DNA of 14,423 bases from a virus. Lineage: Duplodnaviria > Heunggongvirae > Uroviricota > Caudoviricetes. How positions within the stretch are numbered: position 1 is the first letter of the stretch; every line of letters begins with the position of its first letter. The notes below the pieces were generated by a model. That model was not told the origin of the DNA. It saw nothing but the letters and a program-made list of their open reading frames with translations, and searched no databases. This document shows, one piece after another, positions 1 to 14,423 of this stretch. The translations under genes were made by a program, and so were the position numbers. The stretch lies in IMG/VR virus record IMGVR_UViG_2531839179_000017; one strand, given 5' to 3'.

Positions 1-165
1 ATGGCAAAGCCGATCATCACGCTCAATGGCCTAAAAATCGTCATTATGTTGGGAATGCTGGTCATTATTCTCTGCGGTATCCGTTTTGCCGCCGAGATCA
101 TCGTGCCGTTTATTCTCGCATTATTTATTGCTGTTATATATAACTTATTTCACATAACACGTTGA
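1..165 (+). pseudogene. Truncated 5' fragment of a host inner-membrane protein gene (AI-2E/PerM-type transporter-like N-terminus); 54 codons then stop
   Basis: ATG at nt 1; translation [45 protein letters not shown] is a hydrophobic transmembrane N-terminus that I recall as TqsA/YdgG-like (recall only, not verifiable here). From about nt 136 the frame runs into AT-rich sequence (IYNLFHITR) and stops at 163-165. Absent from the ORF track because it is under 60 aa. Confidence 0.5.
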
Positions 166-496
166 TTTAATTAAATAATTTTCACCGCAAAAAGTGCCAA
201 AAATCGCAAAATGACTACACCAGTGACTACACCGTTCGGTGCACTGTATGAAACAACGTGGAACAAATAGACACAAGAAATATACAGGCGGATCATCTTT
301 CCAGGGGGAAGCGCACCAATTCATGAGGGGCGTTAATGTCGATATGGGGATCCCCACCTACCGGAATTTTTTTCCGGTTAAACGTTAATCAGGCTGGTGG
401 GCTTTACCTGTTCGGTAGGTGTTATGATTATCGTAATACCTTTCCCCCAATGGGGTAAAAGCATCAACCGTAACGAAAGTCGTTATGGTTGCCACT

Positions 497-609
497 GATA
501 CCCCAAATTTGGGTATCACGAGTAAGACCCAAAATCTGGGTGTTACTCTTACTACCCAAACTACGGGTAGTTTCCGTAGTTTCATGGTCGAGTTGCAGAT
601 CTGCAACTC
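497..609. repeat. Array of three related stem-loops (497-517, 527-541, 552-570) followed by a perfect 20-bp palindrome (590-609)
   Basis: GATACCC-CAAATTT-GGGTATC, ACCCA-AAATC-TGGGT and CTACCC-AAACTAC-GGGTAG share an ACCC-AAA-N-GGGT core; GAGTTGCAGATCTGCAACTC is self-complementary. The ORFs called here overlap one another in three frames, so the region is treated as non-coding. Confidence 0.6.
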
Positions 610-902
610 CCCCATTAACCACAGGCGAATTTCCGCCTTCGGTCATTCCTTAATCATCTGCGTAATCATAATGATTATTCAGCAAGCGCAATTTTGCACT
701 TTGCTTAAAGTTCAGCGAGTTACCGCGCCGACTTCCTCAAATTGAGGTTTCCGAAAATATCAGCGGGTTAGCGATTAAGCTGATCATTAATTAAACTGCG
801 AAAATTTCGTAGTTTGTGACTGTCTTTCAGGCAGCTTGTTAACAGTCCTCAGAAGCGAGGGATGTAGCCACCCATTTTTGGTCCGTCGGGAATATCAACC
901 AG

Positions 903-1184
903 TTACCGCCGCAACCGCTCCGGCTTCTTCCAGTGGTACGTTATTTTCTCCTTCTCCCGATACATCTCCACGCGGCGACGGTAGGCCAGCAACTCAAGAG
1001 CTCTGGTTCGTATGTTGCGCATATCCACGCCATTAAGTTCTATACCATCACGGCGCATCACCTCAGCAACAACACGCGCATAGTTTTCGGCTGTCACGCT
1101 GTCCGGCTGCGTGGCCTGTTCGTCAGCCTGCTGGCTGATTCCGGCAACGCGGCGGATTAATCCCGTTATTTCGGCTTCTGTCAT
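903..1184 (-). CDS. Hypothetical protein, last gene of the packaging operon
   Basis: 93-aa ORF; ATG at 1184 preceded by TGAGG about 9 nt upstream and placed 14 nt after the large-terminase stop (1198-1200). No family recognised. Confidence 0.45.
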   Translation of the reverse strand: MTEAEITGLIRRVAGISQQADEQATQPDSVTAENYARVVAEVMRRDGIELNGVDMRNIRTRALELLAYRRRVEMYREKEKITYHWKKPERLRR

Positions 1185-1197
1185 GCTGCTGACCTCA

Positions 1198-2859
1198 TTA
1201 CACCCCGCTAAATTCTTCCAGTTTCTGGCGGTGGCTGTCGCTTATATCAAAAGCAAAATCCTCATGCTCTGCCTGGAATGTACCAAACGCCATCAGCGCC
1301 GCCACGCTCGGGTCTATCTTGTTCGGTGATTTTTTCTTGTTCGGCTTGATATTGGCGTTCGCGTCACTCTGCATCACGACGTTACTCATCGACCAGGACA
1401 ACACCGGATCGCCACGATGCACAATCACCCTGCGGTTAACAAAAACTTCGAACGATTTCGCCGCCGGACTGAATCTGAGGTAGGTTTGCGGGAACGGCTC
1501 CACCTCAAAACCTGCCCCCTGTAATTGCGTTCTGAGATGCGTGGCGTTCCACGTATCAAAGCCCACCAGCCTGATATTAAATTTCTCCGCGTCCTGCATG
1601 ATGTCATCTCTGATCCGGTCGTAATCAATGCAGTCGCCAGGCGTTGTGCGTATCCAGCCTGCTTTAGCCCACTGACGATAGATGGCGCGGTTTTTATTGG
1701 CGGGGTTCTGTAGCTGAAATTCCGGCAGATAGTGACGGGAAACCAGCATAATGGTTTTACCGACCGGAAAGGCATAGCACACGCTGGAAATATCGCTGGT
1801 TGATGATAAGTCCAGCCCCGCGTAACACTCCTGGCCGTGTAAATCTTCCTCCGTGAACGTTCCGGCACACTCAGCCCATGCGCCGTTACCCATCCACGGG
1901 GTAGCCCCCTGGCACCAGATATTAAATCGCTTTGTCATCATCTCCACCCACTGCGACGGAATACCCCGCGCTTTCTGGATGGTTGAGGCCAGTTTTTCAC
2001 GATCCACGGAAACATCGATGTTAGGGTTAGCCTTTATCCACATCGCCGGATCATCAACCTCGTTTTCGTCGTCCAGCTCGTAAATCAGCACAAAAATTGA
2101 ATCGTTGACCTCTTCGCCGTCCAGGATCTGGCAGCAATAATCATAGTGCTGTTTACAGGCTGAAACGACGTTACTGCCCGATGTGGTAATGGCAAATAAC
2201 AGCCCTTCGGGACGTGCGCCCATCCCCAGCTCAAGCGCGGAATAAACGCCGTTATCGGGGTGTAGGTGGTATTCGTCCACGATGGAAAGGCTGGGGTTTG
2301 TTCCCTCGATGGTTGCCGCTTTTGCTGCCAGCGGCTTTAACAGGCTGTTGCTTTTCGGGTGCATCACCTTGTGGGCCTGAATATTCACCCGCCTGCGTAA
2401 CGGTCGGGATAAAAGGCACATCTGACGCGCATCATCAAAAACGATCCGCGCCTGGTCACGGCTCACCGCTGCGGTGTAAATATCCTGCTGCCCGTTCTCC
2501 ATAATCAGAAACCAGTTAGCCAGAATCGCGGCGGTCGTGGATTTCGCATTTTTGCGCGGCACTTCGATAAAGGCGCTCGTATATTTGCGCCGTCCGGTGG
2601 CCTTAACCTTAAAGCCGAGGATGCACGCAAAGGCGAACTGCTGCCACGGCTCCAGCTCAATGGGGCTACCGCGCATTGCGCCTTTTACGTGCGGGCACAC
2701 CCTGGAAAAGGCAATAAACCGCTCCACAACCTCACGATCGAACGTGTAAAGGGGGCTTTCAAGGTCCGAAAAGTACCGTTTAACGGCCTGTTTCAGCCGT
2801 TTACAGGCCGGAATTTTGCCCGTTTTTACGTCTTCTGCGTACTTATTCCAGGCGGTCAA
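1198..2859 (-). CDS. terL: Terminase large subunit (HK97/Terminase_1-like ATPase-nuclease)
   Basis: 553-aa ORF with typical TerL N-terminus (TAWNKYAEDVKTGKIPACK) and overall TerL-like length and composition. First codon is TTG at 2859 with AGGA about 6 nt upstream; overlaps the terS 3' end by 17 nt. Confidence 0.85.
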   Translation of the reverse strand: MTAWNKYAEDVKTGKIPACKRLKQAVKRYFSDLESPLYTFDREVVERFIAFSRVCPHVKGAMRGSPIELEPWQQFAFACILGFKVKATGRRKYTSAFIEVPRKNAKSTTAAILANWFLIMENGQQDIYTAAVSRDQARIVFDDARQMCLLSRPLRRRVNIQAHKVMHPKSNSLLKPLAAKAATIEGTNPSLSIVDEYHLHPDNGVYSALELGMGARPEGLLFAITTSGSNVVSACKQHYDYCCQILDGEEVNDSIFVLIYELDDENEVDDPAMWIKANPNIDVSVDREKLASTIQKARGIPSQWVEMMTKRFNIWCQGATPWMGNGAWAECAGTFTEEDLHGQECYAGLDLSSTSDISSVCYAFPVGKTIMLVSRHYLPEFQLQNPANKNRAIYRQWAKAGWIRTTPGDCIDYDRIRDDIMQDAEKFNIRLVGFDTWNATHLRTQLQGAGFEVEPFPQTYLRFSPAAKSFEVFVNRRVIVHRGDPVLSWSMSNVVMQSDANANIKPNKKKSPNKIDPSVAALMAFGTFQAEHEDFAFDISDSHRQKLEEFSGV

Positions 2860-3199
2860 GCTCGTCCTCTTCTTCTGTTTCCGGTGGATTTTTACGGCGG
2901 CTTATCGGGTCAAAACCGAGCAAGGAGGCCATTTTTATCATCACTCTTTCAGCGTCGGATTTTGCGCTTAATGCGGGGTTTCTGCTCTCGCCGCCCTGAC
3001 TGTTAACAATGCTGAACCCGCGCGCCGCAAGGTCTGCAACGGCTTTCCGGTAAATGGAGTAGTTGACACAATACAGTTCCAGATTACTCCAGTCGGCGGG
3101 GGTAAGGTCTCCCCGTTCCGCAAGCTGCCGCGATTTTTCCCGCCACTGCTTCACGGCGATATCATCCAGGTAGGCGGGGGCTTTCGGTGGTCTTGCCAT
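2843..3199 (-). CDS. terS: Terminase small subunit (P27-family-like)
   Basis: 118-aa ORF, ATG at 3199; sequence MARPPKAPAYLDDIAVKQWRE...LELYCVNYSIYRKA resembles P27-family small terminases; sits immediately upstream of and overlapping terL. Weak Shine-Dalgarno. Confidence 0.7.
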   Translation of the reverse strand: MARPPKAPAYLDDIAVKQWREKSRQLAERGDLTPADWSNLELYCVNYSIYRKAVADLAARGFSIVNSQGGESRNPALSAKSDAERVMIKMASLLGFDPISRRKNPPETEEEDELDRLE

Positions 3200-3244
3200 G
3201 CTTATTTTTTCGCCAGATTATTTTTCAAAAAATTCCCGTGCATA

Positions 3245-3310
3245 AAAATTTGAGGAGGCGGTCGGTGCCCGGCGGGGTCGGGTTTGTCCTGAAAACGCCC
3301 CCCACCCCGT
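3245..3310. other. Candidate cos / packaging-initiation region in the HNH-terS gap
   Basis: About 290-bp gap between HNH stop (3489) and terS start (3199) containing a GC-rich block GAGGAGGCGGTCGGTGCCCGGCGGGGTCGGG flanked by AT-rich runs. In HK97-like cos phages the cos site lies between the HNH gene and terS. Position-based inference only. Confidence 0.3.
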
Positions 3311-3488
3311 CATACAGCCTCATCAGCGATTGCGGAAACATTCCATAACCTCGCGGTCACGGTCGGTTAATCGCTTCGCTGTGATGCGTTCTGCGCGTCC
3401 TGACGCTTTATCTTTATGCCCTGTTTCCTGTGTCTTCCATGCGTCACGCTGCCTTATAAGTCCACGGATAAGGCGGTTTTGTTCCCGC

Positions 3489-3929
3489 TCATTCATCAGC
3501 GTCATACATCCAGTTATTGCGGTTAGCGGCCCGTTCTTCCTCCTCACGGAATCCGCCAGCGGCACGCTTGCTTTTTGTTGCCGGATCAAGCCACTTCGTT
3601 TTCTGGTTATGACACGCCTGGCACAATGGCTGATGGTTCCATTCGGGCCAGAAGAGAACATCATCACCGCCATTAATCGGGATAATGTGATCCACCACCA
3701 CGGCGGGCGTATATATCCCCTTCTCAAGGCATCGCACGCATAACGGGTTTTTACTCAGATACATGGCGCGGTATTTGTCCCACTGTCTGGAGTACCCACG
3801 CGCGCGGCGGTGTCCTCGTCTGGCATCCTCTGCACGCCATGCCGCCCGCCTGTGCTCCTCACACTTGCCGGACTTCACGCGCCTGTTACAGCCTGGTTCT
3901 GTGCATCGTCTTAATGGTTGCCACGGCAT
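3489..3929 (-). CDS. HNH endonuclease (terminase-associated)
   Basis: 146-aa ORF, ATG at 3929; Cys-rich N-terminus (CTEPGCNRRVKSGKCEEH), catalytic-like DHIIP...N...W.E.NHQPLCQACHNQK motif; located directly upstream of terS as in HK97-type packaging modules. Confidence 0.8.
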   Translation of the reverse strand: MPWQPLRRCTEPGCNRRVKSGKCEEHRRAAWRAEDARRGHRRARGYSRQWDKYRAMYLSKNPLCVRCLEKGIYTPAVVVDHIIPINGGDDVLFWPEWNHQPLCQACHNQKTKWLDPATKSKRAAGGFREEEERAANRNNWMYDADE

Positions 3930-4225
3930 CAGTACACCCCCACATCACGGTAAGCCGTCCAGAGTGCGCCTATCGTCATGGGTACGCGTGTTTTTGCGTT
4001 ATCCGCGACAATCTGGCGATTTTCATACAGGTGAGCGATAAACATCATGCAGCCAATCTTTATGGCTGGCGTGAACGCCAGCCCGTCATCAAAGCGCCTG
4101 CCTATATGTATCTGGCACGCCTCAAGCGATGCGGCAATGTATCCGCTGATTAACTGGTCTTCCTCGTCGCCATCGATGCGGCAATGGAGTTTCACTTCTT
4201 CCAGGGTGATAAGTTCTTCTGTCAT
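3929..4225 (-). CDS. Head-tail connector protein (gp6-like)
   Basis: 98-aa ORF, ATG at 4225; stop overlaps the HNH start (TGATG). Size, position and sequence are typical of phage head-tail connector/DNA-packaging gp6-like proteins. Confidence 0.6.
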   Translation of the reverse strand: MTEELITLEEVKLHCRIDGDEEDQLISGYIAASLEACQIHIGRRFDDGLAFTPAIKIGCMMFIAHLYENRQIVADNAKTRVPMTIGALWTAYRDVGVY

Positions 4226-4560
4226 TTTTCCGCGCCCTCACGACAAAGAATTTCAAGGCGTGTCCTGGCGGCATCCGGCAGCGGCTGCCCGATGATATTC
4301 AGTACACGCCCCGCCAGCGGCCCCGTATTGACCTTTACCCGGCTGGTGGCGTTGATGTCCTTCCTGTAGCGTATCCATATCCTTACCGTTCCAGTCGCCA
4401 GTTCTGCACCCGATGAAATGGCCTCCTTGCTGCTGATCATGTTCACGCTTGCCCAGAGTGTGTGACCGTCCACCCACGTTTCGAGTATTTCGCCGGTTAT
4501 ATCCCTGGTCTGTTTCAGGGTCTGAATCGTTACCCTGTCACGCAGTCGCCCTATGTTCAT
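4222..4560 (-). CDS. Head-tail adaptor / head-closure protein
   Basis: Start chosen at ATG 4560 (MNIGRLRDRVTIQ...), which overlaps the portal stop as ATGA; the track's longer start at 4602 lacks a Shine-Dalgarno. About 112 aa, consistent with head-tail joining proteins. Confidence 0.6.
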   Translation of the reverse strand: MNIGRLRDRVTIQTLKQTRDITGEILETWVDGHTLWASVNMISSKEAISSGAELATGTVRIWIRYRKDINATSRVKVNTGPLAGRVLNIIGQPLPDAARTRLEILCREGAEK

Positions 4561-5768
4561 TCCGGTTTTTCTCCCTCGCTGATTTTTACTTCCTGTTTCC
4601 ATGCCTGGCTGAACTCATCACCACCATCACGCGGGGACAGCCCTTCACGTTCGCGGGCTTCGTTCGGGCACATAACGCCGGATTTGATGCCGCGTTCATA
4701 GGTGGCAAAGCGTTCGCCAGGAGTGGCCCGTAACAGGTCCGCGCTGTCAAACTCCACCTGATACCGGATACCAGGTACAGGTGAGGCCACCAGCAGGGCG
4801 TTTTTTATCTGCTGCTCAAAGTTCGCCAGCCACGGACGCATCGTCATGGTGAGAAATGCGCGGCTTGCCTCGCTGAAATTGCTGTAGGTGCTGTTGCTGT
4901 ATTCCTGCAAAAAAATCGGCGAGACGTTGAACATTCGGGCGATGTCTTCAATGGTGAAGCGACGGGAGGCCAGCCATTCAGCATCCTGATTACTCATGCC
5001 CAGCTGCTGATAGCTCATACCCCCTTCAAGGATGGGCGTTTTTCCGGCGTTTCTGGCCCCTTTGTAGCGTTCCAGTGCGGCTAATGCCTGTTTGCCCTTC
5101 ACGCCGTCCAGCCATTCGCCTGACGTGATAACCCCTGCCGCCATCATGCCATCACGCATCACGCTCGCGCCGTGGCGTTGTTGGGCCAGCCCAAGCCCCA
5201 GCGATTCGCGGCAGATGGTTACAGGTGAGCGCCCCATAAAACCGTCATCCGTGGAGTAACGAAGGTGGAGAACCTCCCACGGTAAATAGTTGCGGGTGTT
5301 TCCGGTGTAGGCGTCAGTGATGCAGTAGCGCCAGTTATGCTCACCTGTCTGCTCCACGTTCACCGACTGCGGCGGGTAAGGATGCAAAGCCACCGGAAAA
5401 CCATCACGCCCCCACTGAATCACCGCATAAGCATTACCGTTTAACAGGCAGTGGCGGATCATCATTCGCTTAAACTGGTAGGGGGTTTGCCATGCGTTCG
5501 GGCGCTCGTTGAGGATGTGATCGACCGGATGAGAATCAAGCCACTCTCGGGCCTCCTTCCCCTTCTCATTGCGTACCAGGTACAGGTAACACGGCATGGT
5601 AGCCACCGCCTCAGAGATGACCGTGACGGCGTTCATGACGGCGGGCAGTGATTCCGCTGTCCCCGATGATACGTACTCACCCGCCCCCGTGTTCGATGTG
5701 CCAGCCAGCGCCATAAACTCATCAAGCGTCATGCTGCGCTGCTCTTTTTTTCTTCTGAAAGGCCACAT
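4557..5768 (-). CDS. Portal protein (HK97 family)
   Basis: 403-aa ORF, ATG at 5768; length and conserved central region (YLPWEVLHLRY...GRSPV...) are typical of HK97-type portals; located between protease and adaptor genes. Confidence 0.85.
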   Translation of the reverse strand: MWPFRRKKEQRSMTLDEFMALAGTSNTGAGEYVSSGTAESLPAVMNAVTVISEAVATMPCYLYLVRNEKGKEAREWLDSHPVDHILNERPNAWQTPYQFKRMMIRHCLLNGNAYAVIQWGRDGFPVALHPYPPQSVNVEQTGEHNWRYCITDAYTGNTRNYLPWEVLHLRYSTDDGFMGRSPVTICRESLGLGLAQQRHGASVMRDGMMAAGVITSGEWLDGVKGKQALAALERYKGARNAGKTPILEGGMSYQQLGMSNQDAEWLASRRFTIEDIARMFNVSPIFLQEYSNSTYSNFSEASRAFLTMTMRPWLANFEQQIKNALLVASPVPGIRYQVEFDSADLLRATPGERFATYERGIKSGVMCPNEAREREGLSPRDGGDEFSQAWKQEVKISEGEKPE

Positions 5769-5769
5769 A

Positions 5770-6342
5770 TCACACCCCCGCTAAATCCGCCCACCAGCGG
5801 CGATTATCCGCACGCGGCATTTTTTCGGGGTGCTGCTCGTACAGGGAGCGGCGGGCCAGCTCCACGCCGGAATCAGGGTAAGCCGGTACGGATGTAACGG
5901 TAATTTCGTATAGTTCCGCCACCAGCACGGTGCGCACGCATGGATCTGTTGTGGTATCCCATACATCCTTACGGGAACGAAAGCCAAAGCTCATGCCGGA
6001 TATATCACCTCGTTTAACCAGTTCGATAACGTCGCGCCCTGTACTGGTATCCGGTGGGGTCAGTTCAAAGCGTAACCCTGTTTCGTCCTCTTCCAGTTTC
6101 AGCGTGCCGGAACGGGTGCGCCCCAGTAACATGCTGTGGTCATGCTCATACAGGCCGCGAACGTCATTACCCGCCGCAAGCCACTCAGTAAACGCCCCCC
6201 GCTGGAATTTTTCGTAAAACTCCCCCCATAGCAGTTCTGAAAGCTTATCCCAGCGAACAACGTAGCCCGTCAGCGTACCGGCTCCGCTGGTAGTGATTTC
6301 CGATGACCGGATTTCCATACTCTTCATAATTTTTTCACCCAT
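5770..6342 (-). CDS. Prohead maturation protease (HK97 family)
   Basis: 190-aa ORF directly downstream of the major capsid gene. Three in-frame ATGs (6342, 6327, 6318); those at 6327 and 6318 have better Shine-Dalgarno-like sequences. Sequence is characteristic of HK97-like prohead proteases. Confidence 0.8.
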   Translation of the reverse strand: MGEKIMKSMEIRSSEITTSGAGTLTGYVVRWDKLSELLWGEFYEKFQRGAFTEWLAAGNDVRGLYEHDHSMLLGRTRSGTLKLEEDETGLRFELTPPDTSTGRDVIELVKRGDISGMSFGFRSRKDVWDTTTDPCVRTVLVAELYEITVTSVPAYPDSGVELARRSLYEQHPEKMPRADNRRWWADLAGV

Positions 6343-6381
6343 AAAACACTAAAGGGGCTTTTAAGCCCCTTCTGTATGCTG

Positions 6382-7539
6382 TTAATCGTCGTCCTGTGGC
6401 AGTTCCAGAATCTTGATCGCGTTCGAATCCACCACGCCACCGCCTAAATATTTCTGCGTGAAAATTTTGATGAAGCCCGGCTCTGTGAGGTTGTCCGGTC
6501 TGGTGCGAACACCTGTTTCGTGATCAACAATGTAGTAACCGCGTTTGAAGTCACCCAGGGCAATAACGTTATCAGGCATAAACTCCAGATATTCGACCGG
6601 AAGGCCCAGCAACGTATCAGGATCACCCGCCTGTAAACGGTCGCGCCAGATGTAATCACCGTTCGCGTTCTTCACCTTCTGAAGTTTTGCCGCCGTCGTG
6701 GAGTTAACCACCCAGACCGCGTTTTTGCGGTATTTTTTACGTAATGCAAATTTCAGATCGATCAGCGGGTCCGCAGATGTCCACGCCAGAGATTCGGAAG
6801 GTTTAATTACCTGCAACGTACCAAAATCACGCTCTTTGTCGTTCTTCTCTGCACGGGGTACGGATAAAAAACCTTTTGCTTTTTTGTCACCGTCGCCCAC
6901 AACCAGATCGCTTTCTTCGGTTTCCGTGAAGGTGTCGCCAATCTCACCCGTCAGCCATGAAAGGATGTCCACATCGGAAAAATCCACGATTTCCTGTGTG
7001 GTGCGCGGGTACGCATAGACCGGATACAGCTTAATGCTCACCTCGTTAATCTGCGGGGTGCTGGTCTGTTCGCGTGTCTTACCCTCTTCACCGTGGTTAA
7101 CGGTCGCACCGCCAGCGGAAACAAGCTGCTTAAACTCGTTGCTGCTGATTTTCTTCACGGTACAGATGCGGCGCATGGTGGATTCATCCGTCAGCATTCG
7201 CATGATTTCGGTGTTCAGTTCGGGGATAACGGTATAACCACCATCAGCGGGAACGCCTGTACTTAATGCGCGGGTTTCACCTGTCAGAATGTAGTTGCGT
7301 AGTTCTGCGGGGTCAGTGGTCTGGCTGCTTTTACCTGGCTTGCTGCGCTCTTCGTCTGCAATGGCTTCAAGGCGGGAAATGTCTTTATCGAGGGATTCAG
7401 CTTTAGCGCGTAATTCGTCAAATTTTGCGCCCTCAGCATCGTTAAGACTGCGGTTTTCTTTTTCCGCGTTCTCCAGCATGTCGCGCATCTGATTTTTAAT
7501 GGCGGTTTTCTGCTGGCGTAATTCGATTATTCTCGGCAT
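6382..7539 (-). CDS. Major capsid protein (HK97 fold) with N-terminal coiled-coil delta/scaffold domain
   Basis: 385-aa ORF, ATG at 7539 with AGGA about 9 nt upstream; charged coiled-coil N-terminus of about 100 aa followed by an HK97-like capsid body. Confidence 0.85.
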   Translation of the reverse strand: MPRIIELRQQKTAIKNQMRDMLENAEKENRSLNDAEGAKFDELRAKAESLDKDISRLEAIADEERSKPGKSSQTTDPAELRNYILTGETRALSTGVPADGGYTVIPELNTEIMRMLTDESTMRRICTVKKISSNEFKQLVSAGGATVNHGEEGKTREQTSTPQINEVSIKLYPVYAYPRTTQEIVDFSDVDILSWLTGEIGDTFTETEESDLVVGDGDKKAKGFLSVPRAEKNDKERDFGTLQVIKPSESLAWTSADPLIDLKFALRKKYRKNAVWVVNSTTAAKLQKVKNANGDYIWRDRLQAGDPDTLLGLPVEYLEFMPDNVIALGDFKRGYYIVDHETGVRTRPDNLTEPGFIKIFTQKYLGGGVVDSNAIKILELPQDDD

Positions 7540-7546
7540 AAAAAAA

Positions 7547-7576
7547 GTCCTGGGGTTAAGTAAGGAACTCCAGGAC
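7547..7576 (-). promoter_or_regulatory. Hairpin in the capsid leader that sequesters the Shine-Dalgarno; attenuator-like
   Basis: On the mRNA strand: GUCCUGG, 16-nt loop, CCAGGAC, then U7, then AUG (7539). The AGGA ribosome-binding site lies in the 3' arm of the stem and the U-run runs into the start codon. Confidence 0.4.
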
Positions 7577-7628
7577 GCGGCAAAAACTCAACCGTTTTTC
7601 ATAAGGAAATCAGTAATCGCACCGATCG

Positions 7629-7678
7629 TTTTCCCGCCTGGTAATGAATATTGGCGAGCACATTAACAGGCGGGAAAA
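7629..7678. promoter_or_regulatory. Perfect 12-bp inverted repeat (TTTTCCCGCCTG ... CAGGCGGGAAAA) with 26-bp spacer upstream of the capsid operon
   Basis: Exact 12/12 complementarity at 7629-7640 and 7667-7678, in the 290-bp gap between the early operon terminator and the capsid gene. Confidence 0.5.
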
Positions 7679-7795
7679 TGGCCCCAGCGTCCTGGCACCA
7701 CGGGCGAGAATAATCATGATTCAGGTCGGGTAAAATATGCCGTTCCGGTCAGCGAGCAACGTGGAACAACCACGAACAAATAATTTACAAAACAT

Positions 7796-7820
7796 GACAA
7801 AAAGCCGGATTGCTCCGGCT
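7796..7820 (-). terminator. Rho-independent terminator ending the early/replication operon
   Basis: Minus-strand RNA: AGCCGGA-GCAA-UCCGGCU followed by UUUUUGUCAUGUUUU, beginning 6 nt after the TAA stop (7827-7829) of the PerC-like gene. Confidence 0.7.
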
Positions 7821-7826
7821 GTGTGA

Positions 7827-8099
7827 TTATCTGTCCTGGTAATTTCGCCATATTTCATCGCTTACACCATCTATACCCATTTCAGCATAAGTGCGATCTA
7901 CTGCCTTTCTCAGGTCTCCGAAGTTATCCGGCGGCTCCGGTGGCTTCTGTGCCTTCCTGGAACATTCCAGCCGTCGCATCGTAACCTGATGCCGTTCCTT
8001 GTCTGTCTCCACCAGCAGCATGACTTCACCCCATCGCGCCGCCGCCCTCCGGTAAAAGCCTTTCGCCTCGAGTTCTTCCGCTATGCGGTCATGTACCAT
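7827..8099 (-). CDS. PerC-family-like small transcriptional regulator
   Basis: Start chosen at ATG 8099 (MVHDRIAEELEAKGFYRRAAARWGEV...) with GAGGGGG 5 nt upstream; the track's longer ORF starts at a GTG inside the ssb gene. The AE.LE.KG..RRAA.RW motif matches my recollection of PerC/Pch-type activators (recall only). Confidence 0.45.
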   Translation of the reverse strand: MVHDRIAEELEAKGFYRRAAARWGEVMLLVETDKERHQVTMRRLECSRKAQKPPEPPDNFGDLRKAVDRTYAEMGIDGVSDEIWRNYQDR

Positions 8100-8109
8100 C
8101 GCCACCCCC

Positions 8110-8520
8110 TCAGAACGGAATACCGTCACCGTAAGGGTCATCGCCTCCCGCTGGTGGCTGATTACCCTGTGTGCCTGTGGTTTTGCGTCTGTTCCCGCCA
8201 GGACGTGCCGCACGGGCACTGATTACGCTGTCTGCAATAACCTGATAACCCTGCCGCGTTTCCCCGTTCTGTCCGGTCCACTGGCTGACCTGCATCGTGC
8301 CGGATACGCTGGCAACGTCGCCTTTTTGATGTTTAGCCAGGAAGTCGGCCTGCTTACCAAATGCGATGACCGATAGCCATAACGTAGCCTGCCCATCCTG
8401 CGCCTGACTACATGGCAACGATACCGCCATACGTGCCAGCGTCATTGGTGTGCCCTTGCTGGTCTGTTTTACCTGCGGGTCGTCCACCAGCCGCCCGTAA
8501 GCTGCTATCTGTGCTGTCAT
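8110..8520 (-). CDS. ssb: Single-stranded DNA-binding protein
   Basis: 136-aa ORF, ATG at 8520 overlapping the upstream stop as ATGA; OB-fold-like core (LWLSVIAFGKQADFLAKHQKGDVASVSGTMQVSQW), Gly/Pro-rich linker and acidic C-terminal tail ending DDPYGDGIPF, the classic SSB tip. Confidence 0.8.
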   Translation of the reverse strand: MTAQIAAYGRLVDDPQVKQTSKGTPMTLARMAVSLPCSQAQDGQATLWLSVIAFGKQADFLAKHQKGDVASVSGTMQVSQWTGQNGETRQGYQVIADSVISARAARPGGNRRKTTGTQGNQPPAGGDDPYGDGIPF

Positions 8521-8768
8521 GATTCCACCTCTCCGGTTTTAACGTTGATGGTTGTCACCTGTTCAGCTTCCGCAATCTCCCGCTCTGTCAGCGTGGCAAA
8601 ATTTGCCGCCGTCGTGGTCATGAATGCGCTTATCAGTTCGGGATGTGCTTTCGCGTATCCTTCCCCCGCGTGGCGGTCTATCGTTCTGATTGCCACCTTT
8701 AAGGCGTGCTCTGTCATGTCTAACGCTTTATATTTTGGCTCTGTTCTGTCTCTGTGTTTTTGAGTCAT
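8517..8768 (-). CDS. Hypothetical protein downstream of the origin
   Basis: Start chosen at ATG 8768 (MTQKHRDRTEPKYKALDMTEHALK..., about 84 aa), so the iteron cluster stays intergenic; the track's 127-aa version would read through the iterons. Translationally coupled to ssb. Confidence 0.45.
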   Translation of the reverse strand: MTQKHRDRTEPKYKALDMTEHALKVAIRTIDRHAGEGYAKAHPELISAFMTTTAANFATLTEREIAEAEQVTTINVKTGEVES

Positions 8769-8769
8769 T

Positions 8770-8975
8770 TGCCCACCTCTACCCACTTTTTTCGCCCACT
8801 TTTTACGTTTTCCCACTTCGTCCAACGTGGGAAATTTGGGATTTATATCATCTTGTTTCATAGGTATTTTTTTAGTGCCCACTTTTTGGGATATATACAC
8901 GTGGGAAAGTGGGTAATTTTGTTAAAATTCCGTTAAATCGCCCACCTTTCCCACTTTTAATGCCCACTTTTTACA
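8770..8975. repeat. Iteron cluster with AT-rich spacer: putative replication origin
   Basis: At least nine direct copies of a CCCAC(T)nTTT-type motif (for example GCCCACTTTTT at 8794, 8877 and 8962; CCCACTTTT at 8782 and 8950) plus inverted copies (GTGGGAAA at 8827 and 8901), interrupted by AT-rich stretches at 8838-8876; immediately 3' of the replicative ATPase gene. Confidence 0.7.
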
Positions 8976-10371
8976 GTGGTCCTACATCATCACCGTCAAT
9001 GTAGATCACGTCGTCTTTTTCCAGTTTGGCTAACCATCGTTTAAGGTGTTTTGTGTCATACCCCAGCTTTTTCATATCGTCACGTAACAGCGGGATCGTG
9101 CACTTGTCGCCGTGCTGTGTGCGTGAACGTATGCATCCCCATAGCGCGGTATGGTTTTCCGTCTTGTTGCCTGCCTCCTCGATGCGCTCCAGTTCAACGG
9201 GAGGGCGCGGCTTATCCACCACCACCAGCGACGTGATTAATTCACCGTCAGCGTCGGTAAAAAGCTCCACCACGCGTAAGTCATATGCGGCTTCTTTGAG
9301 TTCCTCCGCGTCCTTCATTTTGGTGCATGAGATAACCAGCGCTTCGCTTCCTGCGTCCTCCCTGCGTATCCGGTATTCAGCATCCAGCGAAGCACGAAAT
9401 GCACTGGAACCGCGCGCGCCTTTCGTCTCATCCTTGCCGGAATGGTGAACCACCAGCACCGTGGCCCCTGTGCGTCGTTTCAGTTCGTCACAACCACGGA
9501 TAAACGCCCCCATATCACGGGAATCATTTTCATCATTCCCACCAAAGCAACGCGCCAGCGTATCCAGAATAATCATGCGTACAGGTTTACCCGTTTCCCG
9601 CTCCACCTGACGGGCAGCGATAACCATTTCATCAACATCAAGCGGGGCAGCCGGAAAGATGGGGCGGTTTACCAGATACAGATTTTTCACCTGCTCATCG
9701 TGCACAACCTCCCAGGCTTTTACACGACGCGGAACACCTATACCGCCTTCACCAACCACATAGAGAACCGCACCATGTGCAACCCTGCGGCCTCCCCACT
9801 GGCGACCAGTGGCAACATGGCACGCCCACGATCCGGCAAGGAATGATTTATAGGACCCGCTAGCCCCGTATATGCTGCATAGCGATACCGCCGGAATAAT
9901 CCCCTTAACCACGTAATCCAGTTGCGTGTCGTATCCGGTAGATCCAACGCTCATCGGTAGCGTGGTTTTTCGCTGGTGGTTTTTTTCTTCCGCCGGCTCT
10001 TTCCCGCGCACCCGTTCCAGGTATTCGCGCCAGTTCTCCCGCATATGGCTGTGCATCCCTTCGGGGTAATAATTCGCATCAGTTACACCCGCCGCCGCCA
10101 GCTTGTGCGCAATGGCATTAATATTTGATGGCCTGATGTGGCCTGCCTTGTACAGCCGGACACAATAGCGCCCCTCGTCGATGATTCTCAGGTCTGCCAG
10201 TTCATCCAGTTGATCATCAGCCAGCACAACGGGAGGCACATTATCGCCAGCCAGTCGCCCGTCCTGTTCCTGCCACTGTTTCGCATGTGCCCAGGCATCA
10301 CTACCCGCAAAAATAATGACTTCGGTCATCTTGTCGTAAGGCTGTTTTTTTAAGTTCGGTGCGCTTTTCAT
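8971..10371 (-). CDS. Replication initiator ATPase/helicase (RecA-like, AAA_25/RepA-type) with C-terminal winged-helix-like region
   Basis: 466-aa ORF, ATG at 10371 overlapping the upstream stop (ATGA); Walker A GASGSYKS, Walker B-like RMIILDTLARCF, conserved VLVVHHSGKD...GARGSSA block typical of RepA/DnaB-like RecA-fold replicative ATPases. Confidence 0.8.
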   Translation of the reverse strand: MKSAPNLKKQPYDKMTEVIIFAGSDAWAHAKQWQEQDGRLAGDNVPPVVLADDQLDELADLRIIDEGRYCVRLYKAGHIRPSNINAIAHKLAAAGVTDANYYPEGMHSHMRENWREYLERVRGKEPAEEKNHQRKTTLPMSVGSTGYDTQLDYVVKGIIPAVSLCSIYGASGSYKSFLAGSWACHVATGRQWGGRRVAHGAVLYVVGEGGIGVPRRVKAWEVVHDEQVKNLYLVNRPIFPAAPLDVDEMVIAARQVERETGKPVRMIILDTLARCFGGNDENDSRDMGAFIRGCDELKRRTGATVLVVHHSGKDETKGARGSSAFRASLDAEYRIRREDAGSEALVISCTKMKDAEELKEAAYDLRVVELFTDADGELITSLVVVDKPRPPVELERIEEAGNKTENHTALWGCIRSRTQHGDKCTIPLLRDDMKKLGYDTKHLKRWLAKLEKDDVIYIDGDDVGPL

Positions 10372-10667
10372 TTCTTGCCCCTGAATCCGTTAATCATGGT
10401 TTTCAGCTTCTGGATGTTTGCCCGTGCCCTGGCGTTGCTGGTGGGCACGTTATGCGGCGCGGTCTGTACCAGAGAAAAATCACGCCGGAACTGATAAACA
10501 GGCATCACGCAATCATATTCGTAACCTTCACGGCGGTAAGTTACGCACCGTCCCGCCACGCCCTTAATCATTACCGTGCCGCCGTACTGGTCGCGGTAAA
10601 TATCACCGCGCATAAATTTAGGGTGAGTGTTGCCACTGGCAGTTAAGCCAGAATATTTAAGTTTCAT
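10368..10667 (-). CDS. Hypothetical protein (DUF4222-like by recall)
   Basis: 99-aa ORF, ATG at 10667 with GGAG 8 nt upstream; motif GDIYRDQYGGTVMIKGV...YRREGYEYDCVMPVYQFRRDF resembles the prophage DUF4222 family as I remember it. Confidence 0.5.
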   Translation of the reverse strand: MKLKYSGLTASGNTHPKFMRGDIYRDQYGGTVMIKGVAGRCVTYRREGYEYDCVMPVYQFRRDFSLVQTAPHNVPTSNARARANIQKLKTMINGFRGKK

Positions 10668-10672
10668 TATTT

Positions 10673-10906
10673 TTATTCTCCGGTGTGCTGTTCGTTATAT
10701 CTGTCGTGCAATGTCTCTATTTCCTGCAACTCATTTATTACAGGCTCAAGAAGCGTTATTAATGATGTAATAATCCGCGTTTTTTTTGCATTACGTTCAT
10801 TATCGCCAAAGGATTCAAGGCACATCCGCAATATTTCGTACATACCTTCAGCGTAAGCAAGGGCACTAAATGCGCGGTCTATTGTTTCAAGATAAATATC
10901 ACGCAT
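10673..10906 (-). CDS. Hypothetical small acidic protein (paralog C)
   Basis: 77-aa ORF, ATG at 10906 one nt after the upstream stop; predicted helical; shares a hydrophobic-helix-Cys-acidic motif (EILRMCLESF) with neighbouring ORFs. Confidence 0.5.
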   Translation of the reverse strand: MRDIYLETIDRAFSALAYAEGMYEILRMCLESFGDNERNAKKTRIITSLITLLEPVINELQEIETLHDRYNEQHTGE

Positions 10907-10907
10907 A

Positions 10908-11129
10908 TTAATCCCCGTCCGTTGTTTTTCTTAAAACAGCTTCTGTCACGAAATCAGCATAGTTAGCGGCAATATCAAGAATATTTAGCCCTGTACCTCT
11001 GTGCTCATCAGTGCAAAGAAAGAAAAAAGCCACCCGCATAATTTCAGATATTGACGAAAGCGCATCAGCCGCATCATCAGGAACGCCGGAAAATTCTTGT
11101 TTCAGGGAATTAAAACGATCATCACGCAT
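10908..11129 (-). CDS. Hypothetical small protein (paralog B)
   Basis: Start chosen at ATG 11129 (MRDDRFNSLK...) immediately after a G8 run that acts as a Shine-Dalgarno; the track's longer start at 11177 overlaps the upstream gene by 55 nt. Motif PDDAADALSSISEIMRVAFFFLCTDE parallels the upstream ORF. Confidence 0.5.
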   Translation of the reverse strand: MRDDRFNSLKQEFSGVPDDAADALSSISEIMRVAFFFLCTDEHRGTGLNILDIAANYADFVTEAVLRKTTDGD

Positions 11130-11343
11130 AACCCCCCCCATTTTCACAATCAGCAACAAGAATATTTTTAGCGTCATTCAGCGACCGCGTTGCGATGTAT
11201 CGGATACATTCCAGGGCGAACAATGTGTATTCCTCCCGTTCTTCCTTTTGTGCAAGCTCTGCCGTGCATTCAATATCAATAAGCGCATGCATCAGCGTAG
11301 TGAGTGCGGCGGCGGCTGCGTCCGGACGGATGTTATTGCACAT
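11122..11343 (-). CDS. Hypothetical small protein (paralog A)
   Basis: Start chosen at ATG 11343 (MCNNIRPDAAAAALTTLMHALIDIECTAE...) with GGAGGGG 6 nt upstream, overlapping the upstream stop; C-terminus ENGGGYA is encoded through the G8 tract. Confidence 0.5.
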   Translation of the reverse strand: MCNNIRPDAAAAALTTLMHALIDIECTAELAQKEEREEYTLFALECIRYIATRSLNDAKNILVADCENGGGYA

Positions 11344-11764
11344 GGTGTACCCCTCCGCATTTTTTTTCGTTAGAAATAAGCGTTCTTCTTTCCTGTTCAT
11401 CGCTCAGGAATACGCAGACCTCACCGCTAAGGCGTTTAAGTAAGCCGATGATTGCCCCTGATTCGCTGTCGGTCATCATGCCAGGGTAATCCTCTGCCAG
11501 TGCGCAAATAACTTCGATTTGGTGGGCGCGTTCTGCTGCCTGTTGTAGTGTGATTTCCTGGCTCATAAGCCTACCCCCTTGGCGAATACGGGCAGCGAAT
11601 ACCATCACGCAGCCAGCCGGGGATTGCTGGCGTGCTTCCTGTTCGCTGGTGGCCTCAATGGTAATCACGCGCGGTTGTGCCGTGCTCAGGGCGATAAAAC
11701 GCCAGATGTATTTATTCAGGTTGTGCGAGCCCCGCCCTTGCGGGTGTGTGGTATGATTTCTCAT
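11333..11764 (-). CDS. First gene of the early operon; N-terminal Icd-like (cell-division-inhibitor-like) region plus C-terminal helical domain
   Basis: Start chosen at ATG 11764 (GAGG 6 nt upstream); the track's longer ORF starts at a TTG inside the operator. Motif YIWRFIALSTAQPRVITIEATSEQEARQ...VFAARIRQ matches my recollection of Icd-like proteins of P4-type elements (unverified). Confidence 0.5.
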   Translation of the reverse strand: MRNHTTHPQGRGSHNLNKYIWRFIALSTAQPRVITIEATSEQEARQQSPAGCVMVFAARIRQGGRLMSQEITLQQAAERAHQIEVICALAEDYPGMMTDSESGAIIGLLKRLSGEVCVFLSDEQERRTLISNEKKCGGVHHVQ

Positions 11765-11861
11765 AGCTACCTCGATACTTTCGCTATCGTTGGTGGTTAG
11801 AAGCCCGGTTAGTGTTAGCGCACTGCCGGGTTTCGTCGTTTCTGCACCTTGCGCCAACAAG

Positions 11862-11913
11862 GTGTTGAACACCAATTTAAACCCAGGTGTTAAACACGTC
11901 AAGTGTTGAACAC
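11862..11913. promoter_or_regulatory. Triple palindromic operator (GTGTT-N-AACAC) spanning divergent promoters
   Basis: O1 GGTGTTGAACACC (11861-11873), O2 GTGTTAAACAC (11887-11897), O3 AGTGTTGAACACT (11902-11914). Minus-strand promoter candidate: -35 TTGACG (11902-11897), 17-bp spacer, -10 TAAATT (11879-11874), with O1 at the start site. Plus-strand promoter candidate: -35 TTGAAC inside O3, -10 CATACT (11928-11933). Confidence 0.65.
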
Positions 11914-11962
11914 TTATTTTTTTCCTGCATACTGCATTTGTTTTTTATGAGGGGTACACCAC

Positions 11963-12142
11963 ATGGCGACAAAAGCAGTAAACGCAAAATCACAAACCGT
12001 TGCGGCAAGGGTTCCGCATGAAGTTATGAACAATGTTGAGGCGGTAAAAATGCCTGGCGAAAGTACGGGGCAATTTGTTACTGCAGCATTAAAACGAGAA
12101 GTTGAATATCGCCAGCGGCGCAAGGCCAAAGAACCAGAGTAA
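11963..12142 (+). CDS. Small ribbon-helix-helix-like DNA-binding protein; candidate repressor
   Basis: 59-aa ORF (absent from track, under 60 aa): MATKAVNAKSQTVAARVPHEVMNNVEAVKMPGESTGQFVTAALKREVEYRQRRKAKEPE; GAGGGG 8 nt upstream of ATG; beta-strand, helix, G-x-S/T turn, helix pattern typical of Arc/MetJ/CopG folds; divergent from the early operon. Confidence 0.5.
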   Translation: MATKAVNAKSQTVAARVPHEVMNNVEAVKMPGESTGQFVTAALKREVEYRQRRKAKEPE

Positions 12143-12199
12143 TCACCATCAGCGCCGTGGTGTAAGGTATTACGGCGCATTGCTATGCAGGACAACACA

Positions 12200-12373
12200 A
12201 TGACCGATAAAGAATTGACCAAAACATTATCACCGGCACGGAAAAGACGGCGCAGAAAGATAGAACATGAATCAGAAAGATTCGCGCCATGTGCTTTTGC
12301 CCTTGAGCAATTCCTTAAAGAGTACAGGGAAAAGCGCTCATTGCAGGTATGGCAACGAACTGAACCAGACTGA
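12200..12373 (+). CDS. Hypothetical small basic protein, second gene of the divergent unit
   Basis: Start chosen at ATG 12200 (MTDKELTKTLSPARKRRRRKIEHESERF...) with AGGA 8 nt upstream; the track start at 12185 lacks a well-spaced Shine-Dalgarno. Followed by a plus-strand terminator. Confidence 0.45.
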   Translation: MTDKELTKTLSPARKRRRRKIEHESERFAPCAFALEQFLKEYREKRSLQVWQRTEPD

Positions 12374-12468
12374 TTGCATTGCCCACCAGCCTGATAGCGG
12401 CTATCATCCCCGTGCTTATGTTTGGGATCACACACACAAACGGCGCAGCGGGTTATCTGTTCAGAAAG

Positions 12469-12496
12469 GCGGCTCCATTTCGGGGCCGCTTTTTTT
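12469..12496 (+). terminator. Rho-independent terminator of the plus-strand small-gene unit
   Basis: GCGGCUCC-AUUUC-GGGGCCGC (8-bp stem including one G-U pair) followed by U7 at 12490-12496. Confidence 0.65.
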
Positions 12497-12642
12497 ATGC
12501 CTGAAAAACCCCAATTTTGTGGTTTTCCAGTCTCACCAGGGCGAACGAATCCCCGCCCACGTTCTGGCGTATATTCAATCTTCATGGTTATAGCTCTGTG
12601 TTCAGATGATTGATGTGTGGCGGCTGTGTGCCGCCAGCGTGA

Positions 12643-12831
12643 TTAATGAACTGCCTTGCAGCTATCCTTCCAGGCCAGAACCTCGGATAAAGACCAGCCA
12701 ACGGAACGACCGCCAAGTTTACGACGTGATGGGAATTGTCCGGCCTTTTCCAAGCGGTAGCGGCATGAGCGGCTAAGGCCTGTTAGCTTTTCGCATTCTT
12801 TTTCACGTATAAACCGATCAGTGCTTAACAC
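12643..12831 (-). CDS. alpA: AlpA-family phage regulatory protein (HTH; excision/derepression activator-like)
   Basis: 62-aa ORF: REKECEKLTGLSRSCRYRLEKAGQFPSRRKLGGRSVGWSLSEVLAWK matches the AlpA/prophage CP4-57 regulatory protein pattern; first codon is GTG at 12831 with AGGGGG 5 nt upstream. Confidence 0.8.
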   Translation of the reverse strand: MLSTDRFIREKECEKLTGLSRSCRYRLEKAGQFPSRRKLGGRSVGWSLSEVLAWKDSCKAVH

Positions 12832-12990
12832 TATTGCCCCCTTTCGTTTCTTAAAGAGTTATTTCGTGTTCTATTGCGTTGGGATGTGTCTGATTGTGTC
12901 AGGATGATTCAGAGTTGGCAAATGTTGAGGTCGTATGGTTTACAGAAACAGGAATAATCAGGATAAAATCATTTAAATTCATGTTAATAC

Positions 12991-13022
12991 AAAGGCATAA
13001 AATATTGTTTCATGCCTTTTTT
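12991..13022. terminator. Hairpin with flanking T-run between int and alpA; possible terminator or insulator
   Basis: AAAGGCAT, 11-13-nt loop, ATGCCTTT, followed by TTTTCTC on the plus strand; on the minus strand the stem is followed by a broken U-run. Large loop, so weak. Confidence 0.25.
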
Positions 13023-13205
13023 CTCGCTATTTAAAGAGTGATTCGCTAGTGTATAAAAAACCAGTAACACATTAAAAATCAGCCACTTATAAATCCGTAC
13101 ACTTTTTCGCCTCTTGTTCGTAGTTGTTCCGCATTGTTGCTCATTGTTGCATGTTGTATCTGTTCGCATATCCAGTATGCGCATACTGAAAAAACACGAA
13201 AAAAA

Positions 13206-14423
13206 TTATTTTCTTCTGGCTACTGGTAGCGTGGTTACGTTTTCATGTGTTCCCGCCAGTATCCCTAACCGCTCCGTCCACATATCCAGCGCATTGCGTT
13301 TAGCATCCAGATAACGGGAATGATTATAAACTCGCTGCATTCCTGGCATCTGGTGGCCTGTAAGCTGCTCCACGACATGCGGATCAACGCCTAAATCGTT
13401 CAGCATGGTTGTAAAGGTGCGCCGGATGTCATGCAGTGACCAGTGAGGATGATTAAGCCTCCTGTGCGCTAATCTTCCATACTGCGATACGCTGGCCTCC
13501 TGTTTCACTTCCCCCAGCAATAAGCCCGTGTGCCTGTTCTGCTCCACCAGCTGCGTGACGAACGGCAGGATCGCTTCCGGTATGGGCCGGAATATTGCGA
13601 CCTTCGTTTTGCTGTGCTCCTTCGGAACGGTCCATAGCATTTCCGTGAAATCCCACTCCCCGATCTCCGATAACCTCAGTTCTACCGTTCTGGCTCCGAA
13701 GACAATCAGGAGGCGGATTAACGCGACGTAGTAAGGGGAGAATATTTTTTTGTCCAGTGCCTGCAATAATTCGCCAAGTTCTTTGTTACTTAAGACACGT
13801 TCGCTTATATCCGGTTTTTTCCCAACGTCCGCCACGTTCAGATCGTCCAGAACGTTGCTGATTGCATAGCGCCGCCTACGGCAGAACTTAAGCGCCTGTT
13901 TGCACGCCTGTAGCACGAATCCGGCAGTAACAGGCGTTCGCTTTGCCACCTGGTCAAAACAGGCCAGCCAGTGCCGTAGCTCGCATTTATCCAGCGGCAT
14001 AGCACCAATCTGCTGTATTACGTGATTATTAAGTCGCCTTTTCAGGGCGATATAATCCACGCGGTTTTCCTTTACGTAATACTCAAGCCAGTAGGTGAGC
14101 GCATCGCCAACCGTTACCGGCTTTAACGCTTCCTGTACGGTGTAATTAAGCTCATGACGTGGATTTTTCCCCTCTGCCAGCCATGCGCGACACTGGGCGG
14201 CTTTTTCCCTGGCTGATTTCAGGCTCAGATCAGGATAACTTCCCAGCTTAATGCGTTCGGGTCGTGTCTCCCTTCCCGTTCCGGCCCTGTATGTGAAATA
14301 CCAGGTCAATTTCCCTGATGTTAAATATTTCACGCTCAGGTTTCCGCCATCACTATAAAACGTGTTTTTCTCCGCTGGCTTACCATGAAGTTTCCTTAGC
14401 AAGGTATCGCTCAGTTTGTTCAT
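13206..14423 (-). CDS. int: Site-specific tyrosine integrase (P4/CP4-57-type, N-terminal arm-binding domain)
   Basis: 405-aa ORF with ATG at the last window base (14423-14421); N-terminal DUF4102-like region (KLTWYFTYRAGTGRETRPERIKLGSYPDLSLKSAREKA), C-terminal catalytic region with HDIRRTF...LTGHQ...RVYNHSRYL (R-H-R-Y signature). Confidence 0.9.
   Translation of the reverse strand: MNKLSDTLLRKLHGKPAEKNTFYSDGGNLSVKYLTSGKLTWYFTYRAGTGRETRPERIKLGSYPDLSLKSAREKAAQCRAWLAEGKNPRHELNYTVQEALKPVTVGDALTYWLEYYVKENRVDYIALKRRLNNHVIQQIGAMPLDKCELRHWLACFDQVAKRTPVTAGFVLQACKQALKFCRRRRYAISNVLDDLNVADVGKKPDISERVLSNKELGELLQALDKKIFSPYYVALIRLLIVFGARTVELRLSEIGEWDFTEMLWTVPKEHSKTKVAIFRPIPEAILPFVTQLVEQNRHTGLLLGEVKQEASVSQYGRLAHRRLNHPHWSLHDIRRTFTTMLNDLGVDPHVVEQLTGHQMPGMQRVYNHSRYLDAKRNALDMWTERLGILAGTHENVTTLPVARRK

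Follow-up and report, generated by a model that had tools for sequence, protein, structure and literature searches.

Does a stretch of viral DNA that carries head and packaging genes with no tail or lysis genes represent a phage satellite that builds its own capsids, or a prophage that has decayed? The initial annotation of the 14,423 nucleotides analysed here (the window) had favoured a satellite of the capsid-forming PICI (cf-PICI) kind and kept a degraded prophage as the alternative. We agree with the former and reject the latter: the window is, in all likelihood, a cf-PICI of the EcCIEDL933 type, ~14.5 kb long and inserted in the Escherichia coli gene tqsA. Such islands have been described since 2022, and this one is very close to the prototype. 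By analogy with it, the island would make its own small heads and take nothing but tails and lysis from a helper phage. The present analysis established the gene content and limits of the island, its lack of tail and lysis genes and its sequence identity to EcCIEDL933; dependence on AlpA, the formation of small capsids, packaging confined to island DNA and the taking of helper tails were demonstrated experimentally for EcCIEDL933 (Alqurainy et al., bioRxiv 10.1101/2022.09.08.507074; He et al., bioRxiv 10.1101/2025.02.11.637232).

According to published criteria, a cf-PICI spans 10-18 kb (He et al.) and contains an integrase, regulation, replication and a full capsid-to-terminase module without lysis or tail genes (He et al.; Alqurainy et al.). 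Lysis genes and the tail module are forbidden components in the cf-PICI model of SatelliteFinder, by which cf-PICIs occur in 13% of Enterobacteriaceae genomes. The window agrees on all three counts: size, module content and order, and lack of a lysis/tail module. Profile searches of its proteins (Pfam, NCBIfam, PHROGs) returned significant matches for every gene previously named from the sequence alone, namely int, alpA, helicase, ssb, capsid, protease, portal, adaptors, HNH, terS and terL (significance by Pfam/NCBIfam), and all 11 core components are present with the published order kept.

Island boundaries and attachment site

The host gene fragment recognised earlier at the window start is tqsA, cut by the insertion: positions 1-137 (plus strand) hold the first ~45 codons of this AI-2 transporter gene, as annotated by RefSeq at a 98.6% identical locus. 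The att core, the 9-mer TGCTGTTAT at 129-137, marks the junction at the terL-distal island end and recurs beyond int in two further islands, L001 and L016. The direct repeat that had been expected beyond the window was thereby located. In L016, a copy 99.98% identical to the window, a distance of 14,485 bp separates the two cores, and host genes start immediately outside them, as they do at the RefSeq locus, which leaves no room for tail or lysis genes; the flanks are host genes and contain no tail genes. The window holds 14,295 bp of these 14,485 bp, inside the cf-PICI size range, and the description "near-complete" was apt, since the int-proximal ~190 bp, second core included, fall outside it. 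The reconstructed uninterrupted tqsA junction is present in 5,174 of 5,426 E. coli genomes, the site being interrupted in ~4.6% of complete genomes. The window contains no tRNA or tmRNA, from which it follows that a tRNA is not the att site of the island.

Next to the core, a tandem pair of TGACTACACC (212-233) provides candidate integrase arm-type sites, and the pair is repeated adjoining int, outside the window. The tyrosine integrase itself (13206-14423, minus strand; Pfam Arm-DNA-bind_3 and Phage_integrase) measures 405 aa from an ATG at the window edge; RefSeq begins the gene 12 nt beyond this ATG, at a GTG that the window does not reach.

Known genes span 83% of the window and leave gaps of 123-765 bp. 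None of the scanned window ORFs, gap ORFs included, matched a tail, holin or endolysin family in Pfam or PHROGs, and these scans together with the gap analysis confirm the earlier statement that tail and lysis genes are missing. PADLOC found no defence genes among ten accessory or unassigned proteins. The sole Rfam match (E<=1), to symR, scored 33 bits against a gathering score of 61 and was taken as chance.

Head and packaging module

All eight packaging components score above the curated Pfam cutoffs and are encoded one after another on the minus strand, in the capsid-to-terminase arrangement pointed out in the initial annotation, which is that published for Proteobacterial cf-PICIs. The major capsid protein (6382-7539), of HK97 fold, is identical at 385 of 385 residues to PDB 9GYI, the 47.5 nm T=4 capsid of EcCIEDL933; RcGTA-type capsids come next in the PDB search. 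From this match we infer that the proteins of the island would themselves build small T=4 capsids and that no DNA but its own would be packaged. There follow, each with its identity to the EcCIEDL933 counterpart, the prohead serine protease S78 (5770-6342; Peptidase_S78; 97.9%), the portal protein (4557-5768; Phage_portal, E 9e-91; 99.5%), a 112-aa head-tail adaptor/head-closure protein (4222-4560, in an open frame reaching 4602; Phage_HCP; 92.9%), a gp6-like head-tail connector (3929-4225; Phage_connect_1; 99.0%) and an HNH endonuclease acting as packaging cofactor (3489-3929; HNH; 99.3%). Judged by the identity of its adaptor, the island could differ from the prototype in tail specificity. 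The next gene, orf60 (3323-3505, minus strand; phrog_3173), is 100% identical to an EcCIEDL933 ORF and, by gene order, is the counterpart of "gene 1792", mutation of which cut transfer severely (EcCIEDL933 literature).

The module ends with the P27-family small terminase TerS (2843-3199; Terminase_4, E 1.3e-23; 100%) and the large terminase TerL (1198-2859; TerL_ATPase and TerL_nuclease; 98.0%), and its DNA is 96.8% identical to that of EcCIEDL933. Between terS and orf60, positions 3200-3322 probably contain the cos region, a prediction from the position of cos in HK97-type phages and from the linear record of the related element vB_KppS-Ant (LR881103.1), whose start lies 22 bp upstream of terS and whose last genes are HNH and a small ORF.

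Replication, regulation and integrity of the island

The regulation and replication genes of a cf-PICI are likewise in place, with Pfam matches for the integrase, Phage_AlpA, an AAA_25 helicase and SSB, and an iteron cluster adjoins the helicase gene. The RepA-type replicative helicase has 466 aa (8971-10371; AAA_25, E 3.5e-44) and is accompanied by the SSB (8110-8520; 100% identical to that of EcCIEDL933), orf83 (8517-8768; phrog_1231; 89%) and a DUF4222 protein (10368-10667; 79%), all on the minus strand. The iterons noted earlier proved real as a sequence feature: 8 of the 23 near-matches to GCCCACTTTT in the window sit at 8771-8972, directly 3' of the helicase gene, among them all three exact and all three one-mismatch copies. 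With ~8 direct and 3 inverted copies of a GTGGG-core motif, this cluster is probably the replication origin, as predicted from its sequence.

AlpA (12643-12831, minus strand; Phage_AlpA, E 5e-18) is 98.4% identical to that of EcCIEDL933, and AlpA- and helper-dependent induction may by analogy apply here too. A 90-aa PerC-family regulator (7827-8099, minus strand; PerC, E 1.3e-44) is 98.9% identical to its EcCIEDL933 counterpart. Three small minus-strand ORFs, at 10673-10906 (phrog_2196), 10908-11129 (phrog_24341/2512) and 11122-11343 (phrog_5146), match annotated genes of relatives. They are followed by an Icd-like protein (NCBIfam phage_ICD_like) fused in frame to the next, 76-aa ORF (11333-11764, minus strand); tblastn places both parts in one frame, and in the relative L001 (strain 2013C-4991) they are two separate genes.

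The "repressor-like switch" proposed earlier is supported in part. A 198 bp intergenic region (11765-11962) separates the Icd-like gene from an oppositely oriented YlcI/YnfO-family gene (11963-12142, plus strand; NCBIfam NF041551, 59.7 bits against a cutoff of 30) and is, from gene orientation, a candidate regulatory switch; no recognised repressor fold was found. The YlcI/YnfO-family gene runs opposite to the rest of the island, and its substitutions favour third codon positions. A single-sequence AlphaFold model of its product (pLDDT 75) has a disordered N-terminus followed by two helices, a pattern that would suit a ribbon-helix-helix protein. Foldseek returned nothing for this model at E<9 in the PDB, and a repressor role for the modelled protein is unproven. 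A second small plus-strand gene, orf62 (12185-12373; phrog_21027, E 1.6e-15), follows. The 223-aa ORF at 11914-12585 (minus strand), downstream of alpA, is probably no gene: it has no family match and no third-position bias outside the stretch overlapping the ylcI-like gene.

An island of this kind might have become a fixed relic, inactivated for instance by the Icd-like fusion, by homopolymer frameshifts or by loss of a compatible helper. The fusion itself and three homopolymer runs that differ in length between the window and L016 (at 3297, 11131 and 11916) speak for such decay, as does the finding that EcCIEDL933 is induced by none of the 17 resident prophages of its strain (Alqurainy et al.). 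We consider it improbable, however, because the packaging, replication and integration ORFs all equal those of EcCIEDL933 or of relatives in length, the fused second ORF retains its own start codon, and the homopolymer differences spare every core gene, the first being intergenic and the other two lying at ends of ORFs.

Comparison with EcCIEDL933 and with phages

EcCIEDL933 is the prototype cf-PICI of E. coli O157:H7 EDL933 (Alqurainy et al.; He et al.). By capsid look-up it was located at ~1,680,150-1,695,610 of NZ_CP008957.1, in a roxA/phoQ context; the EDL933 intervals 1.70-1.75 Mb and 1.61-1.66 Mb held lambdoid prophages only and no EcCIEDL933. Gene order is equal in the two islands, and the capsid, TerS, orf60 product and SSB are 100% identical. 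They differ in att site, which is inside tqsA with core TGCTGTTAT for the window and in the roxA/phoQ intergenic region with core GGACATATTT for EcCIEDL933, and in their arm-type repeats, EcCIEDL933 having the variant GGTGTAGTTAAT at positions matching the TGACTACACC pairs. The integrases are 92.1% identical. In place of the RepA/AAA_25 protein of 466 aa, EcCIEDL933 encodes a DUF927 protein of 710 aa that is alike only in the first ~125 aa, and the two islands also have different small genes in the interval from alpA to rep. A 74-aa ORF upstream of the capsid gene is present only in EcCIEDL933 and a structured stretch at 494-647 only in the window, the islands measuring 15.4 and 14.5 kb, respectively. 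The differences in att site, integrase and replication gene accord with the shuffling of modules known from earlier work on PICIs.

Similar architectures are found in other hosts. The 16.5-kb "phage" record vB_KppS-Ant, from an induced prophage, and the Pasteurella "phages" Pmp7 and Pmp8 share cf-PICI architecture and size class with the window at 58-65% capsid and 68-81% TerL identity, but have other integrase and replication modules; in vB_KppS-Ant, terL is followed by a cargo gene of 765 aa.

A decayed HK97-like temperate phage, immobile after its tail and lysis genes were deleted, would also present head genes without tails. The head and packaging genes are indeed phage-derived, as the HK97-family Pfam matches and the RcGTA-type capsids next in the PDB search indicate, and HK97-like temperate phages share the HK97-fold capsid, prohead protease, portal and HNH-dependent cos packaging with the window. 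Genomes of ~40 kb, T=7 heads and the possession of tail and lysis genes set those phages apart from the window. Relatives of its capsid and TerL above 58% identity all come from records of 10-16.5 kb, except the 106.5-kb PQ569648, and in the phage collection the 36-47 kb genomes reach at most 40%; the check for nesting among ordinary phages thus found none at phage size apart from that exception. Against decay there is also the recurrence of the architecture: this capsid is shared by islands at tqsA and at roxA/phoQ whose replication modules differ, a related cf-PICI adjoins thiM, islands at all three sites are ~14-15.5 kb long, and at least 80% of the window, with full-length ORFs, was found in 223 of 5,426 complete E. 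coli genomes. Moreover, the left half is of PICI type, the identical capsid forms functional T=4 particles in EcCIEDL933, and neither tail or lysis genes nor remnants of them were found inside the att cores. A degraded prophage is accordingly very improbable.

Comparison with classical PICIs

The left half of the island, int/alpA/DUF4222/rep/ssb/perC, is that of classical E. coli PICIs (EcCICFT073 type; L015, L021 and L024), one of which, L021, has a RepA 100% identical to that of the window; a terminal orf93 and a structured non-coding stretch are also shared. Classical PICIs have no more than a capsid-like gene of lambda type, a decoration protein and a Nu1-type TerS; they lack the portal, protease, adaptor, connector, HNH and TerL, all of which the window has. 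For all the shared genes, a classical PICI or P4-like satellite that remodels helper capsids instead of building its own is refuted by gene content and has next to no probability, since the window encodes a full capsid protein along with the rest of the head set, including three components forbidden in the SatelliteFinder PICI model (portal, adaptor and connector), and the P4 markers sid, psu and delta are absent from Pfam and PHROG scans of the window.

Proposed life cycle

As a cf-PICI, the island would follow a cycle that we deduce by homology from EcCIEDL933. A helper phage would turn on alpA, the integrase would excise the island at the TGCTGTTAT core, and the RepA-type helicase and SSB would replicate it from the iteron cluster. 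The packaging operon would then yield the HK97-fold capsid protein, which, trimmed by the S78 protease, would assemble on the island's portal into small T=4 heads. TerS, TerL and HNH of the island would cut its cos and fill the heads with island DNA only; adaptor and connector would close the neck and dock the helper's long non-contractile tail. Lysis would be supplied by the helper and, after injection, the integrase would insert the island into tqsA of the new host. Helper-dependent induction via alpA and helper-supplied tails were demonstrated for EcCIEDL933 and relatives (Alqurainy et al.). The points weighed against the cf-PICI explanation were the different replication gene, the 92.9% identity of the adaptor, the Icd-like fusion, the homopolymer differences and the location of the second att end outside the window.

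Conserved non-coding features

Two non-coding features recur among these islands. The first is the 13-mer TTGTTCCACGTTG, with an att-arm copy at 254-266 (minus strand). Every complete cf-PICI examined, EcCIEDL933 included, has it in each att arm and again upstream of the capsid gene. In the window, the upstream control region of the packaging operon (7757-7820, minus strand) comprises a terminator-like hairpin after perC (7803-7820) and then TTGTTC-N4-TTGTTCCACGTTG (7757-7779).

The second is a very stable multi-hairpin stretch at 440-660 (fold z-scores -8.5 and -10.7), with similar palindromes at 500, 527 and 554. It lies beyond orf93, the conserved last island gene (903-1184, minus strand; phrog_1561, E 1.9e-55; 86% identical to its EcCIEDL933 counterpart), and is also present downstream of orf93 homologues in classical PICIs. 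A 5-copy alignment of 470-650 contained no clear compensatory changes and its most divergent copy, L024, disrupts the second hairpin; together these do not so far point to selection for an RNA structure.

It is possible, if on balance unlikely, that both features are undescribed functional sites. The 13-mer, TTGTT(C/T)CACGTTG, present in each att arm and once more ~220 bp upstream of the capsid gene, could be the site of one island protein, most plausibly AlpA, which could then couple excision to activation of the packaging operon. The three-palindrome stretch directly downstream of orf93 might act as a regulatory RNA or serve as an array of protein-binding sites shared by PICI ends.

Implications for PICI biology

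With a capsid identical to the prototype's and cf-PICIs known since 2022, the discovery value of the window is small. Its insertion truncates the AI-2 exporter gene tqsA. The window is a clean worked example of the EcCIEDL933 packaging module combined with another integrase specificity, for tqsA, and another replicon, and as that replicon is also found in a classical PICI, it illustrates module exchange between both satellite families.

Gene content and identity to the prototype island

The capsid protein encoded in the window is identical at 385 of 385 residues to PDB 9GYI, the 3.24 Å capsid structure of EcCIEDL933 (T=4, 47.5 nm across; He et al., bioRxiv 10.1101/2025.02.11.637232), the characterised capsid-forming phage-inducible chromosomal island (cf-PICI) of E. 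coli O157:H7 EDL933. We located EcCIEDL933 between roxA and phoQ in NZ_CP008957.1, and its packaging module is 96.8% identical at the DNA level (window 891-7825). TerS, orf60 and SSB are, like the capsid, 100% identical, followed by portal (99.5%), HNH (99.3%), connector (99.0%), PerC (98.9%), AlpA (98.4%), TerL (98.0%), protease (97.9%), adaptor (92.9%), integrase (92.1%) and orf93 (86%); ORF lengths all agree for the proteins compared. Judged by gene order, the EcCIEDL933 counterpart of orf60 is "gene 1792", whose mutation severely reduced transfer of that island. As for PerC, PMC11773190, citing Porter et al. 2005, states that LEE1 promoter fusions were unaffected by the PerC-like protein of EcCIEDL933.

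Pfam, NCBIfam and PHROG scans of the window ORFs matched the genes named in the initial annotation, nearly all of them on the minus strand. Beyond the start of the host gene tqsA (1-137) lies the minus-strand packaging operon: orf93 (903-1184), TerL (1198-2859), P27-family TerS (2843-3199), orf60 (3323-3505), HNH (3489-3929), gp6-like connector (3929-4225), head-completion adaptor (4222-4560), portal (4557-5768), S78 protease (5770-6342) and HK97-type capsid (6382-7539). A terminator-like hairpin separates the operon from PerC (7827-8099), and the minus strand continues with SSB (8110-8520), orf83, a 466-aa RepA/AAA_25 helicase (8971-10371), DUF4222 (10368-10667), three small ORFs and an Icd-like gene fused to an adjoining small ORF (11333-11764). 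Two small plus-strand genes, YlcI/YnfO family (11963-12142) and phrog_21027 (12185-12373), precede AlpA (12643-12831) and a tyrosine integrase with an arm-binding domain (13206-14423), both on the minus strand. GC content is 45-58% and the window holds no tRNA. Genes with an assignment account for 83% of the window, and ORFs in the uncovered gaps (123-765 bp) gave no match to tail, holin or lysin families in the PHROG scan, which bears out the proposal that the element has no tail or lysis genes.

Boundaries and insertion in tqsA

The att core TGCTGTTAT occupies window positions 129-137. In strain 2013C-4991, the best complete-genome relative (98.6% identical), a second core copy is found about 190 bp past the int start, followed directly by the remaining tqsA and then pntB. 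An exact RepA protein look-up returned assemblies that cover the window from end to end, among them L016, L018 and L022. L016 is 99.98% identical without a single substitution, and L018 and L022 are equally close. The two cores of L016 lie 14,485 bp apart, flanked by pntB/tqsA-3′ on one side and tqsA-5′/mdtJ on the other. Of 5,426 complete E. coli genomes, 5,174 carry the 91-mer joining both tqsA halves across a single core without interruption, and in 248 it is split. Core spacing, host flanks and the intact 91-mer elsewhere thus define a discrete 14.5-kb insertion with nothing hidden outside the window, and the description of the window as near-complete stands, only the int-proximal ~190 bp being missing. 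The island interrupts the tqsA open reading frame (AI-2 exporter) after roughly 45 codons and does not restore the gene, since in-frame stop codons lie ahead of the 3′ part.

The only differences between L016 and the window are single-base length changes in three homopolymer runs at 3297 (C6/C7), 11131 (C8/C9) and 11916 (T7/T8); these are either sequencing errors or tracts prone to slippage. The one at 11131 changes the C-terminal end of a small ORF.

Satellite or degraded prophage

The same gene content could be that of a degraded prophage, and we reject this reading on recurrence and on distance from full-size phages. Of 5,426 complete E. coli genomes, 223 carry 80% or more of the window, and the assembly collection lists the exact capsid sequence in 13,523 of its blocks. 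Among 50,697 phage records, capsid or TerL identity above 58% was confined to two groups: records of 10-16.5 kb that share the tail-less architecture (vB_KppS-Ant, Pasteurella Pmp7 and Pmp8) together with a 3.8-kb fragment record, S.Kent 1-2-1, and a single Klebsiella record of 106.5 kb, PQ569648. No genome of 36-47 kb exceeded 40%, in agreement with the published rarity of phage homologues of EcCIEDL933 proteins, mostly below 40% identity (Alqurainy et al., bioRxiv 10.1101/2022.09.08.507074). Together with the capsid identity, the packaging module and the discrete insertion, this upholds the cf-PICI interpretation.

Two of these records deserve comment. PQ569648.1 (Klebsiella phage P12620-1) carries a cf-PICI-type packaging module at 90.6-103.4 kb (TerL 82%, capsid 64% identical to the window), which may reflect a chimeric assembly or a satellite lying within a larger element. 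The 16.5-kb vB_KppS-Ant (LR881103.1) has, in the accessory slot after terL, a 765-aa gene (2036-4333) annotated as "tail length tape measure protein", an odd location for one; the annotation may be wrong and the gene a cargo or defence gene.

Module exchange

The replication protein of EcCIEDL933 is a 710-aa DUF927 protein, whereas the window encodes the RepA/AAA_25 helicase, similarity being limited to the first ~125 residues (67%). Small genes between alpA and rep also differ; EcCIEDL933 has, upstream of its capsid gene, a 74-aa ORF that the window lacks, and it lacks a 150-bp structured stretch present near the left end of the window (494-647). The att core of EcCIEDL933, between roxA and phoQ, is GGACATATTT, and arm-type repeats differ in step with the att sites. 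An identical RepA is found in a classical, non-capsid-forming PICI at roxA/phoQ (L021). Across both att sites the identical capsid is paired with replication genes of D5, DUF927 and RepA type, and regulator and primase trees are paraphyletic between PICI and cfPICI (De Sousa et al.). Module exchange of this kind is expected.

Replication and regulatory regions

All three exact and all three one-mismatch window copies of GCCCACTTTT lie immediately past the 3′ end of the helicase gene, in the 200 bp at 8771-8972, along with further inverted GTGGG cores. Iterons had been proposed and this clustering agrees; from position and repeat structure we infer a putative replication origin here.

The suggested repressor-like switch held in part. 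The 198-bp region 11765-11962, between the Icd-like operon and the oppositely oriented small-gene pair, resembles a divergent control region, and PHROGs labels Icd-like families "transcriptional repressor". The YlcI/YnfO protein model (pLDDT 75), however, shows a disordered N-terminus and then only two helices, with no significant match to PDB folds. The Icd-like gene and the next 76-aa ORF (11333-11902) form one joined frame in the window and L016, and separate, overlapping genes in 2013C-4991. A SymR antitoxin RNA match at 11765-11837 (+), in the divergent region upstream of the ylcI-like gene, falls below the Rfam gathering score (33 versus 61 bits, E 0.004) and is probably due to chance.

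RefSeq and the cf-PICI papers describe the alpA-downstream region as one large uncharacterised gene read from the same strand as alpA, 247 aa long in EDL933. Family matches and third-position substitution bias lead us to favour the two plus-strand genes (11963-12373) instead; the 223-aa minus-strand ORF (11914-12585) is probably spurious.

Conserved non-coding features

The non-coding stretch 440-660 (core 492-614), absent from EcCIEDL933, is predicted to fold very stably on either strand (z −8.5 and −10.7) and contains three similar palindromes, ACCC(C)AAA..GGGT, at 500, 527 and 554 (27-bp spacing). Counterparts 86-94% identical lie directly downstream of orf93 homologues in one classical PICI (L015) and two other cf-PICIs (L025, L026), and the copy in a second classical PICI (L024) is 73.5% identical. 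The stretch matches no Rfam family or annotation, and the five-copy alignment shows no clear compensatory changes.

A 13-mer, TTGTT(C/T)CACGTTG, occurs at 254-266 and 7757-7769, with a third copy outside the window (22592 in 2013C-4991, 5855 in L016). It is thus present in both att arms, ~25 nt from tandem arm-type repeats, and ~220 bp upstream of the capsid start codon, an arrangement seen in every complete cf-PICI examined, tqsA and roxA/phoQ types alike; in L005 and L021 an additional copy, inverted, sits between int and alpA. The motif may be a candidate site for a protein, such as AlpA, acting in both excision and packaging-operon control.

Proposed life cycle

Experiments on EcCIEDL933 and relatives, transferred by homology, suggest that a helper phage would activate alpA, after which the island would excise and replicate into concatemers. 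Its own capsid, protease and portal would build T=4 heads, and TerS, TerL and HNH would package unit-length cos DNA; cos probably lies between orf60 and terS (3200-3322), and the linear vB_KppS-Ant record starts 22 bp upstream of terS. Adaptor and connector would set the choice of siphovirus tails, the helper supplying tails and lysis, and filled heads might be released without tails and joined to them later. The island is nearly the prototype EcCIEDL933 itself and belongs to an already known kind: its family was described in 2022-2023, and an automated detector for it is available (De Sousa et al.).

Follow-up and report, generated by a model that had tools for sequence, protein, structure and literature searches.

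The window, by which we mean the whole 14,423-nucleotide stretch of DNA analysed here, opens with a 5' fragment of tqsA and closes at the 5' end of an integrase gene, and between these two genes it carries packaging, capsid, replication and regulatory genes. Its features, in order of position, are as follows.

1-137, plus strand: 5' fragment of tqsA (ydgG, AI-2 exporter), coding for helix H1 and the first half of H2
129-137, no strand: attL copy of the 9-bp att core TGCTGTTAT (crossover region), in tqsA codons 43-46
138-165, plus strand: first element-derived bases, which give the truncated ORF its 9-codon tail and stop
138-902, no strand: non-coding left end, comprising the P' arm of attP and then, at about 450-620, nested inverted repeats; without a family-supported ORF
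211-234, plus strand: tandem pair of 12-bp candidate arm-type repeats, (A/G)TGACTACACC twice, 74 bp from the core
1198-2859, minus strand: terminase large subunit (Pfam TerL_ATPase, TerL_nuclease)
2843-3199, minus strand: terminase small subunit, P27 family (Pfam Terminase_4)
3489-3929, minus strand: HNH endonuclease of the packaging module (Pfam HNH)
3929-4225, minus strand: head-tail connector, gp6-like (Pfam Phage_connect_1)
4222-4602, minus strand: head completion protein (Pfam Phage_HCP)
4557-5768, minus strand: portal (Pfam Phage_portal)
5770-6342, minus strand: prohead protease, S78 (Pfam Peptidase_S78)
6382-7539, minus strand: HK97-type major capsid protein (Pfam Phage_capsid)
within 7827-8219, minus strand: PerC/Pch-family regulator (Pfam PerC; the Sakai Sp7 homologue is annotated pchE)
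8110-8520, minus strand: SSB (Pfam SSB)
8971-10371, minus strand: RepA-type helicase of the replication module (Pfam AAA_25)
10368-10667, minus strand: DUF4222 protein of the replication module (Pfam DUF4222; the same gene pair is present in EcCI042)
12643-12831, minus strand: AlpA-family regulator (Pfam Phage_AlpA, E = 5e-18)
13206-14423, minus strand: tyrosine integrase with an arm-binding domain (Pfam Arm-DNA-bind_3, Phage_integrase)

We are highly confident that the window represents nearly the whole of an E. coli capsid-forming phage-inducible chromosomal island (cf-PICI) of about 14.5 kb, located in a regular PICI attachment site inside tqsA. In terms of the criteria for PICIs given by Fillol-Salom et al. 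2018 (PMC6092414), every family-supported gene lies on the minus strand, corresponding to unidirectional transcription, and the integrase gene is positioned at one end (the right) next to an AlpA-family regulator. The att site is specific, and all occupants examined are of the PICI type. The island has its own replication module (AAA_25 plus DUF4222) and a size within the range of about 10-15 kb. As in cf-PICIs, genes for capsid, protease, portal, connectors, HNH, TerS and TerL are present in the proteobacterial order. The complete order, tqsA'-terL-terS-HNH-connectors-portal-protease-capsid-PerC-SSB-RepA helicase-AlpA-int-'tqsA, is kept in three related genomes (loci L001, L003 and L006). Among the ORFs scanned with Pfam, some of them small and matching no family, there were no tail or lysis families. 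A prophage was ruled out by comparison with INPHARED, in which no phage record covered more than 14% of the window, at about 78% identity. Helper-phage induction, packaging, and high-frequency transfer have been shown for EcCIEDL933 and EcCICFT073 in the cited PICI papers. By analogy with characterised PICIs, excision of the island described here would follow AlpA and helper-phage induction.

The island is mosaic in its composition. Nucleotides 1-3000 match PCN033 without a difference (100%), and EcCI042 Int shares 100% identity with the integrase over 403 aa. The replication region (8779-12145) is of the RepA-helicase type here and in EcCI042, and of the primase type in PCN033, PV15-279, and Sakai Sp7. 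At the left end, the identity to Sakai Sp7 is 90% over nt 156-493. Downstream of terL and a small ORF, positions 450-620 contain dense, nested, imperfect inverted repeats composed of units similar to CCCAAA-N-TGGGT, for example with arms at 499-531/537-569, 451-476/480-505, and 581-599/600-618. This block matched no Rfam family and may be a packaging (cos) region or a structured RNA.

Gene calls in 11333-12585 look unreliable. On the minus strand, this stretch contains two long ORFs (189 and 223 aa) that match no Pfam family. In relatives, it is annotated with 'Icd-like cell division inhibitor' genes or pseudogenes, together with a YlcI/YnfO-family gene on the opposite strand.

The attachment site and its integrase

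The first 165 nt of the window constitute an ATG-initiated ORF of 54 codons. Based on an alignment with tqsA of K-12 (b1601, formerly ydgG; locus L002), nt 1-137 of the gene and nt 1-137 of the window are identical at 137/137 positions, and identity collapses from window nt 138. The truncated tqsA ORF is thus made up of 45 codons plus 2 nt, followed by 9 element-encoded codons ending in a stop (YNLFHITR*). The original prediction had read this region as a clean ATG and 45 codons of a TqsA/YdgG-like protein that break into AT-rich sequence and a stop, all of which proved to be exact. Comparison with the uninterrupted gene of K-12 sets the breakpoint at nt 137/138. The intact gene does not run colinearly past this junction, in agreement with the earlier view that the element lies inside the coding sequence of a transporter gene. 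Overall, the tqsA part of the window was matched in 5,424 of 5,426 complete E. coli genomes, and in related genomes the 5' fragment is labelled 'pheromone autoinducer 2 transporter, missing C-terminus', with 144 nt annotated.

As the window stops at the 5' terminus of int, the far junction is located outside it. The right junction was inferred from four related genomes (L001, L003, L006, and L007), with elements at 96-98.6% identity. The nearest complete genomes in which the island lies between the two tqsA halves are those of 2013C-4991, PCN033, O157:H7 PV15-279, and strain 042, of which 2013C-4991 is the best whole-window match (98.6% identical across 98% of the window). Their flanking order is mdtJ – tqsA' – element – int – 'tqsA – pntB, and the 'tqsA part beyond int comprises 906 nt annotated as 'missing N-terminus'. 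In the window, the integrase reading frame begins with an in-frame ATG at the very end, and the RefSeq start is positioned 12 nt beyond; in related genomes, what follows past the window end is the P arm, then the attR core with the other 906 nt of tqsA.

At the right junctions of the four related genomes, identity with intact tqsA begins at nt 129, and the 9-bp sequence TGCTGTTAT is the only stretch common to the left junction, the right junction, and intact tqsA. The repeat runs on imperfectly to nt 144, with ATATAAC in the element versus TCTTAAC in the host, and the element copy at 138-144 probably serves as a P' core-type half-site. Measured from core to core, the island of the closest genome spans 14,571 bp (L003, with cores at 3129 and 17700). 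Consequently, a direct repeat of the core and the remainder of the gene, which had both been anticipated beyond int, are present in the closest genomes. The placement of the att core at 130-165 was roughly right, but the true core at 129-137(144) touches the left edge of this interval instead of extending across it. In the source strain, we would expect about 190 bp of P arm containing GTGACTACACCAGTGACTACACC beyond nt 14423, then ...TGATAAAATGCTGTTATTCTTAACCCG, 906 nt of tqsA, and pntB.

ARAGORN detected no tRNA or tmRNA in the window or in the four related loci with both flanks (3-18 kb on each side), including the sequence beyond the integrase, and Rfam matched no RNA family in the window. 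A tRNA or tmRNA target was thereby ruled out, as the first reading of the site, in which no tRNA was visible, had implied.

A 60-aa 'hypothetical protein', WP_001332680.1, is annotated at L003 17512-17694 (L001 33244-33426, and likewise in L006 and L007) on the strand opposite int. This reading frame, which lies past the right end of the window, extends across the start of int and the P arm of attR, arm repeats included, and in all likelihood it is a spurious ORF that overlies the recombination site.

The integrase has an arm-binding domain (PF13356, E = 1.3e-18) and a catalytic domain (PF00589, E = 3e-16). It is a P4-type integrase in the broad sense, with 24% identity to P4 Int by BLASTP (E = 4e-13). 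Its target, tqsA codons 43-46, is different from the 3' end of a tRNA or tmRNA gene that is typical of P4-type integrases. The original prediction called such a target uncommon for P4-type integrases, which is fair as a generality but not for this clade, of which tqsA is a regular, published target; for this reason, the site is not a surprise. Exact copies of the arm-type repeat are located at 212-221 and 224-233 of the window. On the int side there is a second tandem pair, at a distance of 128 bp from the core, with no further exact copies in the 20.5-kb locus L003. By analogy with P4, we infer that these tandem 12-bp repeats are candidate arm-type Int binding sites, the P' arm being the one contained in the window.

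According to the mechanism proposed here, a tyrosine integrase with an arm-binding N-terminal domain would recombine the attP core TGCTGTTAT, which has tandem arm-type repeats on both sides, with the same 9 bp of tqsA. Of the tqsA codons, 45 would thereby stay at attL (window 1-137), and the remaining 299 would come to lie past int, at attR. Int-mediated excision would be expected to rebuild a precise attB (…TTATTTATTGCTGTTATTCTTAACC…), and the excised circle is predicted to carry attP (…GATAAAATGCTGTTATATATAAC…).

Of the 5,423 complete E. coli genomes compared with a 160-bp probe spanning attB, 5,174 had the probe sequence in one piece and approximately 249 (4.6%) had it split; 248 extra places were found with the same probe. 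Longer queries at 80% coverage gave counts of 188, 223, and 347, which fail to separate cf-PICI from classical PICI at tqsA because they include copies at phoQ-ycfD, and the intact-site count obtained with the 160-bp probe is the only clean one. Carriers include O157:H7, O55:H7, O26, O103, porcine PCN033, and strain 042, which we take to be an EAEC strain.

The occurrence of about 249 complete genomes with tqsA split at the same position, in many serotypes, makes it exceedingly unlikely that the insertion was an accidental off-target event of an integrase that normally acts at a tRNA, tmRNA, or intergenic site. Such an event might be considered given that a 91%-identical integrase uses the intergenic phoQ-ycfD site, and Arm-DNA-bind_3 integrases commonly target tRNA genes. 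The tqsA-site integrases examined, however, share 98-100% identity among themselves, and 27 fixed differences set them apart as a group from those at the phoQ site. In addition, the site has been published as a PICI att site (PMC6092414). Integration at a regular site in tqsA is thus the reading that we prefer.

In a set with one genome per species, in which the E. coli representative is without the island, a scan for the exact junction 20-mer gave only 7 matches, all in unrelated taxa (Paenibacillus, Clostridia MAGs), consistent with chance for an AT-rich 20-mer. A 208-bp 'insertion' in tqsA of E. coli 2 HS-C was rejected as a further case, as it is an internal tandem duplication unrelated to the att site. 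This duplication of about 208 bp (L008, NZ_CP038180.1 2229716-2230083) frameshifts tqsA and constitutes an independent loss.

A sister integrase group is found in the cf-PICIs at phoQ-ycfD(roxA), namely Sakai Sp7 and the second copy in RM8385, with an Int that is 91-92% identical to the window Int. We compared window 13206-14423 and 129-165 with L004 17150-18379 and the L004/L005 junctions. The cores are TGCTGTTAT at tqsA versus AAATATGTCC at phoQ-ycfD, and the attP arms of both groups align nearly base for base up to the core. The 6-nt crossover block differs (GCTGTT at tqsA versus ATGTCC at phoQ-ycfD), and so do about 25 bp of the P' side adjoining the core and the arm repeat (GTGACTACACC versus TTAACTACACC). 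The host sequence to the right of the block is similar at both sites (ATTCTTAAC and ATACTTCAC). Of the fixed Int differences between the groups, the arm-binding domain (first 62 residues) holds 16, residues 115-196 hold 8, and the catalytic domain holds 3. Judging by these sequences, the two Int groups look like the outcome of a recent retargeting, mainly via the overlap sequence and co-varying arm sites. Several pathogenic strains (for example, O103 RM8385 and O26) hold two or three cf-PICI/PICI copies at tqsA and phoQ-ycfD.

The interrupted tqsA gene

The cryo-EM structure of TqsA (7nb6) assigns the major pentamer contact, at the cytoplasmic face, to H1 (Thr7-Phe29) and shows H2 (Ala31-Trp57) as a horizontal membrane-embedded helix (PMC9475539). 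The break at residue 45/46 removes H1 from the remainder of the protein and halves H2. On the 5' side, the tail on the truncated ORF varies by element, with a total of 54 aa here and 48 aa in EcCI042, so that the tail at attL is not conserved and is fortuitous. On the 3' side, the element sequence at the right junction of the four related genomes is ...AAA ACA CTA AAT, and in the tqsA frame all four have ...K N T K * * N directly before A44 (TGA TAA AAT GCT). The 5' ORF thus hits a fortuitous stop, two in-frame stops precede the 3' part, and the split falls in H2 and takes away H1, the main pentamer contact. For these reasons, the sequence indicates that tqsA, and with it the AI-2 exporter, is most likely inactive for as long as the island stays in place. 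Less probably, an N-terminally truncated product might arise from GTG51 or ATG54.

The original prediction had raised the possibility that the element supplies a replacement 5' end on the far side of int. Integration would then preserve function, with an island-borne start codon and N-terminal helix joined at the far junction to what remains of tqsA. Points in keeping with this are that the core sits in the 5' region of the gene and that the 906-nt remainder is intact in the four genomes, where it is open, without stops, and has 0-2 amino-acid differences from K-12. Moreover, an ATG overlaps the core at attR (AAAATGCTG). Yet neither this ATG nor another one located 8 nt upstream is in the tqsA frame, both of their reading frames end after a few codons, and the two in-frame stops before A44 are present in 4/4 genomes. 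No sigma-70-like promoter was found in 600 bp around attR, and a promoter and terminator scan of window 1-1250 gave nothing above shuffled expectation. Both tqsA halves are marked as pseudogenes by RefSeq, and the domain test of Mageeney et al. scores tqsA elements as 'disrupted without restoration' (PMC7192596). A function-preserving integration is thus very unlikely, and the proposed replacement 5' end is refuted at the sequence level by the four genomes. We retain the interpretation that tqsA is disrupted without being restored.

The 5' part of tqsA, like the 3' part, is undecayed. As the core is a perfect 9-bp repeat, precise Int-mediated excision should rebuild tqsA exactly, according to the sequences of the two junctions.

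Possible regulatory role of the insertion

Mageeney et al. 2020 listed tqsA among 19 new cases of 'regulated gene integrity' (PMC7192596). In the supplement to that study, Eco33.11.tqsA, Eco557.15.tqsA, and Eco282.16.tqsA (11, 15, and 16 kb) disrupt the UPF0118 domain without restoration. Similarly, we observed that the target of the island described here is disrupted and left unrestored by attP, with TGA TAA before codon 44 at one junction and a non-conserved tail at the other. Five tqsA-site integrases are 98-100% identical to one another, and the elements that carry them differ in cargo and come from several serotypes and strains.

These observations bear on the idea of an adaptive on/off switch, in which the island would hold AI-2 export off in lysogens and helper-induced excision would restore it. 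The reuse of one site by a tight Int clade, the disruption without restoration, and the proposal of tqsA as a candidate by Mageeney et al. 2020 (PMC7192596) are in its favour, and so are the undecayed state of both tqsA halves and the perfect 9-bp repeat from which exact rebuilding on excision is expected. Intact halves, however, are equally expected from a recent insertion. Furthermore, tqsA is intact in 95% of genomes and the site of the sister Int clade is intergenic, so that tqsA could be no more than a tolerated 'safe harbour'. A helper-induced cell is normally near lysis, which leaves little scope for a regulatory benefit. On balance, we regard an adaptive switch as unlikely.

If there were such a switch, lysogens would retain AI-2, with altered biofilm formation, motility, and virulence signalling. 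Excision, be it spontaneous or helper-induced, would give the exporter back, and carriage of the satellite would in this way be linked to quorum sensing in pathogenic E. coli (O157, O26, O103, and strain 042). The discovery value of the present analysis is small, given that the site, the core, and the interruption of tqsA are in the literature and that about 1 in 20 complete E. coli genomes has the gene split. Its use lies in annotation: the window is a cf-PICI and not a prophage, its opening 54-codon ORF represents only part of a gene, and tqsA in the source strain is best annotated as a pseudogene that is potentially reversible.

Comparison with known elements

The tqsA attachment site, its core, and the disruption of the gene are already known. 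They were published for the classical PICIs EcCI042 (FN554766.1:1832521-1843554, 11 kb) and EcCIK1516, for which Table S1 of Fillol-Salom et al. 2018 gives the core ATAACAGCA and the location tqsA (PMC6092414). This published core is the reverse complement of the independently derived TGCTGTTAT, and we confirmed the junctions of EcCI042 in tqsA directly (L007). For cf-PICIs, six attB sites have been described in E. coli, four of them in common with classical PICIs (Alqurainy et al., 10.1101/2022.09.08.507074). Sakai Sp7, which is labelled 'prophage Sp7; untypable', corresponds according to Fillol-Salom et al. (PMC6092414) to the EDL933 island, an element that was later named EcCIEDL933 and is the prototype cf-PICI. 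The occupant of tqsA described here is a cf-PICI of the EcCIEDL933 family that carries an EcCI042-type int-attP module.

EcCI042 and EcCIK1516 share with the window the 9-bp core in tqsA. EcCI042 also has the same order of AlpA, DUF4222, RepA-helicase, SSB, and PerC, and the same flanks. Unlike the window island, it is 11 kb in size, has a different, smaller set of capsid and decoration genes, and is without terL, terS, HNH, and portal. EcCIEDL933/Sakai Sp7 has the capsid-to-terL module in the same order, window 891-7825 being 96.8% identical (6.9 kb), and it also has int, alpA, SSB, and a PerC-family gene (pchE). By contrast, it is located between phoQ and ycfD (roxA) with the core GGACATATTT, its replication gene is of the primase type, and its Int is 91-92% identical.

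P4 resembles the window island in the arm-binding and catalytic domains of its Int, in its small AlpA/Vis-type regulator, and in its annotated attP, which has tandem 12-bp arm repeats on either side of the core. The two Int proteins share no more than 24% identity (E = 4e-13). In P4, the target is the 3' end of a tRNA-Leu gene, and that gene is regenerated, whereas the target of the window island is protein-coding and is not regenerated. Phage 21 and e14 in icd are similar to it in their site-specific integration inside a coding sequence. Both carry a substitute 3' end for icd, whereas the window element is without a substitute gene end. The Listeria comK prophage, the Bacillus sigK skin element, and the E. 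coli mlrA/Stx phages, like the island in tqsA, occupy a coding sequence that they leave unrestored.

Follow-up and report, generated by a model that had tools for sequence, protein, structure and literature searches.

The dense cluster of palindromes and stem-loops in the left arm of the element studied here has as its core a conserved, optional module of PICI tails. As is well supported by sequence comparison, this module appears to be built from a class of palindromes that lies inside phage genes for KilA-N-domain proteins (the "KilA-N intragenic palindrome class", a class defined in this analysis), and likewise well supported is the idea that the individual tail palindromes are homologous to those of particular phage KilA-N alleles. 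Arrays of dyad-symmetric sites are of a known kind; the link to the widespread phage KilA-N family is novel. Our preferred reading, to which we give a probability of somewhat under 40%, is that phage KilA-N genes were the source of the array, that its dyad-symmetric sites are bound by proteins, and that the satellite may use them to sense or titrate phage regulators.

The left arm of a capsid-forming satellite

The window, i. e. the whole stretch of 14,423 nucleotides analysed here, is an E. coli capsid-forming PICI (cf-PICI) of the EcCIEDL933 type integrated in tqsA. Identical copies of positions 150-900 are present in O157:H7, O26, O103 and other strains, as revealed by megablast. Genes were assigned from the RefSeq annotation of one identical locus, the ORFs of the window and Pfam. 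At the annotated locus, every element gene lies on the - strand, in the order integrase, HTH regulator, Icd-like, DUF4222 protein, primase, SSB and PerC, followed by the major capsid protein, prohead protease, portal, head closure and connector proteins, and finally by the HNH endonuclease, P27-family TerS, TerL and a 93-aa hypothetical gene. The product of this last gene has no relatives in Pfam or PDB and belongs to a narrow family; its AF2 model is of low confidence (pLDDT 59.8), and a search of species-representative genomes returned a single locus. A KilA-N domain is absent from all window proteins scanned, and the array region holds neither a toxin gene nor a cas gene. Between the tqsA fragment and the 93-aa gene, a 737-bp stretch (166-902) is devoid of any conserved ORF, in agreement with the non-coding left arm of the original prediction. 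The papers in which cf-PICIs and E. coli PICIs were defined say nothing about it.

The four dyad-symmetric features that had been predicted here are all found at their positions and can be read directly from the sequence (Table 1). The 345-356 palindrome is kept in the tails of CFT073 and L005, which lack the module. The 358-380 hairpin is a degenerate relative of a KilA-N-type palindrome, AACTACCGGAATTCCGGTAGTT, and is broken in CFT073. The three stem-loops of the module, hairpins 1 to 3, have merely a 4+4-nt core in common. Two additional hairpins in the cluster go beyond the original prediction: a long imperfect one at 451-505 with 26-nt arms, the inner stem of which (AACCGTAACGA/TCGTTATGGTT) forms a hairpin that is kept in the tails of L005 and L014, and a GC-rich one at 621-641, which resembles a hairpin, X, that in its perfect form (CCGARGGCGGAATTCCGCCYTCGG) stands on the opposite side of the module in most other PICIs.

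Table 1. Sequence features in and around the left arm, with positions in the window
Feature	Position	Strand	Basis or remark
5' fragment of tqsA (AI-2 transporter, host gene), split by the element	1-165	+	RefSeq annotation of identical loci
att junction	at the end of the tqsA fragment (1-165)		RefSeq annotation of identical loci
Two direct repeats TGACTACACC	212-233	+	Probable integrase arm-type sites
12-bp palindrome TGGGGATCCCCA	345-356	.	Part of the att-linked segment 162-407, outside the module
Hairpin CTACCGGAA-TTTTT-TTCCGGTTA	358-380 (core ACCGGAA-TTTTT-TTCCGGT 360-378)	.	Read from sequence
Long imperfect hairpin, 26-nt arms	451-505	.	Overlaps the left arm of hairpin 1
Conserved module of 123 bp: hairpins 1-3 and palindrome P1	492-614	.	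Sharp homology boundaries
Hairpin 1, TGATACCC-CAAATTT-GGGTATCA	496-518 (core 497-517)	.	ACCC...GGGT core
Hairpin 2, GAGTAAGACCCA-AAATC-TGGGTGTTACTC, one G.G mismatch	520-548 (core 526-542)	.	ACCC...GGGT core
Hairpin 3, ACTACCC-AAACTAC-GGGTAGT	551-571	.	ACCC...GGGT core
P1, perfect 20-bp palindrome GAGTTGCAGATCTGCAACTC	590-609	.	Read from sequence
GC-rich X-like hairpin, AGGCG-AATTTC-CGCCT	616-645 (hairpin 621-641)	.	Compared with other PICIs
Two decayed copies of the 3' end of the 93-aa gene	708-725, 756-773	-	Self-comparison and other tails
Hairpin CCTCAAATTGAGG	735-751		Between the two decayed copies
Small hairpin	869-883	-	About 20 nt past the stop codon of the 93-aa gene
Conserved 93-aa gene (phrog_1561), last gene of the element	903-1184	-	Module always 3' of the gene

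The claim that the region holds far more dyad symmetry than expected by chance is borne out by folding energy for 345-609 as a whole but not for its left end taken alone. Compared with dinucleotide shuffles, RNA folding of 345-609 gave z = -9.0 on the + strand and -7.5 on the - strand; the values were -8.2 on both strands for the module (492-614), and -10.7 (+) and -8.5 (-) for 440-660. When 191 windows over 14.4 kb were compared, the 150-nt window from 451 turned out to be the most structured one (z -7.1; median -0.2). In contrast, no significant folding is seen when 345-400 is taken by itself (z -0.6 and -1.0), so that neither the 12-bp palindrome nor the 7-bp hairpin stands out by folding energy.

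Several known classes of structured or repeated elements were tried and rejected. In Rfam, the whole window gave no hit at the gathering threshold, with the P4 CI-type immunity RNAs (C4/isrK) that have been reported in some PICIs included in the search, and permissive filters returned three chance-level matches (E 2.4-5.1) for 100-1000. The array does not look like a set of intrinsic (Rho-independent) terminators: 100-1300 contains two terminator-like sites as compared to 1.4 expected, and the sole one in the array (527-541, + strand) has a poor tail. Hairpin X of the majority arrangement fits a terminator better but stands outside the module. A second replication site like crr of P4 is contradicted by the ori iterons CCCACTTT (8780-8975), which are unlike the cores of the hairpins, and by the lack of any enrichment of ACCCMAA. 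Finally, repeats of a type III toxin-antitoxin system or a CRISPR array do not account for hairpins that share so short a core, lie downstream of a gene and have no toxin or cas gene with them.

Distribution of the module among PICIs

The hairpins are conserved in related elements: of 5426 complete E. coli genomes, 704 carry the module, in 801 places altogether and with a median of one per genome. This natural distribution also excludes a laboratory origin of the BamHI and BglII sites in the palindromes, which had been judged unlikely from the start. Since the 93-aa gene has 1932 copies in 1558 genomes, roughly 40% of its copies are accompanied by the module; about 60%, EcCICFT073 included, lack it, and the module is thus dispensable. 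Among 94 module-bearing loci drawn from E. coli genomes and IMG/VR, the 93-aa gene adjoins the module in about 90, always in the same orientation; the module follows downstream, at a distance from the stop codon that ranges over 37-520 bp and is mostly 37-47 bp. A dispersed repeat or MITE (REP, ERIC and similar) was rejected on the grounds that there is a median of one module per genome and that, in the sampled loci, it is always beside the 93-aa gene and in one orientation. In blastn searches with 330-700, the plasmid matches were PICI copies only, and the module as a whole had no match in 50,697 phage records because the pieces shared with phages are merely 20-25 nt long.

The original prediction named integrase/excisionase arm sites first. 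In a wider form of this idea, the dyads would be bound by the integrase of the element, by AlpA or by host factors that assemble the excision/integration complex. The array region indeed adjoins the att junction, and the segment 162-407, which includes 345-378, travels with the att/int type and recurs in EcCICFT073 and in a Shigella cf-PICI. However, the hallmark of arm-type sites, i. e. short direct repeats that are no more than about 150 bp away from the att core and change with the integrase type, is seen at 212-233 (TGACTACACC twice), with the equivalents TTAACTACACC, TGACTGCACC and GGTGTAGTTAATGGTGTAGTCA at the same position in L003, L002 and CFT073, and the palindromes do not behave in this way. 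The distance from the core is 190-450 bp for the hairpins and 330-450 bp for the module itself. Moreover, module-bearing elements have unrelated integrases and differ in their att sites (tqsA, fis, thiM, hpt and prophage late genes), and CFT073 and L005 share the att arm of the window but have no module. We regard such a role as very unlikely.

A site for packaging of the satellite DNA, cos or pac, had been suggested as well, and this is hardly credible. The cos sites of E. coli PICIs are located near this end of the element (PMC6739421, PMC10111431), and the two-fold symmetry of P1 is as expected of a nicking site. Yet in EcCICFT073, a pair of cosN sites (L125 2559(+) and 3298(-)) flanks rppA upstream of the 93-aa gene, and the tail has no module. 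When cosN was located in EcCICFT073 and 29 other loci, the lambda-type cosN of the module-bearing classical PICIs turned out to be separated from the module by 0.7-1.3 kb and by the 93-aa gene. The packaging equipment of the module bearers also differs: some have their own HNH/TerS/TerL genes, of the HK97-like kind, and their own capsid genes, some an Rpp/TerS-like protein, and some captured lambda-like capsid genes, and elements that depend on lambda-like terminases share the module with the HK97-like ones. In the window, the lambda-type cosN core GGGCGGCGACCT has no match within one mismatch anywhere, and the probable cos of the cf-PICI is the G-rich spacer at 3200-3322 between the HNH region and terS, which is the canonical place of HK97-type cos and is unrelated to the tail. 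That the module occurs in no phage record (see above) likewise speaks against packaging. The cosB of the EcCICFT073 type, with its satellite-specific sites read by the Rpp-TerS complex (PMC6739421), is similar to the array in that short satellite sites are repeated at the same end of the element and their reader contains a helper-phage protein. In contrast to the module, which is present irrespective of the packaging type, the cosB repeats (CCGGACAT), the sequence of which is a different one, adjoin a lambda-type cosN and lie between rppA and the 93-aa gene.

Palindromes in phage KilA-N genes are kept at the nucleotide level

When IMG/VR was searched for P1, many phage contigs of 30-57 kb were found to carry the palindrome without the rest of the module. 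There, P1 sits within the gene for a KilA-N-domain protein (PF04383, E = 2e-26), in the part that codes for the KilA-N domain, and encodes ELQICNS. In SfII, SfV, Stx2a/Stx2c phages, mEp460, ST64B and others, this gene belongs to the nin region and lies beside rusA. The palindromes of the KilA-N genes are kept at the nucleotide level against the synonymous-codon expectation: a codon-agnostic scan (pattern NEQT, 16 nt, ELQICN) found the exact palindromic codons in 43/43 distinct gene contexts, and the dyad reaches 22 bp in these genes, at positions that the pattern does not force. In an unbiased sample of 84 distinct KilA-N N-termini chosen solely by the motif VYAYAMWI, the perfect inverted repeat in the linker has a mean arm of 7.8 nt as compared to 4.85 nt in synonymous-codon shuffles, with p<=0.01 reached by 28 of the 84 alleles. 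Moreover, the palindrome family ACCCAGA..TTTGGGT is encoded by TQNLG in some genes and by DPDLG in others, in different frames, and selection thus acts on the DNA. An alignment search with KilA-N for related loci returned near-identical loci only.

Different alleles carry different palindromes at the same position of the gene, e. g. ACCGAGGGCGGAATTCCACCCTCGG in SfV/ST64B and AACACCCAGAATCTGGGTGTT in mEp460. The allele of L409/L369 has two of them in tandem, and that of a Ralstonia phage (Heva) carries the KilA-N-type palindrome of which the 358-380 hairpin is a degenerate relative. Among the 46 distinct KilA-N palindromes, the arms differ and the centres are alike in being A/T-rich; ten are perfect through the centre. 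P1 keeps identical arms even between KilA-N lineages that share only 36-74% protein identity. The palindrome lies within a hypervariable central cassette of about 130 nt; when genes are compared, this cassette shows 32-43% identity, whereas the identity in most pairs is 92-100% upstream of it and 88-94% downstream.

The hairpins of the PICI tail match the palindromes of the phage genes closely. P1 of the L003-type PICI is identical over 22/22 positions to the palindrome that encodes ELQICNS. Hairpin 2 (ACCCAAAATCTGGGTGT) is identical over 17/17 positions to the first tandem palindrome of L409/L369, and the palindrome of mEp460 matches it as well; hairpin 3 and its flanks agree in 23/26 positions, in inverted orientation, with the second palindrome of L409. 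Hairpin 1 has the arms CGATACC/GGTATCG in common with the allele of L368 and shows 16/17 identity with that of L409, the majority form of hairpin X agrees in 20/21 positions with the SfV-type alleles, and 358-368 is identical over 11/11 positions to the KilA-N linker of the Ralstonia phage Heva. KilA-N palindrome 8-mers occur 33 times in 492-614 and 38 times in 345-609, with 1.1 and 3.1 expected, respectively, and in both cases none of 500 shuffles reached the observed number; they are not enriched in the rest of the window or in PICI tails that lack the module. P1, the majority form of X, hairpins 1-3 and the 358-380 hairpin share one format, with arms of 8-12 nt around an A/T-rich centre (GAATTC, AAATTT, AGATYT). 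The homology between PICI and KilA-N genes is confined to the palindromes and a few flanking bases, and the copies in the PICIs are non-coding, unlike those in the linker-coding cassette of the phage genes.

These identities lend indirect support to the earlier suggestion that the array might take part in helper recognition. However, HK106, a proven helper of EcCIEDL933, has no KilA-N gene and no such palindromes in the half of its genome that was covered (24000-41468, nin region included), so that the module is probably not needed for induction or mobilisation by this phage.

A rival reading sees recombination junctions in the array: AT-centred perfect palindromes may be hotspots for cassette exchange, i. 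e. cruciform or hairpin substrates of resolvases such as the adjacent phage RusA, and the PICI tail might be an accretion of such junctions. We take this as a serious rival and still rate it as quite improbable. The mosaic character of the tail is strong, and its breakpoints coincide with the edges of the module; the decayed copies of the 3' end of the 93-aa gene at 708-773 are signs of repeated recombination; in L015, L035, L056 and L088, two modules 434 bp apart bracket an inserted cassette; and the phage palindrome sits inside a swapped cassette beside rusA. A/T-rich centres, in addition, favour cruciform extrusion, but arms of 8-12 bp are short for this process in vivo. Furthermore, the KilA-N palindrome lies within the cassette, a few codons from its 3' edge, and not at both borders, a purely structural hotspot would not need the strict conservation of the P1 arms across lineages, and evolvability alone is a weak selective force.

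Binding sites or a structured RNA end

The alignment of 37 distinct module variants, with a mean column identity of 88%, allows a look at the constraint on the array. In the four-hairpin structure, 89.6% of the cells pair as compared to about 40% when the partners are slid, and compensatory changes are found in only 3/39 pairs. Two of these belong to hairpin 1, where the outer pair is T-A in five variants, C-G in 28 and mismatched in four, C.A intermediates included, and where one inner pair is compensated as well; the third pair flanks P1. One-sided mismatches are frequent and tolerated, and the comparison of G.U with A.C changes revealed no bias that would assign a strand. The covariation that had been proposed as a check is present in these three pairs and weak overall, the divergence being too low for more. 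The arms of P1 are invariant over the 37 variants except for one G.T in three L006-type rows, its centre varies (GATC/AATC/AATT), and the loops of hairpins 2 and 3 are invariant. As far as the alignment can tell, these invariant loops and arms speak for a constraint on sequence at least as much as on structure.

A structured 3'-UTR or terminator role is a serious rival as well, and although we find it unlikely, it has much in its favour. The array would then form the - strand end of the AlpA-activated late operon and act as a terminator cluster, as a barrier to 3'-exonucleases or as a source of a 3'-UTR-derived RNA, and the resemblance to KilA-N genes would reflect common descent of a hairpin-forming sequence. 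For the structured small RNA of the original prediction, the picture is balanced: Rfam gives no match and covariation is weak, but the location suits a 3'-UTR. The constant position and orientation of the module 3' of the 93-aa gene fits an RNA role just as well as protein binding. Right after the stop codon of this gene, the stem of the small hairpin at 869-883 covaries between elements (GTGCA/TGCAC, ACGCA/TGCGT, ACCCA/TGGGK and others), and most PICIs have the strong GC hairpin X behind the module, as read on the gene strand, and next to it a U-rich tail, UUACUUAUU. The extreme predicted stability on both strands and the T-A/C-G compensation in hairpin 1 point in the same direction. On the other hand, there is no Rfam family match, the hairpins lack U-tracts, terminator-like sites occur at chance level, and in the window X precedes the module on the gene strand. 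The few compensated pairs, the many one-sided mismatches and the missing strand bias argue against an RNA role, and the invariant hairpin 2 and 3 loops and P1 arms point to sequence rather than structure. An RNA role also leaves unexplained why the same sequences, with palindromic centres, lie inside phage coding regions. As compared to terminators, REP-type stabilisers and 3'-UTR sRNAs, the array is similar in that several stable hairpins follow right behind the final gene of an operon. It differs from them in lacking U-tracts, dispersed genomic copies and an Rfam match, in a sequence that is better conserved than the structure, and in having identical sequences within phage genes.

We favour the idea that the array is a set of protein-binding sites. 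The palindromes are predicted to be sequence-specific binding sites of dimeric phage proteins, and the KilA-N proteins themselves would be the most economical candidates, each with its own site inside the allele-specific cassette. The satellite may line up copies of several of these palindromes beside attP, at the end of its late operon; such sites could bind the regulators of several phage types, and the consequence would be the sensing of lytic phage development or the titration of a phage regulator. Sequence-specific recognition is favoured over structure alone since the P1 arms are identical across the KilA-N lineages and the PICI variants while the centre varies. Four observations argue for binding by a dimer: There is no compensated drift in the P1 arms, which remain identical, the symmetry of many palindromes includes the centre, for which an RNA loop has no need, the host gene encodes a DNA-binding domain, and the palindrome is swapped together with the allele-specific part of this domain. 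It is tempting to speculate further that the KilA-N genes carry their own operator in a swappable specificity cassette and that the PICI array is a multi-specific phage sensor or decoy made of DNA sites, with which one satellite would read or titrate early regulators from many different phages; we regard this extended version as doubtful. A simple coupling of one protein to one site is weakened by the near-identical palindromes of L406 and mEp460, the proteins of which differ in the upstream helix. Moreover, the non-palindromic centres of hairpins 1-3 and the one-sided mismatches are as expected if hairpin formation alone, or nothing, were selected. The result for HK106 and the lack of the module in most PICIs, EcCICFT073 among them, weigh against the binding model as well.

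There are precedents for DNA sites within the gene of their own binding protein. The origin of phage lambda lies in gene O, with the dyad iterons in the part that codes for the linker of the initiator, and the iterons of origins of this type co-vary with the specificity of O among the lambdoid phages. In both cases, a DNA element is located within the coding sequence for the variable part of a DNA-binding protein, and the element and the specificity part are exchanged together between related phages. Unlike the lambda origin with its four iterons and an AT-rich tract, the KilA-N genes have one or two perfect palindromes, which are candidate binding sites only and copies of which are arrayed in a satellite. 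A second case is the Roi protein of HK022, a DNA-binding protein of the nin region, which Clerget and Boccard are said to have found in 1996 to bind a site inside its own gene. Here, the similarity is that of a lambdoid nin-region gene with a site, a candidate in the case of KilA-N, in its own coding sequence. A direct homology of Roi to the palindrome-bearing gene was rejected: The HK022 gene that we take to be roi by its position and size belongs to a different family with an N-terminus that is not KilA-N, and no P1-like palindrome was found within four mismatches in HK022 28000-40578, a region that includes this presumed roi.

Neither the module nor the intragenic KilA-N palindromes are described in the searched literature. 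The paper on helper-embedded PICIs lists KilA-N among the domains of the 'Bro network' and is silent on these sites. How Gram-negative PICIs perceive phages is partly known; according to the literature, the helper activates alpA. The link between the array and the KilA-N genes hints at a so far undescribed device for recognition between satellites and phages. Even if the mechanism differs from the one proposed here, the codon-independent conservation of perfect palindromes in the KilA-N genes needs an explanation. If the tail palindromes bind phage KilA-N proteins, this would provide a function and a DNA target for a very common and uncharacterised family of the nin region, and the family would show an unusual gene-within-site architecture under selection at the nucleotide level. 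Moreover, 13% of the complete E. coli genomes would then carry a satellite device that meets several phage types via DNA sites alone.

Signs of rearrangement at the terminal end of the element

The tail, i. e. the non-coding stretch between the tqsA fragment and the gene for the 93-aa protein, carries two decayed additional copies of the 3' end of this gene, pointing to repeated recombination or accretion at that end of the element. The protein (gene at 903-1184) belongs to a very narrow, essentially enterobacterial family (38 clusters at 50% identity), and its C-terminus, WKKPERLRR, is invariant. In the PICI locus L035 (1060-1370), a cassette is flanked by two copies of the module, the conserved segment with three hairpins and the palindrome P1, which lie 434 bp apart; the same arrangement is present in L015, L056 and L088. 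Three GCGGGTTA repeats and three inverted TAACCCGC repeats, together with an AT-rich stretch, make the L035 cassette look, judging from its sequence, like an origin-like or protein-binding element. The closely related cf-PICI of Shigella flexneri (L005:3500-3700) is devoid of the module and carries instead an unrelated segment of about 200 bp that contains four repeats of GTCAC as well as other small palindromes. Close to the tqsA junction, the two direct repeats TGACTACACC, counterparts of which are present in other PICIs, are probably arm-type sites of the integrase.

Coordinates of sequence features in the window
Feature	Window position	Location or remark
Two direct repeats TGACTACACC	212-233	~50-70 bp from the tqsA junction
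Decayed copies of the 93-aa gene's 3' end	708-725, 756-773	real copy at 891-908
G-rich spacer, 123 bp	3200-3322	between 60-aa ORF (phrog_3173) and terS
Structured stretch (z about -5.8)	~6976-7125	within the major capsid gene
Iteron cluster CCCACTTT / AAAGTGGG, both orientations, spacing ~83 bp	8780-8975	directly downstream of the primase gene
Primase ORF	8971-10371	466 aa
Structured stretch (z about -5.2)	~11700-11925	around the point where two unannotated ORFs meet, in the regulatory zone

Replication and packaging sites

The iteron cluster is the probable replication origin. The adjacent primase is shorter than that of an otherwise near-identical O157:H7 locus (605 aa), and elements with the same tail differ in their replication module. 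Two more 150-nt stretches of the element are strongly structured (see table). Since the G-rich spacer lies where an HK97-type cos is canonically located, it is probably the cos of the cf-PICI. EcCICFT073, from E. coli CFT073, has two lambda-type cosN sites in inverted orientation (at 2559 and 3298 of locus L125) on either side of rppA, and the CCGGACAT/ATGTCCGG repeats between rppA and the second cosN are candidate Rpp-TerS sites.

Palindromes in phage KilA-N genes

Perfect palindromes with arms of 8-12 nt and an A/T-rich centre are also found inside the KilA-N genes of temperate phages (L126, L138, L146, L176, L184, L330-L337, L338-L441). They are located in a hypervariable central cassette of about 130 nt. 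One palindrome family is read in two different frames, and the palindromes are maintained against the synonymous-codon expectation.

Follow-up and report, generated by a model that had tools for sequence, protein, structure and literature searches.

The DNA analysed here (the window, 14,423 nt, IMG/VR record IMGVR_UViG_2531839179_000017) raises the question of what occupies the interval between its HNH endonuclease gene and the small terminase gene terS, and whether the packaging machinery cuts there. The preliminary description put this interval at about 290 bp and called it unusually long for a tightly coupled operon. It spans 3200-3488 (289 bp, from the end of HNH, read from 3929 to 3489, to the start of terS, read from 3199 to 2843), so that the length is real, but it is mostly accounted for by a small gene and the gap is not empty: 174 of the 289 gap bp (3323-3496) belong to this gene, and non-coding DNA is confined to the 123 nt of 3200-3322. 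The GC-rich block between A/T runs that had been placed at 3252-3289 was recovered when GC content was computed in 40-nt windows (0.70-0.725 over 3250-3309 and 0.30-0.33 over 3190-3259). In all probability the window is a capsid-forming phage-inducible chromosomal island (cf-PICI) of the EcCIEDL933 type, with its own HK97-type cos site in the 123-nt non-coding gap and with the small ORF as a genuine gene. A specialist would search this interval first for a cos site, and the result is largely expected; what goes beyond the preliminary description is a prediction at the level of single bases, with the overhang at 3255-3264. The features are collected in Table 1.

Table 1. Features of the window and mean pairwise identity of the compared segments among TerS-retrieved relatives.
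Feature	Position	Strand	Mean pairwise identity	Basis or remark
Integrase	14423 to 13206	-		ORF list and Pfam
Major capsid protein	7539 to 6382	-		ORF list and Pfam
Prohead protease	between major capsid protein and portal	-		ORF list and Pfam
Portal	5768 to 4557	-		ORF list and Pfam
Head closure protein	between portal and head-tail connector	-		ORF list and Pfam
Head-tail connector	4225 to 3929	-		ORF list and Pfam
HNH endonuclease, packaging-associated, 146 aa	3489..3929	-		Pfam PF01844 (E 1.8e-8); phrog_144 (E 8e-45)
Small basic ORF, 57 aa, phrog_3173	3323..3496	-		full-length profile match; start overlaps HNH stop (ATGAATGA)
Right-end conserved block GACGGGGTGGGGGGCGTTTTCAGGAC	3287..3312	-		last base of its G-run 43 nt from minus-strand nick
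G-run	3308-3298		0.76	
Variable spacer, 13 nt, between G-run block and cut site	3270..3282	-	0.34	
Cut region	3269-3255		0.69	
Predicted cosN overhang, minus-strand CGACCGCCTC	3255..3264			contig ends of relative and HK97 register
Left-end conserved block CTCAAATTTTTATGCACGGGAATTTTTTGAAAAATAA	3218..3254	-	0.85	about 25 genera
Left-end A/T-rich block	3254-3219		0.85	
terS, small terminase, 118 aa, Terminase_4 / P27 family	2843..3199	-		Pfam PF05119 (E 1.3e-23); phrog_83
terS codon positions 1 / 2 / 3			0.83 / 0.88 / 0.50	
terL, large terminase, 553 aa	1198..2859	-		Pfam TerL_ATPase and TerL_nuclease
Flanking non-coding DNA			0.33-0.40	

The window is a cf-PICI, a phage satellite, and no HK97-like prophage. 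The features that define this class were found in the ORF map, in the Pfam matches and in loci of 99% and 97% identity as annotated by RefSeq. All relevant genes are on the minus strand (ORF list and Pfam), and in the direction of transcription they are ordered integrase, replication module, major capsid protein, prohead protease, portal, head closure protein, head-tail connector, HNH, small ORF, terS and terL. The 99%-identical islands of E. coli, in which RefSeq annotates the HNH gene as an HNH protein, sit between roxA and phoQ, have the same gene order and show no tail or lysis genes in the RefSeq annotation; among 5,426 complete genomes of E. coli, 533 contain the stretch 2800-4000, in each case on the chromosome. 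A satellite of this kind, of about 15 kb, would provide its own capsid, portal, HNH, TerS and TerL, and would take only tails from a helper phage. This is how EcCIEDL933, the prototype cf-PICI, has been described: in experiments on EcCIEDL933 itself, the helper HK106 induced the island and it moved with helper tails only, and hnh, terS and terL are among the genes of its packaging module (Alqurainy et al., bioRxiv 10.1101/2022.09.08.507074).

We placed EcCIEDL933 at 1,680,329-1,694,760 of the EDL933 chromosome, where it is integrated between roxA and phoQ as are the close relatives of the window. The packaging modules of EcCIEDL933 and the window share 96.8% identity, and in the cos region the two differ by one base, at 3261. 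This polymorphism falls inside the predicted 10-nt overhang, which reads CGACCGCCTC in the window and CGAACGCCTC in EDL933, both forms being common in relatives. By contrast, a DUF927 primase is encoded in EDL933 (L427, 4039-6171) and a RepA-family helicase in the window (8971-10371, minus strand), and such differing replication modules beside 96.8%-identical packaging modules are mosaicism between cf-PICIs. Three other records, LR881103.1 ('Escherichia phage vB_KppS-Ant') and OR544139.1 and OR544138.1 ('Pasteurella phage Pmp7/Pmp8'), share the gene order and size of cf-PICIs and are apparently satellites that were entered as phages; the 2.3-kb gene 3' of terL in vB_KppS-Ant bears the annotation of a tape measure protein. 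In the window, a 93-aa ORF lies directly 3' of terL (903-1184, minus strand), which matches phrog_1561 (E 2e-55), a family with no assigned function, and is hypothetical in RefSeq. Moreover, the copy in Shigella flexneri SFBU1023 (CP182556.1, at ~1,163,000) carries a deletion in the equivalent of window ~3180-3272, which runs between two CCCCGCC repeats and fuses the spacer (...GACCCCGCC) to terS at about codon 8; since the cos core and the start of terS are missing, this copy is presumably immobilised.

To avoid circularity, relatives for the comparison of the non-coding DNA were retrieved via the TerS protein and not via a DNA motif. The retrieval gave 80 loci from contigs of one genome per species, with TerS 63-84% identical, in Klebsiella, Citrobacter, Enterobacter, Kosakonia, Serratia, Erwinia, Pantoea, Pectobacterium, Proteus, Providencia, Photorhabdus, Xenorhabdus, Aeromonas, Gilliamella, Frischella and Avibacterium, among others, and identities were computed on 42 distinct loci (upstream regions) of about 25 genera. 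The same blocks with the same spacing were found in these 42 distinct terS-upstream regions, in the order G-run (GGGGTGGGGG), A/T stretch ending in GAC, about 13 variable nt and the cut region, the relatives reading GG(A/C)ACC-GCC-GCCCC after the variable nucleotides and then CTCAAATTTTTAYGCACGG..TTTTTTTGAAAATAA. For the conserved motif CTCAAATTTTTATGCACGG the window has a single occurrence, where 0.01 would be expected by chance. As shown in Table 1, the blocks are about as conserved as codon positions 1 and 2 of terS, and the variable spacer is at about the level of the flanking non-coding DNA. In Pasteurella Pmp7 and Pmp8 the left-end DNA block is 80% identical and TerS only 66% identical. 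Judged from these sequences, the non-coding blocks are under purifying selection, far above the neutral expectation.

Signals for the expression of terS-terL (a promoter, a terminator, an RBS region or a regulatory RNA) could also be conserved at this place, with the packaging site elsewhere, and the blocks do lie directly upstream of terS and contain a TTGAAA-like hexamer and A/T tracts. However, a search of the gene strand gave no promoter-like site, the sole match being on the opposite strand (1 found versus 0.9 expected), a terminator search of the gap found none, Rfam gave no match at E<=1, and no consensus RNA structure was obtained (alifold -1.7 kcal/mol, single-sequence z-score -0.7). 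Expression signals would also leave unexplained two observations given below, contig ends exactly 10 nt apart and an in-register match to the HK97 genome ends. Hence we consider an origin of the blocks in expression alone highly improbable, and we read them as parts of a cos site.

Two other candidates in this DNA were rejected. A hairpin or dyad in the variable spacer (3282-3270) is no better than chance, the best stem having 2.29 bp on average over the 42 loci versus 2.08 bp in shuffles, and the frame of a 53-aa plus-strand ORF (3187-3348) is broken by stops in two relatives (L004 and L005). Reading AATCAAATTTTTA as an IHF site is speculation, as the consensus, matched by eye, is fitted perfectly only in Pasteurella and at 7 of 9 positions in the window. 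In Xenorhabdus hominickii, the G-run upstream of terS has grown to four or five tandem GGGGTA units.

An HNH gene beside terS and terL is described in cited work as a hallmark of HK97-type cos packaging, and HK97 ends carry 10-nt 3' overhangs. The window has its site at the location typical of this class, between a packaging-associated HNH gene (Pfam) and terS-terL, as both cos sites lie between HNH and terS. The HK97 record is linear, with terS beginning at nt 50 and the HNH stop codon 319 nt before the right end. We assumed that the two ends of this RefSeq record are the exact nicks, with the overhang included at the right end. Joined in this way (slashes mark the nicks), the HK97 ends read ...GGGGGGGGGATCAAATCTTCAAAACCTTTGCCCCAAATGAC/CGCCGCCAAA/GTTTGAATTTAACGCTAACCCGATTTTTTTAG..., and the window at the same junction reads ...GGGGTGGGGGGCGTTTTCAGGACAAACCCGACCCCGCCGGGCAC/CGACCGCCTC/CTCAAATTTTTATGCACGGGAATTTTTTGAAAAA...; nearest the nicks, HK97 has GAC/CGCCGCCAAA/GTTTGAATTTAACGC (GAC/CGCCGCCAAA/GTTTG) and the window CAC/CGACCGCCTC/CTCAAATTTTTATGC. 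Common to both is the order of G-run, A/T stretch, spacer, xAC/CGxCxGCCxx/, A/T-rich block with a T-run, and terS. G-run and end are 42 nt apart in HK97 and 43 nt apart in the window, end and T-run are 21 nt apart in HK97 and 20 nt apart in L192 (the larger part of the metagenomic contig described below), and base 1 of HK97 aligns with the first base of L192. Thus three elements, namely G-run, C-rich cut region and T-run block, are in register with HK97, a likeness that lies in motifs only, and a BLAST comparison found no HK97 match. The preliminary description had suspected an HK97-like cos site in the GC-rich block, and its location is borne out in that the proposed staggered cut falls inside 3252-3289 with the architecture in register with the HK97 cos junction.

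The two systems differ in several respects. The overhang is CGCCGCCAAA in HK97 and CGACCGCCTC in the window, and the left block differs as well; this divergence fits the report that packaging of EcCIEDL933 is exclusive to the island and that packaging of island and helper is mutually exclusive (bioRxiv 10.1101/2022.09.08.507074). HK97 uses the HNH protein gp74 with TerS gp1 and TerL gp2, whereas the TerS of the window is of the P27 family and is only distantly related to that of HK97. Moreover, the module of the window is permuted (capsid ... HNH, cos, terS, terL), so that cos lies mid-way in the integrated element, and the small ORF before cos is from another family. In HK97 itself, the stretch from the HNH stop to cos holds an unannotated frame of ~67 codons (MKDLIIEYRDGKF..., L219 ~690-900, nt ~39,390-39,600), the sequence of which is unrelated to the small ORF.

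The same order of cos blocks, G-run included, is present in SfV. The SfV record (ends of NC_003444.1) starts ~18 nt further left than HK97 and the cf-PICIs would lead one to expect, and hence the deposited SfV ends may not be exact nicks. With lambda, which has 12-nt 5' overhangs and is without an HNH protein, the window cos shares no sequence similarity. A likeness is suggested in the three-part layout of cosQ, cosN and cosB, namely an upstream conserved element at the last-packaged end, followed by the site of cutting and, towards terS, a further conserved block.

The physical ends of relatives point to the same place. This evidence consists of assembled contigs from relatives 70-98% identical to the window. 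IMGVR_UViG_3300022664_000095, a complete relative of 15,518 bp from a metagenome, comprises L192 (1-14263) and L270 (14264-15518) and is linear in a permuted, excised order: terS, terL, an accessory gene, integrase (3207-4430), primase, capsid genes, HNH and the small ORF. It starts with CTCAAATTTTT (longer read-out CTCAAATTTTTACGC), at the base aligned to window 3254, and stops with ...GGCAC (longer read-out ...CAAGGCAC), at the base aligned to window 3265. Missing from it are exactly the 10 nt (3264-3255, CGACCGCCTC) that are seen in junction-spanning relatives, and exactly 10 nt separate the equivalents of 3254 and 3265 in every variant among the 40 commonest junction-spanning ones listed (for example CGACCGCCTC, CGAACGCCTC and CGCCCGCCCC). 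A short stretch is absent at the junction of such a linear assembly because 3' overhangs are removed in end-polishing. According to the PhageTerm paper, 3' cos ends are recognised by such a junction gap; its HK97 data place the left end at 2047 and the right end at 2036, an interval of 11 positions in which coverage is almost nil. The contig ends of the relative thus point, as indirect evidence, to fixed ends with a short 3' overhang, as in an HK97-type cos.

Two more sequences agree with this location. In the isolate-genome contig L259, which is 97.6% identical to the window, the terminus is at 3264 rather than 3265. LR881103, deposited as an 'induced prophage' of 16.5 kb from induced particles, is linear and has the cf-PICI gene order; it ends with ...TTTTCAGGAC and starts 22 nt before terS, and with the ends so placed ~69 nt are absent, centred on the same cut point. 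Xenorhabdus draft contigs break off 25-45 nt ahead of terS; the breaks resemble assembly artefacts caused by repeats, and we left them out as evidence on ends.

These ends might instead be accidents of assembly, the DNA being packaged by a headful (pac) mechanism. The information on ends comes from two contigs and one trimmed record only, for which the library preparation is not known, and a bulk metagenome scan for contigs ending at the cut added none, as 0 of 67 loci, mostly integrated copies, ended at the nicks. However, a circular or concatemeric assembly would produce overlapping ends and not a 10-nt gap, and the gap coincides with the position predicted independently by the HK97 alignment. 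The adjacent HNH gene also speaks against headful packaging, as do observations of the cf-PICI authors, whose later preprint mentions the cohesive ends of cf-PICI cos sites and reports cohesive-end concatemers of packaged cf-PICI DNA. Packaging by headful is therefore extremely improbable, and we return to cohesive ends. The HK97 alignment and the contig ends are two independent lines that agree on the same two nicks, predicted from sequence as 3255/3254 on the minus strand and 3264/3265 on the plus strand, with 10-nt 3' overhangs in the window as in HK97. On this basis the 123-nt non-coding DNA is read as the satellite's own HK97-type cos site, and as a new case of the 3' cos class.

A packaging scheme can be proposed from this arrangement. 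After excision and replication, the TerS of the satellite would recognise cos, its likely target being the near-invariant A/T-rich block at 3254-3218 adjoining terS, a cosB-like candidate by analogy with lambda. TerL and the HNH protein would then make the staggered cut at the two predicted nicks, which would leave 10-nt 3' cohesive ends (CGACCGCCTC). Packaging would begin at the terS-proximal end and halt at the next cos, and the G-run block at 3312-3287 may serve as a termination element, again by analogy a candidate counterpart of lambda cosQ.

The remainder of the gap is occupied by the small ORF. The 57-codon basic frame on the minus strand that had been noted from ATG 3496 to the stop at 3323 translates to MNEREQNRLIRGLIRQRDAWK..., with 16 K/R versus 10 D/E and a pI of 10.7, and it proved to be conserved and protein-coding, as indicated by its phrog_3173 match, its codon-position pattern and its 26 versions. 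An in-frame alternative start at 3505 gives the 60-aa model of RefSeq, in which the product is the hypothetical protein WP_000174067/68. The stretches of the small ORF compared between the window and EcCIEDL933 are identical, yet WP_000174067 and WP_000174068 differ somewhere by at least one residue. The profile match (E 6.2e-37) pairs residues 1-57 with profile positions 1-57 of a family with no assigned function. Translation of the TerS-retrieved loci gave 26 distinct versions of 46-57 aa from ~18 genera, with the N-terminal pattern M-x-E-x-[ED]-x-x-x-L-x-x-[GSA]-L ... [RS]-[ED]-x-[FWY], then a variable basic linker and a C-terminal part R-[DE]-[RK]-[ED]-[LVI]-x-[ED]-[CA]-F-R-N-R-stop, conserved as RDRELMECFRNR. 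Identity by codon position is 0.62/0.66/0.46 over the whole ORF, with a median dN/dS of 0.43, and 0.76/0.86/0.47 over the last 14 codons, where CGN/AGR swaps of arginine codons are found; this pattern argues for constraint on the protein and not on the DNA.

Could the frame be open by chance and never translated? It is short, with no strong Shine-Dalgarno sequence and no Pfam family, and some annotations miss it (for example in L004). Against this, the frame is open in 26 distinct sequences down to ~35% identity, variation is in excess at the third codon position, arginine codons are swapped between CGN and AGR within the invariant FRNR motif, and the PHROG match is full-length. A chance frame is thus very unlikely, and as judged from its sequence conservation the small ORF is a genuine gene, limited to certain lineages and translationally coupled to HNH.

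The function of its product is less certain. AlphaFold2 predicted helices at residues 3-32 and 45-55 and a disordered linker at residues 31-36 (pLDDT <50), with a mean pLDDT of 77. Profile searches of Pfam, NCBIfam and PDB gave no match for the small protein, and among 5.8 billion proteins only close homologues from E. coli and E. fergusonii were found, all hypothetical, with 4 clusters in the set of 1.8 billion representatives. The ORF is absent from most Xenorhabdus, Pasteurellaceae and Gilliamella loci, although the cos blocks are kept there, and therefore it cannot be a general requirement for cutting a cos of this type.

Genetic data bear on this point. When the packaging module of EcCIEDL933 was mutated, transfer was abolished for every gene except hypothetical gene 1792, the mutant of which showed severely reduced but not abolished transfer (bioRxiv 10.1101/2022.09.08.507074). 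Gene 1792 may be either the small ORF of the window or the 93-aa ORF 3' of terL: the texts of the cf-PICI preprints give neither the position or sequence of cos nor an unambiguous name for the small ORF, and locus-tag searches for gene 1792 returned no match, the RefSeq record of EDL933 carrying only new locus tags.

The small ORF may be a real gene that is no packaging factor and encodes a regulator or an anti-helper or anti-host protein, or that is a selfish insertion between HNH and cos. Its absence from many relatives with the same cos blocks would fit such a role, as would the fast evolution of its middle part (dN/dS 0.43, with indels) and the lack of a detectable DNA-binding fold in the searches above. 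On the other hand, the position of the ORF is fixed inside the packaging operon, where it starts over the HNH stop and, in most loci carrying it, stops 12-16 nt before the G-run, and the severe transfer defect of the gene 1792 mutant argues for packaging if 1792 is the small ORF and not the 93-aa ORF. We give a role outside packaging somewhat less than an even chance. The most likely role of the product would be that of an accessory packaging factor, which is plausible but hypothetical, as is the DNA-binding or packaging-specificity factor proposed in the preliminary description. In its specific form, the phrog_3173 protein would be a putative fourth packaging component of this satellite lineage, acting at cos or bridging HNH, TerS and TerL, and would aid island-exclusive packaging; we regard this as conceivable but rather unlikely. 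If true, the protein would keep the related HK97-type machinery of the helper off the island cos, and vice versa.

cf-PICIs are recently described, widespread satellites that move between species. The exact cos sequence with its predicted 10-nt 3' end would provide a simple marker for packaged cf-PICI genomes in viromes, and it would define the minimal cis element for mobilising cargo in cf-PICI capsids. The satellite cos has diverged from the HK97-type site of the helper, with the layout kept. Moreover, the small ORF is a concrete target in the search for an extra, lineage-specific packaging factor, and its possible role in packaging is the point of greatest interest.

Follow-up and report, generated by a model that had tools for sequence, protein, structure and literature searches.

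We analyzed the leader of the packaging operon in the window, a 14,423-nt viral record (IMG/VR IMGVR_UViG_2531839179_000017) that, judged by its genes, is an Escherichia coli capsid-forming phage-inducible chromosomal island (cf-PICI) of the EcCIEDL933 type. Our main reading, to which we give a probability of about 0.6, is that two hairpins upstream of the capsid start codon, denoted P4 and P2, are helices of a folded mRNA leader of ∼200 nt that keeps the capsid operon shut until induction. P4 buries the Shine–Dalgarno sequence (SD), and P2 is built on a long inverted repeat. We place the leader among the folded regulatory mRNA leaders, as a member of that class that has not been described before, and comparison of related islands gives good support for its predicted structure and for a two-state design.

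cf-PICIs build their own capsids and take only the tails from helper phages. In the searchable cf-PICI literature, AlpA is the master switch, and we found no description of this leader or of packaging-operon control. If our reading is correct, a dedicated promoter active in uninduced cells, combined with a conserved leader that buries the ribosome-binding site (RBS) would explain how a lysogen-like cell avoids making capsids, and the same arrangement would show where induction must act. Few structured cis-regulatory RNAs are known from phage satellites, and the leader is a well-supported candidate to join them.

Gene content of the island

The minus strand carries every gene of the window (Table 1), and gene order and annotation agree with those of EcCIEDL933-type islands. 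The packaging operon runs in the order capsid, protease, portal, head closure protein, head–tail connector, HNH, TerS, and TerL. A 551-nt query spanning the leader (7400–7950) matched 443 complete E. coli genomes, and a copy with 99.8% identity (L001) had the same gene order as the window.

Table 1. Coordinates of genes and leader features in the window
Feature	Position	Strand	Details
Integrase	13206–14423	−	
AlpA, 62 residues	12643–12831	−	PF05930
Small proteins	between AlpA and primase/AAA in gene order	−	
Primase/AAA protein	8971–10371	−	
SSB	8110–8520	−	
PerC-family protein	7827–8099	−	
Intrinsic terminator ending the early operon, 3′ of the PerC gene	7796–7820	−	called by scan: 7-bp stem, 5 G-C pairs, T run
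Invariant TGTAAAT box	7783–7789	−	−45 to −39 from the mapped start
Promoter for the mapped start	7751–7779	−	−35 TTGTTC (7779–7774), 17-nt spacer, −10 CTCGCT (7756–7751)
Position equivalent to the mapped start	7744	−	transferred from EDL933 1687918; 5′ UTR ∼205 nt
CGGCAUA near the 5′ end of the transcript	7742–7736	−	complementary to UAUGCCG (7540–7534)
Second promoter-like element	7707–7734	−	TTTACC, 16 nt, TATTCT; predicted start is the first base of P1
GAUUAUUCUCG	7705–7715	−	complementary to capsid codons 2–5 (7535–7525); A/U-rich
P1 hairpin	7678–7701	−	GUGGUG-CCAG-GACG-CUGG-G-GCCAU
Competing helix, 5′ strand CCAGGACGC	7687–7695	−	candidate anti-sequestor or antiterminator; P1 loop region
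P2 long hairpin	7629–7678	−	arms 7678–7661/7646–7629, loop 7660–7647
Competing helix, 3′ strand GCGUCCUGG	7570–7578	−	covers the entire P4 5′ arm
P4, SD-sequestering hairpin	7547–7576	−	AGGA SD at 7551–7548
U7 tract, candidate terminator tail	7540–7546	−	7–8 U in every E. coli-type leader
Major capsid gene	6382–7539	−	first gene of the packaging operon

Several minor features of the island were noted outside of the leader. A 66-codon ORF with a weak treble-clef (DUF2116) match lies between the integrase gene and alpA (12984–13184, minus strand); in L001 there is no annotated gene in this gap. On the plus strand, positions 11765–11837 weakly resemble the SymR antitoxin RNA (33.3 bits, E = 0.0044; the gathering score, which the match does not reach, is 61). 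This stretch is antisense to the 5′ portion of a 189-codon ORF (11333–11902), and the two may make up a type I toxin–antitoxin pair within the island's early region. In the O157:H7 copies (F7349, L002 1593–1973; EDL933, L215 7452–7832), the stretch from perC to the leader additionally holds a gene for a hypothetical protein of 74 residues and a fragment of a trigger-factor pseudogene, which fit the described hotspot of variable accessory or immunity genes just 5′ of the packaging module. A non-coding gap is found 5′ of terS, at about 3200–3320, where a cos site would be expected if packaging is HNH-dependent.

Transcription of the capsid operon

An earlier note on this DNA, made from the sequence alone, had suggested that a terminator ends the early operon and that the morphogenesis operon is gated separately; both the terminator and the separation were borne out. 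The terminator consists of a stem (7820–7803) followed by a T run (−13.2 kcal/mol), and the terminator scan calls it in the window and at the same post-perC site in EDL933. Furthermore, a Cappable-seq study of EDL933 without induction (PMC10469882, Table S5), with NZ_CP008957 as the mapping reference, reported a single capsid-gene start, at 1687918, in seven out of eight conditions. The EDL933 capsid ATG is at 1688124, giving a 5′ UTR of 206 nt; the start is 3′ of the perC-side terminator and 43 nt 5′ of P1. The EDL933 copy is 96%–97% identical to the window. The operon thus has its own promoter, active without induction, in EDL933 and, by correspondence of sequence, presumably in the window too. 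Since this promoter fires in uninduced EDL933 cells, anything that blocks the synthesis of capsids must do so after initiation. Since the start is 5′ of both the hairpin and the inverted repeat that the earlier note had pointed out, the whole region lies inside the primary transcript.

The geometry of the promoter in the window was taken from the EDL933 start site. The EDL933 promoter is TTGTTC-N17-TTCACT, and the −10 hexamer of the window, CTCGCT, lacks the A at −11. The promoter scan calls neither of these weak hexamers in the window or in EDL933. Among E. coli copies the −10 hexamer is polymorphic (TTCACT, TTCATT, TTCGCT, and CTCGCT), with the form in the window being the weakest, and the window copy may transcribe the capsid operon less from this promoter. 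The window has one copy of the TGTAAAT box. All 105 distinct promoter regions contain the box, 86–88 nt 5′ of P1, and it is where sequence homology between islands starts. Following the box in the window are three TGTTC-like repeats (7754–7789, minus strand; at 7777, 7767, and 7757) with a period of 10–11 nt, which provide the −35, spacer, and −10 of the mapped promoter. In other lineages a terminator hairpin replaces the repeats, and its U tract overlaps a −35-like TTTTCT (L004 2308–2328).

A second promoter-like element, TTTACC-N16-TATTCT, is more widely conserved than the mapped promoter: Its hexamers and 16-nt spacing are constant in all lineages and its spacer sequence is variable. The promoter scan calls it in L055. 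The element was ruled out as the mapped start site of EDL933, the actual start being 43 nt further 5′, and no start was reported at the element in the uninduced EDL933 Cappable-seq data. Its role may be that of a promoter specific to induction or of a sigma-dependent pause site.

Among staphylococcal satellites, operon I of SaPIs is a packaging module with its own promoter, controlled by LexA. The packaging module studied here is likewise controlled apart from the early genes, but the control appears to be exerted after initiation, at the RNA level, and no LexA box was seen by eye between the promoter and P1.

A predicted leader fold and its competing helix

Collecting the DNA 5′ of capsid homologs (62%–100% protein identity) in genomes, metagenomes, and viral contigs gave 199 leaders, of which 153 were distinct. 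About 175 leaders shared the same plan, composed of the TGTAAAT box, promoter-like hexamers, P1, an adjoining P2, a linker, and P4 with the SD. The fold of the whole 307-nt intergenic RNA has a z-score of −5.6, and P1, P2, and P4 together make up the minimum-energy fold in six out of seven leaders tested. Rfam gave no match to the leader at E-values up to 1 in the window and six related loci.

The pairing of P1 (−14.4 kcal/mol, with a GACG loop) is conserved: When 33 representative leaders were aligned without bias by MAFFT, 99% of its cells were paired and five out of nine pairs showed compensatory changes. RNAalifold recovered P1 independently, and P1 alone (the 3′ arms of P2 are left unaligned by MAFFT). 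Each locus has a single copy of the motif, invariably on the sense strand and 110–165 nt 5′ of the capsid ATG; across 1.26 Mb of fetched DNA it was confined to sites upstream of capsid genes.

P4 was found as the earlier note had described it, on the minus strand, with AGGA in the stem and U7 after it. GUCCUGG (7576–7570) pairs with CCAGGAC (7553–7547), followed by the U tract (7546–7540) and the AUG (7539–7537). Beyond one A·C mismatch the stem gains three further pairs, for a total of 10 (arms 7576–7566/7557–7547, 8-nt loop). It is stable (−14.1 kcal/mol, z = −4.85), with none of 200 shuffles reaching its stability, and variants in other E. coli copies mostly retain the pairing. The calculated probability of an unpaired SD was 0.00 for the window and no more than 0.01 for the transcript of EDL933. 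Among seven leaders folded, the core SD bases had values of 0.00–0.01 in five and higher values in the other two, L061 (0.05–0.23) and L087 (0.08–0.58).

Sequestration of the SD is maintained through changes of sequence, by GUCCUGG/CCAGGAC, by UGGUUUC/GAAACCA, and, in a third and sequence-unrelated type of leader, by the 5′ head, which pairs with the SD around a central 14-bp hairpin. A fourth type found in relatives is short and unstructured and has no such element. The 5′ head of the window's own leader also has segments complementary to the start of the capsid gene (Table 1). These head-to-start-codon pairings appear in minimum-energy folds, including that of the mapped transcript, and pairings of at least 8 nt were found in 74% of leaders versus 28% of shuffles, which is weak evidence for such A/U-rich sequences. 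In the lambda cIII mRNA and the MS2 maturation-gene leader, the SD and AUG are hidden in one fold and free in the other, with the choice between them set by a complementary sequence upstream. The satellite leader would resemble these in its alternative folds and has no sequence relationship to them; Rfam Lambda_thermo gave no match in the leader.

Evidence of a second state came from a 9-nt perfect complementarity, overlooked by the earlier note, between CCAGGACGC in P1 and GCGUCCUGG at P4. This competing helix is present in all 81 distinct combinations of P1 and tail. Its core (alignment columns 11–15 with 152–156) is paired in 33 out of 33 sequences, and over 12 columns 82% of cells are paired versus 21%–51% when the partner is slid, with five pairs changed on both sides. 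Columns 15 and 152 form U-A in 27 sequences, C-G in three, and G-C in three, and columns 10 and 15, inside P1, form A-U in 27, G-C in three, and C-G in three (the covariation of P1 and of the competing helix rests on about three clades, and statistical power is low). Column 15 appears to covary with two partners (10 and 152), the pattern expected of two helices that exclude one another. Single changes in the P1 loop (GACG to GAUG, GACG to GGCG) are still wobble-compatible with the CGUC partner. The core of the helix is invariant, and its flanking extension switches sides between lineages. Additional copies of CCAGGACGC elsewhere in the island, considered as candidates for action in trans, were no more frequent than expected by chance.

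The conservation of the competing helix points to an RNA conformational switch. P1, bearing a copy of the RBS-arm sequence, would then act as an anti-anti-sequestor. In six out of seven leaders tested, forcing the competing helix costs 6–13 kcal/mol relative to the default fold, so that it would need a helper. We picture the following course of events. The operon would be insulated by the upstream terminator and transcribed from its own weak promoter even in uninduced cells. The default fold, with P1, P2, and P4, would bury the SD and, in this lineage, also the AUG; we infer repression from this burial, and likewise from P4 and U7 that many transcripts may end just before the AUG. The P1 loop and its flank (CCAGGACGC) could pair instead with the 5′ arm of P4 (GCGUCCUGG), dissolving the sequestor or terminator and exposing the RBS, with P2 serving as a sequence-free strut that brings the partners in P1 and P4 together. 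Expression of capsid and packaging genes would depend on an effector that tips the balance between the folds after induction.

An elaboration of this scheme, which we offer as speculation and hold to be unlikely in its full form, is that the leader is a factor-dependent RNA switch and a checkpoint coupling capsid production to induction, with an RNA-binding protein or small RNA of the island or the helper opening P1. In uninduced cells, the terminated leader (∼200 nt) would build up as a small RNA and possibly act in trans, as does StxS of Stx phages. A published Hfq-crosslinking supplement contained no small RNA or 3′ end at the leader locus.

The architecture is reminiscent of attenuators and riboswitch platforms of the PyrR and BglG types. 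As in those systems, three segments take part in mutually exclusive helices and a downstream hairpin is followed by a U run; here the hairpin also covers the RBS, and covariation supports both folds. The leader differs from them in having no conserved leader peptide, aptamer-like core, known binding protein, or Rfam match, and in having the U run in one lineage only.

The same data could reflect a passive structured 5′ UTR that sets mRNA stability or a fixed, moderate level of capsid translation and does not switch, the complementarity of P1 and P4 being incidental or a guide to folding. The strong preference for the default fold is compatible with this, as is the occurrence of short, unstructured leaders in relatives. 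The search for a sensor came up empty as well: The leader alignments contained no conserved leader ORF, no conserved junction nucleotides (none beyond the helices in the 33-leader alignment), and no aptamer-like core. Moreover, overexpression of alpA alone produces EcCIEDL933 capsids (10.1101/2025.02.11.637232), as a passive leader would allow; under the switch reading, the same result implies that the effector is an island or host product acting downstream of AlpA. On the other hand, a passive leader does not account for a long-range complementarity that is kept in every lineage through compensatory and wobble-compatible changes, with an invariant core whose extension shifts sides, and a promoter that is active without induction needs a downstream block. 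We consider a passive leader rather unlikely.

Termination, candidate regulators, and the inverted repeat

The earlier note had read P4 and the U tract as a terminator or translational attenuator. Burial of the SD, conserved across three unrelated leader types, stands; the terminator reading of U7 applies to the E. coli lineage only. Within that lineage the run of seven to eight U is kept in all leaders, including the divergent L061, despite changes in neighboring bases, and P4 is similar in stability to the accepted post-perC terminator (−14.1 versus −13.2 kcal/mol). The terminator scan does not call P4 and U7 in the window or in EDL933, because the perfect stem has a 16-nt loop and the extended stem has a mismatch. 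In the larger sister lineage the hairpin is present and the U run is absent, a variable, U-poor spacer (CACUCC or similar) taking its place. A hairpin kept without the U run suggests that the shared function is more likely translational control. That SD sequestration is this shared function, and termination an added candidate layer in the E. coli lineage, strikes us as nearly an even bet, leaning slightly to the doubtful side. The C-rich linker of the sister lineage was considered as a Rho loading site and dropped, being too short at 12–18 nt.

A terminator at this position would invite protein-mediated processive antitermination in the style of lambda and Stx PR′–tR′, in which transcription stops at P4 and U7 until a protein of the island modifies RNA polymerase, with no role for an alternative helix. 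The late gate of those phages (PR′, the 6S or StxS leader RNA, tR′, and Q) likewise has a promoter that is active without induction and serves a structural-gene operon, and a leader of ∼200 nt ending in a hairpin and U run before the first late gene. One report (PMC7547250) describes the Stx phage promoter as always active and terminated immediately downstream in lysogeny. The island shares the active start site and a hairpin with U7–8 about 200 nt downstream, matching the upstream terminator in energy, and AlpA of Pseudomonas aeruginosa is an antiterminator (PMC9371919). However, no Q-like gene was found among the genes of the window, the candidate terminator sits right against the start codon and hides the SD, the sister lineage lacks the U run, and the conserved, covarying competing helix would be left unexplained. 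We regard antitermination of this kind as quite improbable.

AlpA and the PerC-like protein had both been named as candidate activators; AlpA as an antiterminator and PerC as a general activator were not supported. [quoted passage not shown] Within 2.5 kb upstream, a PerC homolog was detected at 53 loci, each of them E. coli-type, and none was found at 122 out of 175 (a count limited by the sensitivity of tblastn and by the available flanks). Most of these 122 loci have the same box and leader, and ∼20 have other leader types. PerC is thus not co-conserved with the box and leader, and this co-occurrence test ruled it out as a general activator.

The inverted repeat of the earlier note, 12 bp and perfect with a 26-bp spacer, is real (7678–7667/7640–7629). 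It is the base of a longer 18-nt repeat, P2, in which 17 out of 18 positions are complementary around a 14-nt loop (−23.5 kcal/mol, z = −6.5; none of 200 shuffles was as stable). The arms are unrelated in sequence between lineages (UUUUCCCGCCUG in the window and UGUCCACCCGG, GGCCGUUUAAUC, GGCCGUCAG, UGCCGCCUGAC, GGCAGCUUACUCU, and GCCCGCCCC elsewhere), and P2 was analyzed alignment-free, MAFFT having failed to align its 3′ arms across lineages. In 91 out of 98 distinct leaders, an uninterrupted stem of 9 bp or more begins 0–3 nt after P1, compared to 10% of dinucleotide shuffles. Among 44 distinct arm pairs, 96.6% of cells are paired versus 26%–48% in shifted registers, and each of the first 10 positions shows three to four types of Watson–Crick pair. 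The non-Watson–Crick cells comprise 19 G·U and four A·C, or 14 versus none at interior positions, and the distance between the arms ranges from 8 to 49 nt. Pairing that is always kept despite lineage-specific sequence, with G·U preferred over A·C, argues for an RNA helix with freely varying sequence rather than an operator-like, protein-binding dyad. On this comparative evidence we take P2 to be a helix of the capsid-sense strand and neither a dyad nor a cos site.

A DNA-level role, with the repeat acting as a protein-bound operator, cos site, origin, or cruciform, might seem natural given that the repeat is a perfect 12-bp palindrome as DNA and that cf-PICIs use cos sites according to the literature. 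It is at odds with the wholly different arm sequences and variable spacing between lineages, with mismatches that are strand-asymmetric (G·U tolerated, A·C not), and with the location of the region within the mapped transcript. In HNH-dependent packaging systems, moreover, a cos site is expected beside terS. We judge a DNA-level role to be very improbable. Least plausible of all, and ruled out on conservation grounds, is leader-peptide attenuation, in which translation of an upstream ORF (AUG 7716, 38 codons, running through P1 and P2) would remodel the leader: The ORF does exist in the window inside the mapped transcript, but it has no SD, its start codon is lost in many lineages (CAG, GAT, or ATC there), its length varies (10 codons, 38 codons, or open-ended), and its differences in L061 are non-synonymous.

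Another system of interest is the put RNA of HK022, a cis-acting antiterminator of two stem–loops. P1 and P2 likewise adjoin each other, with 0 nt between them, near the 5′ end and upstream of a candidate terminator. The likeness is one of layout alone; the hypervariable apex and sequence of P2 are a poor fit to specific recognition by RNA polymerase.

We noted a further elaboration of P2 in the commonest sister lineage (type B leaders; e.g., L131 2384–2420), where its apex forms a three-way junction. The second arm carries a conserved GAGAG/GAGAU pentaloop followed by AAAAAG, with compensatory changes in the arm, and may be a protein-binding hairpin.

Finally, leaders of these types occur under other labels in public records (OR850982.1, LR881103.1, PQ569648.1, and CP088587.1). 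Three phage-labeled records have a sister-type leader, one of them a 16.5-kb "induced prophage" with the leader beside a capsid gene, and a 32.6-kb plasmid-labeled record contains the leader of the window itself; the phage- and plasmid-labeled records are probably cf-PICIs, alone or co-assembled. The E. coli-type leader had no match in the phage collection. Matches of the sister-type leader in that collection were confined to three records: a 3.8-kb unannotated fragment, a 106-kb phage, and the 16.5-kb induced-prophage record, where the leader lies beside the capsid gene and which may itself be a cf-PICI.

Follow-up and report, generated by a model that had tools for sequence, protein, structure and literature searches.

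A pchE-type PerC gene at the end of the replication operon of a capsid-forming phage satellite, and its likely targets

A gene for a small PerC-like regulator lies between the replication genes and the head genes of a phage satellite, and the question that it raises is what it regulates: late genes of its own element, genes of a helper phage or genes of the bacterial host. All three had been proposed in a first-pass annotation of the DNA analysed here, a stretch of 14,423 nucleotides (IMG/VR record IMGVR_UViG_2531839179_000017) that is called the window below. The answer depends on what the gene is, on what its product resembles, on how it is placed relative to the capsid operon, and on whether the two travel together.

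A pchE orthologue in a capsid-forming PICI

The open reading frame occupies exactly the interval first annotated (Table 1), with its ATG at 8099-8097 and its TAA at 7829-7827 on the minus strand; the product starts MVHDRIAEELEAKGFYRRAAARWGEV, and the motif AE.LE.KG..RRAA.RW corresponds to residues 7-23. Its assignment to the PerC/Pch family, already made in the first-pass annotation, is borne out over the full length by the Pfam PerC model PF06069 (E 4.5e-45; 152.3 bits for a gathering score of 22.6 bits; profile positions 1-89 of 90), and PHROG 994 is matched as well (E 2.3e-46). RefSeq labels a 100% identical copy of the 273-bp CDS in another genome ‘PerC family transcriptional regulator’. 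PerC of EPEC plasmid pMAR2 shares 40% identity with the window protein over 88 aa (E 1e-25). Eleven residues reach a conservation of at least 90% in an alignment of 61 family members (mean column identity 26%), and the window protein has them all (D4, A7, L10, E11, G14, R17, R18, A19, R22, W23 and C46). The closest characterized protein is PchE (ECs_1588) of E. coli O157:H7 Sakai, identical at 88 of 89 positions and likewise 90 aa long. Since Sp7 carries its annotated pchE in the same slot, the window gene is the known group-3 PerC homologue PchE. The open reading frame is thus a pchE orthologue and a full-length member of the PerC family. Among 18 distinct 273-nt alleles from related loci, dN/dS is 0.25-0.30 (median 0.25) in both halves of the protein, and a value of ∼0.25 indicates a real gene under purifying selection rather than a chance reading frame. 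A 130-aa version with a GTG start (to 8219) overlaps ssb, and its PerC domain begins only at residue 41; therefore the 90-aa form is the correct one. Gene, family and presence in this type of element have all been published, and since the gene is already named and annotated, its finding by itself adds nothing new.

The element in the window, a complete capsid-forming phage-inducible chromosomal island (cf-PICI), is of the EcCIEDL933/Sp7/CP-933C type and is integrated in tqsA. It has the features that define these ∼10-15 kb elements (10.1101/2022.09.08.507074), namely int, alpA, a replication module and a complete capsid/packaging module, with neither tail nor lysis genes; the ORF map and family matches account for capsid, protease, portal, connectors, HNH, TerS and TerL. 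On the minus strand, the early half runs from the integrase through AlpA, an Icd-like gene, small ORFs and a DUF4222 (RgdR-like) gene to a RepA-type helicase. An AT-rich iteron region, a small ORF, ssb, perC and a 287-bp spacer follow. The packaging half then continues with an HK97-type capsid gene, prohead protease, portal, head closure/connector proteins, HNH, TerS and TerL. The nearest complete genome is that of E. coli 2013C-4991 (98.6% identity over 98% of the window), where the element splits tqsA. This gene, which encodes an AI-2 transporter, is represented by positions 1-165 of the window and by 1442-1585 and 16142-17047 of locus L001.

The closest known system is the prototype cf-PICI of Sakai, known as Sp7, CP-933C, O-island 51 or EcCIEDL933 (PMC3378721; 10.1101/2022.09.08.507074), and PchE figures in the OI-51/Sp7 gene list (PMC3378721). 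Both elements have the order ssb-pchE-terminator-capsid, with a 100% identical capsid gene and a ∼97% identical leader. They differ in that Sp7 lies next to phoQ/roxA, encodes a primase rather than a RepA-type helicase and contains the 354-bp ECs_1589 cassette. EcCIEDL933 and EcCICFT073 are both integrated between roxA and phoQ, in contrast to the tqsA site found here. The integrases of the window and of Sp7 are 92% identical.

Table 1. Coordinates of the features around perC in the window
Feature	Position	Strand	Description and basis
pchE-type PerC-family gene	7827..8099	(-)	90 aa + stop codon; Pfam PF06069, ECs_1588 identity, dN/dS
ssb	8110..8520	(-)	directly upstream in the same operon; Pfam SSB E 4.2e-17; TIGR00621
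Shine-Dalgarno-like GGGGGTGG	8102..8109	(-)	right after the ssb stop (8112-8110), 2 nt before the perC ATG
Intrinsic terminator CAGCCGGAGCAATCCGGC-TTTTT	7798..7821	(-)	terminator scan and RNA fold; closes the early/replication operon
Conserved 17-mer TTTTGTAAATTATTTGT	7776..7792	(-)	start of the capsid leader; 12-mer core once per cf-PICI locus
Two adjacent hairpins	7679-7700 and 7629-7678 (arms TTTTCCCGCCTG / CAGGCGGGAAAA)	(-)	RNAalifold
Hairpin GTCCTGG...CCAGGAC + T7	7537..7576	(-)	abuts the capsid ATG; sequence and fold
RepA-type helicase (AAA_25)	8971..10371	(-)	replication gene of the operon; Pfam PF13481 E 3.5e-44; PHROG 2850
HK97-type major capsid gene	6382..7539	(-)	first gene of the packaging module; TIGR01554 E 7e-88; Pfam Phage_capsid

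Several other parts of the element deserve mention. Just downstream of the RepA helicase gene, the AT-rich interval 8775-8975 (∼40% GC) is dense in CCCACTTT-type iterons in both orientations and is expected to be the replication origin of the PICI. Because of these iterons, a 127-aa ORF call (8517-8900) is over-extended; RefSeq has an 83-aa gene at the same place (8517-8768). In HNH-type packaging systems, cos is usually found in the HNH-terS gap, and the corresponding non-coding interval of 289 bp (3200-3488) is likely to be the cos site of the satellite. The DUF4222 gene (10368-10667, minus strand) encodes a protein 79% identical to ECs_1581 (RgdR), a published OI-51 regulator of type III secretion, so that with PerC two small regulators earlier tied to LEE/motility control are found on one element. 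The other small ORFs have no Pfam match, and neither PerC nor its neighbouring small ORFs are matched by PADLOC.

Fold, relatives and published phenotypes

The AlphaFold2 model of the window protein (mean pLDDT 81.5) comprises a TPR-like N-domain of three helices (residues 5-50, pLDDT 88-94), a proline-rich linker and a less confident, acidic C-terminal helix. Taken as a whole the protein is not basic, with a predicted pI of 6.1; the N-domain reaches 9.1, whereas the C-terminal part is at 4.5. No DNA- or RNA-polymerase-binding fold (zinc finger, HTH or Q-like) is recognised in the model; a sequence search of the PDB finds no relative, and Foldseek of the model against the PDB returns nothing below E = 1. 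A link emerges with the ANR (AraC negative regulator) family, whose members, such as Aar, are also small all-helical proteins. The NCBIfam ANR model NF033650 aligns with residues 7-51 over nearly its whole 54 positions (17.9 bits, E 0.002), which lies below the 32-bit cut-off of the family, so that the window protein is not an ANR member by this model. When 61 diverse proteins of the PerC family are compared with the same profile, 48 match it at E <= 0.01 (best E 3e-7). Collectively, these profile matches support a PerC/ANR superfamily, read as remote homology only. Such a link was suspected earlier by Pick and co-workers for another PICI PerC-like gene (PMC11773190). PerC proteins exceed ANR proteins by ∼35 residues and have a conserved helix at the C terminus.

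Among characterized relatives, PerC of EPEC (pMAR2 perABC) and the group-1 proteins PchA/B/C of EHEC share with the window protein the N-terminal motif and the C-terminal MG...FRNY. The prototype perC lies on a plasmid behind the AraC-type gene perA, in contrast to the satellite-borne window gene. PchA/PerC-type proteins relieve silencing by H-NS/StpA/Hha/YdgT (PMC4764244), and the ANR protein Aar of EAEC binds H-NS directly (PMC5570504). PerC and PchA-C activate LEE1/ler strongly, by at least 4-fold at the ler promoter for PchA-C, whereas PchE does so less than 2-fold (PMC5931665). According to the citation of Porter 2005 in PMC11773190, PchE had no effect on LEE1-lacZ. The first-pass description of PerC-type proteins as prophage-borne activators of host virulence regulons calls for a caveat in the case of PchE; nor is prophage carriage general, the prototype being plasmid-borne and PerC matches occurring in only 2 of 50,697 records of sequenced phages.

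The phenotypes published for PchE itself, mostly from plasmid over-expression, concern the host surface. Over-expression represses csgD by more than 7-fold and biofilm by nearly 7-fold in a ler-independent manner (PMC6265319), raises flhDC expression and flagella and lowers stpA 2.5-fold (PMC7369912). Deletion of pchE has a basal phenotype, a slight increase in Congo-red binding at 37 C (PMC6265319). The gene is not induced by SOS; its expression falls about 2- to 7-fold (PMC5931665, PMC6265319). As the window protein is 99% identical to PchE, the effects on csgD (PMC6265319) and flhDC (PMC7369912) agree with host genes as one of the targets initially proposed.

The reading that we favour, and hold to be reasonably probable, is that PchE is an accessory, host-directed regulator encoded at the 3′ end of the early operon, which acts through protein contacts, most probably with H-NS-family proteins, and shifts csgD and flhDC. 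It would behave like PchA/PerC and ANR proteins by contacting silencers (H-NS/StpA/Hha) or other regulators, the partner being a supposition from these relatives, and such contact would re-set silenced host promoters, with curli/csgD going down and flhDC/flagella going up. The sub-threshold ANR match weighs against this host-directed role. A broader proposal, which we consider unlikely, is that PerC/Pch and ANR proteins form one superfamily of single TPR-like adaptors docking on H-NS-family silencers. As PICI cargo the gene would be switched on with satellite replication, and its product would either turn curli off and flagella on, thereby re-programming the surface of the host, or de-silence foreign DNA. 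If true, satellite induction would be linked to the behaviour of the host in the particle-releasing cell, and not to capsid production.

The ANR resemblance can also be read as a sign that PerC is an ANR-type anti-activator, sequestering an AraC/XylS-type or other activator instead of acting on H-NS, and thus effectively a repressor. The coverage of residues 7-51 by the ANR model and the matches of most family members argue for it, as does repression of LEE1 by EcCIMP1_025, a PICI PerC-like protein (PMC11773190), and of csgD by PchE (PMC6265319). Repression of LEE1 is, however, known for EcCIMP1_025 and is not a property assigned to the window allele. The score below the ANR cut-off, the C-terminal extension (MG...FRxY) missing from 54-aa ANR proteins, the activation of flhDC by PchE (PMC7369912) and the fact that the element encodes no AraC-family partner make this reading improbable.

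The operon end and the capsid leader

The first-pass placement of perC, last in the replication operon and directly ahead of the head genes, proved accurate: the gene starts 10 nt past ssb, a terminator comes next and the capsid gene lies 287 bp downstream. The strong, GC-rich terminator hairpin (7803-7820) and its T-run sit immediately past the perC stop codon, and this is the only terminator-like site on the minus strand between a promoter-like site (∼11.9 kb) and perC. The 10-nt gap suggests co-transcription with ssb and, together with the lone terminator, fits perC as the last gene of the replication operon. Under the host-directed role preferred above, pchE would be the last cistron of the early/replication operon of the satellite, probably translationally coupled to ssb, and from this position a low basal level of PchE in the lysogen would follow. 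In Gram-negative PICIs, early genes need AlpA, and it is the helper phage that triggers alpA expression (PMC6092414). The level of PchE would thus be expected to rise once the helper switches on AlpA and the element replicates.

The slot after perC is not uniform. In Sakai, the same terminator is present in two copies flanking the 354-bp ECs_1589 cassette, which is absent from the window. Roughly one in two E. coli-type cf-PICI loci has this cassette (encoding a 74-aa protein) directly after pchE, giving two classes of pre-capsid gap, 648 bp with it and 291 bp without. Its insertion point would correspond to 7821-7826 of the window, and in Sakai Sp7 it spans L002 8046-8400. Homologues of ECs_1589 (41% identity) occupy the same pre-capsid slot in distant PerC-less cf-PICIs (L051 4957-5217 and L059 5494-5769); the cassette protein has no Pfam or PADLOC match. 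In E. albertii (L003 9462-9998), a 178-aa ORF is found between ssb and perC, as in some PICIs. In several E. coli genomes, a RefSeq-annotated ProQ/FINO-family protein adjoins the PerC gene, which adds a further small regulator to this variable slot. The region ahead of the packaging operon has been described as variable, with immune systems expected there (10.1101/2025.02.11.637232).

Beyond the terminator, the capsid leader opens with a conserved 17-mer. Each cf-PICI locus (L011-L062) has a single copy of its 12-mer core TTTGTAAATTAT, 215-255 bp ahead of the capsid ATG, even in lineages that lack both PerC and a homologous ssb; classical PICIs do not contain it. Two hairpins follow the 12-mer, conserved in structure and not in sequence (four aligned PerC-less cf-PICI loci). 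RNAalifold finds compensatory changes in 8 of their 20 pairs, contributed by only ∼3 lineages, and 94% of cells are paired versus 30-58% in slid controls. The third hairpin, next to the capsid gene, contains the AGGA ribosome-binding site within its 3′ arm, and folding of the whole perC-capsid spacer gives z = -4.27. The interval 7300-9100, the 287-bp spacer included, contains no consensus sigma-70 promoter, and a Rfam scan of the same interval (E <= 1) gives one meaningless miRNA match only. To judge by the sequence, the leader could be an activator-dependent promoter followed by a structured 5′ leader. A second 17-mer near alpA would have suggested AlpA as a common factor, but there is none, near alpA or elsewhere in the element. 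A CII-like TTGT-N6-TTGC direct repeat at 7754-7773 was dropped for its poor spacing to any -10-like hexamer. The leader elements are also less likely to be a cos site, considering the usual location in the HNH-terS gap. In the portion of the cf-PICI literature covered, no account of the control of the packaging operon was found.

This arrangement invites the view that PerC is the late-gene activator of the satellite, turning on, or antiterminating into, the capsid/packaging operon. The gene stands at the boundary of early and late modules in cf-PICIs and in classical PICIs, a terminator separates it from a capsid gene that has no consensus sigma-70 promoter nearby, the leader is highly structured, and nearly all E. 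coli-type cf-PICI loci carry perC. The boundary position and the promoter-less spacer accordingly count against the preferred host-directed role, since they suit a late regulator just as well. Nevertheless, the model has no DNA-binding fold, and the element has no further copy of the 17-mer. The distribution of the gene, considered next, bears directly on this view and leaves it with little probability.

Distribution of perC and the choice of target

A survey by capsid protein collected 58 IMG/VR loci. Those of E. coli type with enough upstream sequence number 38, of which 36 have a full-length perC and two a truncated copy. This near-constancy speaks against a purely accessory gene and could mean that perC matters to the lineage, although the loci are closely related. 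Outside this lineage, six distant cf-PICI loci (66-70% capsid identity, with 6 kb of upstream sequence) contain neither PerC (profile search, E <= 1) nor a homologous ssb. The leader persists in them all the same: the 12-mer is exact in five, the sixth (L059) has the variant TTTGTAATTAAT at the same position, and the hairpins are kept in the four loci that were aligned. Classical PICIs tell the same story. A PerC-like ORF is absent from those of AVS0282 and XJ6.1 (L009 and L010; tblastn and family HMM, E <= 1), and in the AVS0282 element the same terminator comes straight after ssb and leads into the same downstream promoter region as EcCICFT073 has. Moreover, perC alleles of 69-100% identity are found beside capsid genes of 97-100% identity, so the two shuffle independently. 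PerC is thus not co-inherited with the late operon and its cis elements, the behaviour that would mark a late-gene activator. With perC-less elements keeping terminator and leader, element late genes become a disfavoured target among those first proposed.

EcCICFT073 offers a useful comparison. Its PerC-like gene (82% identity, 82 aa) occupies the same slot after ssb and precedes the same terminator, and belongs to the PICI-borne allele family noted by Fillol-Salom et al. 2018 (PMC6092414). Downstream, however, the HK97-type packaging module found here is replaced by a capsid/decoration set of lambda type, which has a promoter region to itself.

The gene also spreads more widely than the capsid module. 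Of 5426 complete E. coli genomes, 966 contain DNA of pchE type (790 with perC at a coverage of at least 80%) and 361 the capsid gene. In three loci, perC follows primase/ssb in elements without an HK97 module (contig scan with narrow peptide patterns). The PerC family is small, with only 241 cluster representatives at E <= 0.001 among 1.84 billion proteins, and the traceable matches are enterobacterial. A PerC match at E <= 1 is found in 370 plasmid records, one of them being pMAR2 with the prototype perABC. One of the two phage matches is phi456, a P1-like phage-plasmid in which the PerC homologue lies amid IS elements. The PerC-less PICIs and cf-PICIs, the allele shuffling and the wider spread together mark perC as an optional passenger of the replication module; probably, then, it is a ‘moron’-like accessory and not the activator of the capsid/packaging operon. 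By the same comparisons of loci, the leader would belong to the packaging module and be recognised by something other than PerC. It follows that the control of the cf-PICI capsid operon should be sought elsewhere, for which the conserved leader motif and hairpins are the place to start. On the frequencies given above, PerC-type genes rank among the commonest passengers of E. coli phage satellites.

An optional gene, uncoupled from capsid module and leader, points to a role directed at the host, or possibly at the helper phage. PerC might boost late/tail genes of the helper, of which the satellite needs only the tails, or interfere with helper expression. Regulators directed at helpers are common in satellites, such as Delta of P4 and the Pti proteins of SaPIs. 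PerC would be expected to be co-expressed with the induced operon of the satellite, and its relatives counteract H-NS, a silencer of prophage DNA (PMC4764244). Against this stand the presence of the family on non-phage plasmids (the 370 records above, EPEC pMAR2 among them) and in helper-less strains, and the situation in O157, where resident prophages do not induce EcCIEDL933 (10.1101/2022.09.08.507074) and yet pchE gives host phenotypes. A helper-directed function is therefore unlikely, and the host-directed role remains the preferred one. Finally, that perC has no function or is decaying, or that it serves in anti-phage defence, as its variable pre-packaging location (10.1101/2025.02.11.637232) and the two truncated copies might suggest, is very improbable in view of its purifying selection, its near full-length presence in hundreds of genomes, the lack of a PADLOC match and the published deletion and over-expression phenotypes (PMC6265319).

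Two further observations concern the classical PICIs. In EcCICFT073 (L007 ∼8750-8850, minus strand as shown), the spacer after perC contains a second terminator, followed by an AT-rich promoter-like region with the palindromes ATGATTATAATCAT and AACTGGATGAACATCCAGTT; the latter fits the CTG-N10-CAG core of a LexA box, and the same region is found in the perC-less PICI of AVS0282. The perC-less PICI of E. coli XJ6.1 interrupts the major capsid gene of a lambda-like prophage, with capsid fragments on both sides, and carries a TIR-domain gene near its morphogenesis genes; a helper-embedded configuration resembling it has been described (PMC10111431).

Follow-up and report, generated by a model that had tools for sequence, protein, structure and literature searches.

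Sequence evidence for an iteron origin matched to a RepA-family helicase in a capsid-forming phage satellite of Escherichia coli

Introduction

The origins of staphylococcal pathogenicity islands (SaPIs) contain 6-12 penta- or hexanucleotide iterons that are bound by the C-terminal winged helix of the Rep protein (PMC9371898). In SaPI1, SaPIbov1 and SaPI5 the origin lies directly 3' of rep, with short iterons in opposite orientations on both sides of an AT-rich centre, and the initiator is a hexameric helicase that carries its iteron specificity in the winged helix and has no separate loader (PMC9371898). The motor of SaPI Rep is of the AAA+ (MCM-like) type, with 3'-5' polarity.

In the phage-inducible chromosomal island (PICI) EcCICFT073, the rep-ori segment drives plasmid maintenance (PMC6092414). 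The Rep of EcCIEDL933, the prototype capsid-forming PICI (cf-PICI), is reported in the cf-PICI paper to be the same protein as in EcCICFT073. It is a 710-aa DUF927 protein, and similar PICI Reps are annotated as 'DNA primase family protein'. We found 11 copies of AACCCGCA in EcCIEDL933 between the DUF927 Rep gene and ORF83/ssb. Capsid-forming PICIs are common and cross genera, and in the cf-PICI papers that we searched (including 10.1101/2025.02.11.637232) we found no description of their origins or iterons.

Plasmid and phage replication systems offer further points of comparison. The IncQ plasmid RSF1010 replicates independently of host DnaA, DnaB and DnaC; its RepA is a hexameric helicase, a separate protein, RepC, acts on 20-bp direct iterons, and a dedicated primase, RepB', acts at ssi sites. 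The theta plasmids pSC101, R6K, RK2, F and P1 have 17-22-bp direct iterons in a phase of ~22 bp, a non-helicase Rep of the WH1-WH2 type, DnaA boxes, and loading of host DnaB. In T7 gp4, zinc ribbon, Toprim and RecA-fold helicase follow one another in a single protein.

Here we analyse a viral DNA record of 14,423 nucleotides (IMGVR_UViG_2531839179_000017), the whole of which is called the window. An original prediction, made from the letters of the sequence, had placed an iteron-type origin at 8770-8975, immediately downstream of a replicative ATPase. Position, layout and comparison with relatives support this interpretation: the segment 8770-8970 is very probably the vegetative replication origin of a cf-PICI, recognised by the island's own Rep, a putative self-loading hexameric helicase of the RepA family. 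The last five predicted positions (8971-8975) belong to rep.

Results

The window has a unidirectional organisation, with all long genes of its 14.4 kb on the minus strand (Table 1). Pfam and PHROG assignments revealed no tail or lysis genes in the window, and its gene content agrees with the published criteria for cf-PICIs (10.1101/2025.02.11.637232). Judged by these genes, the window is a cf-PICI of E. coli. A near-identical island with matching annotated gene order is located between phoQ and roxA in E. coli JNE132847, and ORF83, the small gene that follows the repeats, is also annotated in near-identical E. coli islands. Of 5426 complete E. coli genomes, 1754 contained DNA related to the rep-ori segment (8517-10371), and 554 of these had at least 80% of it. 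Full-length Rep was found in no phage, and the origin DNA had no match among deposited phage genomes. Rfam gave zero matches across the whole window.

Table 1. Coordinates of genes and of putative origin elements in the window
Feature	Position	Strand	Remarks
Tyrosine integrase	13206-14423	minus	
Small regulatory ORFs and ORFs of unknown function	10673-13184	minus	Icd-like protein among them
DUF4222 protein	10368-10667	minus	
rep	8971-10371	minus	466-aa AAA_25 'helicase RepA family' protein
Predicted winged-helix coding region	8974-9174	minus	residues 400-466
His442 codon	9046-9048	minus	N-terminal end of helix 3 (predicted recognition helix)
rep stop codon	8971-8973	minus	
Intergenic gap with repeats	8769-8970		202 bp
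CCCAC on plus strand (GTGGG on rep strand)	starts 8772, 8782, 8795, 8812, 8878, 8941, 8950, 8963		exact pentamers
GTGGG on plus strand (opposite orientation)	starts 8827, 8901, 8909		exact pentamers
Rep-proximal array	8939-8970	minus	three direct copies, AAAGTGGGCA, AAAGTGGGAA, AAGGTGGGCG; positions kept in relatives
First AT-rich spacer	8914-8940		27 bp, 78% AT
Palindromic core	8876-8915		conserved
Core, inverted iterons	8909-8913 and 8901-8905	plus	GTGGG
Core, TATATA box	8892-8897		
Core, degenerate inverted copy	8886-8890		one mismatch (TTGGG)
Core, forward iteron	8878-8882		
Main AT-rich block	8832-8877		46 bp, 76% AT; candidate DNA-unwinding element
Degenerate iteron in main AT-rich block	8836-8840		one mismatch (TTGGG)
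Inverted iteron AACGTGGGAA	8824-8833	plus	closes AT-rich block on distal side
Distal array	8770-8819	minus	four direct copies, GAAGTGGGAA, AAAGTGGGCG, AAAGTGGGTA, GAGGTGGGCA
Last iteron, GAGGTGGGCA	8779-8770	minus	overlaps Shine-Dalgarno of ORF83
ORF83 start codon (ATG)	8768-8766	minus	
ORF83	8517-8768	minus	83 aa, phrog_1231, function unknown; directly after repeats
ssb (single-stranded DNA-binding protein)	8110-8520	minus	Pfam SSB E 4e-17; phrog_44; part of replication module
PerC	7827-8219	minus	
Major capsid protein	6382-7539	minus	
Prohead protease	5770-6342	minus	
Portal	4557-5768	minus	
Head completion protein	4222-4602	minus	
Head-tail connector	3929-4225	minus	
HNH endonuclease	3489-3929	minus	
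Small terminase (terS)	2843-3199	minus	
Large terminase (terL)	1198-2859	minus	

The gap between rep and ORF83 is densely occupied by repeats. Exact CCCAC/GTGGG pentamers number 11 in 196 bp of the gap and 35 in the whole window; at the rate found outside the region, 0.33 would be expected in the gap (Poisson P ~1e-13). Eight of them read CCCAC on the plus strand and three lie in the opposite orientation. Two further copies with one mismatch co-change with the exact copies in relatives and were therefore included in the count, giving a total of 13, which agrees with the predicted twelve or more copies in both orientations. All six window copies of the octamer CCCACTTT and all seven of CCCACTT are inside the gap; the octamers form one array, with no second cluster in the window. 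The iterons are 8-10 bp long and have the consensus AAAGTGGG(C/A/T)(A/G) on the rep strand.

Read along the minus strand, the array begins where rep ends, as predicted: the stop codon directly adjoins the first iteron (8970-8961). Three direct copies, a first AT-rich spacer, a palindromic core, the main AT-rich block, one inverted iteron and four direct copies then follow one another. The core is built around a TATATA box, and its outer inverted copy is separated from the forward copy by an inner distance of 26 nt. AT-rich DNA between the repeats had also been predicted, and the AT content of the two blocks stands well above the window average of 49%. The main block is a candidate DNA-unwinding element. 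In duplex stability, only two 100-bp stretches of the window rank below 8839-8939 (z 3.1), and 8844-8874 has a z of 3.25; that the AT-rich centre ranks just third or fourth least stable in the window was counted against the origin reading. The single-strand fold of the gap (z -3.0) is due to the inverted iterons. DnaA boxes were not enriched, and the sole match within the origin has two mismatches and overlaps an iteron. At the distal end, the repeats supply the ribosome-binding site of the next ORF, as had been proposed: the GAGG of the last iteron lies 7 nt 5' of the ORF83 start codon.

RefSeq E. coli genomes annotate Rep as a 'helicase RepA family protein'. Its motor is a RecA-fold AAA_25 domain at residues 148-315 (Pfam E 3.5e-44) with the Walker A sequence GASGSYKS at 169-176, and the motor motifs are invariant among 23 homologues. 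The family profile matches the RepA helicase of RSF1010 (PDB 1g8y, E 4.5e-5). Pfam gave no match in the N-terminal 137 residues and none in the 74-residue C-terminal domain. The AlphaFold model of full-length Rep has a mean pLDDT of 64, which is of moderate confidence only, and since its linkers are of low confidence, Foldseek comparison of the full-length model with the PDB returned meaningless or weak RecA-like matches. The model places an alpha/beta domain at about residues 18-123. The C-terminal domain (about residues 400-466) was modelled with a pLDDT of 83 as three helices and a beta-hairpin, and nearly all of its top Foldseek matches in the PDB were winged-helix structures (probability 0.9-0.99, TMq 0.6-0.72), including MepR (MarR family), DtxR/IdeR, IclR, Fur, the MCM4 WHD and cullin WHB. 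The E-values of these matches are weak (0.04-0.2), as is usual for a domain of just 74 residues. The C-terminal domain of Rep is thus a predicted winged helix.

Relatives of Rep with ~700 aa occur in Xenorhabdus and Pectobacterium and contain a zinc ribbon, a Toprim domain and a RecA-fold helicase. No recognisable primase was detected in the 466-aa Rep, in which neither the zinc ribbon nor the Toprim domain was found. BLASTP found no significant similarity between the Rep N-terminal domain and the Toprim region of a 701-aa relative; the N-terminal domain may be a degenerate Toprim.

We surveyed 80 loci encoding Rep relatives with 52-72% identity, taken from one-genome-per-species contigs of Citrobacter, Xenorhabdus, Pantoea, Kosakonia, Kluyvera, Enterobacter, Serratia, Pectobacterium, Morganella, Dickeya and other genera, and added 80 IMG/VR loci at 64-100% identity and five E. 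coli variants. In nearly all of the 80 loci from other Enterobacterales genera, a repeat array was located within 320 bp 3' of rep with the order of elements kept, and an AT-rich block occupied the equivalent place even in distant relatives. The repeats directly follow rep also where the downstream genes differ. An inverted-to-forward iteron pair with an inner distance of 22-26 nt was present in 111 of 113 unique typed origins (24 or 26 nt in 110), and in 106 of those 111 the motif [AT]ATA[TC]A (TATATA or TATACA) stood between the two copies.

The iteron word itself varies by lineage, as GTGGG, GTGAG(G), GTGCGG, GTGGGG or GTGGGGG. The word of the window is AAAGTGGG(C/A/T), and its relatives have AAAGTGAGG, AAGTGCGGCA, AAGTGGGGA or AAGTGGGGGAA. 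Between otherwise very similar E. coli islands all copies switch as a set, in both orientations and with the degenerate copies included. One relative, L122, has a mixed iteron set.

Among 140 typed loci, Rep residue 442 predicted the fourth base of the iteron with zero exceptions: His442 was found with GTGGG (49/49), Asn442 with GTGAG (63/63), Ser442 with GTGCG (6/6) and Lys442 with GTGGGG(G) (22/22). The residue lies in the motif K-x-[FLM]-x-[RK]-W-L at the N-terminal end of the third helix of the predicted winged helix. Across 105 unique sequences, the normalised mutual information with iteron class was 1.0 at residue 442, compared with 0.58 at the next best column of residues 137-466 and 0.36 at the best column of the N-terminal domain. 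The best columns of the flanking proteins reached 0.60, 0.29 and 0.20; no column of ORF83, DUF4222 or SSB predicts the iteron class, and these proteins were therefore rejected as the iteron reader. Asn is commonly paired with A, and His or Lys with G, in protein-DNA complexes, and the pairings observed here agree with these preferences.

Parsimony placed ~10 changes at residue 442 on a winged-helix tree from which residues 440-444 had been removed. Less than 100 bp separates the coding region of the winged helix from the origin. Some association is to be expected from this physical linkage, but linkage would not account for one perfect column and ~10 switches. The switches can also be followed in close relatives. 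The near-isogenic pair L118/L122 has GTGGGG versus GTGAG iterons, and its winged helices of 67 residues differ by two substitutions, H to N and G to R; the pairs L114/L124, L154/L150 and L145/L102 behave in the same way.

Comparison of whole Rep proteins separated the winged helix from the rest of the protein. The window Rep and that of L085 are identical at 455 of 466 residues; the last 67 residues account for 10 of the 11 differences, and the two loci have different iterons. In contrast, only 298 of 466 residues match between the window Rep and that of L083, but the winged helices match at 62 of 67 positions and the iterons are alike. These comparisons indicate that the winged helix and the origin travel between helicase backbones as one cassette. 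On balance, the specificity of the family appears to be set largely by one residue, with His442 or Lys442 reading G, Asn442 reading A and Ser442 reading C at base 4 of AAAGTGNG, through ~10 natural switches that all iterons followed, and with the cassette moving between backbones.

Discussion

The locus has the features of a PICI-type origin: it lies 3' of rep, contains at least six short iterons above chance in two sets that flank AT-rich DNA, and is paired with a Rep whose predicted winged helix is matched to the iterons. The position directly after rep, the short iterons in opposite orientations and the AT-rich centre are those of SaPI1, SaPIbov1 and SaPI5 (PMC9371898), and the SaPI-like placement of the original prediction fits by position, by layout and by comparison with relatives. 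As with SaPI Rep, sequence and model point to a hexameric helicase with a C-terminal winged helix for iteron specificity and no separate loader (PMC9371898). The likeness is one of design and not of protein family, because the motor is RecA-fold (RepA/DnaB-like), not AAA+, with no detectable sequence relationship to SaPI Rep. Unlike the SaPIs, this island has a Gram-negative host and is transcribed in one direction.

EcCICFT073 and EcCIEDL933 use the same slot, with rep followed by the origin and the downstream genes and with two iteron sets around AT-rich DNA. EcCIEDL933 and the window have ORF83, ssb and perC in common as flanking genes; on the rep side, the common sequence is limited to the first ~130 Rep residues and the upstream gene for the DUF4222 protein. 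The iteron of EcCIEDL933 is (T)AACCCGCA and its intergenic region has 370 bp, compared with 202 bp here, and its Rep is unrelated to the one described here. The window Rep is thus outside the characterised PICI Rep families (AAA+ SaPI Rep and EcCICFT073 Pri-Rep). In terms of sequence, the origin is a known kind of device in a known slot, the SaPI design of helicase, winged helix and iterons 3' of rep, here built on a third, unrelated helicase motor with an iteron family of its own. Outside subscription journals, our search found no report of this Rep type, of the residue/base pairing, or of its replication or binding by experiment.

The original prediction had described the layout of iterons and unwinding element as that of plasmid and satellite origins. 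The satellite part stands, as a PICI-type origin; the plasmid part does not, because short iterons of both orientations, no enrichment of DnaA boxes and a helicase that doubles as the initiator set this origin apart. An iteron-regulated theta plasmid origin was rejected on the same features (iterons of 8-10 bp in both orientations), although theta plasmids likewise have initiator-site repeats that adjoin an AT-rich unwinding region. RSF1010 has a motor homologous to that of the window Rep, and the window, like RSF1010 with its independence of DnaA, lacks DnaA-box enrichment. However, an IncQ replicon was rejected, with a RepA-like helicase present but no RepC or RepB' homologue among the window ORFs; iteron reading, which RSF1010 assigns to RepC, is here apparently fused to the helicase. 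The alpha/ori-crr system of P4 was rejected, the Rep family being different and the window having one octamer cluster only. The ~700-aa Rep relatives share the domain order of T7 gp4; unlike T7 gp4, they and the window Rep also have a C-terminal winged helix, together with an iteron origin that matches it.

We propose the following mechanism, in which the steps of Rep binding, DNA opening and self-loading, the polarity of the helicase and the supply of primers are all inferred; homology to RepA would suggest 5'-3' polarity. Induction by a helper phage would lead to synthesis of Rep, whose C-terminal winged helix would read the AAAGTGGG iterons, with His442 contacting the fourth base of GTGGG. 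Rep molecules on both direct arrays and on the inverted pair that flanks the TATATA box would distort the DNA and so melt the box and the AT-rich block. The same protein would then load on the opened strands and act as the replicative helicase, while the island SSB would coat the unwound DNA. Priming would come from the host (presumably DnaG) or from the helper phage, because the 466-aa Rep lacks the zinc ribbon and Toprim primase of its ~700-aa relatives.

The co-variation suggests that Rep reads the repeats, and this does not by itself establish replication initiation as the outcome. The array might instead be an operator through which Rep, by means of its winged helix, controls its own read-through and the expression of ORF83, ssb, perC and the head operon, with replication starting elsewhere or depending on the helper. 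The overlap of the last iteron with the ORF83 ribosome-binding site would suit such a role, as would the location of the array inside a unidirectional gene string with no terminator predicted in the gap. However, no sigma-70-like promoter was predicted in 8400-9300, the repeats would be read by a helicase whose motor motifs are intact, no iteron copies occur elsewhere in the window, and the AT-rich blocks, the TATATA box at fixed spacing and the flanking arrays form the layout of experimentally defined SaPI and PICI origins. We therefore consider an operator in place of an origin unlikely. The two roles are not mutually exclusive, and regulation is possible as a second role of the origin.

Arrays of iterons in plasmids also serve copy-number control, and the different iteron classes could define incompatibility groups. 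The array would then be a site for copy-number control, incompatibility or partition, acting by handcuffing or in a centromere-like manner, and not the site of initiation. This is improbable to a greater degree than the operator: family scans of window ORFs of at least 50 aa revealed no ParA/ParB-type genes, the island has a single array, a satellite that amplifies after induction would hardly need partition, and islands within one genome often have one iteron class, as in Xenorhabdus (L004/L010 and L006/L009) and Pectobacterium (L053/L054). The idea that iteron classes serve to keep co-resident islands orthogonal was set aside because several genomes carry two islands of one class.

Some pac and cos regions have short repeated motifs, and the island encodes its own TerS, TerL and HNH proteins, so that the array might be considered as a packaging signal (cos or pac) read by the small terminase. 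Against this, the repeats co-vary with a Rep residue, always adjoin the 3' end of rep, and are more than 5 kb from the HNH-terS-terL genes, at which the cos sites of HNH-dependent systems are usually located. EcCIEDL933 has a similar set of capsid, protease and portal genes in the same position, yet its repeat word is wholly different and matched to a different Rep. A packaging role is accordingly the least credible of the functional alternatives. A chance or low-complexity artefact, for which nothing speaks beyond the shortness of the pentamer, is excluded by the Poisson probability, by an architecture kept across genera and by the co-change of all copies.

For the reading of 8770-8970 as the cf-PICI origin, placing origin and reader defines a minimal replicon for the study and engineering of these satellites. 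The one-residue/one-base pairing was an unexpected gain, and it makes origin recognition by Rep directly testable. If the pairing holds, combining H442N with a change from G to A in the iterons should redirect a self-loading helicase to a new origin. It would then represent a simple natural code for orthogonal replicons, with a possible toolkit of orthogonal Rep-ori pairs, and a route to study how a RecA-fold ring helicase recognises duplex origins and loads there without a loader. The pairing extends to a closed-circular Klebsiella record of 16,971 bp, found independently in a plasmid collection, which has a cf-PICI-like organisation, Ser at the position equivalent to 442 and GTGCGGCA iterons; as to autonomous replication, a closed-circular record of ~17 kb with this module is circumstantial.

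Rep N-terminal domain and the DUF4222 gene

E. coli islands carrying a different Rep matched the window at 76-85% nucleotide identity, and these matches were confined to a segment made up of the DUF4222 gene and the codons for Rep residues 1-130. The Rep proteins of these islands are annotated as 'DNA primase family protein' or 'DUF927'. Residues 1-130, compared as protein sequence, also matched small plasmid-like records, in which Rep is annotated as 'primase-like DNA-binding domain' or 'DUF5906'. Because of these nucleotide and protein matches, we conclude from sequence comparison that the N-terminal domain of ~130 residues and the DUF4222 gene are one module common to unrelated PICI Rep types. 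A Pfam search with this domain found no family. The invariant residues E17, D43 and D65 give a hint that it could be a degenerate Toprim domain.

In one database homologue of Rep, the 97% identical P0001 from E. coli (563 aa), the helicase is fused to an additional domain, Pfam PF02924. This fusion may be explained by an artefact of gene calling or assembly.

Candidate origins in related islands

In the prototype cf-PICI EcCIEDL933, the stretch between the DUF927 rep gene and an 83-aa ORF that is also found in the window contains 11 exact copies of the octamer AACCCGCA, which occur in both orientations and flank an AT-rich centre. This region is likely the origin of EcCIEDL933; the cf-PICI paper makes no mention of this candidate.

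The circular K. pneumoniae record pKp_Goe_795-4 (CP018459.1; 16,971 bp) was deposited as a plasmid, and its genes are those of a cf-PICI: integrase, Rep relative, capsid, adaptor and terminases. The deposited molecule probably represents an island that was excised and captured as an episome. This record also has a 3.4-kb gene annotated as tail tape measure protein.

Mixed iterons were observed in the 235 bp 3' of the rep stop codon in one compared locus (L122; IMG/VR UViG_2534681772_000012). The rep-proximal and central iterons are GTGAG, and the Rep of this locus has Asn, while three iterons on the rep-distal side, closest to the ATG of the next gene, are GTGGGG. Judged by these repeats, the L122 origin looks like a recombinant of two origin classes.

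Possible further pairings of winged-helix residues and iterons

We compared Rep residues 443-444 with iteron base 6. Where Rep has His-Leu-Lys, the base after GTGGG is C, A or T, and His-Phe-(Arg/Ser/Thr/Ala) occurs with GTGGGG in 32 of 33 typed loci. Since mutual information was lower (0.57 for residue 444), this apparent pairing is only a tendency.

Three loci from Xenorhabdus and an Enterobacteriaceae MAG (L007, L016 and L025) have AATGAGG iterons, altered at base 1 compared with AGTGAGG. Their winged helix reads KLENDG, where other loci have KLEQDG or KLEHDG. KLENDG and AATGAGG may be a second co-varying pair, or their association could reflect a single evolutionary event.

Other features of the window

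Activation of the LEE pathogenicity island by PerC homologues encoded on PICIs has been reported (PMC6092414). The 223-aa ORF adjoining the 189-aa ORF gave no match in Pfam, PHROGs or NCBIfam. The two least stable and most AT-rich stretches of the window (74% AT over 100 bp) are probably attachment or regulatory regions; one is close to the terminase-side end, and the other separates the integrase gene from the regulatory genes.

Coordinates of features in the window and in related islands
Feature	Sequence	Position	Remarks
AT-rich stretch	Window	120-220	terminase side
PerC-family transcriptional activator	Window	7827-8219	after ssb
Rep residues 443-444	Window	9040-9045	
Rep residues 1-130 and DUF4222 gene	Window	9980-10667	
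189-aa ORF	Window	11333-11902	phage repressor-like region (phrog_6196); Icd-like cell-division inhibitor motif
223-aa ORF	Window	11914-12585	
AT-rich stretch	Window	12934-13034	integrase side
Candidate origin	EcCIEDL933 (L167)	3453-3822	
Putative origin	CP018459.1 (L166)	4867-5080	GTGCGGCA iterons

Follow-up and report, generated by a model that had tools for sequence, protein, structure and literature searches.

A cassette mosaic of four apparently unrelated small genes in the early operon of a putative capsid-forming PICI

The closest described relatives of the locus analyzed here are the PICIs of the EcCIEDL933, O-island 51 (OI-51, CP-933C), and Sakai Sp7 (ECs1577–ECs1582) type, which carry int, alpA, an array of small genes, a replicase gene, and genes for SSB and PerC/PchE, along with a capsid and terminase module. 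The Sakai Sp7 array comprises ECs1577 (Icd-like), ECs1578 (186 nt, 8-nt overlap), ECs1579 (192 nt, 1-nt overlap), ECs1580, and the gene for RgdR, and leads into a primase gene. Small genes with host-killing and helper-derepressing functions likewise precede the primase/helicase gene in the left operon of P4 (kil, eta, cI, epsilon, orf151, and alpha), and the immI operon of P1 contains icd, which is translationally coupled to the downstream ant and whose product inhibits cell division. PICIs and P4 share only AlpA, Pri-Rep, and Int, and these only distantly (PMC6092414). According to the literature on EcCIEDL933 and EcCICFT073, induction and transfer require AlpA as well as a helper phage, and in EcCICFT073 the genes downstream of alpA are activated by AlpA (PMC6092414).

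Two experimental precedents bear on islands of this kind. RgdR represses motility and is an activator of LEE1 and of type III secretion; these activities depend on the variant, that of ED1a being inactive, and its binding to DNA is non-specific (PMC3378721). Complementation mapping of OI-51 traced the type III secretion effect to ecs1581 alone, and the element family affects colonization (PMC3378721). The second precedent is ECOR61, described as a “prophage-encoded superinfection exclusion system” (Silas et al., bioRxiv 10.1101/2023.04.06.535777). In ECOR61, cell death is triggered by the phage gene orf24 and is suppressed when a transposon disrupts an Icd-like gene or either of the two small ORFs that follow it (186 nt with an 8-nt overlap and 192 nt with a 1-nt overlap; QOYT01000045.1:8940-9675), bearing in mind that insertions in upstream operon genes can be polar. 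The effect was rebuilt only with all six linked genes, including the primase gene, in a reconstitution that was called muted, and the Icd-like protein was proposed as the effector (bioRxiv 10.1101/2023.04.06.535777). By gene lengths, overlaps, and the six-gene count, ECOR61 resembles the Sp7-type operon.

The DNA analyzed here, referred to as the window, is a viral stretch of 14,423 nt that encodes int, AlpA, a RepA helicase, SSB, PerC, capsid, protease, portal, connector, a head completion protein, HNH, TerS, and TerL. The PICI core is present (Phage_integrase, Phage_AlpA, and an AAA_25 RepA-type helicase) in the order seen in Sakai Sp7, and Pfam has hits for all parts of the element's own capsid and packaging module (major capsid, protease, portal, connectors, HNH, TerS, and TerL). 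From the terminase gene to the left end of the window, no tail gene was recognized; that end holds a fragment of a tqsA-like membrane-protein gene, as in the related locus L001. The window shares synteny with both Sakai Sp7 and E. coli 2013C-4991, and the closest complete E. coli genomes matched a 1,651-nt query with 97% identity over 95% of its length and with 93% identity over the full query. An earlier sequence-only reading had taken the region for part of a satellite, which agrees with this combination of PICI core, own capsid and packaging genes, and no recognized tail gene. Judged by gene content and order, the element is a capsid-forming PICI (phage-inducible chromosomal island) of the EcCIEDL933/OI-51/Sp7 type, and region 10368–11764 makes up the promoter-proximal half of its early, or replication, operon.

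On the minus strand, the operon runs from an Icd-like gene through four small genes, here called A, B, C, and D, to rgdR (gene E) and the replicase gene. As in Sp7, the Icd-like gene comes first, A, D, and RgdR belong to the families of ECs1579, ECs1580, and ECs1581, respectively, and rgdR overlaps the start of the replicase gene. The two differ in their cassettes, B and C being present in the window but not in the Sp7-type array and ECs1578 the other way round; in the replicase, which is a 466-aa RepA-type helicase in the window and a 710-aa primase in Sp7; and in a frameshift fusion of the Icd-like gene and A in the window. The ECOR61 locus is similar in that it, too, has an Icd-like gene followed by overlapping small ORFs and a replicase gene; in the window this series includes rgdR, and the Icd-like gene, A, D, and RgdR are common to the window and the Sp7-type operon. 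However, one ECOR61 suppressor gene matches ECs1578 in length, and there is no ECs1578 homologue in the window; moreover, ECOR61 has a primase where the window has a helicase, although primases are encoded in sister loci that have this array of small genes. The likeness to P4 is an analogy of layout, namely a satellite operon with small genes ahead of a primase/helicase gene; no sequence similarity between A–D and P4 proteins was detected, and P4-like prophages (ECOR15 locus) have an AlpA-family gene and an Icd-like gene adjoining the primase gene. With P1 immI, the operon shares an Icd-like first gene and overlapping junctions that parallel the icd/ant coupling, but its downstream genes are unrelated to ant.

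Minus-strand ORFs fill region 10368–11764 without gaps. They are tightly packed, and that they are genuine genes, as first proposed, is borne out by homologue families containing tens to hundreds of clusters per small gene and by purifying selection (pairwise dN/dS 0.26–0.51). The sequence-only reading had all stop and start codons overlapping, which holds for three of the five junctions (11, 8, and 4 nt); spacers of 1 nt and 5 nt lie between C and D and between D and E, respectively. Its proposal of translational coupling fits this packing. Each start codon in the array is preceded by a Shine–Dalgarno-like purine run, and because the downstream starts lie within the preceding gene or a few bases past it, with ribosome-binding sites inside that gene, the products are probably made jointly by coupled translation.

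Upstream of the operon, three perfect 11-bp palindromes, GTGTT(G/A)AACAC, are found as exact copies at 11862–11872, 11887–11897, and 11903–11913, against 0.39 copies expected in the whole window. This operator-like region (11862..11913) separates the operon from a divergent YlcI/YnfO gene. Interleaved with the palindromes, some 110 nt upstream of the Icd-like start, is a candidate sigma-70-like promoter on the minus strand (11874..11902; TTGACG, 17-nt spacer, TAAATT), which is a consensus match in a region where promoter-like sites do not exceed the number expected by chance. No terminator-like site was found on the minus strand from this candidate promoter to the end of the helicase gene.

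The first ORF (11333–11764, minus strand, 143 codons) had been read as a single gene, correctly as regards its Icd-like character, but it comprises two genes in one frame. The Icd-like gene (11567..11764, minus strand) matches NCBIfam NF033153 (phage_ICD_like) with 67 bits against a cutoff of 25 (residues 19–62, model positions 1–48). In relatives it has about 66 codons and is separate from A with an ATGA overlap; in E. coli 2013C-4991 it is a separate gene of 201 nt. PHROGs likewise divides the 143-codon ORF into two families, phrog_6196 on residues 1–63 and phrog_1478 (positions 1–61) on residues 68–128, so the view that the C-terminal half is a unit of its own stands. Alignment with two related loci (L001 and L002) revealed a 1-nt insertion at 11579..11580 (minus strand), where the window has AA and the relatives a single A; it is found in the window only, which reads CAAGGGGG where 17/17 other loci read CAGGGGG. 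Because this insertion puts both genes in one frame, the Icd-like gene reads straight into A.

Gene A (11333..11566, minus strand, 77 aa) retains its own Shine–Dalgarno sequence (AAGGGGG) and ATG. Its family is ECs1579/phrog_1478 (33 cluster representatives), and its identity to ECs1579 is 52.5%. Its predicted structure is a two-helix hairpin (helices 7–26 and 33–71, pLDDT 90.9). The best Foldseek matches, none at E ≤ 0.001, were dimerizing hairpins, which are a typical protein-binding module. An A8 tract near the 3′ end of A (11360..11367, minus strand) is found in 20 loci, and two loci have an A7 allele that fuses A and B in frame; such an A–B fusion (145 aa) is among the annotated proteins of strain 2013C-4538, whose genome is complete. 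Family A is spread across Enterobacterales, with members in temperate phages and prophages whose hosts are Salmonella, Klebsiella, Serratia, and Morganella. In true phages it lies in early-left operons, just past the repressor and far from the replication genes. Such lambdoid early-left arrays (e.g., Fels-1 STM0898.6n and Klebsiella and Serratia prophages) resemble the window in having A among small overlapping ORFs past a cI-like repressor, and the Fels-1 record itself notes similarity to ECs1579. They differ in that A alone is shared: no homologue of B (by tblastn), C, or D was found in 50,697 phage genomes, and the sources of these three families are named Escherichia or Shigella only.

Gene B (11122..11343, minus strand, 73 aa, phrog_5146 family) is the most diverged of the array (dN/dS 0.51). 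Gene C (10908..11129, minus strand, 73 aa, phrog_24341 family) belongs to a family with an invariant N-terminus, MRDDRFN.LK.EF, and is predicted to form three helices (2–12, 20–38, and 41–70; pLDDT 87.4). The Shine–Dalgarno sequence of C is a G8 tract within the last codons of B (11132..11139, minus strand), and its length varies across loci. Among 54 loci, the tract was G7 in 15, G8 in 23, G9 in 13, G10 in 2, and G11 in 1, although homopolymer sequencing error could explain part of this variation; the length differs even among loci with identical 100–200-nt flanks on each side. G7 and G10 give an in-frame B–C fusion and G8, G9, and G11 give split genes, such that B and C are fused in 17/54 loci. 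A 148-aa B–C fusion is annotated in the complete genome of SW070917, and the fused family exists in PHROGs as phrog_2512. Slippage in the tract has repeatedly fused B and C in frame, and numerous strains retain the fusion, so the two genes very likely work together. No sign of on/off switching by the tract was found; both frames are open at every length, and the effect is a split or a fused B–C, or a different B tail.

Gene D (10673..10906, minus strand, 77 aa, phrog_2196 family) is a distant relative of Sakai ECs1580 (family HMM E = 2.3e-10); its family comprises 688 clusters. Gene E (10368..10667, minus strand, 99 aa) had been called DUF4222-like, and it matches Pfam DUF4222 (PF13973) with 82.6 bits against a cutoff of 27 over residues 16–68. 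The assignment can be taken further. The protein has R20-G21-D22 and 79% identity to ECs1581 across 99 aa, RgdR orthologues being variants with >77% identity (PMC3378721), and by these sequence measures gene E is the characterized regulator RgdR. Its stop codon overlaps the start of the RepA-type helicase gene (AAA_25; 8971..10371, minus strand), which closes this part of the operon, in an ATGA.

The presence of RgdR could suggest that A–D, too, are lysogenic-conversion regulators that act on host-chromosomal programs such as virulence or motility. The regulatory effects of RgdR on LEE1 and motility, a PerC gene on the same island, and the influence on colonization noted above would all accord with this. 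On the other hand, the type III secretion effect of OI-51 is accounted for by ecs1581, Pfam and NCBIfam detected no DNA-binding domain in A–D, and these genes lie in an operon that should stay off before induction of the island. We regard such a role as very improbable.

The sequence-only reading had proposed that A (the C-terminal half of the first ORF) and the following ORFs B, C, and D are diverged tandem duplicates of one small helical gene. The four genes are adjacent, alike in length (73–77 aa), and all helical; C and D share an MRD start and an F at position 13; and in-frame chimeras of neighbors of about unit length exist (P0035, P0038, P0151, and P0207). The best single-sequence pair is B–C, in which a PD.AA.AL stretch aligns. 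Yet none of the six pairs was significant in Smith–Waterman comparisons with shuffles, including B–C (z = 2.1, p ~0.05 uncorrected), and iterative family HMM searches over 83 loci never crossed families despite a small, permissive database. HMM–HMM comparison of the four segments, which that reading had named as one way to check the idea, gave a probability of ≤0.7% for all six pairs in twelve clean profile–profile comparisons, obtained after removal of chimeric sequences. The chimera junctions are not equivalent (A22 to B14, B62 to C50, and C51 to D44 or D51), no PHROG family is common to different genes, and the predicted topologies of the two modeled proteins, with two helices in A and three in C, differ. 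The genes also differ in range, A being spread across Enterobacterales phages and B, C, and D not, and they are gained and lost independently.

The motifs on which the duplication proposal was built (VICALAED, IECTAELA, FFLCTDEH, and LRMCLESF) are literally present, but they do not amount to a shared motif. A loose pattern that fits them occurs in 23–55% of composition-preserving shuffles per protein, and the joint probability of 0.015 applies to a pattern chosen post hoc. No conservation of the motif was seen within family A, B, C, or D, the cysteine being kept in 11/26 (42%), 61/106 (58%), 25/110 (23%), and 9/157 (6%) sequences, respectively, and in no profile–profile comparison were the proposed segments aligned to each other. 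Tandem duplication thus appears highly unlikely; as far as sequence and profile comparisons and the models of A and C can tell, A–D are four unrelated small all-helical families and not paralogues. Because A–D show no detectable relationship, we read the array as a mosaic of cassettes rather than as a duplicated family.

The distribution of the genes shows the same mosaic. Among 83 related loci, 25 architectures were found, with A in 23, B in 71, C in 74, and D in 81, and in other loci the same slots are occupied by alternative inserts. The stretch from the Icd-like gene to rgdR thus acts as a variable slot in which A–D are exchangeable cassettes, and the array is found upstream of at least three replicase types. 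The coupling of the array to the replicase gene could alternatively mean that A–D are accessory replication factors, for example in origin binding or helicase loading. In every case the array directly precedes the replicase gene, whose start rgdR overlaps; it travels with a conserved replicase N-terminal domain (the N-terminal ~60 aa of the helicase are common to the primase-type replicases of sister elements); SSB is encoded downstream; and RgdR binds DNA, if non-specifically (PMC3378721). Nevertheless, many loci do without A, B, or C, as seen in D-E, C-D-E, and B-D-E arrays, the same cassettes accompany helicase-type and primase-type replicases, A occurs in phage early-left operons remote from replication genes, and no DNA-binding fold or family was detected. 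A replication role therefore seems to us distinctly unlikely.

Functional matches to A–D were absent from PADLOC, Pfam, NCBIfam, and PDB sequence searches, and Foldseek gave none at E ≤ 0.001. With ECOR61 as the published precedent, a host-takeover or helper-directed role for the small genes is a reasonable reading by analogy. One version of such a role would make A–D counter-defense or helper-manipulating factors, such as antirepressor-like inducers of the helper or inhibitors of host immunity or of helper packaging, without growth arrest. The proteins are small, fast-evolving, taxonomically narrow, and variable in presence, with relaxed purifying selection; they sit where P4, ahead of its primase gene alpha, has kil, eta, epsilon, and orf151; family A is found in phage accessory regions; and the hairpins matched by the model of A would suit binding to proteins. 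This version may be worth keeping in mind, but we consider it unlikely, as there were zero matches to known anti-defense or defense families and the only related experiment, on ECOR61, indicates host growth arrest.

The best explanation of the whole, to which we assign a probability of roughly 55%, is an early PICI operon of unrelated cassettes that arrests host growth or division during amplification of the island. A phage signal would turn the operon on, via AlpA in E. coli PICIs, and the Icd-like protein and the small helical proteins would then bind host or helper proteins. Host growth or division would be arrested while the replicase amplifies the island, and the outcome would be satellite take-over that doubles as exclusion of the infecting phage. 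The roles of each of A–D, and the carry-over of the properties of AlpA, RgdR, and ECOR61 to this element, are inferred by analogy with those systems.

New here are the G7–G11 toggle between split and fused B–C and the match, in gene lengths and overlaps, of the Sp7-type operon to the ECOR61 growth-arrest system. The two may be connected if the G tract (and, less so, the A tract at the A/B junction) is a functional switch beyond a mutational hot spot, with the mix of split and fused B–C tuning an Icd-centered growth-arrest module; we rate this idea as a long shot. Were it true, slippage in replication or transcription would mix split and fused B–C within a population or a single cell, and the mixture would tune the activity or the trigger specificity of an abortive-infection-like satellite module.

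The array of small genes on the minus strand at 10368–11764 belongs to a phage satellite of the capsid-forming phage-inducible chromosomal island (cf-PICI) type. As the sequence-only reading had held, the 14.4-kb window has the content of a satellite. It carries, all on the minus strand, a tyrosine integrase (13206–14423), AlpA (12643–12831), a RepA-type AAA_25 helicase of 466 aa (8971–10371), SSB followed downstream by a PerC/Pch-family activator (7827–8219; 150.8 bits), and a full set of head and packaging genes (major capsid, S78 protease, portal, connector, head-completion protein, HNH, TerS, and TerL); nothing in the window was recognized as a tail gene. The gene order is that of Sp7, the prophage-like element of strain Sakai that contains ECs1577–ECs1582. 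The position of Sp7 corresponds to the coordinates given for the O-island 51 (OI-51)/CP-933C region in the study of the regulator RgdR (PMC3378721), and CP-933C is named in the literature as the cf-PICI EcCIEDL933. DNA related to the array is present in 1,826 of 5,426 complete E. coli genomes (about a third). The best matches among these show 97% identity over 95% of a 1,651-nt query, or 93% over its full length, which makes the window a new allele rather than a known sequence; phage genomes searched with DNA of the array region gave no match. The operon itself is of a known kind: RgdR and the Icd-like gene were already known, and the genes here called A–D were known only as unnamed hypothetical genes.

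The ORFs lie where the sequence-only reading had placed them, but its array of five ORFs resolves into six gene units: the Icd-like gene (11567–11764), A (11333–11566), B (11122–11343), C (10908–11129), D (10673–10906), and E (10368–10667). The first ORF, of 143 codons (11333–11764), holds two of these. The first unit belongs to the Icd-like family, as proposed from the sequence. Residues 1–63 of the ORF match an Icd-like PHROG, and residues 68–128 match phrog_1478 from profile position 1. In E. coli 2013C-4991 and elppa4, the Icd-like gene and A are separate genes joined by an ATGA overlap, and alignment with relatives shows that an extra A at 11579/11580 (minus strand) fuses the two in the window. 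The insertion occurs in the window and in none of the other 17 loci that have this junction (18 in all), and it may be either a mutation private to this allele or an error of sequencing. Because gene A retains its own ribosome-binding site (AAGGGGG) and ATG (at 11566), and because two PHROG families are involved, we count six units. The overlapping stop and start codons described earlier were found at three junctions, namely from Icd/A to B (11 nt), from B to C (8 nt), and from E to the helicase gene (4 nt, ATGA), whereas C and D are separated by a 1-nt spacer and D and E by a 5-nt spacer. Every start codon has a purine-rich site within or just past the preceding gene, and all junction spacings are compatible with coupled translation. 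All six units have many homologues, and dN/dS values from pairwise comparison of related loci all stay under 1 (Icd-like, 0.37; A, 0.40; B, 0.51; C, 0.37; D, 0.42; E, 0.26), which identifies them as real coding sequences.

Upstream of the array, a promoter-like site (11902–11874, minus strand) is interleaved with three perfect palindromes, GTGTT(G/A)AACAC, at 11862–11913, compared with 0.39 copies expected for the full length of the window; from there to the end of the helicase gene, the minus strand has no terminator-like site. A short YlcI/YnfO-family gene (11963–12142; 59 aa) diverges from the array. Its product looks like a candidate small ribbon-helix-helix protein, and the palindromes and this gene probably constitute the operator/repressor pair of the island. 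The YlcI/YnfO protein has 106 aa in strain 2013C-4991 versus 59 aa in the window, and just downstream of the gene lies an ORF for 62 Arg/Lys-rich residues (12185–12373, plus strand); alleles appear to vary in this part, too. A long low-complexity ORF (11914–12585, minus strand) runs antisense to the YlcI/YnfO gene. Its counterpart in the Sakai locus (L087, 2732–3475) is the hypothetical protein ECs1576, which carries the PGAP label “Icd-like pseudogene,” and in strain 2013C-4991 an ORF of this type is open right into the Icd-like gene, giving 381 aa. The ORF may be spurious, or it may correspond to the “long N-terminal extension” mentioned for the Icd-like protein in the published exclusion system of ECOR61 (bioRxiv 10.1101/2023.04.06.535777).

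The last unit, E, had been called DUF4222-like, which we confirm; it is an orthologue of a characterized regulator. The 99-aa protein has an RGD sequence at residues 20–22 and is 79% identical to ECs1581, which is RgdR, an activator of LEE1 and type III secretion that represses motility and binds DNA non-specifically (PMC3378721). Counting the PerC/Pch activator, the island carries two regulators of types with known effects on the LEE pathogenicity island. That A–D are themselves host-gene regulators like RgdR and PerC seems very improbable, since the mapping of OI-51 implicated ecs1581 only (PMC3378721). Gene A falls into the family of ECs1579 (52.5% identity; HMM E = 1.7e-21) and D is a remote member of that of ECs1580 (HMM E = 2.3e-10), whereas B and C lack a counterpart in Sp7. 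Sequence searches with A–D in PADLOC, Pfam, NCBIfam, and PDB returned nothing informative, and no relative of D was confirmed in a scan of one genome per species.

It had been proposed that A–D arose by tandem duplication and divergence and share a motif (VICALAED, IECTAELA, FFLCTDEH, and LRMCLESF, respectively). No sequence or profile test supports a common origin. Smith–Waterman scores compared with 1,000 shuffles gave z values between −1.0 and 0.8 for five of the six gene pairs, and z = 2.1 for B–C (p of about 0.05 before correction for six tests). The only PHROG family matched by two different genes was phrog_2512, a family of fused B–C proteins whose halves match B and C separately. Jackhmmer searches started from each gene against the 4,837 ORFs of 83 loci (80 fetched via the DUF4222 protein, two E. 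coli genome loci, and the window) recruited no member of another family at E ≤0.001. A single-linkage BLAST cluster that united Icd-like, A, B, and C was caused by fused ORFs, not by similarity. Profile–profile comparison gave a probability of at most 1.3% for every pair in a first pass. With deeper alignments C and D appeared homologous (92%, E = 5.5e-7), an artifact of three natural C–D chimeras (P0151, P0155, and P0207) in the D alignment; the value fell to 0.1% once proteins spanning several families were removed, leaving all six pairs at or below 0.6%. An independent run with curated alignments gave at most 0.7%, and the proposed motif segments were paired in none of these alignments. One further alignment, seeded with P0155, placed C sequences wrongly onto D and was discarded.

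The motif itself is unspecific: a loose pattern fitting all four strings arises in 23 to 55% of shuffles per protein. Its cysteine is retained in 11 of 26 members of family A, 61 of 106 of B, 25 of 110 of C, and 9 of 157 of D, where tryptophan is usual at this position. The AlphaFold2 model of A is a two-helix hairpin (helices 7–26 and 33–71; pLDDT 90.9), and that of C places a short helix at the N terminus ahead of a hairpin (helices 2–12, 20–38, and 41–70; pLDDT 87.4). In both models the motif closes the helix before the hairpin turn, a position that is a generic trait of helical hairpins. Fold searches with the A model (BFVD and PDB) and the C model (PDB) yielded nothing at E ≤0.001, the matches being generic helical hairpins. 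The tandem-duplication reading is therefore not supported, and having failed every sequence and profile test, an array of paralogues has in our judgment hardly any chance of being correct; we regard A–D as unrelated cassettes.

Neighboring cassettes are often joined. A run of eight G residues at 11132–11139 (minus strand), inside the last codons of B, forms the Shine–Dalgarno sequence of C, and its length varies among 54 loci (within L001–L082). Seven G residues (15 loci) or 10 (2 loci) produce an in-frame B–C fusion, of about 150 aa in the former case; eight (23 loci, the state of the window), nine (13 loci, with a different B tail), and 11 (1 locus) leave the genes split. Tract length differs between loci with identical flanks of 100 to 200 nt on each side, which indicates recurrent slippage, and because no length shuts either reading frame, the tract is not an on/off switch. 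Complete genomes include fused forms among their annotated proteins: a B–C fusion of 148 aa in the SW070917 chromosome, and an A–B fusion of 145 aa in strain 2013C-4538, caused by A7 instead of A8 at 11360–11367. Fusions that recur and are tolerated classically point to two proteins working together. Besides the three C–D chimeras, the relatives of 10673–11764 include further natural in-frame deletion chimeras of neighbors (P0035, P0038, P0027, P0147, and P0185). The joins link A1–22 to B14–73, B1–62 to C50–73, and C1–51 to D44–77 or D51–77, and a further chimera links an Icd-like N terminus to the last part of B together with C. Several of the chimeras approach single-gene length.

The cassettes also differ in distribution and are gained and lost independently, which likewise speaks against tandem duplication. 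Temperate phages and prophages of Salmonella (Fels-1), Klebsiella, Serratia, Morganella, and Symbiopectobacterium carry family A in the early-left operon directly after the repressor. For B, C, and D, only Escherichia and Shigella names were among the matches listed in a search of 5.8 billion proteins, and 50,697 phage genomes yielded no tblastn match. Of the 83 loci, 23 carry A, 71 carry B, 74 carry C, and 81 carry D, in 25 architectures that include D–E, C–D–E, and B–D–E. Unrelated inserts take these same positions; 11 loci, for instance, have a 127-aa ORF between B and C, and the A position can hold other ORFs (for example, in loci L003, L043, and L045). The 127-aa ORF is cysteine-rich (MCRRCTMHNLSISDLNSIQFDEKFTG...; L010, L019, L064, and other loci); another cassette is a 70-aa relative of its N-terminal half, and locus L021 has an ECs1578-type ORF of 61 aa. 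Fast and patchy evolution would suit counter-defense or helper-manipulating factors, a role that we consider unlikely, though the least so of the alternatives.

The array lies upstream of at least three replicase types, so the cassettes are not matched to one catalytic replicase. Comparison of the window with loci L002, L015, and L087 showed that all replicase forms (the 466-aa RepA-type helicase, primase-family proteins of about 584 to 604 and 710 to 714 aa, and a truncated form) have in common only the N-terminal ~60 aa (MK.APN.K...TEVIIFAGSDAW.HAKQWQE...; 10190–10371 in the window). This places the replicase recombination point inside the gene, the small-gene array traveling with the N-terminal domain. 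The position of the small genes and the coupling of rgdR to the replicase could mean that their products are replication accessory factors; given that A–C are dispensable and that A occurs in early-left operons of phages, we think this rather unlikely.

We infer instead that the window carries a cassette variant of the operon type of Sp7 and, probably, of ECOR61. In ECOR61, suppressor transposon insertions fell in the Icd-like gene and the next two hypothetical genes (QOYT01000045.1:9309-9675, 9131-9317, and 8940-9132), and the Icd-like protein was considered the likely effector (bioRxiv 10.1101/2023.04.06.535777). By these coordinates, the two small genes measure 186 and 192 nt, and the overlaps are 8 and 1 nt long. 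Sp7 has the same layout: ECs1577 (Icd-like) and ECs1578 (186 nt) share 8 nt, ECs1578 and ECs1579 (192 nt) share 1 nt, and ECs1580, RgdR, and a primase follow, for six genes in total. Matched on gene lengths, overlaps, and gene count, the ECOR61 system is probably the early operon of an Sp7-type island. In the island EcCICFT073, helper phages turn on alpA, AlpA activates the genes downstream of it, and induction without control damages the host (PMC6092414). By analogy, a phage signal would turn on the operon through AlpA; the Icd-like and small helical proteins would bind targets in the host or helper and arrest growth or division, during which the replicase could amplify the island, the outcome being take-over by the satellite and exclusion of the incoming phage.

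The region of the array has been drawn as white “hypothetical” boxes in maps of E. coli phage-inducible islands since these were first described. The cassette mosaic, the split/fusion polymorphism of the G tract, the frequent in-frame chimeras of neighbors, and the probable identity of the ECOR61 system with a PICI early operon are of modest interest. As the genes are unrelated cassettes and not a gene family, they call for separate assays, with B and C best examined together. The presence of the virulence regulator RgdR inside a replication operon raises the question of its role for the island itself. The link between the operon types suggests that an unexplained “superinfection exclusion system” amounts to a phage satellite's programme of induction, and it makes the Icd-like gene, families A and D, and RgdR candidates for how a satellite may stop the growth of its host.

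What the first reader, a model, noticed from the sequence alone, without database searches (positions are those of the whole stretch)
11132..11139. G8 homopolymer at the junction of two small ORFs; a one-base change fuses them
The coding strand has GGGGGGGG encoding the C-terminal Gly-Gly-Gly of ORF A and acting as Shine-Dalgarno for ORF B. With eight G the frames differ by one; with seven G the reading frame continues ...ENGGVMRDDRF..., giving an in-frame A-B fusion of about 145 aa. This could be a slipped-strand phase-variation site, a programmed frameshift site or a homopolymer sequencing error splitting one gene.
Basis: seen in the sequence. Interest (0 to 1): 0.55.

Follow-up and report, generated by a model that had tools for sequence, protein, structure and literature searches.

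The report
Hypervariable poly-G joint between satellite genes
A run of eight G sits where two small genes of an E. coli phage satellite overlap; its length really does differ (7 to 11 G) between almost identical copies, so the two proteins are made separately or fused, but this looks like a tolerated mutational hot spot, not a proven switch.

Summary
The G8 tract (window 11132-11139, minus strand) is real. It encodes the Gly-Gly-Gly tail of ORF A, is a strong Shine-Dalgarno match for ORF B, and lies just upstream of an ATGCGTGA start/stop overlap. The window is a capsid-forming PICI-type phage satellite of E. coli.

In 89 related loci the tract is G7 (24), G8 (40), G9 (18), G10 (5) or G11 (2). 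Length is already randomised between copies whose flanks differ by under 0.5%, yet is identical in all 14 pairs with identical flanks. Six independent assemblies carry the window's own element (99.95% identical over 8.5 kb) with G10 instead of G8. So this is heritable slipped-strand variation, not sequencing noise.

G7 and G10 give natural A-B fusion proteins of 144-145 aa. G8 and G11 give two coupled genes. G9 gives an extended A.

Distant homologs are stand-alone A and stand-alone B, and B also occurs behind a different gene with its own G6-G10 tract. Two genes is therefore the ancestral state.

Tract length and frame are not conserved, and there is no downstream RNA structure, which argues against programmed frameshifting.

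Best reading: a hypermutable SD/Gly homopolymer whose frame changes are largely tolerated. An adaptive contingency switch is not excluded. A and B have no known function.

The parts
11132..11139 (-). G8 homopolymer: codes Gly-Gly-Gly at the C-terminus of ORF A and forms the Shine-Dalgarno-like element of ORF B. It is the hypervariable site (G7-G11 in relatives).
   Evidence: sequence. (length census). (anti-SD duplex -11.1 kcal/mol, top 1% of the window background).
11122..11343 (-). ORF A (MCNNIRPD...CENGGGYA*, 73 aa plus stop). Small helical-hairpin protein, phrog_5146, function unknown.
   Evidence: The exact protein is found on at least 24 contigs.
10908..11129 (-). ORF B (MRDDRFNSL...TTDGD*, 73 aa plus stop). 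Small helical-hairpin protein, phrog_24341, function unknown.
   Evidence: Stand-alone distant homologs start at the same Met.
11122..11129 (-). ATGCGTGA: B's start codon and A's stop codon overlap by 8 nt, a translational-coupling layout. This is the modal arrangement in relatives.
11360..11367 (-). A8 homopolymer at the junction of the upstream 'MSQE' ORF and ORF A. A7 alleles fuse MSQE to A, and to B when the G tract is G7 or G10, giving 217-221-aa products.
   Evidence: P0071, P0105. (25 A8: 2 A7). (L153 has A7).
11333..11566 (-). 'MSQE' ORF (77 aa plus stop, phrog_1478, unknown function). Optional module, present in about a quarter of related loci.
11579..11580 (-). AA where relatives have a single A. 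This 1-nt insertion puts the Icd-like ORF and the MSQE ORF in one frame (189-aa ORF 11333-11902). It is shared by all sibling assemblies of this element.
10673..10906 (-). ORF C (77 aa, phrog_2196, unknown function), the next gene in the chain. It starts 1 nt after B's stop.
10368..10667 (-). DUF4222 protein gene (context).
8971..10371 (-). RepA-type AAA_25 helicase, the replication gene of the satellite (context). Its ATGA overlaps the DUF4222 gene.

Best explanation
The G8 tract is a mutationally unstable homopolymer at the translationally coupled junction of two ancestrally separate small genes, A and B. These lie in the early (AlpA to replication) operon of an E. coli capsid-forming PICI-type satellite. 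The tract has two ordinary jobs: it codes the Gly-Gly(-Gly) tail of A, and it provides a strong G-rich Shine-Dalgarno element 2 nt upstream of B's AUG. Because it is a G:C run of 8 or more, replication slippage changes its length far faster than point mutations accumulate. Copies therefore drift among three layouts. G8/G11 gives separate A and B with the ATGCGTGA overlap (the modal, canonical state, and the state of this window). G7/G10 gives an in-frame A-Gly-linker-B fusion. G9 gives A extended by LCVMIVLIP, ending 30 nt inside B. B keeps its own SD and AUG in every state, and A and B are predicted to be independent helical hairpins joined by a disordered linker. The changes are therefore largely tolerated, and the polymorphism is close to neutral rather than an ON/OFF switch. 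Shown here: the tract, the polymorphism and its heritability, the natural fusion products as annotated ORFs, and that two genes is the ancestral state. Inferred: slippage as the mechanism, the SD function, tolerance and near-neutrality, and that the fusion polypeptide is actually made.
For: Element identity.
- Integrase, AlpA, RepA helicase, SSB, major capsid, protease, portal, adaptor, head closure, HNH, TerS and TerL are all present. The closest relatives are annotated likewise.

Length census.
- G7 24, G8 40, G9 18, G10 5, G11 2 in 89 loci with this junction.

Heritable and fast.
- 0 of 14 pairs with identical 950-nt flanks differ in tract length. 7 of 9 pairs with under 0.5% flank divergence differ, which matches the random expectation of 0.68.
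- An NJ tree of 76 loci needs at least 30 changes; label shuffles give a mean of 36.

Same element, different tract.
- L145-L150 are 99.95% identical to the window over 8.5 kb. The only differences are G10 vs G8, an A8 vs A7 run, and one synonymous substitution.
- The O26:H11 element has G8, G9 (Sanger genome 11368) and G10 on identical or near-identical flanks.

Specific to G runs.
- Of 31 recurrent homopolymer sites in these loci, only the two G tracts before B show five length classes. A/T runs of 7-8 are almost invariant.
- In E. coli, indel rates rise exponentially with run length, and 8-bp G:C runs are noted as outliers in run length among tRNA genes, in a passage that calls such mononucleotide runs strongly mutagenic (PMC8510543).

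Two genes ancestrally.
- Distant homologs are stand-alone A (72-77 aa, ending ADIQEVGHA or ADIQDVYP, with no poly-Gly) and stand-alone B (75-77 aa, starting at the same Met).
- In L089 the order is A, X, B, and the X/B junction carries its own G6-G10 tract with the same ATGCGTGA overlap as its mode.
- PHROGs holds A, B and the fusion as three separate families.

SD role.
- The anti-SD duplex is -11.1 kcal/mol for G7-G11, in the top 1% of the window background.
- Other junctions in the operon use GGAGG or GGGG motifs encoded in the upstream gene's last codons.

Tolerance.
- The length distribution is smoothly unimodal around 8 with no three-base periodicity.
- Stabilised alleles exist in both the split frame (GGGGGTGG, GGGGTGGG) and the fused frame (G4).
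- The AF2 model shows two helical hairpins (residues 9-67 and 91-142) with a low-confidence linker at 70-96.
Against: - No expression data: neither the SD function nor the products were measured.
- Near-neutrality is inferred only from the shape of the length distribution. G6 is absent in this context (0 against 24 G7), and no stabilised allele sits in the G9-type frame. Both hint at some selection on frame, which a purely neutral model does not predict.
- The tract is uninterrupted in about 90% of loci despite two synonymous positions within it. SD constraint could explain that, but so could second-order selection for mutability.
- The census rests on assemblies found through exact flanking patterns, so there is ascertainment bias. 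Some complete genomes are long-read assemblies that could carry homopolymer errors.
- The AF2 model has only moderate confidence (mean pLDDT 64).
Confidence: 0.6

Rival explanations
1. Adaptive contingency locus. The poly-G tract is maintained by selection because stochastic, reversible switching between separate A + B, fused A-B and extended-A/low-B states diversifies satellite behaviour within a host population. The affected behaviour could be induction, helper specificity or interference.
For: - The tract is hypervariable and reversible on the lineage scale.
- It stays uninterrupted in about 90% of loci.
- An independent G6-G10 tract precedes B in a different gene context.
- A second homopolymer (A8) at the next junction upstream also produces natural fusions.
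- G6 alleles, and stable alleles in the G9-type frame, are missing, which suggests frame matters.
Against: - No state switches a gene off: B keeps its SD and AUG in all of them.
- The length distribution has no three-base periodicity.
- Stabilised alleles exist in both the fused and the split frames.
- SD and Gly-codon constraint alone can explain tract purity.
- E. coli has functional mismatch repair, so switching should be much slower than in classical contingency loci (my own knowledge, not tested here).
- The functions of A and B are unknown.
Confidence: 0.22
2. Programmed recoding. Ribosomal frameshifting or transcriptional slippage on the G run makes a fixed ratio of A and A-B fusion from a single allele, as with IS-element transposases or dnaX.
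For: - A homopolymer at an ORF overlap with an in-frame fusion one base away is the classical layout for recoding.
- Fusion-length proteins are conserved enough to form their own PHROG family, phrog_2512.
Against: - The site is not conserved in length: G7-G11, with all three frame relations common.
- The shift needed differs by allele: +1/-2 in G8, -1 in G9, none in G7/G10.
- The 100 nt downstream show no stimulatory structure (z = 0.31).
- Distant homologs have two genes with no slippery run.
- The fusions in databases are explained by DNA-level G7/G10 alleles.
Confidence: 0.06
3. Artefact or decay. A-B is really one 144-aa gene, and the G8 in this window is a homopolymer sequencing error or a pseudogenising frameshift.
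For: - Fusion ORFs of 144-145 aa are abundant in E. coli assemblies.
- Homopolymers are error-prone on some sequencing platforms (my own knowledge).
Against: - G8 is the modal state.
- The window is 100% identical over 8.3 kb to an independent record (L152), and the exact 73-aa ORF A occurs on at least 24 contigs.
- Pairs with identical flanks never disagree in tract length.
- The G8 state creates a precise ATGCGTGA coupling overlap, like the other junctions of the operon.
- A and B occur as separate genes in distant relatives, and they are separated by another gene in L089.
Confidence: 0.04

Closest known systems
Simple-sequence (homopolymeric-tract) contingency loci of Neisseria, Haemophilus, Campylobacter, Helicobacter and Bordetella
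   Same: A G:C run of 7 or more lies at the edge of a reading frame. Its length differs between closely related strains through slipped-strand mispairing, and each step changes the reading frame. Comparable surveys exist for Bordetella and Neisseria (PMC1891110 and PMC5084427, listed).
   Different: - The host is E. coli, which is mismatch-repair proficient, and the locus lies on a phage satellite.
- The frame change does not turn a gene on or off. It toggles two proteins between separate, fused and extended forms, and the downstream gene keeps its own start.
- No within-population switching rate or phenotype is known.
Recoding sites at ORF overlaps (IS1/IS3 transposase -1 frameshift; dnaX; transcriptional slippage in IS elements)
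   Same: A homopolymer sits at the overlap of two ORFs, and a fusion protein lies one frame-step away.
   Different: - Those sites have a fixed slippery sequence and a fixed frame relation, often with a downstream stimulator.
- Here length and frame relation vary freely between alleles, and no stimulator is detected.
Translationally coupled overlapping genes (ATGA / ATGNNTGA overlaps) in phage and satellite operons
   Same: - The upstream stop overlaps the downstream start, and the SD is encoded in the last codons of the upstream gene.
- The whole chain from the Icd-like gene to RepA is built this way.
   Different: The SD here is a pure G run long enough to be unstable. Neighbouring junctions use GGAGG or GGGG and are stable.
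Capsid-forming PICI (cfPICI) satellites of Enterobacteriaceae (e.g. EcCIEDL933; SatelliteFinder model, PMC10085698)
   Same: The window carries int, alpA, a replication gene, capsid, protease, portal, adaptor, connector or head closure, HNH, terS and terL in the typical order. No tail or lysis gene was recognised in it.
   Different: Nothing about the element itself is unusual. The small ORFs between alpA and the replication gene are uncharacterised accessory genes.

Membership tests
Homopolymeric-tract contingency (phase-variable) locus | Uninterrupted mononucleotide run long enough to slip (about 7 or more G:C) within or at the edge of a coding or control region | tested here: met
   G8 at 11132-11139, spanning A's last codons and B's SD.
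Homopolymeric-tract contingency (phase-variable) locus | Tract length differs among closely related strains or otherwise identical loci | tested here: met
   G7-G11 census. G8 vs G10 on a 99.95%-identical 8.5-kb element. G8, G9 and G10 in the O26:H11 element. At least 30 changes on a tree of 76 loci.
Homopolymeric-tract contingency (phase-variable) locus | A length change switches expression of a gene product on or off, or changes its level | tested here: inconclusive
   The frame changes, giving split, fused or extended forms. No product is predicted to be abolished, because B keeps its SD and AUG. Expression was not measurable with these tools.
Homopolymeric-tract contingency (phase-variable) locus | High-frequency, reversible switching within a clonal population, with a selectable phenotype | not testable with these tools
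   This needs raw reads or fluctuation assays and a known function. A and B have no annotated function.
Programmed ribosomal frameshift / transcriptional slippage site | Slippery sequence and frame relation between the two ORFs conserved across homologs | tested here: not met
   Tract lengths of 7-11 with all three frame relations common. Distant homologs lack the run.
Programmed ribosomal frameshift / transcriptional slippage site | Downstream stimulatory RNA structure, or an upstream SD-like stimulator at a fixed spacing | tested here: not met
   The MFE of the 131-nt region is no better than shuffles (z = 0.31).
Programmed ribosomal frameshift / transcriptional slippage site | Both the short and the fusion product made from a single allele | not testable with these tools
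   Requires proteomics or cDNA sequencing.
cfPICI phage satellite (context of the locus) | Integrase, AlpA-type regulator and replication gene, plus capsid, protease, portal, head-tail adaptor and connector, HNH, TerS and TerL | tested here: met
   Pfam and PHROG hits. Core-component list from PMC10085698.
cfPICI phage satellite (context of the locus) | No tail or holin genes | tested here: inconclusive
   None was seen among the large ORFs of the 14.4-kb window that were scanned. However, the window ends inside the element's terminal genes, and the small ORFs were not all scanned.

The most novel reading that the evidence does not exclude
The poly-G tract, together with the A8 tract one junction upstream, could be a genuine contingency device of E. 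coli phage satellites. Stochastic tract slippage would re-wire the early operon by fusing or separating small helical proteins. Sibling cells would then carry satellites with different induction, helper-specificity or interference behaviour, as a bet-hedging mechanism on a mobile element in a mismatch-repair-proficient host.
Probability: 0.15. Interest if true: 0.65.

Novelty: new member of a known kind. Interest (0 to 1): 0.4.

Why it matters
For annotation: the same locus is currently called two genes, one fused gene or an extended gene depending on the strain, and it is filed as three unrelated PHROG families. Treating it as one hypervariable junction removes spurious gene-content differences in E. 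coli pangenomes and satellite catalogues.

For biology: it is a clear, well-replicated case of homopolymer-driven gene fusion and fission on a phage satellite in E. coli, a species in which simple-sequence variation is seldom considered. If the states differ functionally, it would give satellites a cheap diversity generator in their early control region. That can be tested directly with locked alleles.

Tried and rejected
- Function of A and B. Pfam, NCBIfam, PADLOC and a PDB profile search gave nothing. PHROGs gave only 'unknown function' families. I did not run fold searches, because the AF2 model is a pair of generic helical hairpins at pLDDT 64 and matches would be meaningless.
- Paralogy of the four small ORFs (MSQE, A, B, C). 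Pairwise BLASTP gave no significant similarity; the best was A vs B at E = 0.03.
- Other species. The protein-based scan of one genome per species returned only Shigella flexneri and Escherichia ruysiae. The exhaustive representative search found only 39 clusters. The family is narrow, so deep comparative tests are not possible.
- Literature. I found no paper on homopolymer variation in PICI, cfPICI or P4-like satellites.
- Frameshift-stimulating structure downstream of the tract: none found.
- Bare statistical rarity of a G8 in the window is not significant under dinucleotide-preserving shuffles, so the case rests on comparative data.
- One Pfam call failed because of wrong coordinates and was repeated. 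In one search the start I assumed for the Icd-like gene was wrong, so that line should be ignored.

Full report
**1. Observation**

All genes in this part of the window lie on the minus strand. The plus strand has C8 at 11132-11139, so the coding strand has G8.

The coding strand reads TGT GAA AAT GGG GGG GGT TAT GCG TGA. ORF A starts at the ATG at 11343 and ends at the stop at 11122-11124. It is 73 aa and ends CENGGGYA*. ORF B begins at the ATG at 11129 (MRDDRFNSL..., 73 aa, stop at 10908-10910). B's start and A's stop overlap in ATGCGTGA.

A G8 on its own is not statistically surprising here: 74 of 200 dinucleotide-preserving shuffles contain one. The case therefore rests on comparative data.

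**2. Context**

The window is an E. coli phage satellite of the capsid-forming PICI type.
- Replication and control genes: integrase (13206-14423), AlpA (12643-12831), an Icd-like gene, a chain of small ORFs, a DUF4222 gene and a RepA/AAA_25 helicase, followed by SSB.
- Capsid and packaging genes: major capsid protein, protease, portal, head closure, adaptor, HNH, TerS and TerL.
- These match the cfPICI core set described in PMC10085698.

The window is 100% identical over 8.3 kb to GCA_000211935.2 contig AFFZ01000026.1. There it sits next to pntB and tqsA, the same site as the 97%-identical element of strain PE164.

**3. The tract is truly hypervariable**

Census.
- A pattern scan of IMG/VR for the junction with six or more G returned 82 loci.
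- Together with E. coli genomes, the census for this junction is G7 24, G8 40, G9 18, G10 5, G11 2.

Heritability and speed.
- In 76 loci with 950 nt of aligned flank, all 14 pairs with identical flanks have identical tracts. That argues against random read or assembly error.
- Pairs whose flanks differ by under 0.5% already differ in tract length in 7 of 9 cases. That equals the random expectation of 0.68.
- Fitch parsimony on a neighbour-joining tree needs at least 30 length changes. Shuffled labels need 36 on average. The tract therefore carries almost no phylogenetic signal.

Two close-up cases.
- Six independent assemblies (L145-L150) carry the window's own element at the same chromosomal site. 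Over 8.5 kb they differ from the window at only three places: G10 instead of G8, an A8 instead of A7 run at 11918-11924, and one synonymous T>C at 11287.
- In the O26:H11 EHEC element, strain 2013C-4187 has G8, the Sanger-sequenced strain 11368 has G9 and strain 10_253 has G10. G8 and G9 sit on identical 541-nt flanks. The G10 strain differs from them by two substitutions and is annotated as one fused CDS.
- By rank position in the spread list of 111 records at 99% identity or more, roughly a fifth are G8. Most are 437 nt long, the length that was confirmed as G9 in the one such record inspected (strain 11368).

Control.
- Of 31 recurrent homopolymer sites in these loci, only the G tracts preceding B show five length classes. 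A/T runs of 7-8 are nearly invariant.
- This fits E. coli mutation-accumulation data. Indel rates rise exponentially with run length. The paper also singles out the 8-bp G:C runs in four leu tRNA genes as outliers in run length, in a passage that calls such runs strongly mutagenic (PMC8510543).

**4. Consequences of each length**

| Tract | Result |
|---|---|
| G7, G10 | In-frame A-B fusion of 144 or 145 aa |
| G8, G11 | Separate A and B with the ATGCGTGA overlap |
| G9 | A extended by LCVMIVLIP, stopping 30 nt inside B |

- The fusion alleles are abundant as annotated proteins. Examples are P0022 on 258 contigs, P0029 on 152 and P0043 on 212. P0002 is the window allele with G10.
- For G9, strain 11368 has an 80-aa CDS annotated for A, and P0144 shows the extension.
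- All three frames are common, and the length distribution is smoothly unimodal around 8 with no three-base periodicity.

**5. One gene or two?**

Two genes is the ancestral state.
- The exhaustive search of 1.8 billion cluster representatives found only 39 clusters.
- The more distant ones are stand-alone A proteins (72-77 aa, ending ADIQEVGHA or ADIQDVYP, with no poly-Gly) and stand-alone B proteins (75-77 aa, beginning at the same Met).
- In L089 the order is A-like, a 127-aa gene X, then B. The A/X junction uses CAGGAGGTGCACCATGCATAA, a stable GGAGG SD with the same 8-nt overlap design.
- The X/B junction carries its own G tract: G6 in 30 loci, G7 in 4, G8 in 3 (an X-B fusion), G9 in 1 and G10 in 2. 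The ATGCGTGA overlap is again the mode.
- The shorter G6 is much more uniform than G8, as expected if instability scales with run length.
- PHROGs holds A (phrog_5146), B (phrog_24341) and the fusion (phrog_2512) as separate families, all of unknown function.

**6. What the tract is for**

- It pairs with the 16S anti-SD at -11.1 kcal/mol for every length from G7 to G11. That is in the top 1% of 20-mers in the window.
- It ends 2 nt before B's AUG.
- Every junction of this operon places a G-rich SD in the last codons of the upstream gene and overlaps start with stop.
- alpA's own SD is a G5 run that is G5, G6 or G7 in relatives.
- I therefore read the tract as an ordinary SD plus Gly codons that happens to be a pure G run.

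The AF2 model of the fusion has mean pLDDT 64. It shows two helical hairpins (residues 9-67 and 91-142) joined by a low-confidence linker (70-96) that includes the Gly stretch. This fits two independent modules that tolerate being tethered.

**7. Rivals**

- Programmed frameshifting or transcriptional slippage is unlikely. The site is not conserved in length or frame relation. The shift needed differs by allele. No downstream structure is detectable (z = 0.31).
- A sequencing artefact or a split single gene is rejected by sections 3 and 5.
- An adaptive contingency switch cannot be excluded. The tract is uninterrupted in about 90% of loci. G6 alleles are absent in this context despite 24 G7. 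The few stabilised alleles lie in the split frame (GGGGGTGG, GGGGTGGG) or the fused frame (G4), never in the G9-type frame. These hints suggest the G9-type state is tolerated only transiently.
- Against a switch: no state abolishes a product, and A and B have no known function.

**8. Verdict**

The most likely explanation (about 0.6) is a hypermutable SD/Gly homopolymer at a coupled junction of two separate genes, with largely tolerated fusion, split and extended variants. G8, as in this window, is the canonical state.

It is a new member of a known kind: homopolymeric-tract length polymorphism. It is unusual mainly in sitting on an E. coli phage satellite and in toggling gene fusion rather than expression. 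Interest is moderate.

Noticed in passing
window 11360-11367 (minus strand A8; T8 on plus): A second homopolymer lies at the next junction upstream, between the MSQE ORF and ORF A. With A7 the frame reads ...SNEKNAEGY(T)MCN..., fusing MSQE to A. Natural 217-221-aa triple fusions MSQE-A-B exist (P0071; P0105 on 52 contigs). The census is 25 A8 to 2 A7, so this run is far more stable than the G tract.
   Followed up: partly
window 11579-11580 (minus strand): The window has CCAAGGGGG where 21 of 22 related loci have CCAGGGGG. The extra A puts the Icd-like ORF and the MSQE ORF in one frame (189-aa ORF 11333-11902), replacing the usual ATGA overlap. The same insertion is present in L145-L150 and L152, so it is a real lineage marker and not a read error.
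   Followed up: yes
window 11918-11924 (minus strand A7): An A7 run in ATGCAGG-A7-TAAG, upstream of the Icd-like gene, is A8 in the otherwise 99.95%-identical sibling elements. In the wider set it is A8 in 13 loci and A7 in 2. So two of the only three differences between the window and its siblings are homopolymer lengths.
   Followed up: partly
window 12837-12841 (minus strand G5, upstream of the alpA GTG at 12831): The Shine-Dalgarno region of alpA is also a pure G run. In relatives it is G5 (21), G6 (5) or G7 (1). The anti-SD duplex is -10.7 kcal/mol.
   Followed up: partly
L089:1246-2054 and about 43 other IMG/VR loci: Gene B also occurs directly behind a different 127-136-aa gene X, which starts MHNLSISDL.... 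That junction has its own G6-G10 tract (TCATTCAG-Gn-TAAACATG). G8 there yields an X-B fusion. The operon is a mosaic of interchangeable small-gene modules.
   Followed up: partly
protein P0127 (109 aa): The sequence reads ...CENGGGLCVMIVFNALKQEF.... It looks like a G9-type frame followed six codons later by a second one-base change, probably in the T run of CGTTTTAAT, that returns to B's frame. The result is a fusion with a scrambled linker, i.e. a possible compensatory frameshift.
   Followed up: no
L052 and L081 (both from IMGVR_UViG_2740892233_000016): One 14-kb viral contig carries two copies of the A/B junction, one with G8 and one with G7. This suggests tandem or duplicated satellite modules with different tract lengths.
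   Followed up: no
L087:3167-3367 (Shigella flexneri CP182556.1): The Shigella copy has the G8 split arrangement, but B is truncated to 50 residues from its own Met (...STGLMY*; the listed 66-aa ORF starts at an upstream ATG). This is probably a further frameshift or decay in that copy.
   Followed up: no
window 11914-12585 (minus) and 11963-12142 (plus): A 223-aa minus-strand ORF overlaps a 59-aa plus-strand ORF whose counterpart in PE164 is annotated as a YlcI/YnfO family protein. PGAP marks the long minus-strand reading frame as a partial pseudogene in PE164. The long ORF is therefore probably not a real gene.
   Followed up: no

Follow-up and report, generated by a model that had tools for sequence, protein, structure and literature searches.

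A candidate ribbon-helix-helix repressor and its palindromic operators on the divergent promoters of a capsid-forming PICI of Escherichia coli

Three short palindromes that lie over back-to-back promoters in a satellite of Escherichia coli are quite probably the operators of a 59-aa ribbon-helix-helix (RHH) protein encoded beside them, and protein and sites together would form a repressor/operator cassette that blocks the early promoter of the element and regulates its own expression. The evidence is comparative throughout; that the protein does bind, which way it regulates and how a helper phage might come in are inferred.

The DNA analysed (the window, 14,423 nt in all) is a capsid-forming PICI (cf-PICI) of E. 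coli, as indicated by Pfam and NCBIfam matches and by the PGAP annotation of a closely related island (L001; NZ_CM129862, strain SW070917), which is 96-99% identical and inserted in tqsA. One end of the window carries int and alpA; there is a replication module, and capsid, portal, protease and terminase genes are its own, with tail and lysis genes absent. This layout fits the description of EcCIEDL933 (bioRxiv 10.1101/2022.09.08.507074). Features to either side of the operator region are:

11333-11764, minus strand: Icd-like protein, first leftward ORF (NCBIfam NF033153, PHROGs, comparison with L001)
11963-12142, plus strand: 59-aa YlcI/YnfO-family RHH protein, the proposed repressor; specificity block at residues 11-15 (QTVAA)
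12200-12373, plus strand: second small gene of the rightward unit, 57 aa from the ATG at 12200 (PHROG 21027; annotated in CFT073)
12463-12497, plus strand: strong intrinsic terminator closing the rightward unit (RNA fold)
12643-12831, minus strand: alpA (Pfam PF05930, E 5e-18)
13206-14423, minus strand: int (Pfam/NCBIfam)

The leftward operon begins at the ATG at 11764 with the Icd-like gene and continues through small ORFs, DUF4222, a RepA-type helicase, an SSB-like gene (its counterpart in EcCICFT073 is annotated SSB), a PerC-family regulator, HK97-type capsid, protease, portal, connectors, HNH, TerS and TerL. Relative to L001, a 1-nt deletion near 11580 fuses the 66-aa Icd-like ORF in frame with the next ORF, giving 143 aa. 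Annotations of this protein, which heads the early operon, conflict: residues 1-63 match PHROGs 6196 and 1743, labelled 'transcriptional repressor', while the NCBIfam label is host cell division inhibitor. On the other side, transcription of alpA converges on the repressor unit, and the hairpin that the terminator at 12463-12497 would form on the minus strand is weak by RNA folding. Different pipelines draw three overlapping frames in 12138-12593, namely a 57/62-aa plus-strand ORF, a 108-aa plus-strand ORF that extends through the terminator, and a minus-strand 'Icd-like pseudogene'; only the 57-aa ORF (12200-12373) has family support, and both the 108-aa ORF (12267-12593) and the pseudogene called by PGAP in L001 (minus strand, 12138-12585) were rejected for want of a family match.

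Palindromes and promoters in the window and in related islands

The sites and promoters of the intergenic region are:

11862-11872, no strand assigned: O1 (site A), GTGTTGAACAC, reading AGGTGTTGAACACC in the window (direct reading and repeat finding)
11887-11897, no strand assigned: O2 (site B), GTGTTAAACAC, reading AGGTGTTAAACAC in the window (direct reading and repeat finding)
11903-11913, no strand assigned: O3, GTGTTGAACAC, an extra site of the GTGTTNAACAC lineage, reading AAGTGTTGAACAC in the window (direct reading and repeat finding)
11874-11902, minus strand: leftward early promoter PL, with -35 TTGACG (11902-11897), 17-nt spacer and -10 TAAATT (11879-11874) (promoter scan)
11906-11933, plus strand: rightward promoter PR of the repressor unit, with -10 CATACT (11928-11933) and weak -35 candidate TTGAAC (11906-11911)

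O1 sits inside a 13-bp palindrome, GGTGTTGAACACC (11861-11873), and the start-to-start spacing is 25 bp from O1 to O2 and 16 bp from O2 to O3. The palindrome has three exact copies, all inside 52 bp and nowhere else in the window. When one mismatch is allowed, GTGTTNAACAC matches four times on both strands of the 14.4 kb against 0.39 expected, a number reached in none of 200 shuffled windows. The fourth match (12821-31, at the alpA start) was rejected as chance because it is without counterpart in the relatives, none of which has a motif of its own near alpA. Directly left of O1 there is also an inverted repeat, CACCTTG...CAAGGTG (11845-11851 and 11858-11864), which has AAGGTG in common with the operator flank, recurs in L002, L023, L017, CFT073 and L004, and is predicted to fold into a hairpin close to where the leftward transcript has its 5' end.

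PL is the only leftward sigma-70-like site that the promoter scan found in 11600-12700. O2 occupies its spacer and touches the -35, and O1 starts 1 nt downstream of its -10 and covers the expected transcription start (about 11867). For PR the -35 is poorly defined; the best candidate is the TTGAAC within O3, 16 nt from CATACT. The distance from O3 to this -10 varies with a T-run (11914-11921), and the window has one more T there than L001, so the PR spacer differs in length between isolates.

Related loci were collected through the 59-aa protein in GTDB genomes (15 loci) and exact-protein look-ups (9), together with four E. coli variants and EcCICFT073, and were compared as a stack of the 120 nt upstream of the RHH ATG. 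The same operator/promoter layout recurs in about 20 related islands of six genera. Every relative has a site A about 102 nt before the RHH ATG (-102), where it abuts or overlaps the leftward -10. The position of site B is fixed at -77, and the bases next to it are GTCAA in 17 of 19 loci and TTCAA in one, the complement of an almost invariant leftward -35, TTGAC[G/A] (TTGAAG in L003); with 16-18 nt and a -10-like hexamer, mostly TAnnnT, this completes a PL-like promoter in 18 of the 19 related loci. The rightward -10 is kept in all but two loci, as (T/C)ATACT in most, 29-31 nt before the ATG, and in most lineages a third site, C, at -32 overlaps its last bases (-10/+1). Sites of the O3 type (-60/-61) are confined to the window, L002 and L025, with a degenerate one in L003; site C has been lost in the window and L002, and L003 and L025 have both. 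The spacing from A to B ranges over 22-34 bp, the site positions being locked to the promoter hexamers. EcCICFT073 itself has this module, with block QALKA, GTGTGGCCCAC twice and a degenerate third site; the only locus tags of its small genes are PGAP ones of the new style (C_RS30120, C_RS30125), which suggests that these genes were absent from the original annotation. Among 5426 complete E. coli genomes, 495 (about 9%) carry a cassette with the window's specificity.

The preliminary description of this DNA had placed three copies of an 11-13-bp palindrome at 11861-11914, and direct reading, repeat finding and the shuffles confirm both coordinates and description. Its placement of O3 on the rightward -35 candidate, O1 on the leftward start and O2 in the leftward spacer likewise holds in the window; as a general rule the overlap of O3 with the rightward -35 fails, since most relatives carry their autoregulatory site on the rightward -10/+1.

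Short repeats in satellites often mark a replication origin, attachment or packaging region, and the palindromes might thus be origin iterons, or a recombination or packaging site for a host or helper-phage factor. We regard this as very improbable. The sites keep register with the promoter hexamers and not with each other; a single host factor is excluded by the variety of cores, of which E. coli alone has at least four; the PICI origin is described as following the replication genes (PMC6092414); and phage records are virtually free of the protein family, a narrow one (82 clusters at 50% identity), as tblastn gave one match there to a close homologue, in a 16.5-kb 'induced prophage' that is itself probably a cf-PICI. 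Helper phages were rejected as carriers of close homologues on the same ground.

Operator cores and the 59-aa protein

The sites within one element change sequence together, and the sequence differs between elements. The cores seen are GTGTT[G/A/C]AACAC, GTGTCAGCCAC, GTGTGGCCCAC, GTGTC[G/T]GACAC, GTGTAAGACAC, GTGTAGACCAC and the 12-mer GTG[C/T]ACCC[C/T]CAC. Identity over the central 5 nt is 93% within an element and 43% between classes, whereas the outer GTG/CAC is conserved alike within elements and between classes (0.90 and 0.91). Within the window's own specificity group only the base at the dyad centre and the inter-site spacer vary, the half-sites being invariant. Such concerted change requires one recognition partner per element, as neutral shared ancestry does not yield this pattern.

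The 59-aa protein is the proposed partner. Outside a five-residue block, residues 11-15, its sequence hardly varies (MATKAVNAKS-xxxxx-RVPHE...GESTGQF), and the block matches the operator core without exception. QT[V/L/I]AA pairs with core TTNAA in Escherichia, Edwardsiella, Pectobacterium and Klebsiella; [K/R]KLEA with TCAGC in Xenorhabdus, Pectobacterium and E. coli; Q[A/S]LK[A/S] with TGGCC, EcCICFT073 included; K[K/R][I/F]DV with TC[G/T]GA; and QSVTA, QALRA and AQKKI each with a core of its own. Positions 12 and 14 change with the core, with K14 or R14, for example, accompanying G-rich cores.

The other products of the island do not follow the operators. AlpA invites consideration as the known regulator of Gram-negative PICIs (PMC6092414), and a one-mismatch copy of the motif stands at the start of alpA. 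It is, however, 100% identical in L017 and 98% identical in L018, whose operators are GTGTCAGCCAC and not GTGTTGAACAC, and only 31% identical in the Edwardsiella island L002, which has an identical 59-aa protein and identical operators; the lack of own motifs near alpA in the relatives also tells against it. The 12200-12373 product is 100% identical in EcCICFT073 and, together with DUF4222, in L018 despite their different operators, and no homologue of it was found in L002 (L019 has no rightward gene after the RHH gene). The Icd-like protein is 91% identical in L023, whose operator is GTGTAAGACAC. Because these four proteins are identical or nearly so across differing operators, they cannot be the specificity determinants; shuffled relative to the operators as they are, they were rejected as binders, and it is extremely improbable that AlpA or another of them binds the palindromes, whether in activating or in repressing the early operon. 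The preliminary description had named the 11963-12142 and 12200-12373 products and AlpA as candidate binders. Of these the first is retained on the covariation of core and block, and the other two are set aside. Its reading of the sites as repressor operators on divergent promoters is supported by the conserved positions in about 20 islands and the concerted site change, with the binder narrowed to the 11963-12142 product. For its further idea, that repression holds until the arrival of a signal from a helper phage, the comparisons give no support.

The operators and the gene are only 50-100 bp apart, and linkage by itself should therefore produce part of the covariation. That three sites change in concert, and where the boundaries fall in a mosaic island, argues for more than linkage, short of proving which protein binds. 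In L023, identity with the window is 90-97% up to 11859, drops to about 60% from the left edge of O1 and, after residue 36 of the 59-aa protein, returns to 83-90%. These boundaries indicate that the operators, the promoters and the N-terminal half of the protein were exchanged as one unit.

The protein belongs to the YlcI/YnfO family (NCBIfam NF041551; 59.7 bits against a cutoff of 30, residues 9-50), a name that PGAP also gives it in L001 and CFT073. Its fold of about 45 residues is strand-helix-helix, and the G-x-S/T/N turn between the helices of RHH proteins appears as G32-E33-S34-T35; among 31 homologues the first three of these residues never vary and T35 hardly does. In hhalign the GEST turn aligns with the G-L-S turn of CopG, and the register relative to Arc and CopG agrees with an RHH fold; one UniRef name in the family is 'CopG-like ribbon-helix-helix'. 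Among curated RHH families, Pfam gave only sub-threshold matches (CB_ParB_C and PSK_trans_fac, E 0.03-0.15), the PDB profile search with the 59-aa protein returned no RHH match, and in the AF2 monomer the N-terminal strand is not formed (pLDDT 57-68 there). K-12 YlcI (64 aa; L028 6251-6445, DLP12) shares 22% identity with the window protein and comes closest to the type found in the Klebsiella island L014; unlike the satellite genes, ylcI adjoins a lambdoid cos site and nohD, and a CCACGTCAA motif lies upstream of it too.

Small RHH proteins that regulate their own operons are familiar from CopG, omega, ParD and TacA. The rightward unit could accordingly be a self-contained module, a type II toxin-antitoxin system or an accessory operon, in which the palindromes serve autoregulation only and any effect on leftward transcription is incidental. 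This we think unlikely. Two of the three sites are on the leftward promoter (in the spacer and at +1) and in every locus keep register with its -35 and -10. The sites mainly target the divergent operon. In addition, the window has no partner toxin or partition gene. The downstream gene, of differing family and 43-248 aa in length, shows no toxin domain and was not found in L002 or L019, and in the 59-aa protein just a short basic tail follows the RHH fold, leaving no evident toxin-binding domain.

A candidate antisense RNA on the early leader

Between the leftward ATG and O1 the plus strand may encode a further regulator, a layer that was absent from the preliminary description:

11764-11845, plus strand: candidate cis-antisense sRNA, SymR-like; -10 TATGAT (11752-11757) with TG upstream, this -10 lying inside the first leftward gene; stretch with upstream elements 11749-11845

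In the first leftward gene, this conserved RNA of ~80 nt would be complementary to leader, Shine-Dalgarno sequence and start codon. Its features include two hairpins and a T-rich tail, and the terminator-like hairpin stands just before O1. The fold (-36.5 kcal/mol, z -4.6) comprises 24 pairs, 14 of them with compensatory changes, and the alignment holds 55 G-U cells against 2 A-C cells, which identifies the plus strand as the structured one. The TAnnnT -10 upstream is invariant in 16 loci.

The candidate has no Rfam family of its own. Matches to SymR (RF01809) are sub-threshold, at 33.3 bits in the window and 32-41 bits in L004, L023 and L025 against a gathering cutoff of 61, and fall at the equivalent place and strand in the four islands. 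The RNA resembles SymR in its presumed mode of action, and scores at this level do not establish family membership. As in SymE/SymR, an antisense RNA with two hairpins starts just inside its target gene and covers the start codon and Shine-Dalgarno sequence; the target in the window is the Icd-like gene heading a long operon, not symE.

RNA immunity of the P4 type (C4/isrK) was rejected, as Rfam gave no such match in the window. The int-alpA RNA motif (RF02996) likewise had no match in the window in the Rfam search; it scores above the gathering threshold only in L003 (5853-5921) and L022 (4045-4114).

Proposed mechanism and known regulatory systems

In an RHH strand, alternate residues face the DNA. 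We propose that dimers of the 59-aa protein read the variable central 5 bp of GTG-N5-CAC with residues 12 and 14 of the N-terminal beta-strand, and that the invariant GTG/CAC would be held by the invariant K9, S10 and R16. Protein made from PR would occupy O2 (spacer/-35) and O1 (-10/+1) and thereby exclude RNA polymerase from PL, so that the Icd-like, DUF4222, RepA-helicase and capsid/packaging genes would go unexpressed; because PL drives both the replication and the capsid/packaging genes, blocking it should render the island silent. Binding to O3, or in most relatives to site C on the rightward -10/+1, would bring about negative autoregulation. The locking of the sites to the hexamers, with variable spacing between A and B, suggests steric occlusion rather than strictly phased cooperativity. 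The plus-strand antisense RNA (about 11764-11845) would probably block translation of leaky leftward transcripts.

How the block might be lifted has to be considered in light of what is known of AlpA. Fillol-Salom et al. 2018 described AlpA as the activator of EcCICFT073, with alpA induced by the helper phage; overexpression of AlpA alone induces replication of this island, helper-induced AlpA is the only published induction route for Gram-negative PICIs, and the global repressor of these elements was called unclear (PMC6092414). Since AlpA overexpression alone suffices in EcCICFT073, the RHH protein can be no unbreakable block; the switch must be overridable, and the protein may be subordinate to AlpA. 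The convergent transcription of alpA and the weak minus-strand hairpin of the terminator make interference or read-through one possible link to induction: AlpA-driven leftward transcription might both lower repressor synthesis and read into the early operon. The same finding on AlpA, together with a weak PR -35 that may mean low basal synthesis, can be turned into a different role for the protein, in which it does bind the operators, as a Cro-like or late factor that damps early transcription after induction, and quiescence reflects the absence of AlpA alone. We consider this quite unlikely, on evidence that is not decisive, in that PR has a near-consensus -10 and does not obviously need another island factor, and the several immunity-like specificity types favour a role in maintenance or immunity.

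The closest analogue of the proposed repressor cassette is immI of P22, and the kind of system is ordinary. In immI the RHH repressors Mnt and Arc act on the divergent promoters Pant and Pmnt, and there is an antisense RNA, sar, in addition. The cassette proposed for the window would share with it a small RHH repressor, palindromic operators in the spacer and start of one of two back-to-back promoters, and an autoregulated divergent promoter; and sar, like the candidate RNA, is a short cis-antisense transcript that covers a ribosome-binding site within the repressed operon. Beyond the fold, no sequence relationship is detectable. The window has one protein and three 11-bp GTG-N5-CAC sites, whereas P22 has two proteins with 17- and 21-bp operators; the operon repressed would carry satellite replication and capsid genes instead of an antirepressor; and the window's cassette exists in many exchangeable specificities.

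Among satellites, Stl (Rpr) of SaPIs and Gram-positive PICIs acts at the divergent stl-str promoters and occupies an equivalent place on the map, its gene diverging from the replication/packaging operon, and is relieved by binding a helper-phage protein (PMC6092414). P4 resembles the window in being a satellite of enterobacteria that carries int and an alpA-like gene and has an RNA layer on the early leader, but its immunity factor is the CI RNA (PMC10111431), where we propose an RHH protein with operators.

With rather more doubt than confidence, we extend the proposal to a master repressor/immunity cassette of Gram-negative PICIs, EcCICFT073 included, in which the RHH protein and its GTG-N5-CAC operators would come in at least nine exchangeable specificities that set heteroimmunity between co-resident satellites, with AlpA-driven convergent transcription or a helper anti-repressor overcoming it and the SymR-like RNA as backup. 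If this is true, the cassette specificities would explain how related satellites co-reside without cross-repression. The literature search on YlcI/YnfO function found no account, nor did the literature searched on PICIs, of which coverage was incomplete, yield a description linking them to an RHH or YlcI/YnfO protein. What appears to be new is thus a candidate role for a family previously without an assigned function, in satellites thought to be without a repressor, with an exchangeable set of specificities. It would supply a concrete candidate, with defined operators, for the repressor of Gram-negative PICIs, and the first function proposed for part of an uncharacterised ('y-ome') E. coli protein family. 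The natural protein/operator pairs, five residues to 5 bp, may also be usable as orthogonal repressor parts.

In the E. coli island L017, the space from the first module to alpA is taken by a second, unrelated regulatory module in tandem (3100-3625). This module encodes a 59-aa protein whose N-terminus, PPFQFRLDP, is RHH-like, and has a long palindrome, TAATGTGTATATACACAT...ACACATTA, and a SymR-like hairpin of its own, an arrangement that suggests modular stacking of immunity cassettes.

Follow-up and report, generated by a model that had tools for sequence, protein, structure and literature searches.

The window, a stretch of 14,423 nucleotides (IMG/VR record IMGVR_UViG_2531839179_000017), is a phage satellite of Escherichia coli and belongs to the capsid-forming PICIs. 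Its minus strand carries int, the activator gene alpA, an Icd-like gene, several small ORFs, a DUF4222 gene, a RepA-type helicase gene and ssb, followed after ssb by capsid, protease, portal, HNH and terminase genes (Table 1). ORF1 and ORF2, the cassette that concerns us here, are the sole plus-strand genes of this array. The region is matched in 1,560 of 5,426 complete E. coli genomes. Of 31 loci, which represent about 15 genera of enterobacteria, most encode ORF1 on the other strand from alpA and int and have the leftward (replication) operon diverging on the far side of ORF1; in the Xenorhabdus loci ORF1 faces alpA directly.

Table 1. The cassette, its regulatory junction and the surrounding genes (positions counted from the first letter of the window)
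Feature	Position	Strand	Remarks
int	13206-14423	-	
alpA (activator)	12643-12831	-	PF05930, E = 5e-18; convergent with the cassette
Antisense 'bridge' ORF	11914-12585	-	223 aa; shadow frame of ORF1 and ORF2
Intrinsic terminator of the ORF1-ORF2 transcript	12464-12496	+	13-bp stem (12464-12494) and T7
ORF2	12200-12373	+	57 aa; two-helix, basic N-terminus, core ERFAPCAFALExFLKEY; start conserved in 14 loci
Conserved hairpin	12152-12178	+	between RHH stop codon and ORF2 RBS; 12 distinct ORF2 loci, -13 to -21 kcal/mol
ORF1	11963-12142	+	59 aa, ATG to stop; YlcI/YnfO family, RHH-like; candidate operator-binding repressor
Putative ORF1 promoter	11906-11933	+	by eye; -35 TTGAAC, 16-nt spacer, -10 CATACT
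Candidate operator box O3	11901-11915		AAGTGTTGAACACTT; overlaps -35 of ORF1's own promoter
Candidate operator box O2	11887-11897		GTGTTAAACAC; in PL spacer, abuts PL -35
Leftward promoter PL	11874-11902	-	promoter scan; -35 TTGACG, 17-nt spacer, -10 TAAATT
Candidate operator box O1	11861-11873		GGTGTTGAACACC; at about +1 of PL, directly downstream of the -10 hexamer (11874-11879)
Putative SymR-like cis-antisense RNA	11765-11845	+	about 80 nt; opposite Icd-like Shine-Dalgarno/ATG and leader
Icd-like gene, first of leftward operon	11567-11764	-	NF033153, 67 bits against cut-off 25; phrog_6196
RepA-type helicase gene	8971-10371	-	

ORF1 is a real gene. A Shine-Dalgarno sequence (GAGGGG, 11949-11954) lies 8 nt 5' of its ATG, and the product belongs to the YlcI/YnfO family (NF041551, formerly DUF3950), which includes E. 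coli K-12 ylcI in DLP12 and ynfO in Qin: the NCBIfam profile matches residues 9-50 with 59.7 bits against a cut-off of 30, PGAP calls the identical protein WP_000201461.1 a 'YlcI/YnfO family protein', and phrog_949 matches with E = 9e-22. The papers that we found name YlcI/YnfO only as a 'prophage-associated protein', and our literature search returned none that gives the family a function or describes the cassette in PICIs. Of 50,697 phage records, a single one, a satellite-sized entry of 16.5 kb, contained the satellite clade of ORF1.

A G-x-S/T/N turn where helix 2 begins is a feature of ribbon-helix-helix (RHH) proteins. ORF1 has such a turn at the start of helix 2, G32-E33-S34, which is invariant in 32 sequences of its family, as is R16 of the predicted strand, and its structure model resembles RHH proteins, in keeping with the RHH-like pattern that an earlier, sequence-only reading of this DNA had noticed. 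Neither ORF1 nor the 32 family members gave a significant match to a curated Pfam RHH profile; sub-threshold matches to PSK_trans_fac, CB_ParB_C and DUF7557 appeared in 2-4 of the 32. A PDB profile search with ORF1 returned nothing and provided no sequence-level link to a solved structure, and hhalign alignments of the ORF1 profile with the Arc-type RHH protein (weak, E = 0.017) and with K-12 YlcI were register-consistent and not significant. ORF1 is most likely an RHH-like protein, predicted to dimerize and to read DNA through a paired beta-ribbon.

The regulatory junction between ORF1 and the Icd-like gene contains the leftward promoter PL, predicted to drive the Icd-like/replication/capsid operon, and a putative promoter of ORF1 itself that matches the consensus poorly, with a spacer of 16 nt here against 17 nt in relatives and a T7/T8 run (11917-11923) inside that spacer. 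The palindrome GTGTTRAACAC stands at 11862-11872, 11887-11897 and 11903-11913, and its 7 strand matches, against 0.46 expected, were reached in 0 of 200 shuffles. In the loci collected, two 11-bp boxes of the form GTG-N5-CAC always lie upstream of ORF1, 22-25 bp apart. Across genera box 2 abuts a conserved TTGAC, the PL -35, so that box 2 falls within the spacer and box 1 close to +1; extraction of box 2 directly before a [GTC]TCAA anchor succeeded in 34 of 37 loci, and one mis-anchored locus (L006) was left out of the covariation analysis. Boxes between the -35 and -10 elements and at +1 of PL make up a classic repressor geometry that is kept across genera even without O3, the full form of which is found only in some loci of this window's specificity class. 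The three boxes and the terminator at 12464-12496 confirm the earlier claim that an operator region and a strong terminator bracket the two ORFs. A box-like sequence at the alpA start codon, GTGTTAAGCAC, is probably due to chance, as the same alpA N-terminus is found in islands of other box classes. The 5' sequence of that alpA is presumably also common to islands of other box classes.

In a comparison of about 20 lineages, the central five bases of the boxes covary with residues 11-15 of ORF1. The residues QT[VLI]AA go with the box centre TTGAA, QSLKS or QALKA with TGGCC, [KR]KLEA with TCAGC, KRFDV with TCGGA and QKLQ[AT] with GACTC; QTVAA, for example, pairs with the box GTGTTGAACAC and QALKA with GTGTGGCCCAC, and the correspondence holds across genera. 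It is in these residues of the predicted DNA-contacting strand that the variation of ORF1 is concentrated. By Mantel test, box sequence correlated with ORF1 residues 9-17 (r = 0.40, p = 0.0005) and showed no significant correlation with AlpA (r = 0.08, p = 0.20) or with the Icd-like protein (r = 0.13, p = 0.23). No pair of loci has a common box together with three or more strand-residue differences. The exceptions run the other way and comprise 3 locus pairs with near-identical strand residues whose boxes differ at three or more positions: two involve a locus with a degenerate second box (L015), and in the third (L017/L033) the boxes have only a central GGAyTCC core in common. Because the boxes track residues 11-15 of ORF1, and not AlpA or the Icd-like protein, ORF1 is most likely the operator-binding repressor of the island.

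Comparison of loci brings out the family of ORF1, its probable RHH-like fold, the positions of the boxes and their covariation with the protein, as well as the distribution of ORF2 and the open antisense frame considered below. From these we infer, with moderate confidence, that an ORF1 dimer on GTG-N5-CAC represses PL and its own gene and that ORF2 is an accessory in a cassette nested antisense in the open frame. In the quiescent island ORF1 bound to O1 and O2 would shut PL and with it the Icd-like/replication/capsid operon, and ORF1 bound to O3 would provide autoregulation. ORF1 might instead bind the boxes without being the main repressor, serving only as an Arc-like autoregulator, as a roadblock or source of interference against read-through from alpA, or as an activator of PL. 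The overlap of O3 with the -35 of ORF1's own promoter and the convergence of the cassette on alpA would suit such roles, as would the finding that overexpressed AlpA alone induces the island EcCICFT073 (PMC6092414), because of which any repression by ORF1 must be bypassable or weak. We nevertheless regard a subsidiary role of this kind as unlikely, given the repressor geometry at PL and its conservation where O3 is missing.

Part of the covariation could stem from tight linkage, the boxes lying about 100 bp from ORF1. If so, the boxes might be bound by AlpA, by the Icd-like protein or by a host protein, with ORF1 merely hitch-hiking, and the 'transcriptional repressor' label of phrog_6196, which the Icd-like protein matches, would point the same way. 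Linkage alone is insufficient to account for the asymmetry, however, because the start codon of the Icd-like gene is just as near to the boxes (about 97 nt). Among pairs of loci with different boxes, the Icd-like protein is at least 85% identical in 17 and AlpA at least 90% identical in 17, whereas the boxes never part from the strand class of ORF1 and the changes concentrate in residues 11-15. We therefore consider binding of the boxes by another factor very unlikely and retain ORF1 as their probable ligand.

The second gene of the cassette has a much narrower distribution. The listed ORF2 frame opens at 12185, the conserved start is the ATG at 12200, and its ribosome-binding site, CAGGAC, is moderate. 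The sequence-only reading had called the ribosome-binding sites of both plus-strand ORFs good, which holds for ORF1 and not for ORF2. Both ORFs are more than chance, as seen from NF041551, phrog_949, phrog_21027 (which matches ORF2 with E = 1e-15) and the codon tests described below. The ORF2 family consists of 36 protein clusters, one named Shigella sonnei and the others E. coli, with only 9 representatives among 1.8 billion proteins; no remote homologue of described function was found among the 1.8 billion representatives, and there was no Pfam, NCBIfam or PADLOC match, toxins included. An AF2 model suggests a helical hairpin at low confidence (helices 12-27 and 29-54, pLDDT 71). We dropped the idea of a lambda-N-like RNA-binding motif in the Arg-rich N-terminus, as the relative P0114 has its basic patch at the C-terminus.

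ORF2 is found only in E. coli/Shigella-type elements and is absent from all non-E. coli loci that keep ORF1 in the same slot, among them those of Xenorhabdus, Pectobacterium, Serratia, Klebsiella and others. Where present, it stands behind both YlcI-type proteins and an unrelated Arc-like RHH protein, at a constant spacing of 57 nt and after the conserved hairpin, which recurs at the ORF2 locus with the Arc-type RHH. In EcCICFT073 the cassette consists of a YlcI homologue, which belongs to the TGGCC box class, and an ORF2 identical to the window's. In the EDL933-type O157:H7 element the slot is filled by the Arc-like RHH, which has a separate pair of palindromes, GGTAATTACC, and is followed by ORF2. 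The earlier remark that described Gram-negative PICIs are usually drawn without such a unit is thereby corrected. The terminator that closes the transcript folds with -21.2 kcal/mol (z = -3.8) on the plus strand and more weakly, with -14.4 kcal/mol, on the minus strand, and was not listed by a simple terminator scan. A promoter-like site lies in the 3' region of ORF2 (12379-12407), a stretch that is not exceptionally structured (z = -1.7).

These observations are best explained by ORF2 being a narrowly distributed two-helix accessory protein, co-transcribed with the RHH gene and not a toxin partner. The earlier proposal of an RHH antitoxin with a partner, which would make ORF2 the small basic toxin of a type II toxin-antitoxin pair and ORF1 its antitoxin, now appears highly improbable. 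The two genes do not occur obligately together, ORF2 being missing from the ORF1 loci outside E. coli and also following an unrelated RHH; both RHH proteins stop within about 10 residues of helix 2 (about 9 in ORF1) and so have no toxin-binding, neutralizing extension; a predicted 57-aa helical hairpin without a toxin match belongs to no toxin family found in our searches; and O1 and O2 would occlude the promoter of the divergent operon, not ORF1's own promoter alone.

Antisense to the cassette runs the long open frame that we term the bridge ORF. In a locus 99.9% identical to the window (L001) it spans 340 aa and shares the reading frame of the Icd-like gene. In the window it is broken by a T8-to-T7 contraction (11917-11923), one of three homopolymer indels relative to the 99.9%-identical sequence, each of which frameshifts a minus-strand ORF and all of which could be sequencing errors or decay; a 1-nt indel at 11579 relative to L001 fuses the Icd-like gene to the next ORF. 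In many genomes no stop separates the frame from the Icd-like gene, and the resulting ORFs are 314-435 aa long. Over the 200 nt upstream of ORF1, minus-strand stops number 34 in the frame phased with the ORF1 shadow against 198 and 192 in the other two, and the phased frame is stop-free in 28 of 36 loci; over the 120 nt downstream the counts are 18 against 135 and 118, with 27 of 36 loci stop-free. Between alpA and the first leftward gene, open minus-strand segments tile almost the whole interval, and in most lineages the antisense frame is free of stops all the way from the co-directional gene upstream, be it alpA or an accessory gene, to the Icd-like gene, which it enters; its right boundary is the alpA stop codon. 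Where the first gene of an annotated E. coli locus begins with MRNHTT or MLNHTT, the Icd-like ATG and the ORF1 ATG are 191, 197 or 200 nt apart, all in frame; in L005, where the first gene is of a different type, the distance is 193 nt and out of frame. Several lineages have a strong Shine-Dalgarno sequence and an ATG 8-14 nt past the alpA stop, just upstream of the cassette terminator hairpin. As a control, the shadow frame of K-12 ylcI is open for just 90 codons. The openness of the antisense frame is not due to chance.

What this frame encodes is translated operator, promoter and hairpin sequence, and the peptide varies with the type of cassette. ORF1 and the antisense ORF have their wobble position in common, so only the order of codon positions 1 and 2 tells the two strands apart and serves as the discriminating test. 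Diversity over ORF1 was 0.224 at sense position 2, 0.335 at position 1 and 0.517 at position 3 (p = 3e-4), and the antisense amino-acid sequence is not what selection keeps over this gene. The pN/pS of ORF1 was lowest in the plus frame (0.42, against 0.52 in the shadow frame; 34 distinct homologues). For ORF2 the values were 0.44 and 0.58 and the indels were in-frame; the codon-position test, with 12 sequences only, was not significant. BLOSUM scores, too, were higher in the plus frames of both ORFs. What is selected seems to be translation of the bridge frame and not its product. One might instead regard ORF1 and ORF2 as shadow artefacts and the long minus-strand ORF as the sole real gene, in view of the stop-free frame, the initiation signals past alpA and the PGAP annotation of a part of the ORF as a pseudogene ('Icd-like protein, missing C-terminus'). 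This view is hardly credible, since the most conserved position over ORF1 is sense 2 and thus antisense 1, the plus frames score better, the curated family of ORF1 has members in other settings (K-12 ylcI, for example), its RHH-like model has strand residues that covary with the boxes, and the minus-frame peptides of the operator/leader and of the two RHH cassettes are unrelated between elements. Of the sequence-only reading's verdict that the antisense ORF is implausible, the part concerning the peptide stands and the part concerning the frame does not, its openness being strongly conserved and in frame into the Icd-like gene; the converse concern, that the antisense ORF might after all be the real gene, is answered by the codon tests in favour of the plus frames.

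A second candidate regulator lies opposite the 5' end of the Icd-like gene. The sole Rfam match in the window is to symR (RF01809; 11765-11837, plus strand; 33.3 bits, E = 0.0044), and an extended -10, TGGTATGAT at 11749-11757, is placed for a transcription start at about 11765. The RNA is predicted to fold with -35 kcal/mol (z = -4.6) into two hairpins, the second followed by a U-rich tail. In 27 loci, 15 of its 23 base pairs show compensatory changes, and pairing reaches 95.8%, whereas slid controls give about 40%; because many of the pairs are G-U, we assign the structure to the plus-strand RNA. Like SymR at symE, it has two hairpins in about 80 nt and is encoded across from the 5' end of the target gene, and the upper-stem motif GUGUUnGCGCAC is common to both. 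It differs from SymR in its target, here the Icd-like gene and not symE, and in its score, which is below the Rfam gathering threshold of 61 and leaves it outside SymR membership.

These elements suggest how repression might be overridden. In the quiescent island the antisense RNA would cover the Icd-like ribosome-binding site. At induction, AlpA-dependent transcription would enter from upstream; AlpA of P. aeruginosa is a processive antiterminator (PMC7969949, PMC9371919), and an EcCICFT073 'ORF3' reporter fusion is AlpA-dependent (PMC6092414). Transcripts of this kind would be translated past alpA or the accessory gene and along the bridge ORF, through the terminator hairpin, antisense ORF2 and ORF1, the operators and the leader, and in frame into the Icd-like gene. 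Such uninterrupted translation would prevent both Rho polarity and termination at the hairpin, and the translated read-through would bypass the repression of PL and the block by the antisense RNA, with the convergent read-through also opposing expression of the RHH protein. It is possible, though doubtful, that the cassette is deliberately nested in the bridge ORF, the peptide being irrelevant and its translation required, in a switch of three layers. We know of no description of a three-layer switch of this kind in any phage satellite.

If ORF1 acts as we propose, it is the operator-binding repressor that Gram-negative PICIs are not known to have. Gram-negative and capsid-forming PICIs are widespread vehicles of gene transfer whose control is understood only as 'AlpA activates': their founding paper identifies AlpA as an activator, calls a global repressor 'unclear' and says of the reason for the difference between Gram-positive and Gram-negative islands that it 'is a mystery' (PMC6092414). 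Our analysis offers a testable candidate repressor, a correspondence of operator classes with strand classes and a probable function for the YlcI/YnfO family, and it adds, at the same junction, an antisense RNA that had not been reported before. ORF1 is probably a satellite repressor from a named family, and the antisense ORF carries a genuine evolutionary signal, in what appears to be a rare case of selection on the openness of an antisense frame and not on a protein sequence. The open bridge frame also accounts for the recurrent pseudogene label, which is an annotation artefact.

Several known systems share parts of this arrangement. K-12 YlcI has the same strand-helix-G-x-S-helix pattern as ORF1, but its gene lies divergently about 390 bp from nohD, next to a sequence that we take to be a lambda-like cos, and not beside alpA and an Icd-like operon. 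The properties of P22 Arc and Mnt used in this comparison are established knowledge. With Arc, Mnt, CopG, omega and MetJ, ORF1 shares a size of about 55 aa, a predicted RHH-like topology and short palindromes in a core promoter, and as with small RHH repressors its gene heads a short operon and is probably autoregulated; unlike them, ORF1 lacks a significant Pfam RHH match, is followed by a 57-aa protein instead of an antirepressor, and belongs to a cassette nested antisense in a translated-looking frame.

The immI region of P1 and P7 (c4-icd-ant) likewise has an Icd-like first gene whose ribosome-binding site is covered by a small structured RNA. Biere, Citron and Schuster reportedly found in 1992 that C4 blocks icd translation and thereby leads to Rho-dependent polarity. 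In P1, full repression of ant requires C4 RNA (PMC8198154). There C4 is processed from the sense leader, whereas the RNA here is cis-antisense and comes from the opposite strand; the island adds a probable RHH repressor, and the window has no Rfam C4 match at E up to 1.

A parallel in layout exists with Stl of SaPIs and the Gram-positive Rpr repressors, which likewise diverge from the replication/packaging operon at a regulatory junction and have operators on its promoter (PMC6092414), as ORF1 diverges from the main operon with predicted operators on PL. ORF1 is far smaller than Stl, has an RHH-like model, is oriented opposite to int and not in the same direction, and showed no Stl/Rpr homology in any search. 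Stl is relieved by a helper-phage protein, whereas induction of Gram-negative PICIs goes through AlpA (PMC6092414). The earlier suggestion of an element-specific repressor like Stl survives as an analogy of function only, not of descent, and residue-box covariation together with the geometry at PL makes ORF1 the best candidate for that role.

In an Edwardsiella hoshinae locus, residues 1–57 of ORF1 (the candidate repressor, an RHH-like protein of the YlcI/YnfO family) and the three boxes that form its candidate operators are identical to those of the window, which is from E. coli; the two elements differ in alpA, int and primase. The same ORF1 and boxes beside different alpA, int and primase genes suggest that the candidate repressor-operator module moves, with transfer among satellite backbones and genera. 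We also considered the fourth box-like sequence, GTGTTAAGCAC, at the start of alpA, and set it aside: the match is probably due to chance, because islands with other box classes share that alpA N-terminus.

Features of the window and of comparison loci
Feature	Location	Strand	Remarks
Box-like GTGTTAAGCAC, one mismatch	window 12821-12831	-	coincides with alpA GTG start codon
YlcI/YnfO protein, 101 aa	L004 2735-3040 (E. coli Nissle 1917); L043 1694-1999		two RHH-like repeats
Serial units	L005 2677-3802; L040 1821-2946	+	E. coli islands
ORF1 (residues 1-57) and boxes	L008 4001-4171		Edwardsiella hoshinae
SymR-like cis-antisense small RNA	window 11749-11845	+	opposite Shine-Dalgarno/ATG of Icd-like gene; conserved
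Hairpin GCGCCGTGGTG-TAAGG-TATTACGGCGC	window 12152-12178	+	between RHH stop codon and ORF2 ribosome-binding site
Sigma-70-like site (TTGCCC, 17 nt, TATCAT)	window 12379-12407	+	directly 3' of ORF2 stop codon
Shadow (bridge) frame	window 11914-12585	-	reaching 11567 in relatives
RefSeq pseudogene, [quoted passage not shown]	L001 3440-3887; L003 2848-3441; L004 2926-3405		is the antisense frame
ylcI, namesake of YlcI/YnfO family	L047 6252-6446 (E. coli K-12 DLP12)	-
Indel	window 11132		C8 vs C7 in L001
Indel	window 11579		TT vs T in L001
Indel	window 11916-11923		T7 vs T8 in L001

The RHH unit itself varies among loci. The repeats of the 101-aa YlcI/YnfO protein match positions 1–54 and 19–55 of the family profile. 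Possibly the protein is a covalent pseudo-dimer, and its two boxes have opposite orientations (GTAAGC and GCTTAC). In some E. coli islands two plus-strand units stand one after the other. The order in L005 is a YlcI-type RHH, a 75-aa ORF bearing an ORF2-like FALEDFVDKY motif, and an Arc-type RHH with ORF2, the 57-aa protein predicted to form two helices; in L040 the YlcI-type RHH precedes the Arc-type RHH and ORF2, with no annotated gene between. The minus strand there holds two long overlapping ORFs.

Upstream of ORF2, the hairpin is kept in all ORF2 loci, those with an Arc-type RHH included, and is not followed by a T-run. From the sigma-70-like site, a predicted transcript of ~85 nt could run to the terminator; the structure of this stretch is not exceptional (z = −1.7). 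The SymR-like RNA scores 33 bits against Rfam symR, under the gathering score, yet a comparison of 27 loci spanning many genera shows covariation at 15 of its 23 base pairs. We assigned the structure to the plus strand because of its G-U pairs.

In most lineages the bridge frame is without stops across the operator/leader segment and the sequence flanking ORF1 on its 3' side, and continues in frame into the Icd-like gene, the first of the leftward operon. Several lineages provide it with a Shine-Dalgarno sequence and ATG directly after alpA. The openness of the frame looks to be under selection and its peptide sequence does not. RefSeq calls pseudogenes on this frame, likely because the protein database holds long fused ORFs ending in an Icd-like domain. 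ORF2 lacks annotation in the same three records. Relative to the 99.9%-identical L001, the window has three single-base homopolymer indels, each shifting the frame of one minus-strand ORF. As a result a 148-aa gene is split, the Icd-like gene becomes fused with the ORF that follows, and the bridge ORF is cut short, each through a different indel. These could be sequencing errors or marks of a decaying copy.

In K-12, ylcI and nohD lie ~390 bp apart and are divergently transcribed, and the adjoining sequence is what we take to be a lambda-like cos. On that reading of the site, the YlcI/YnfO family is therefore placed at the packaging end of lambdoid prophages, not in the immunity region.
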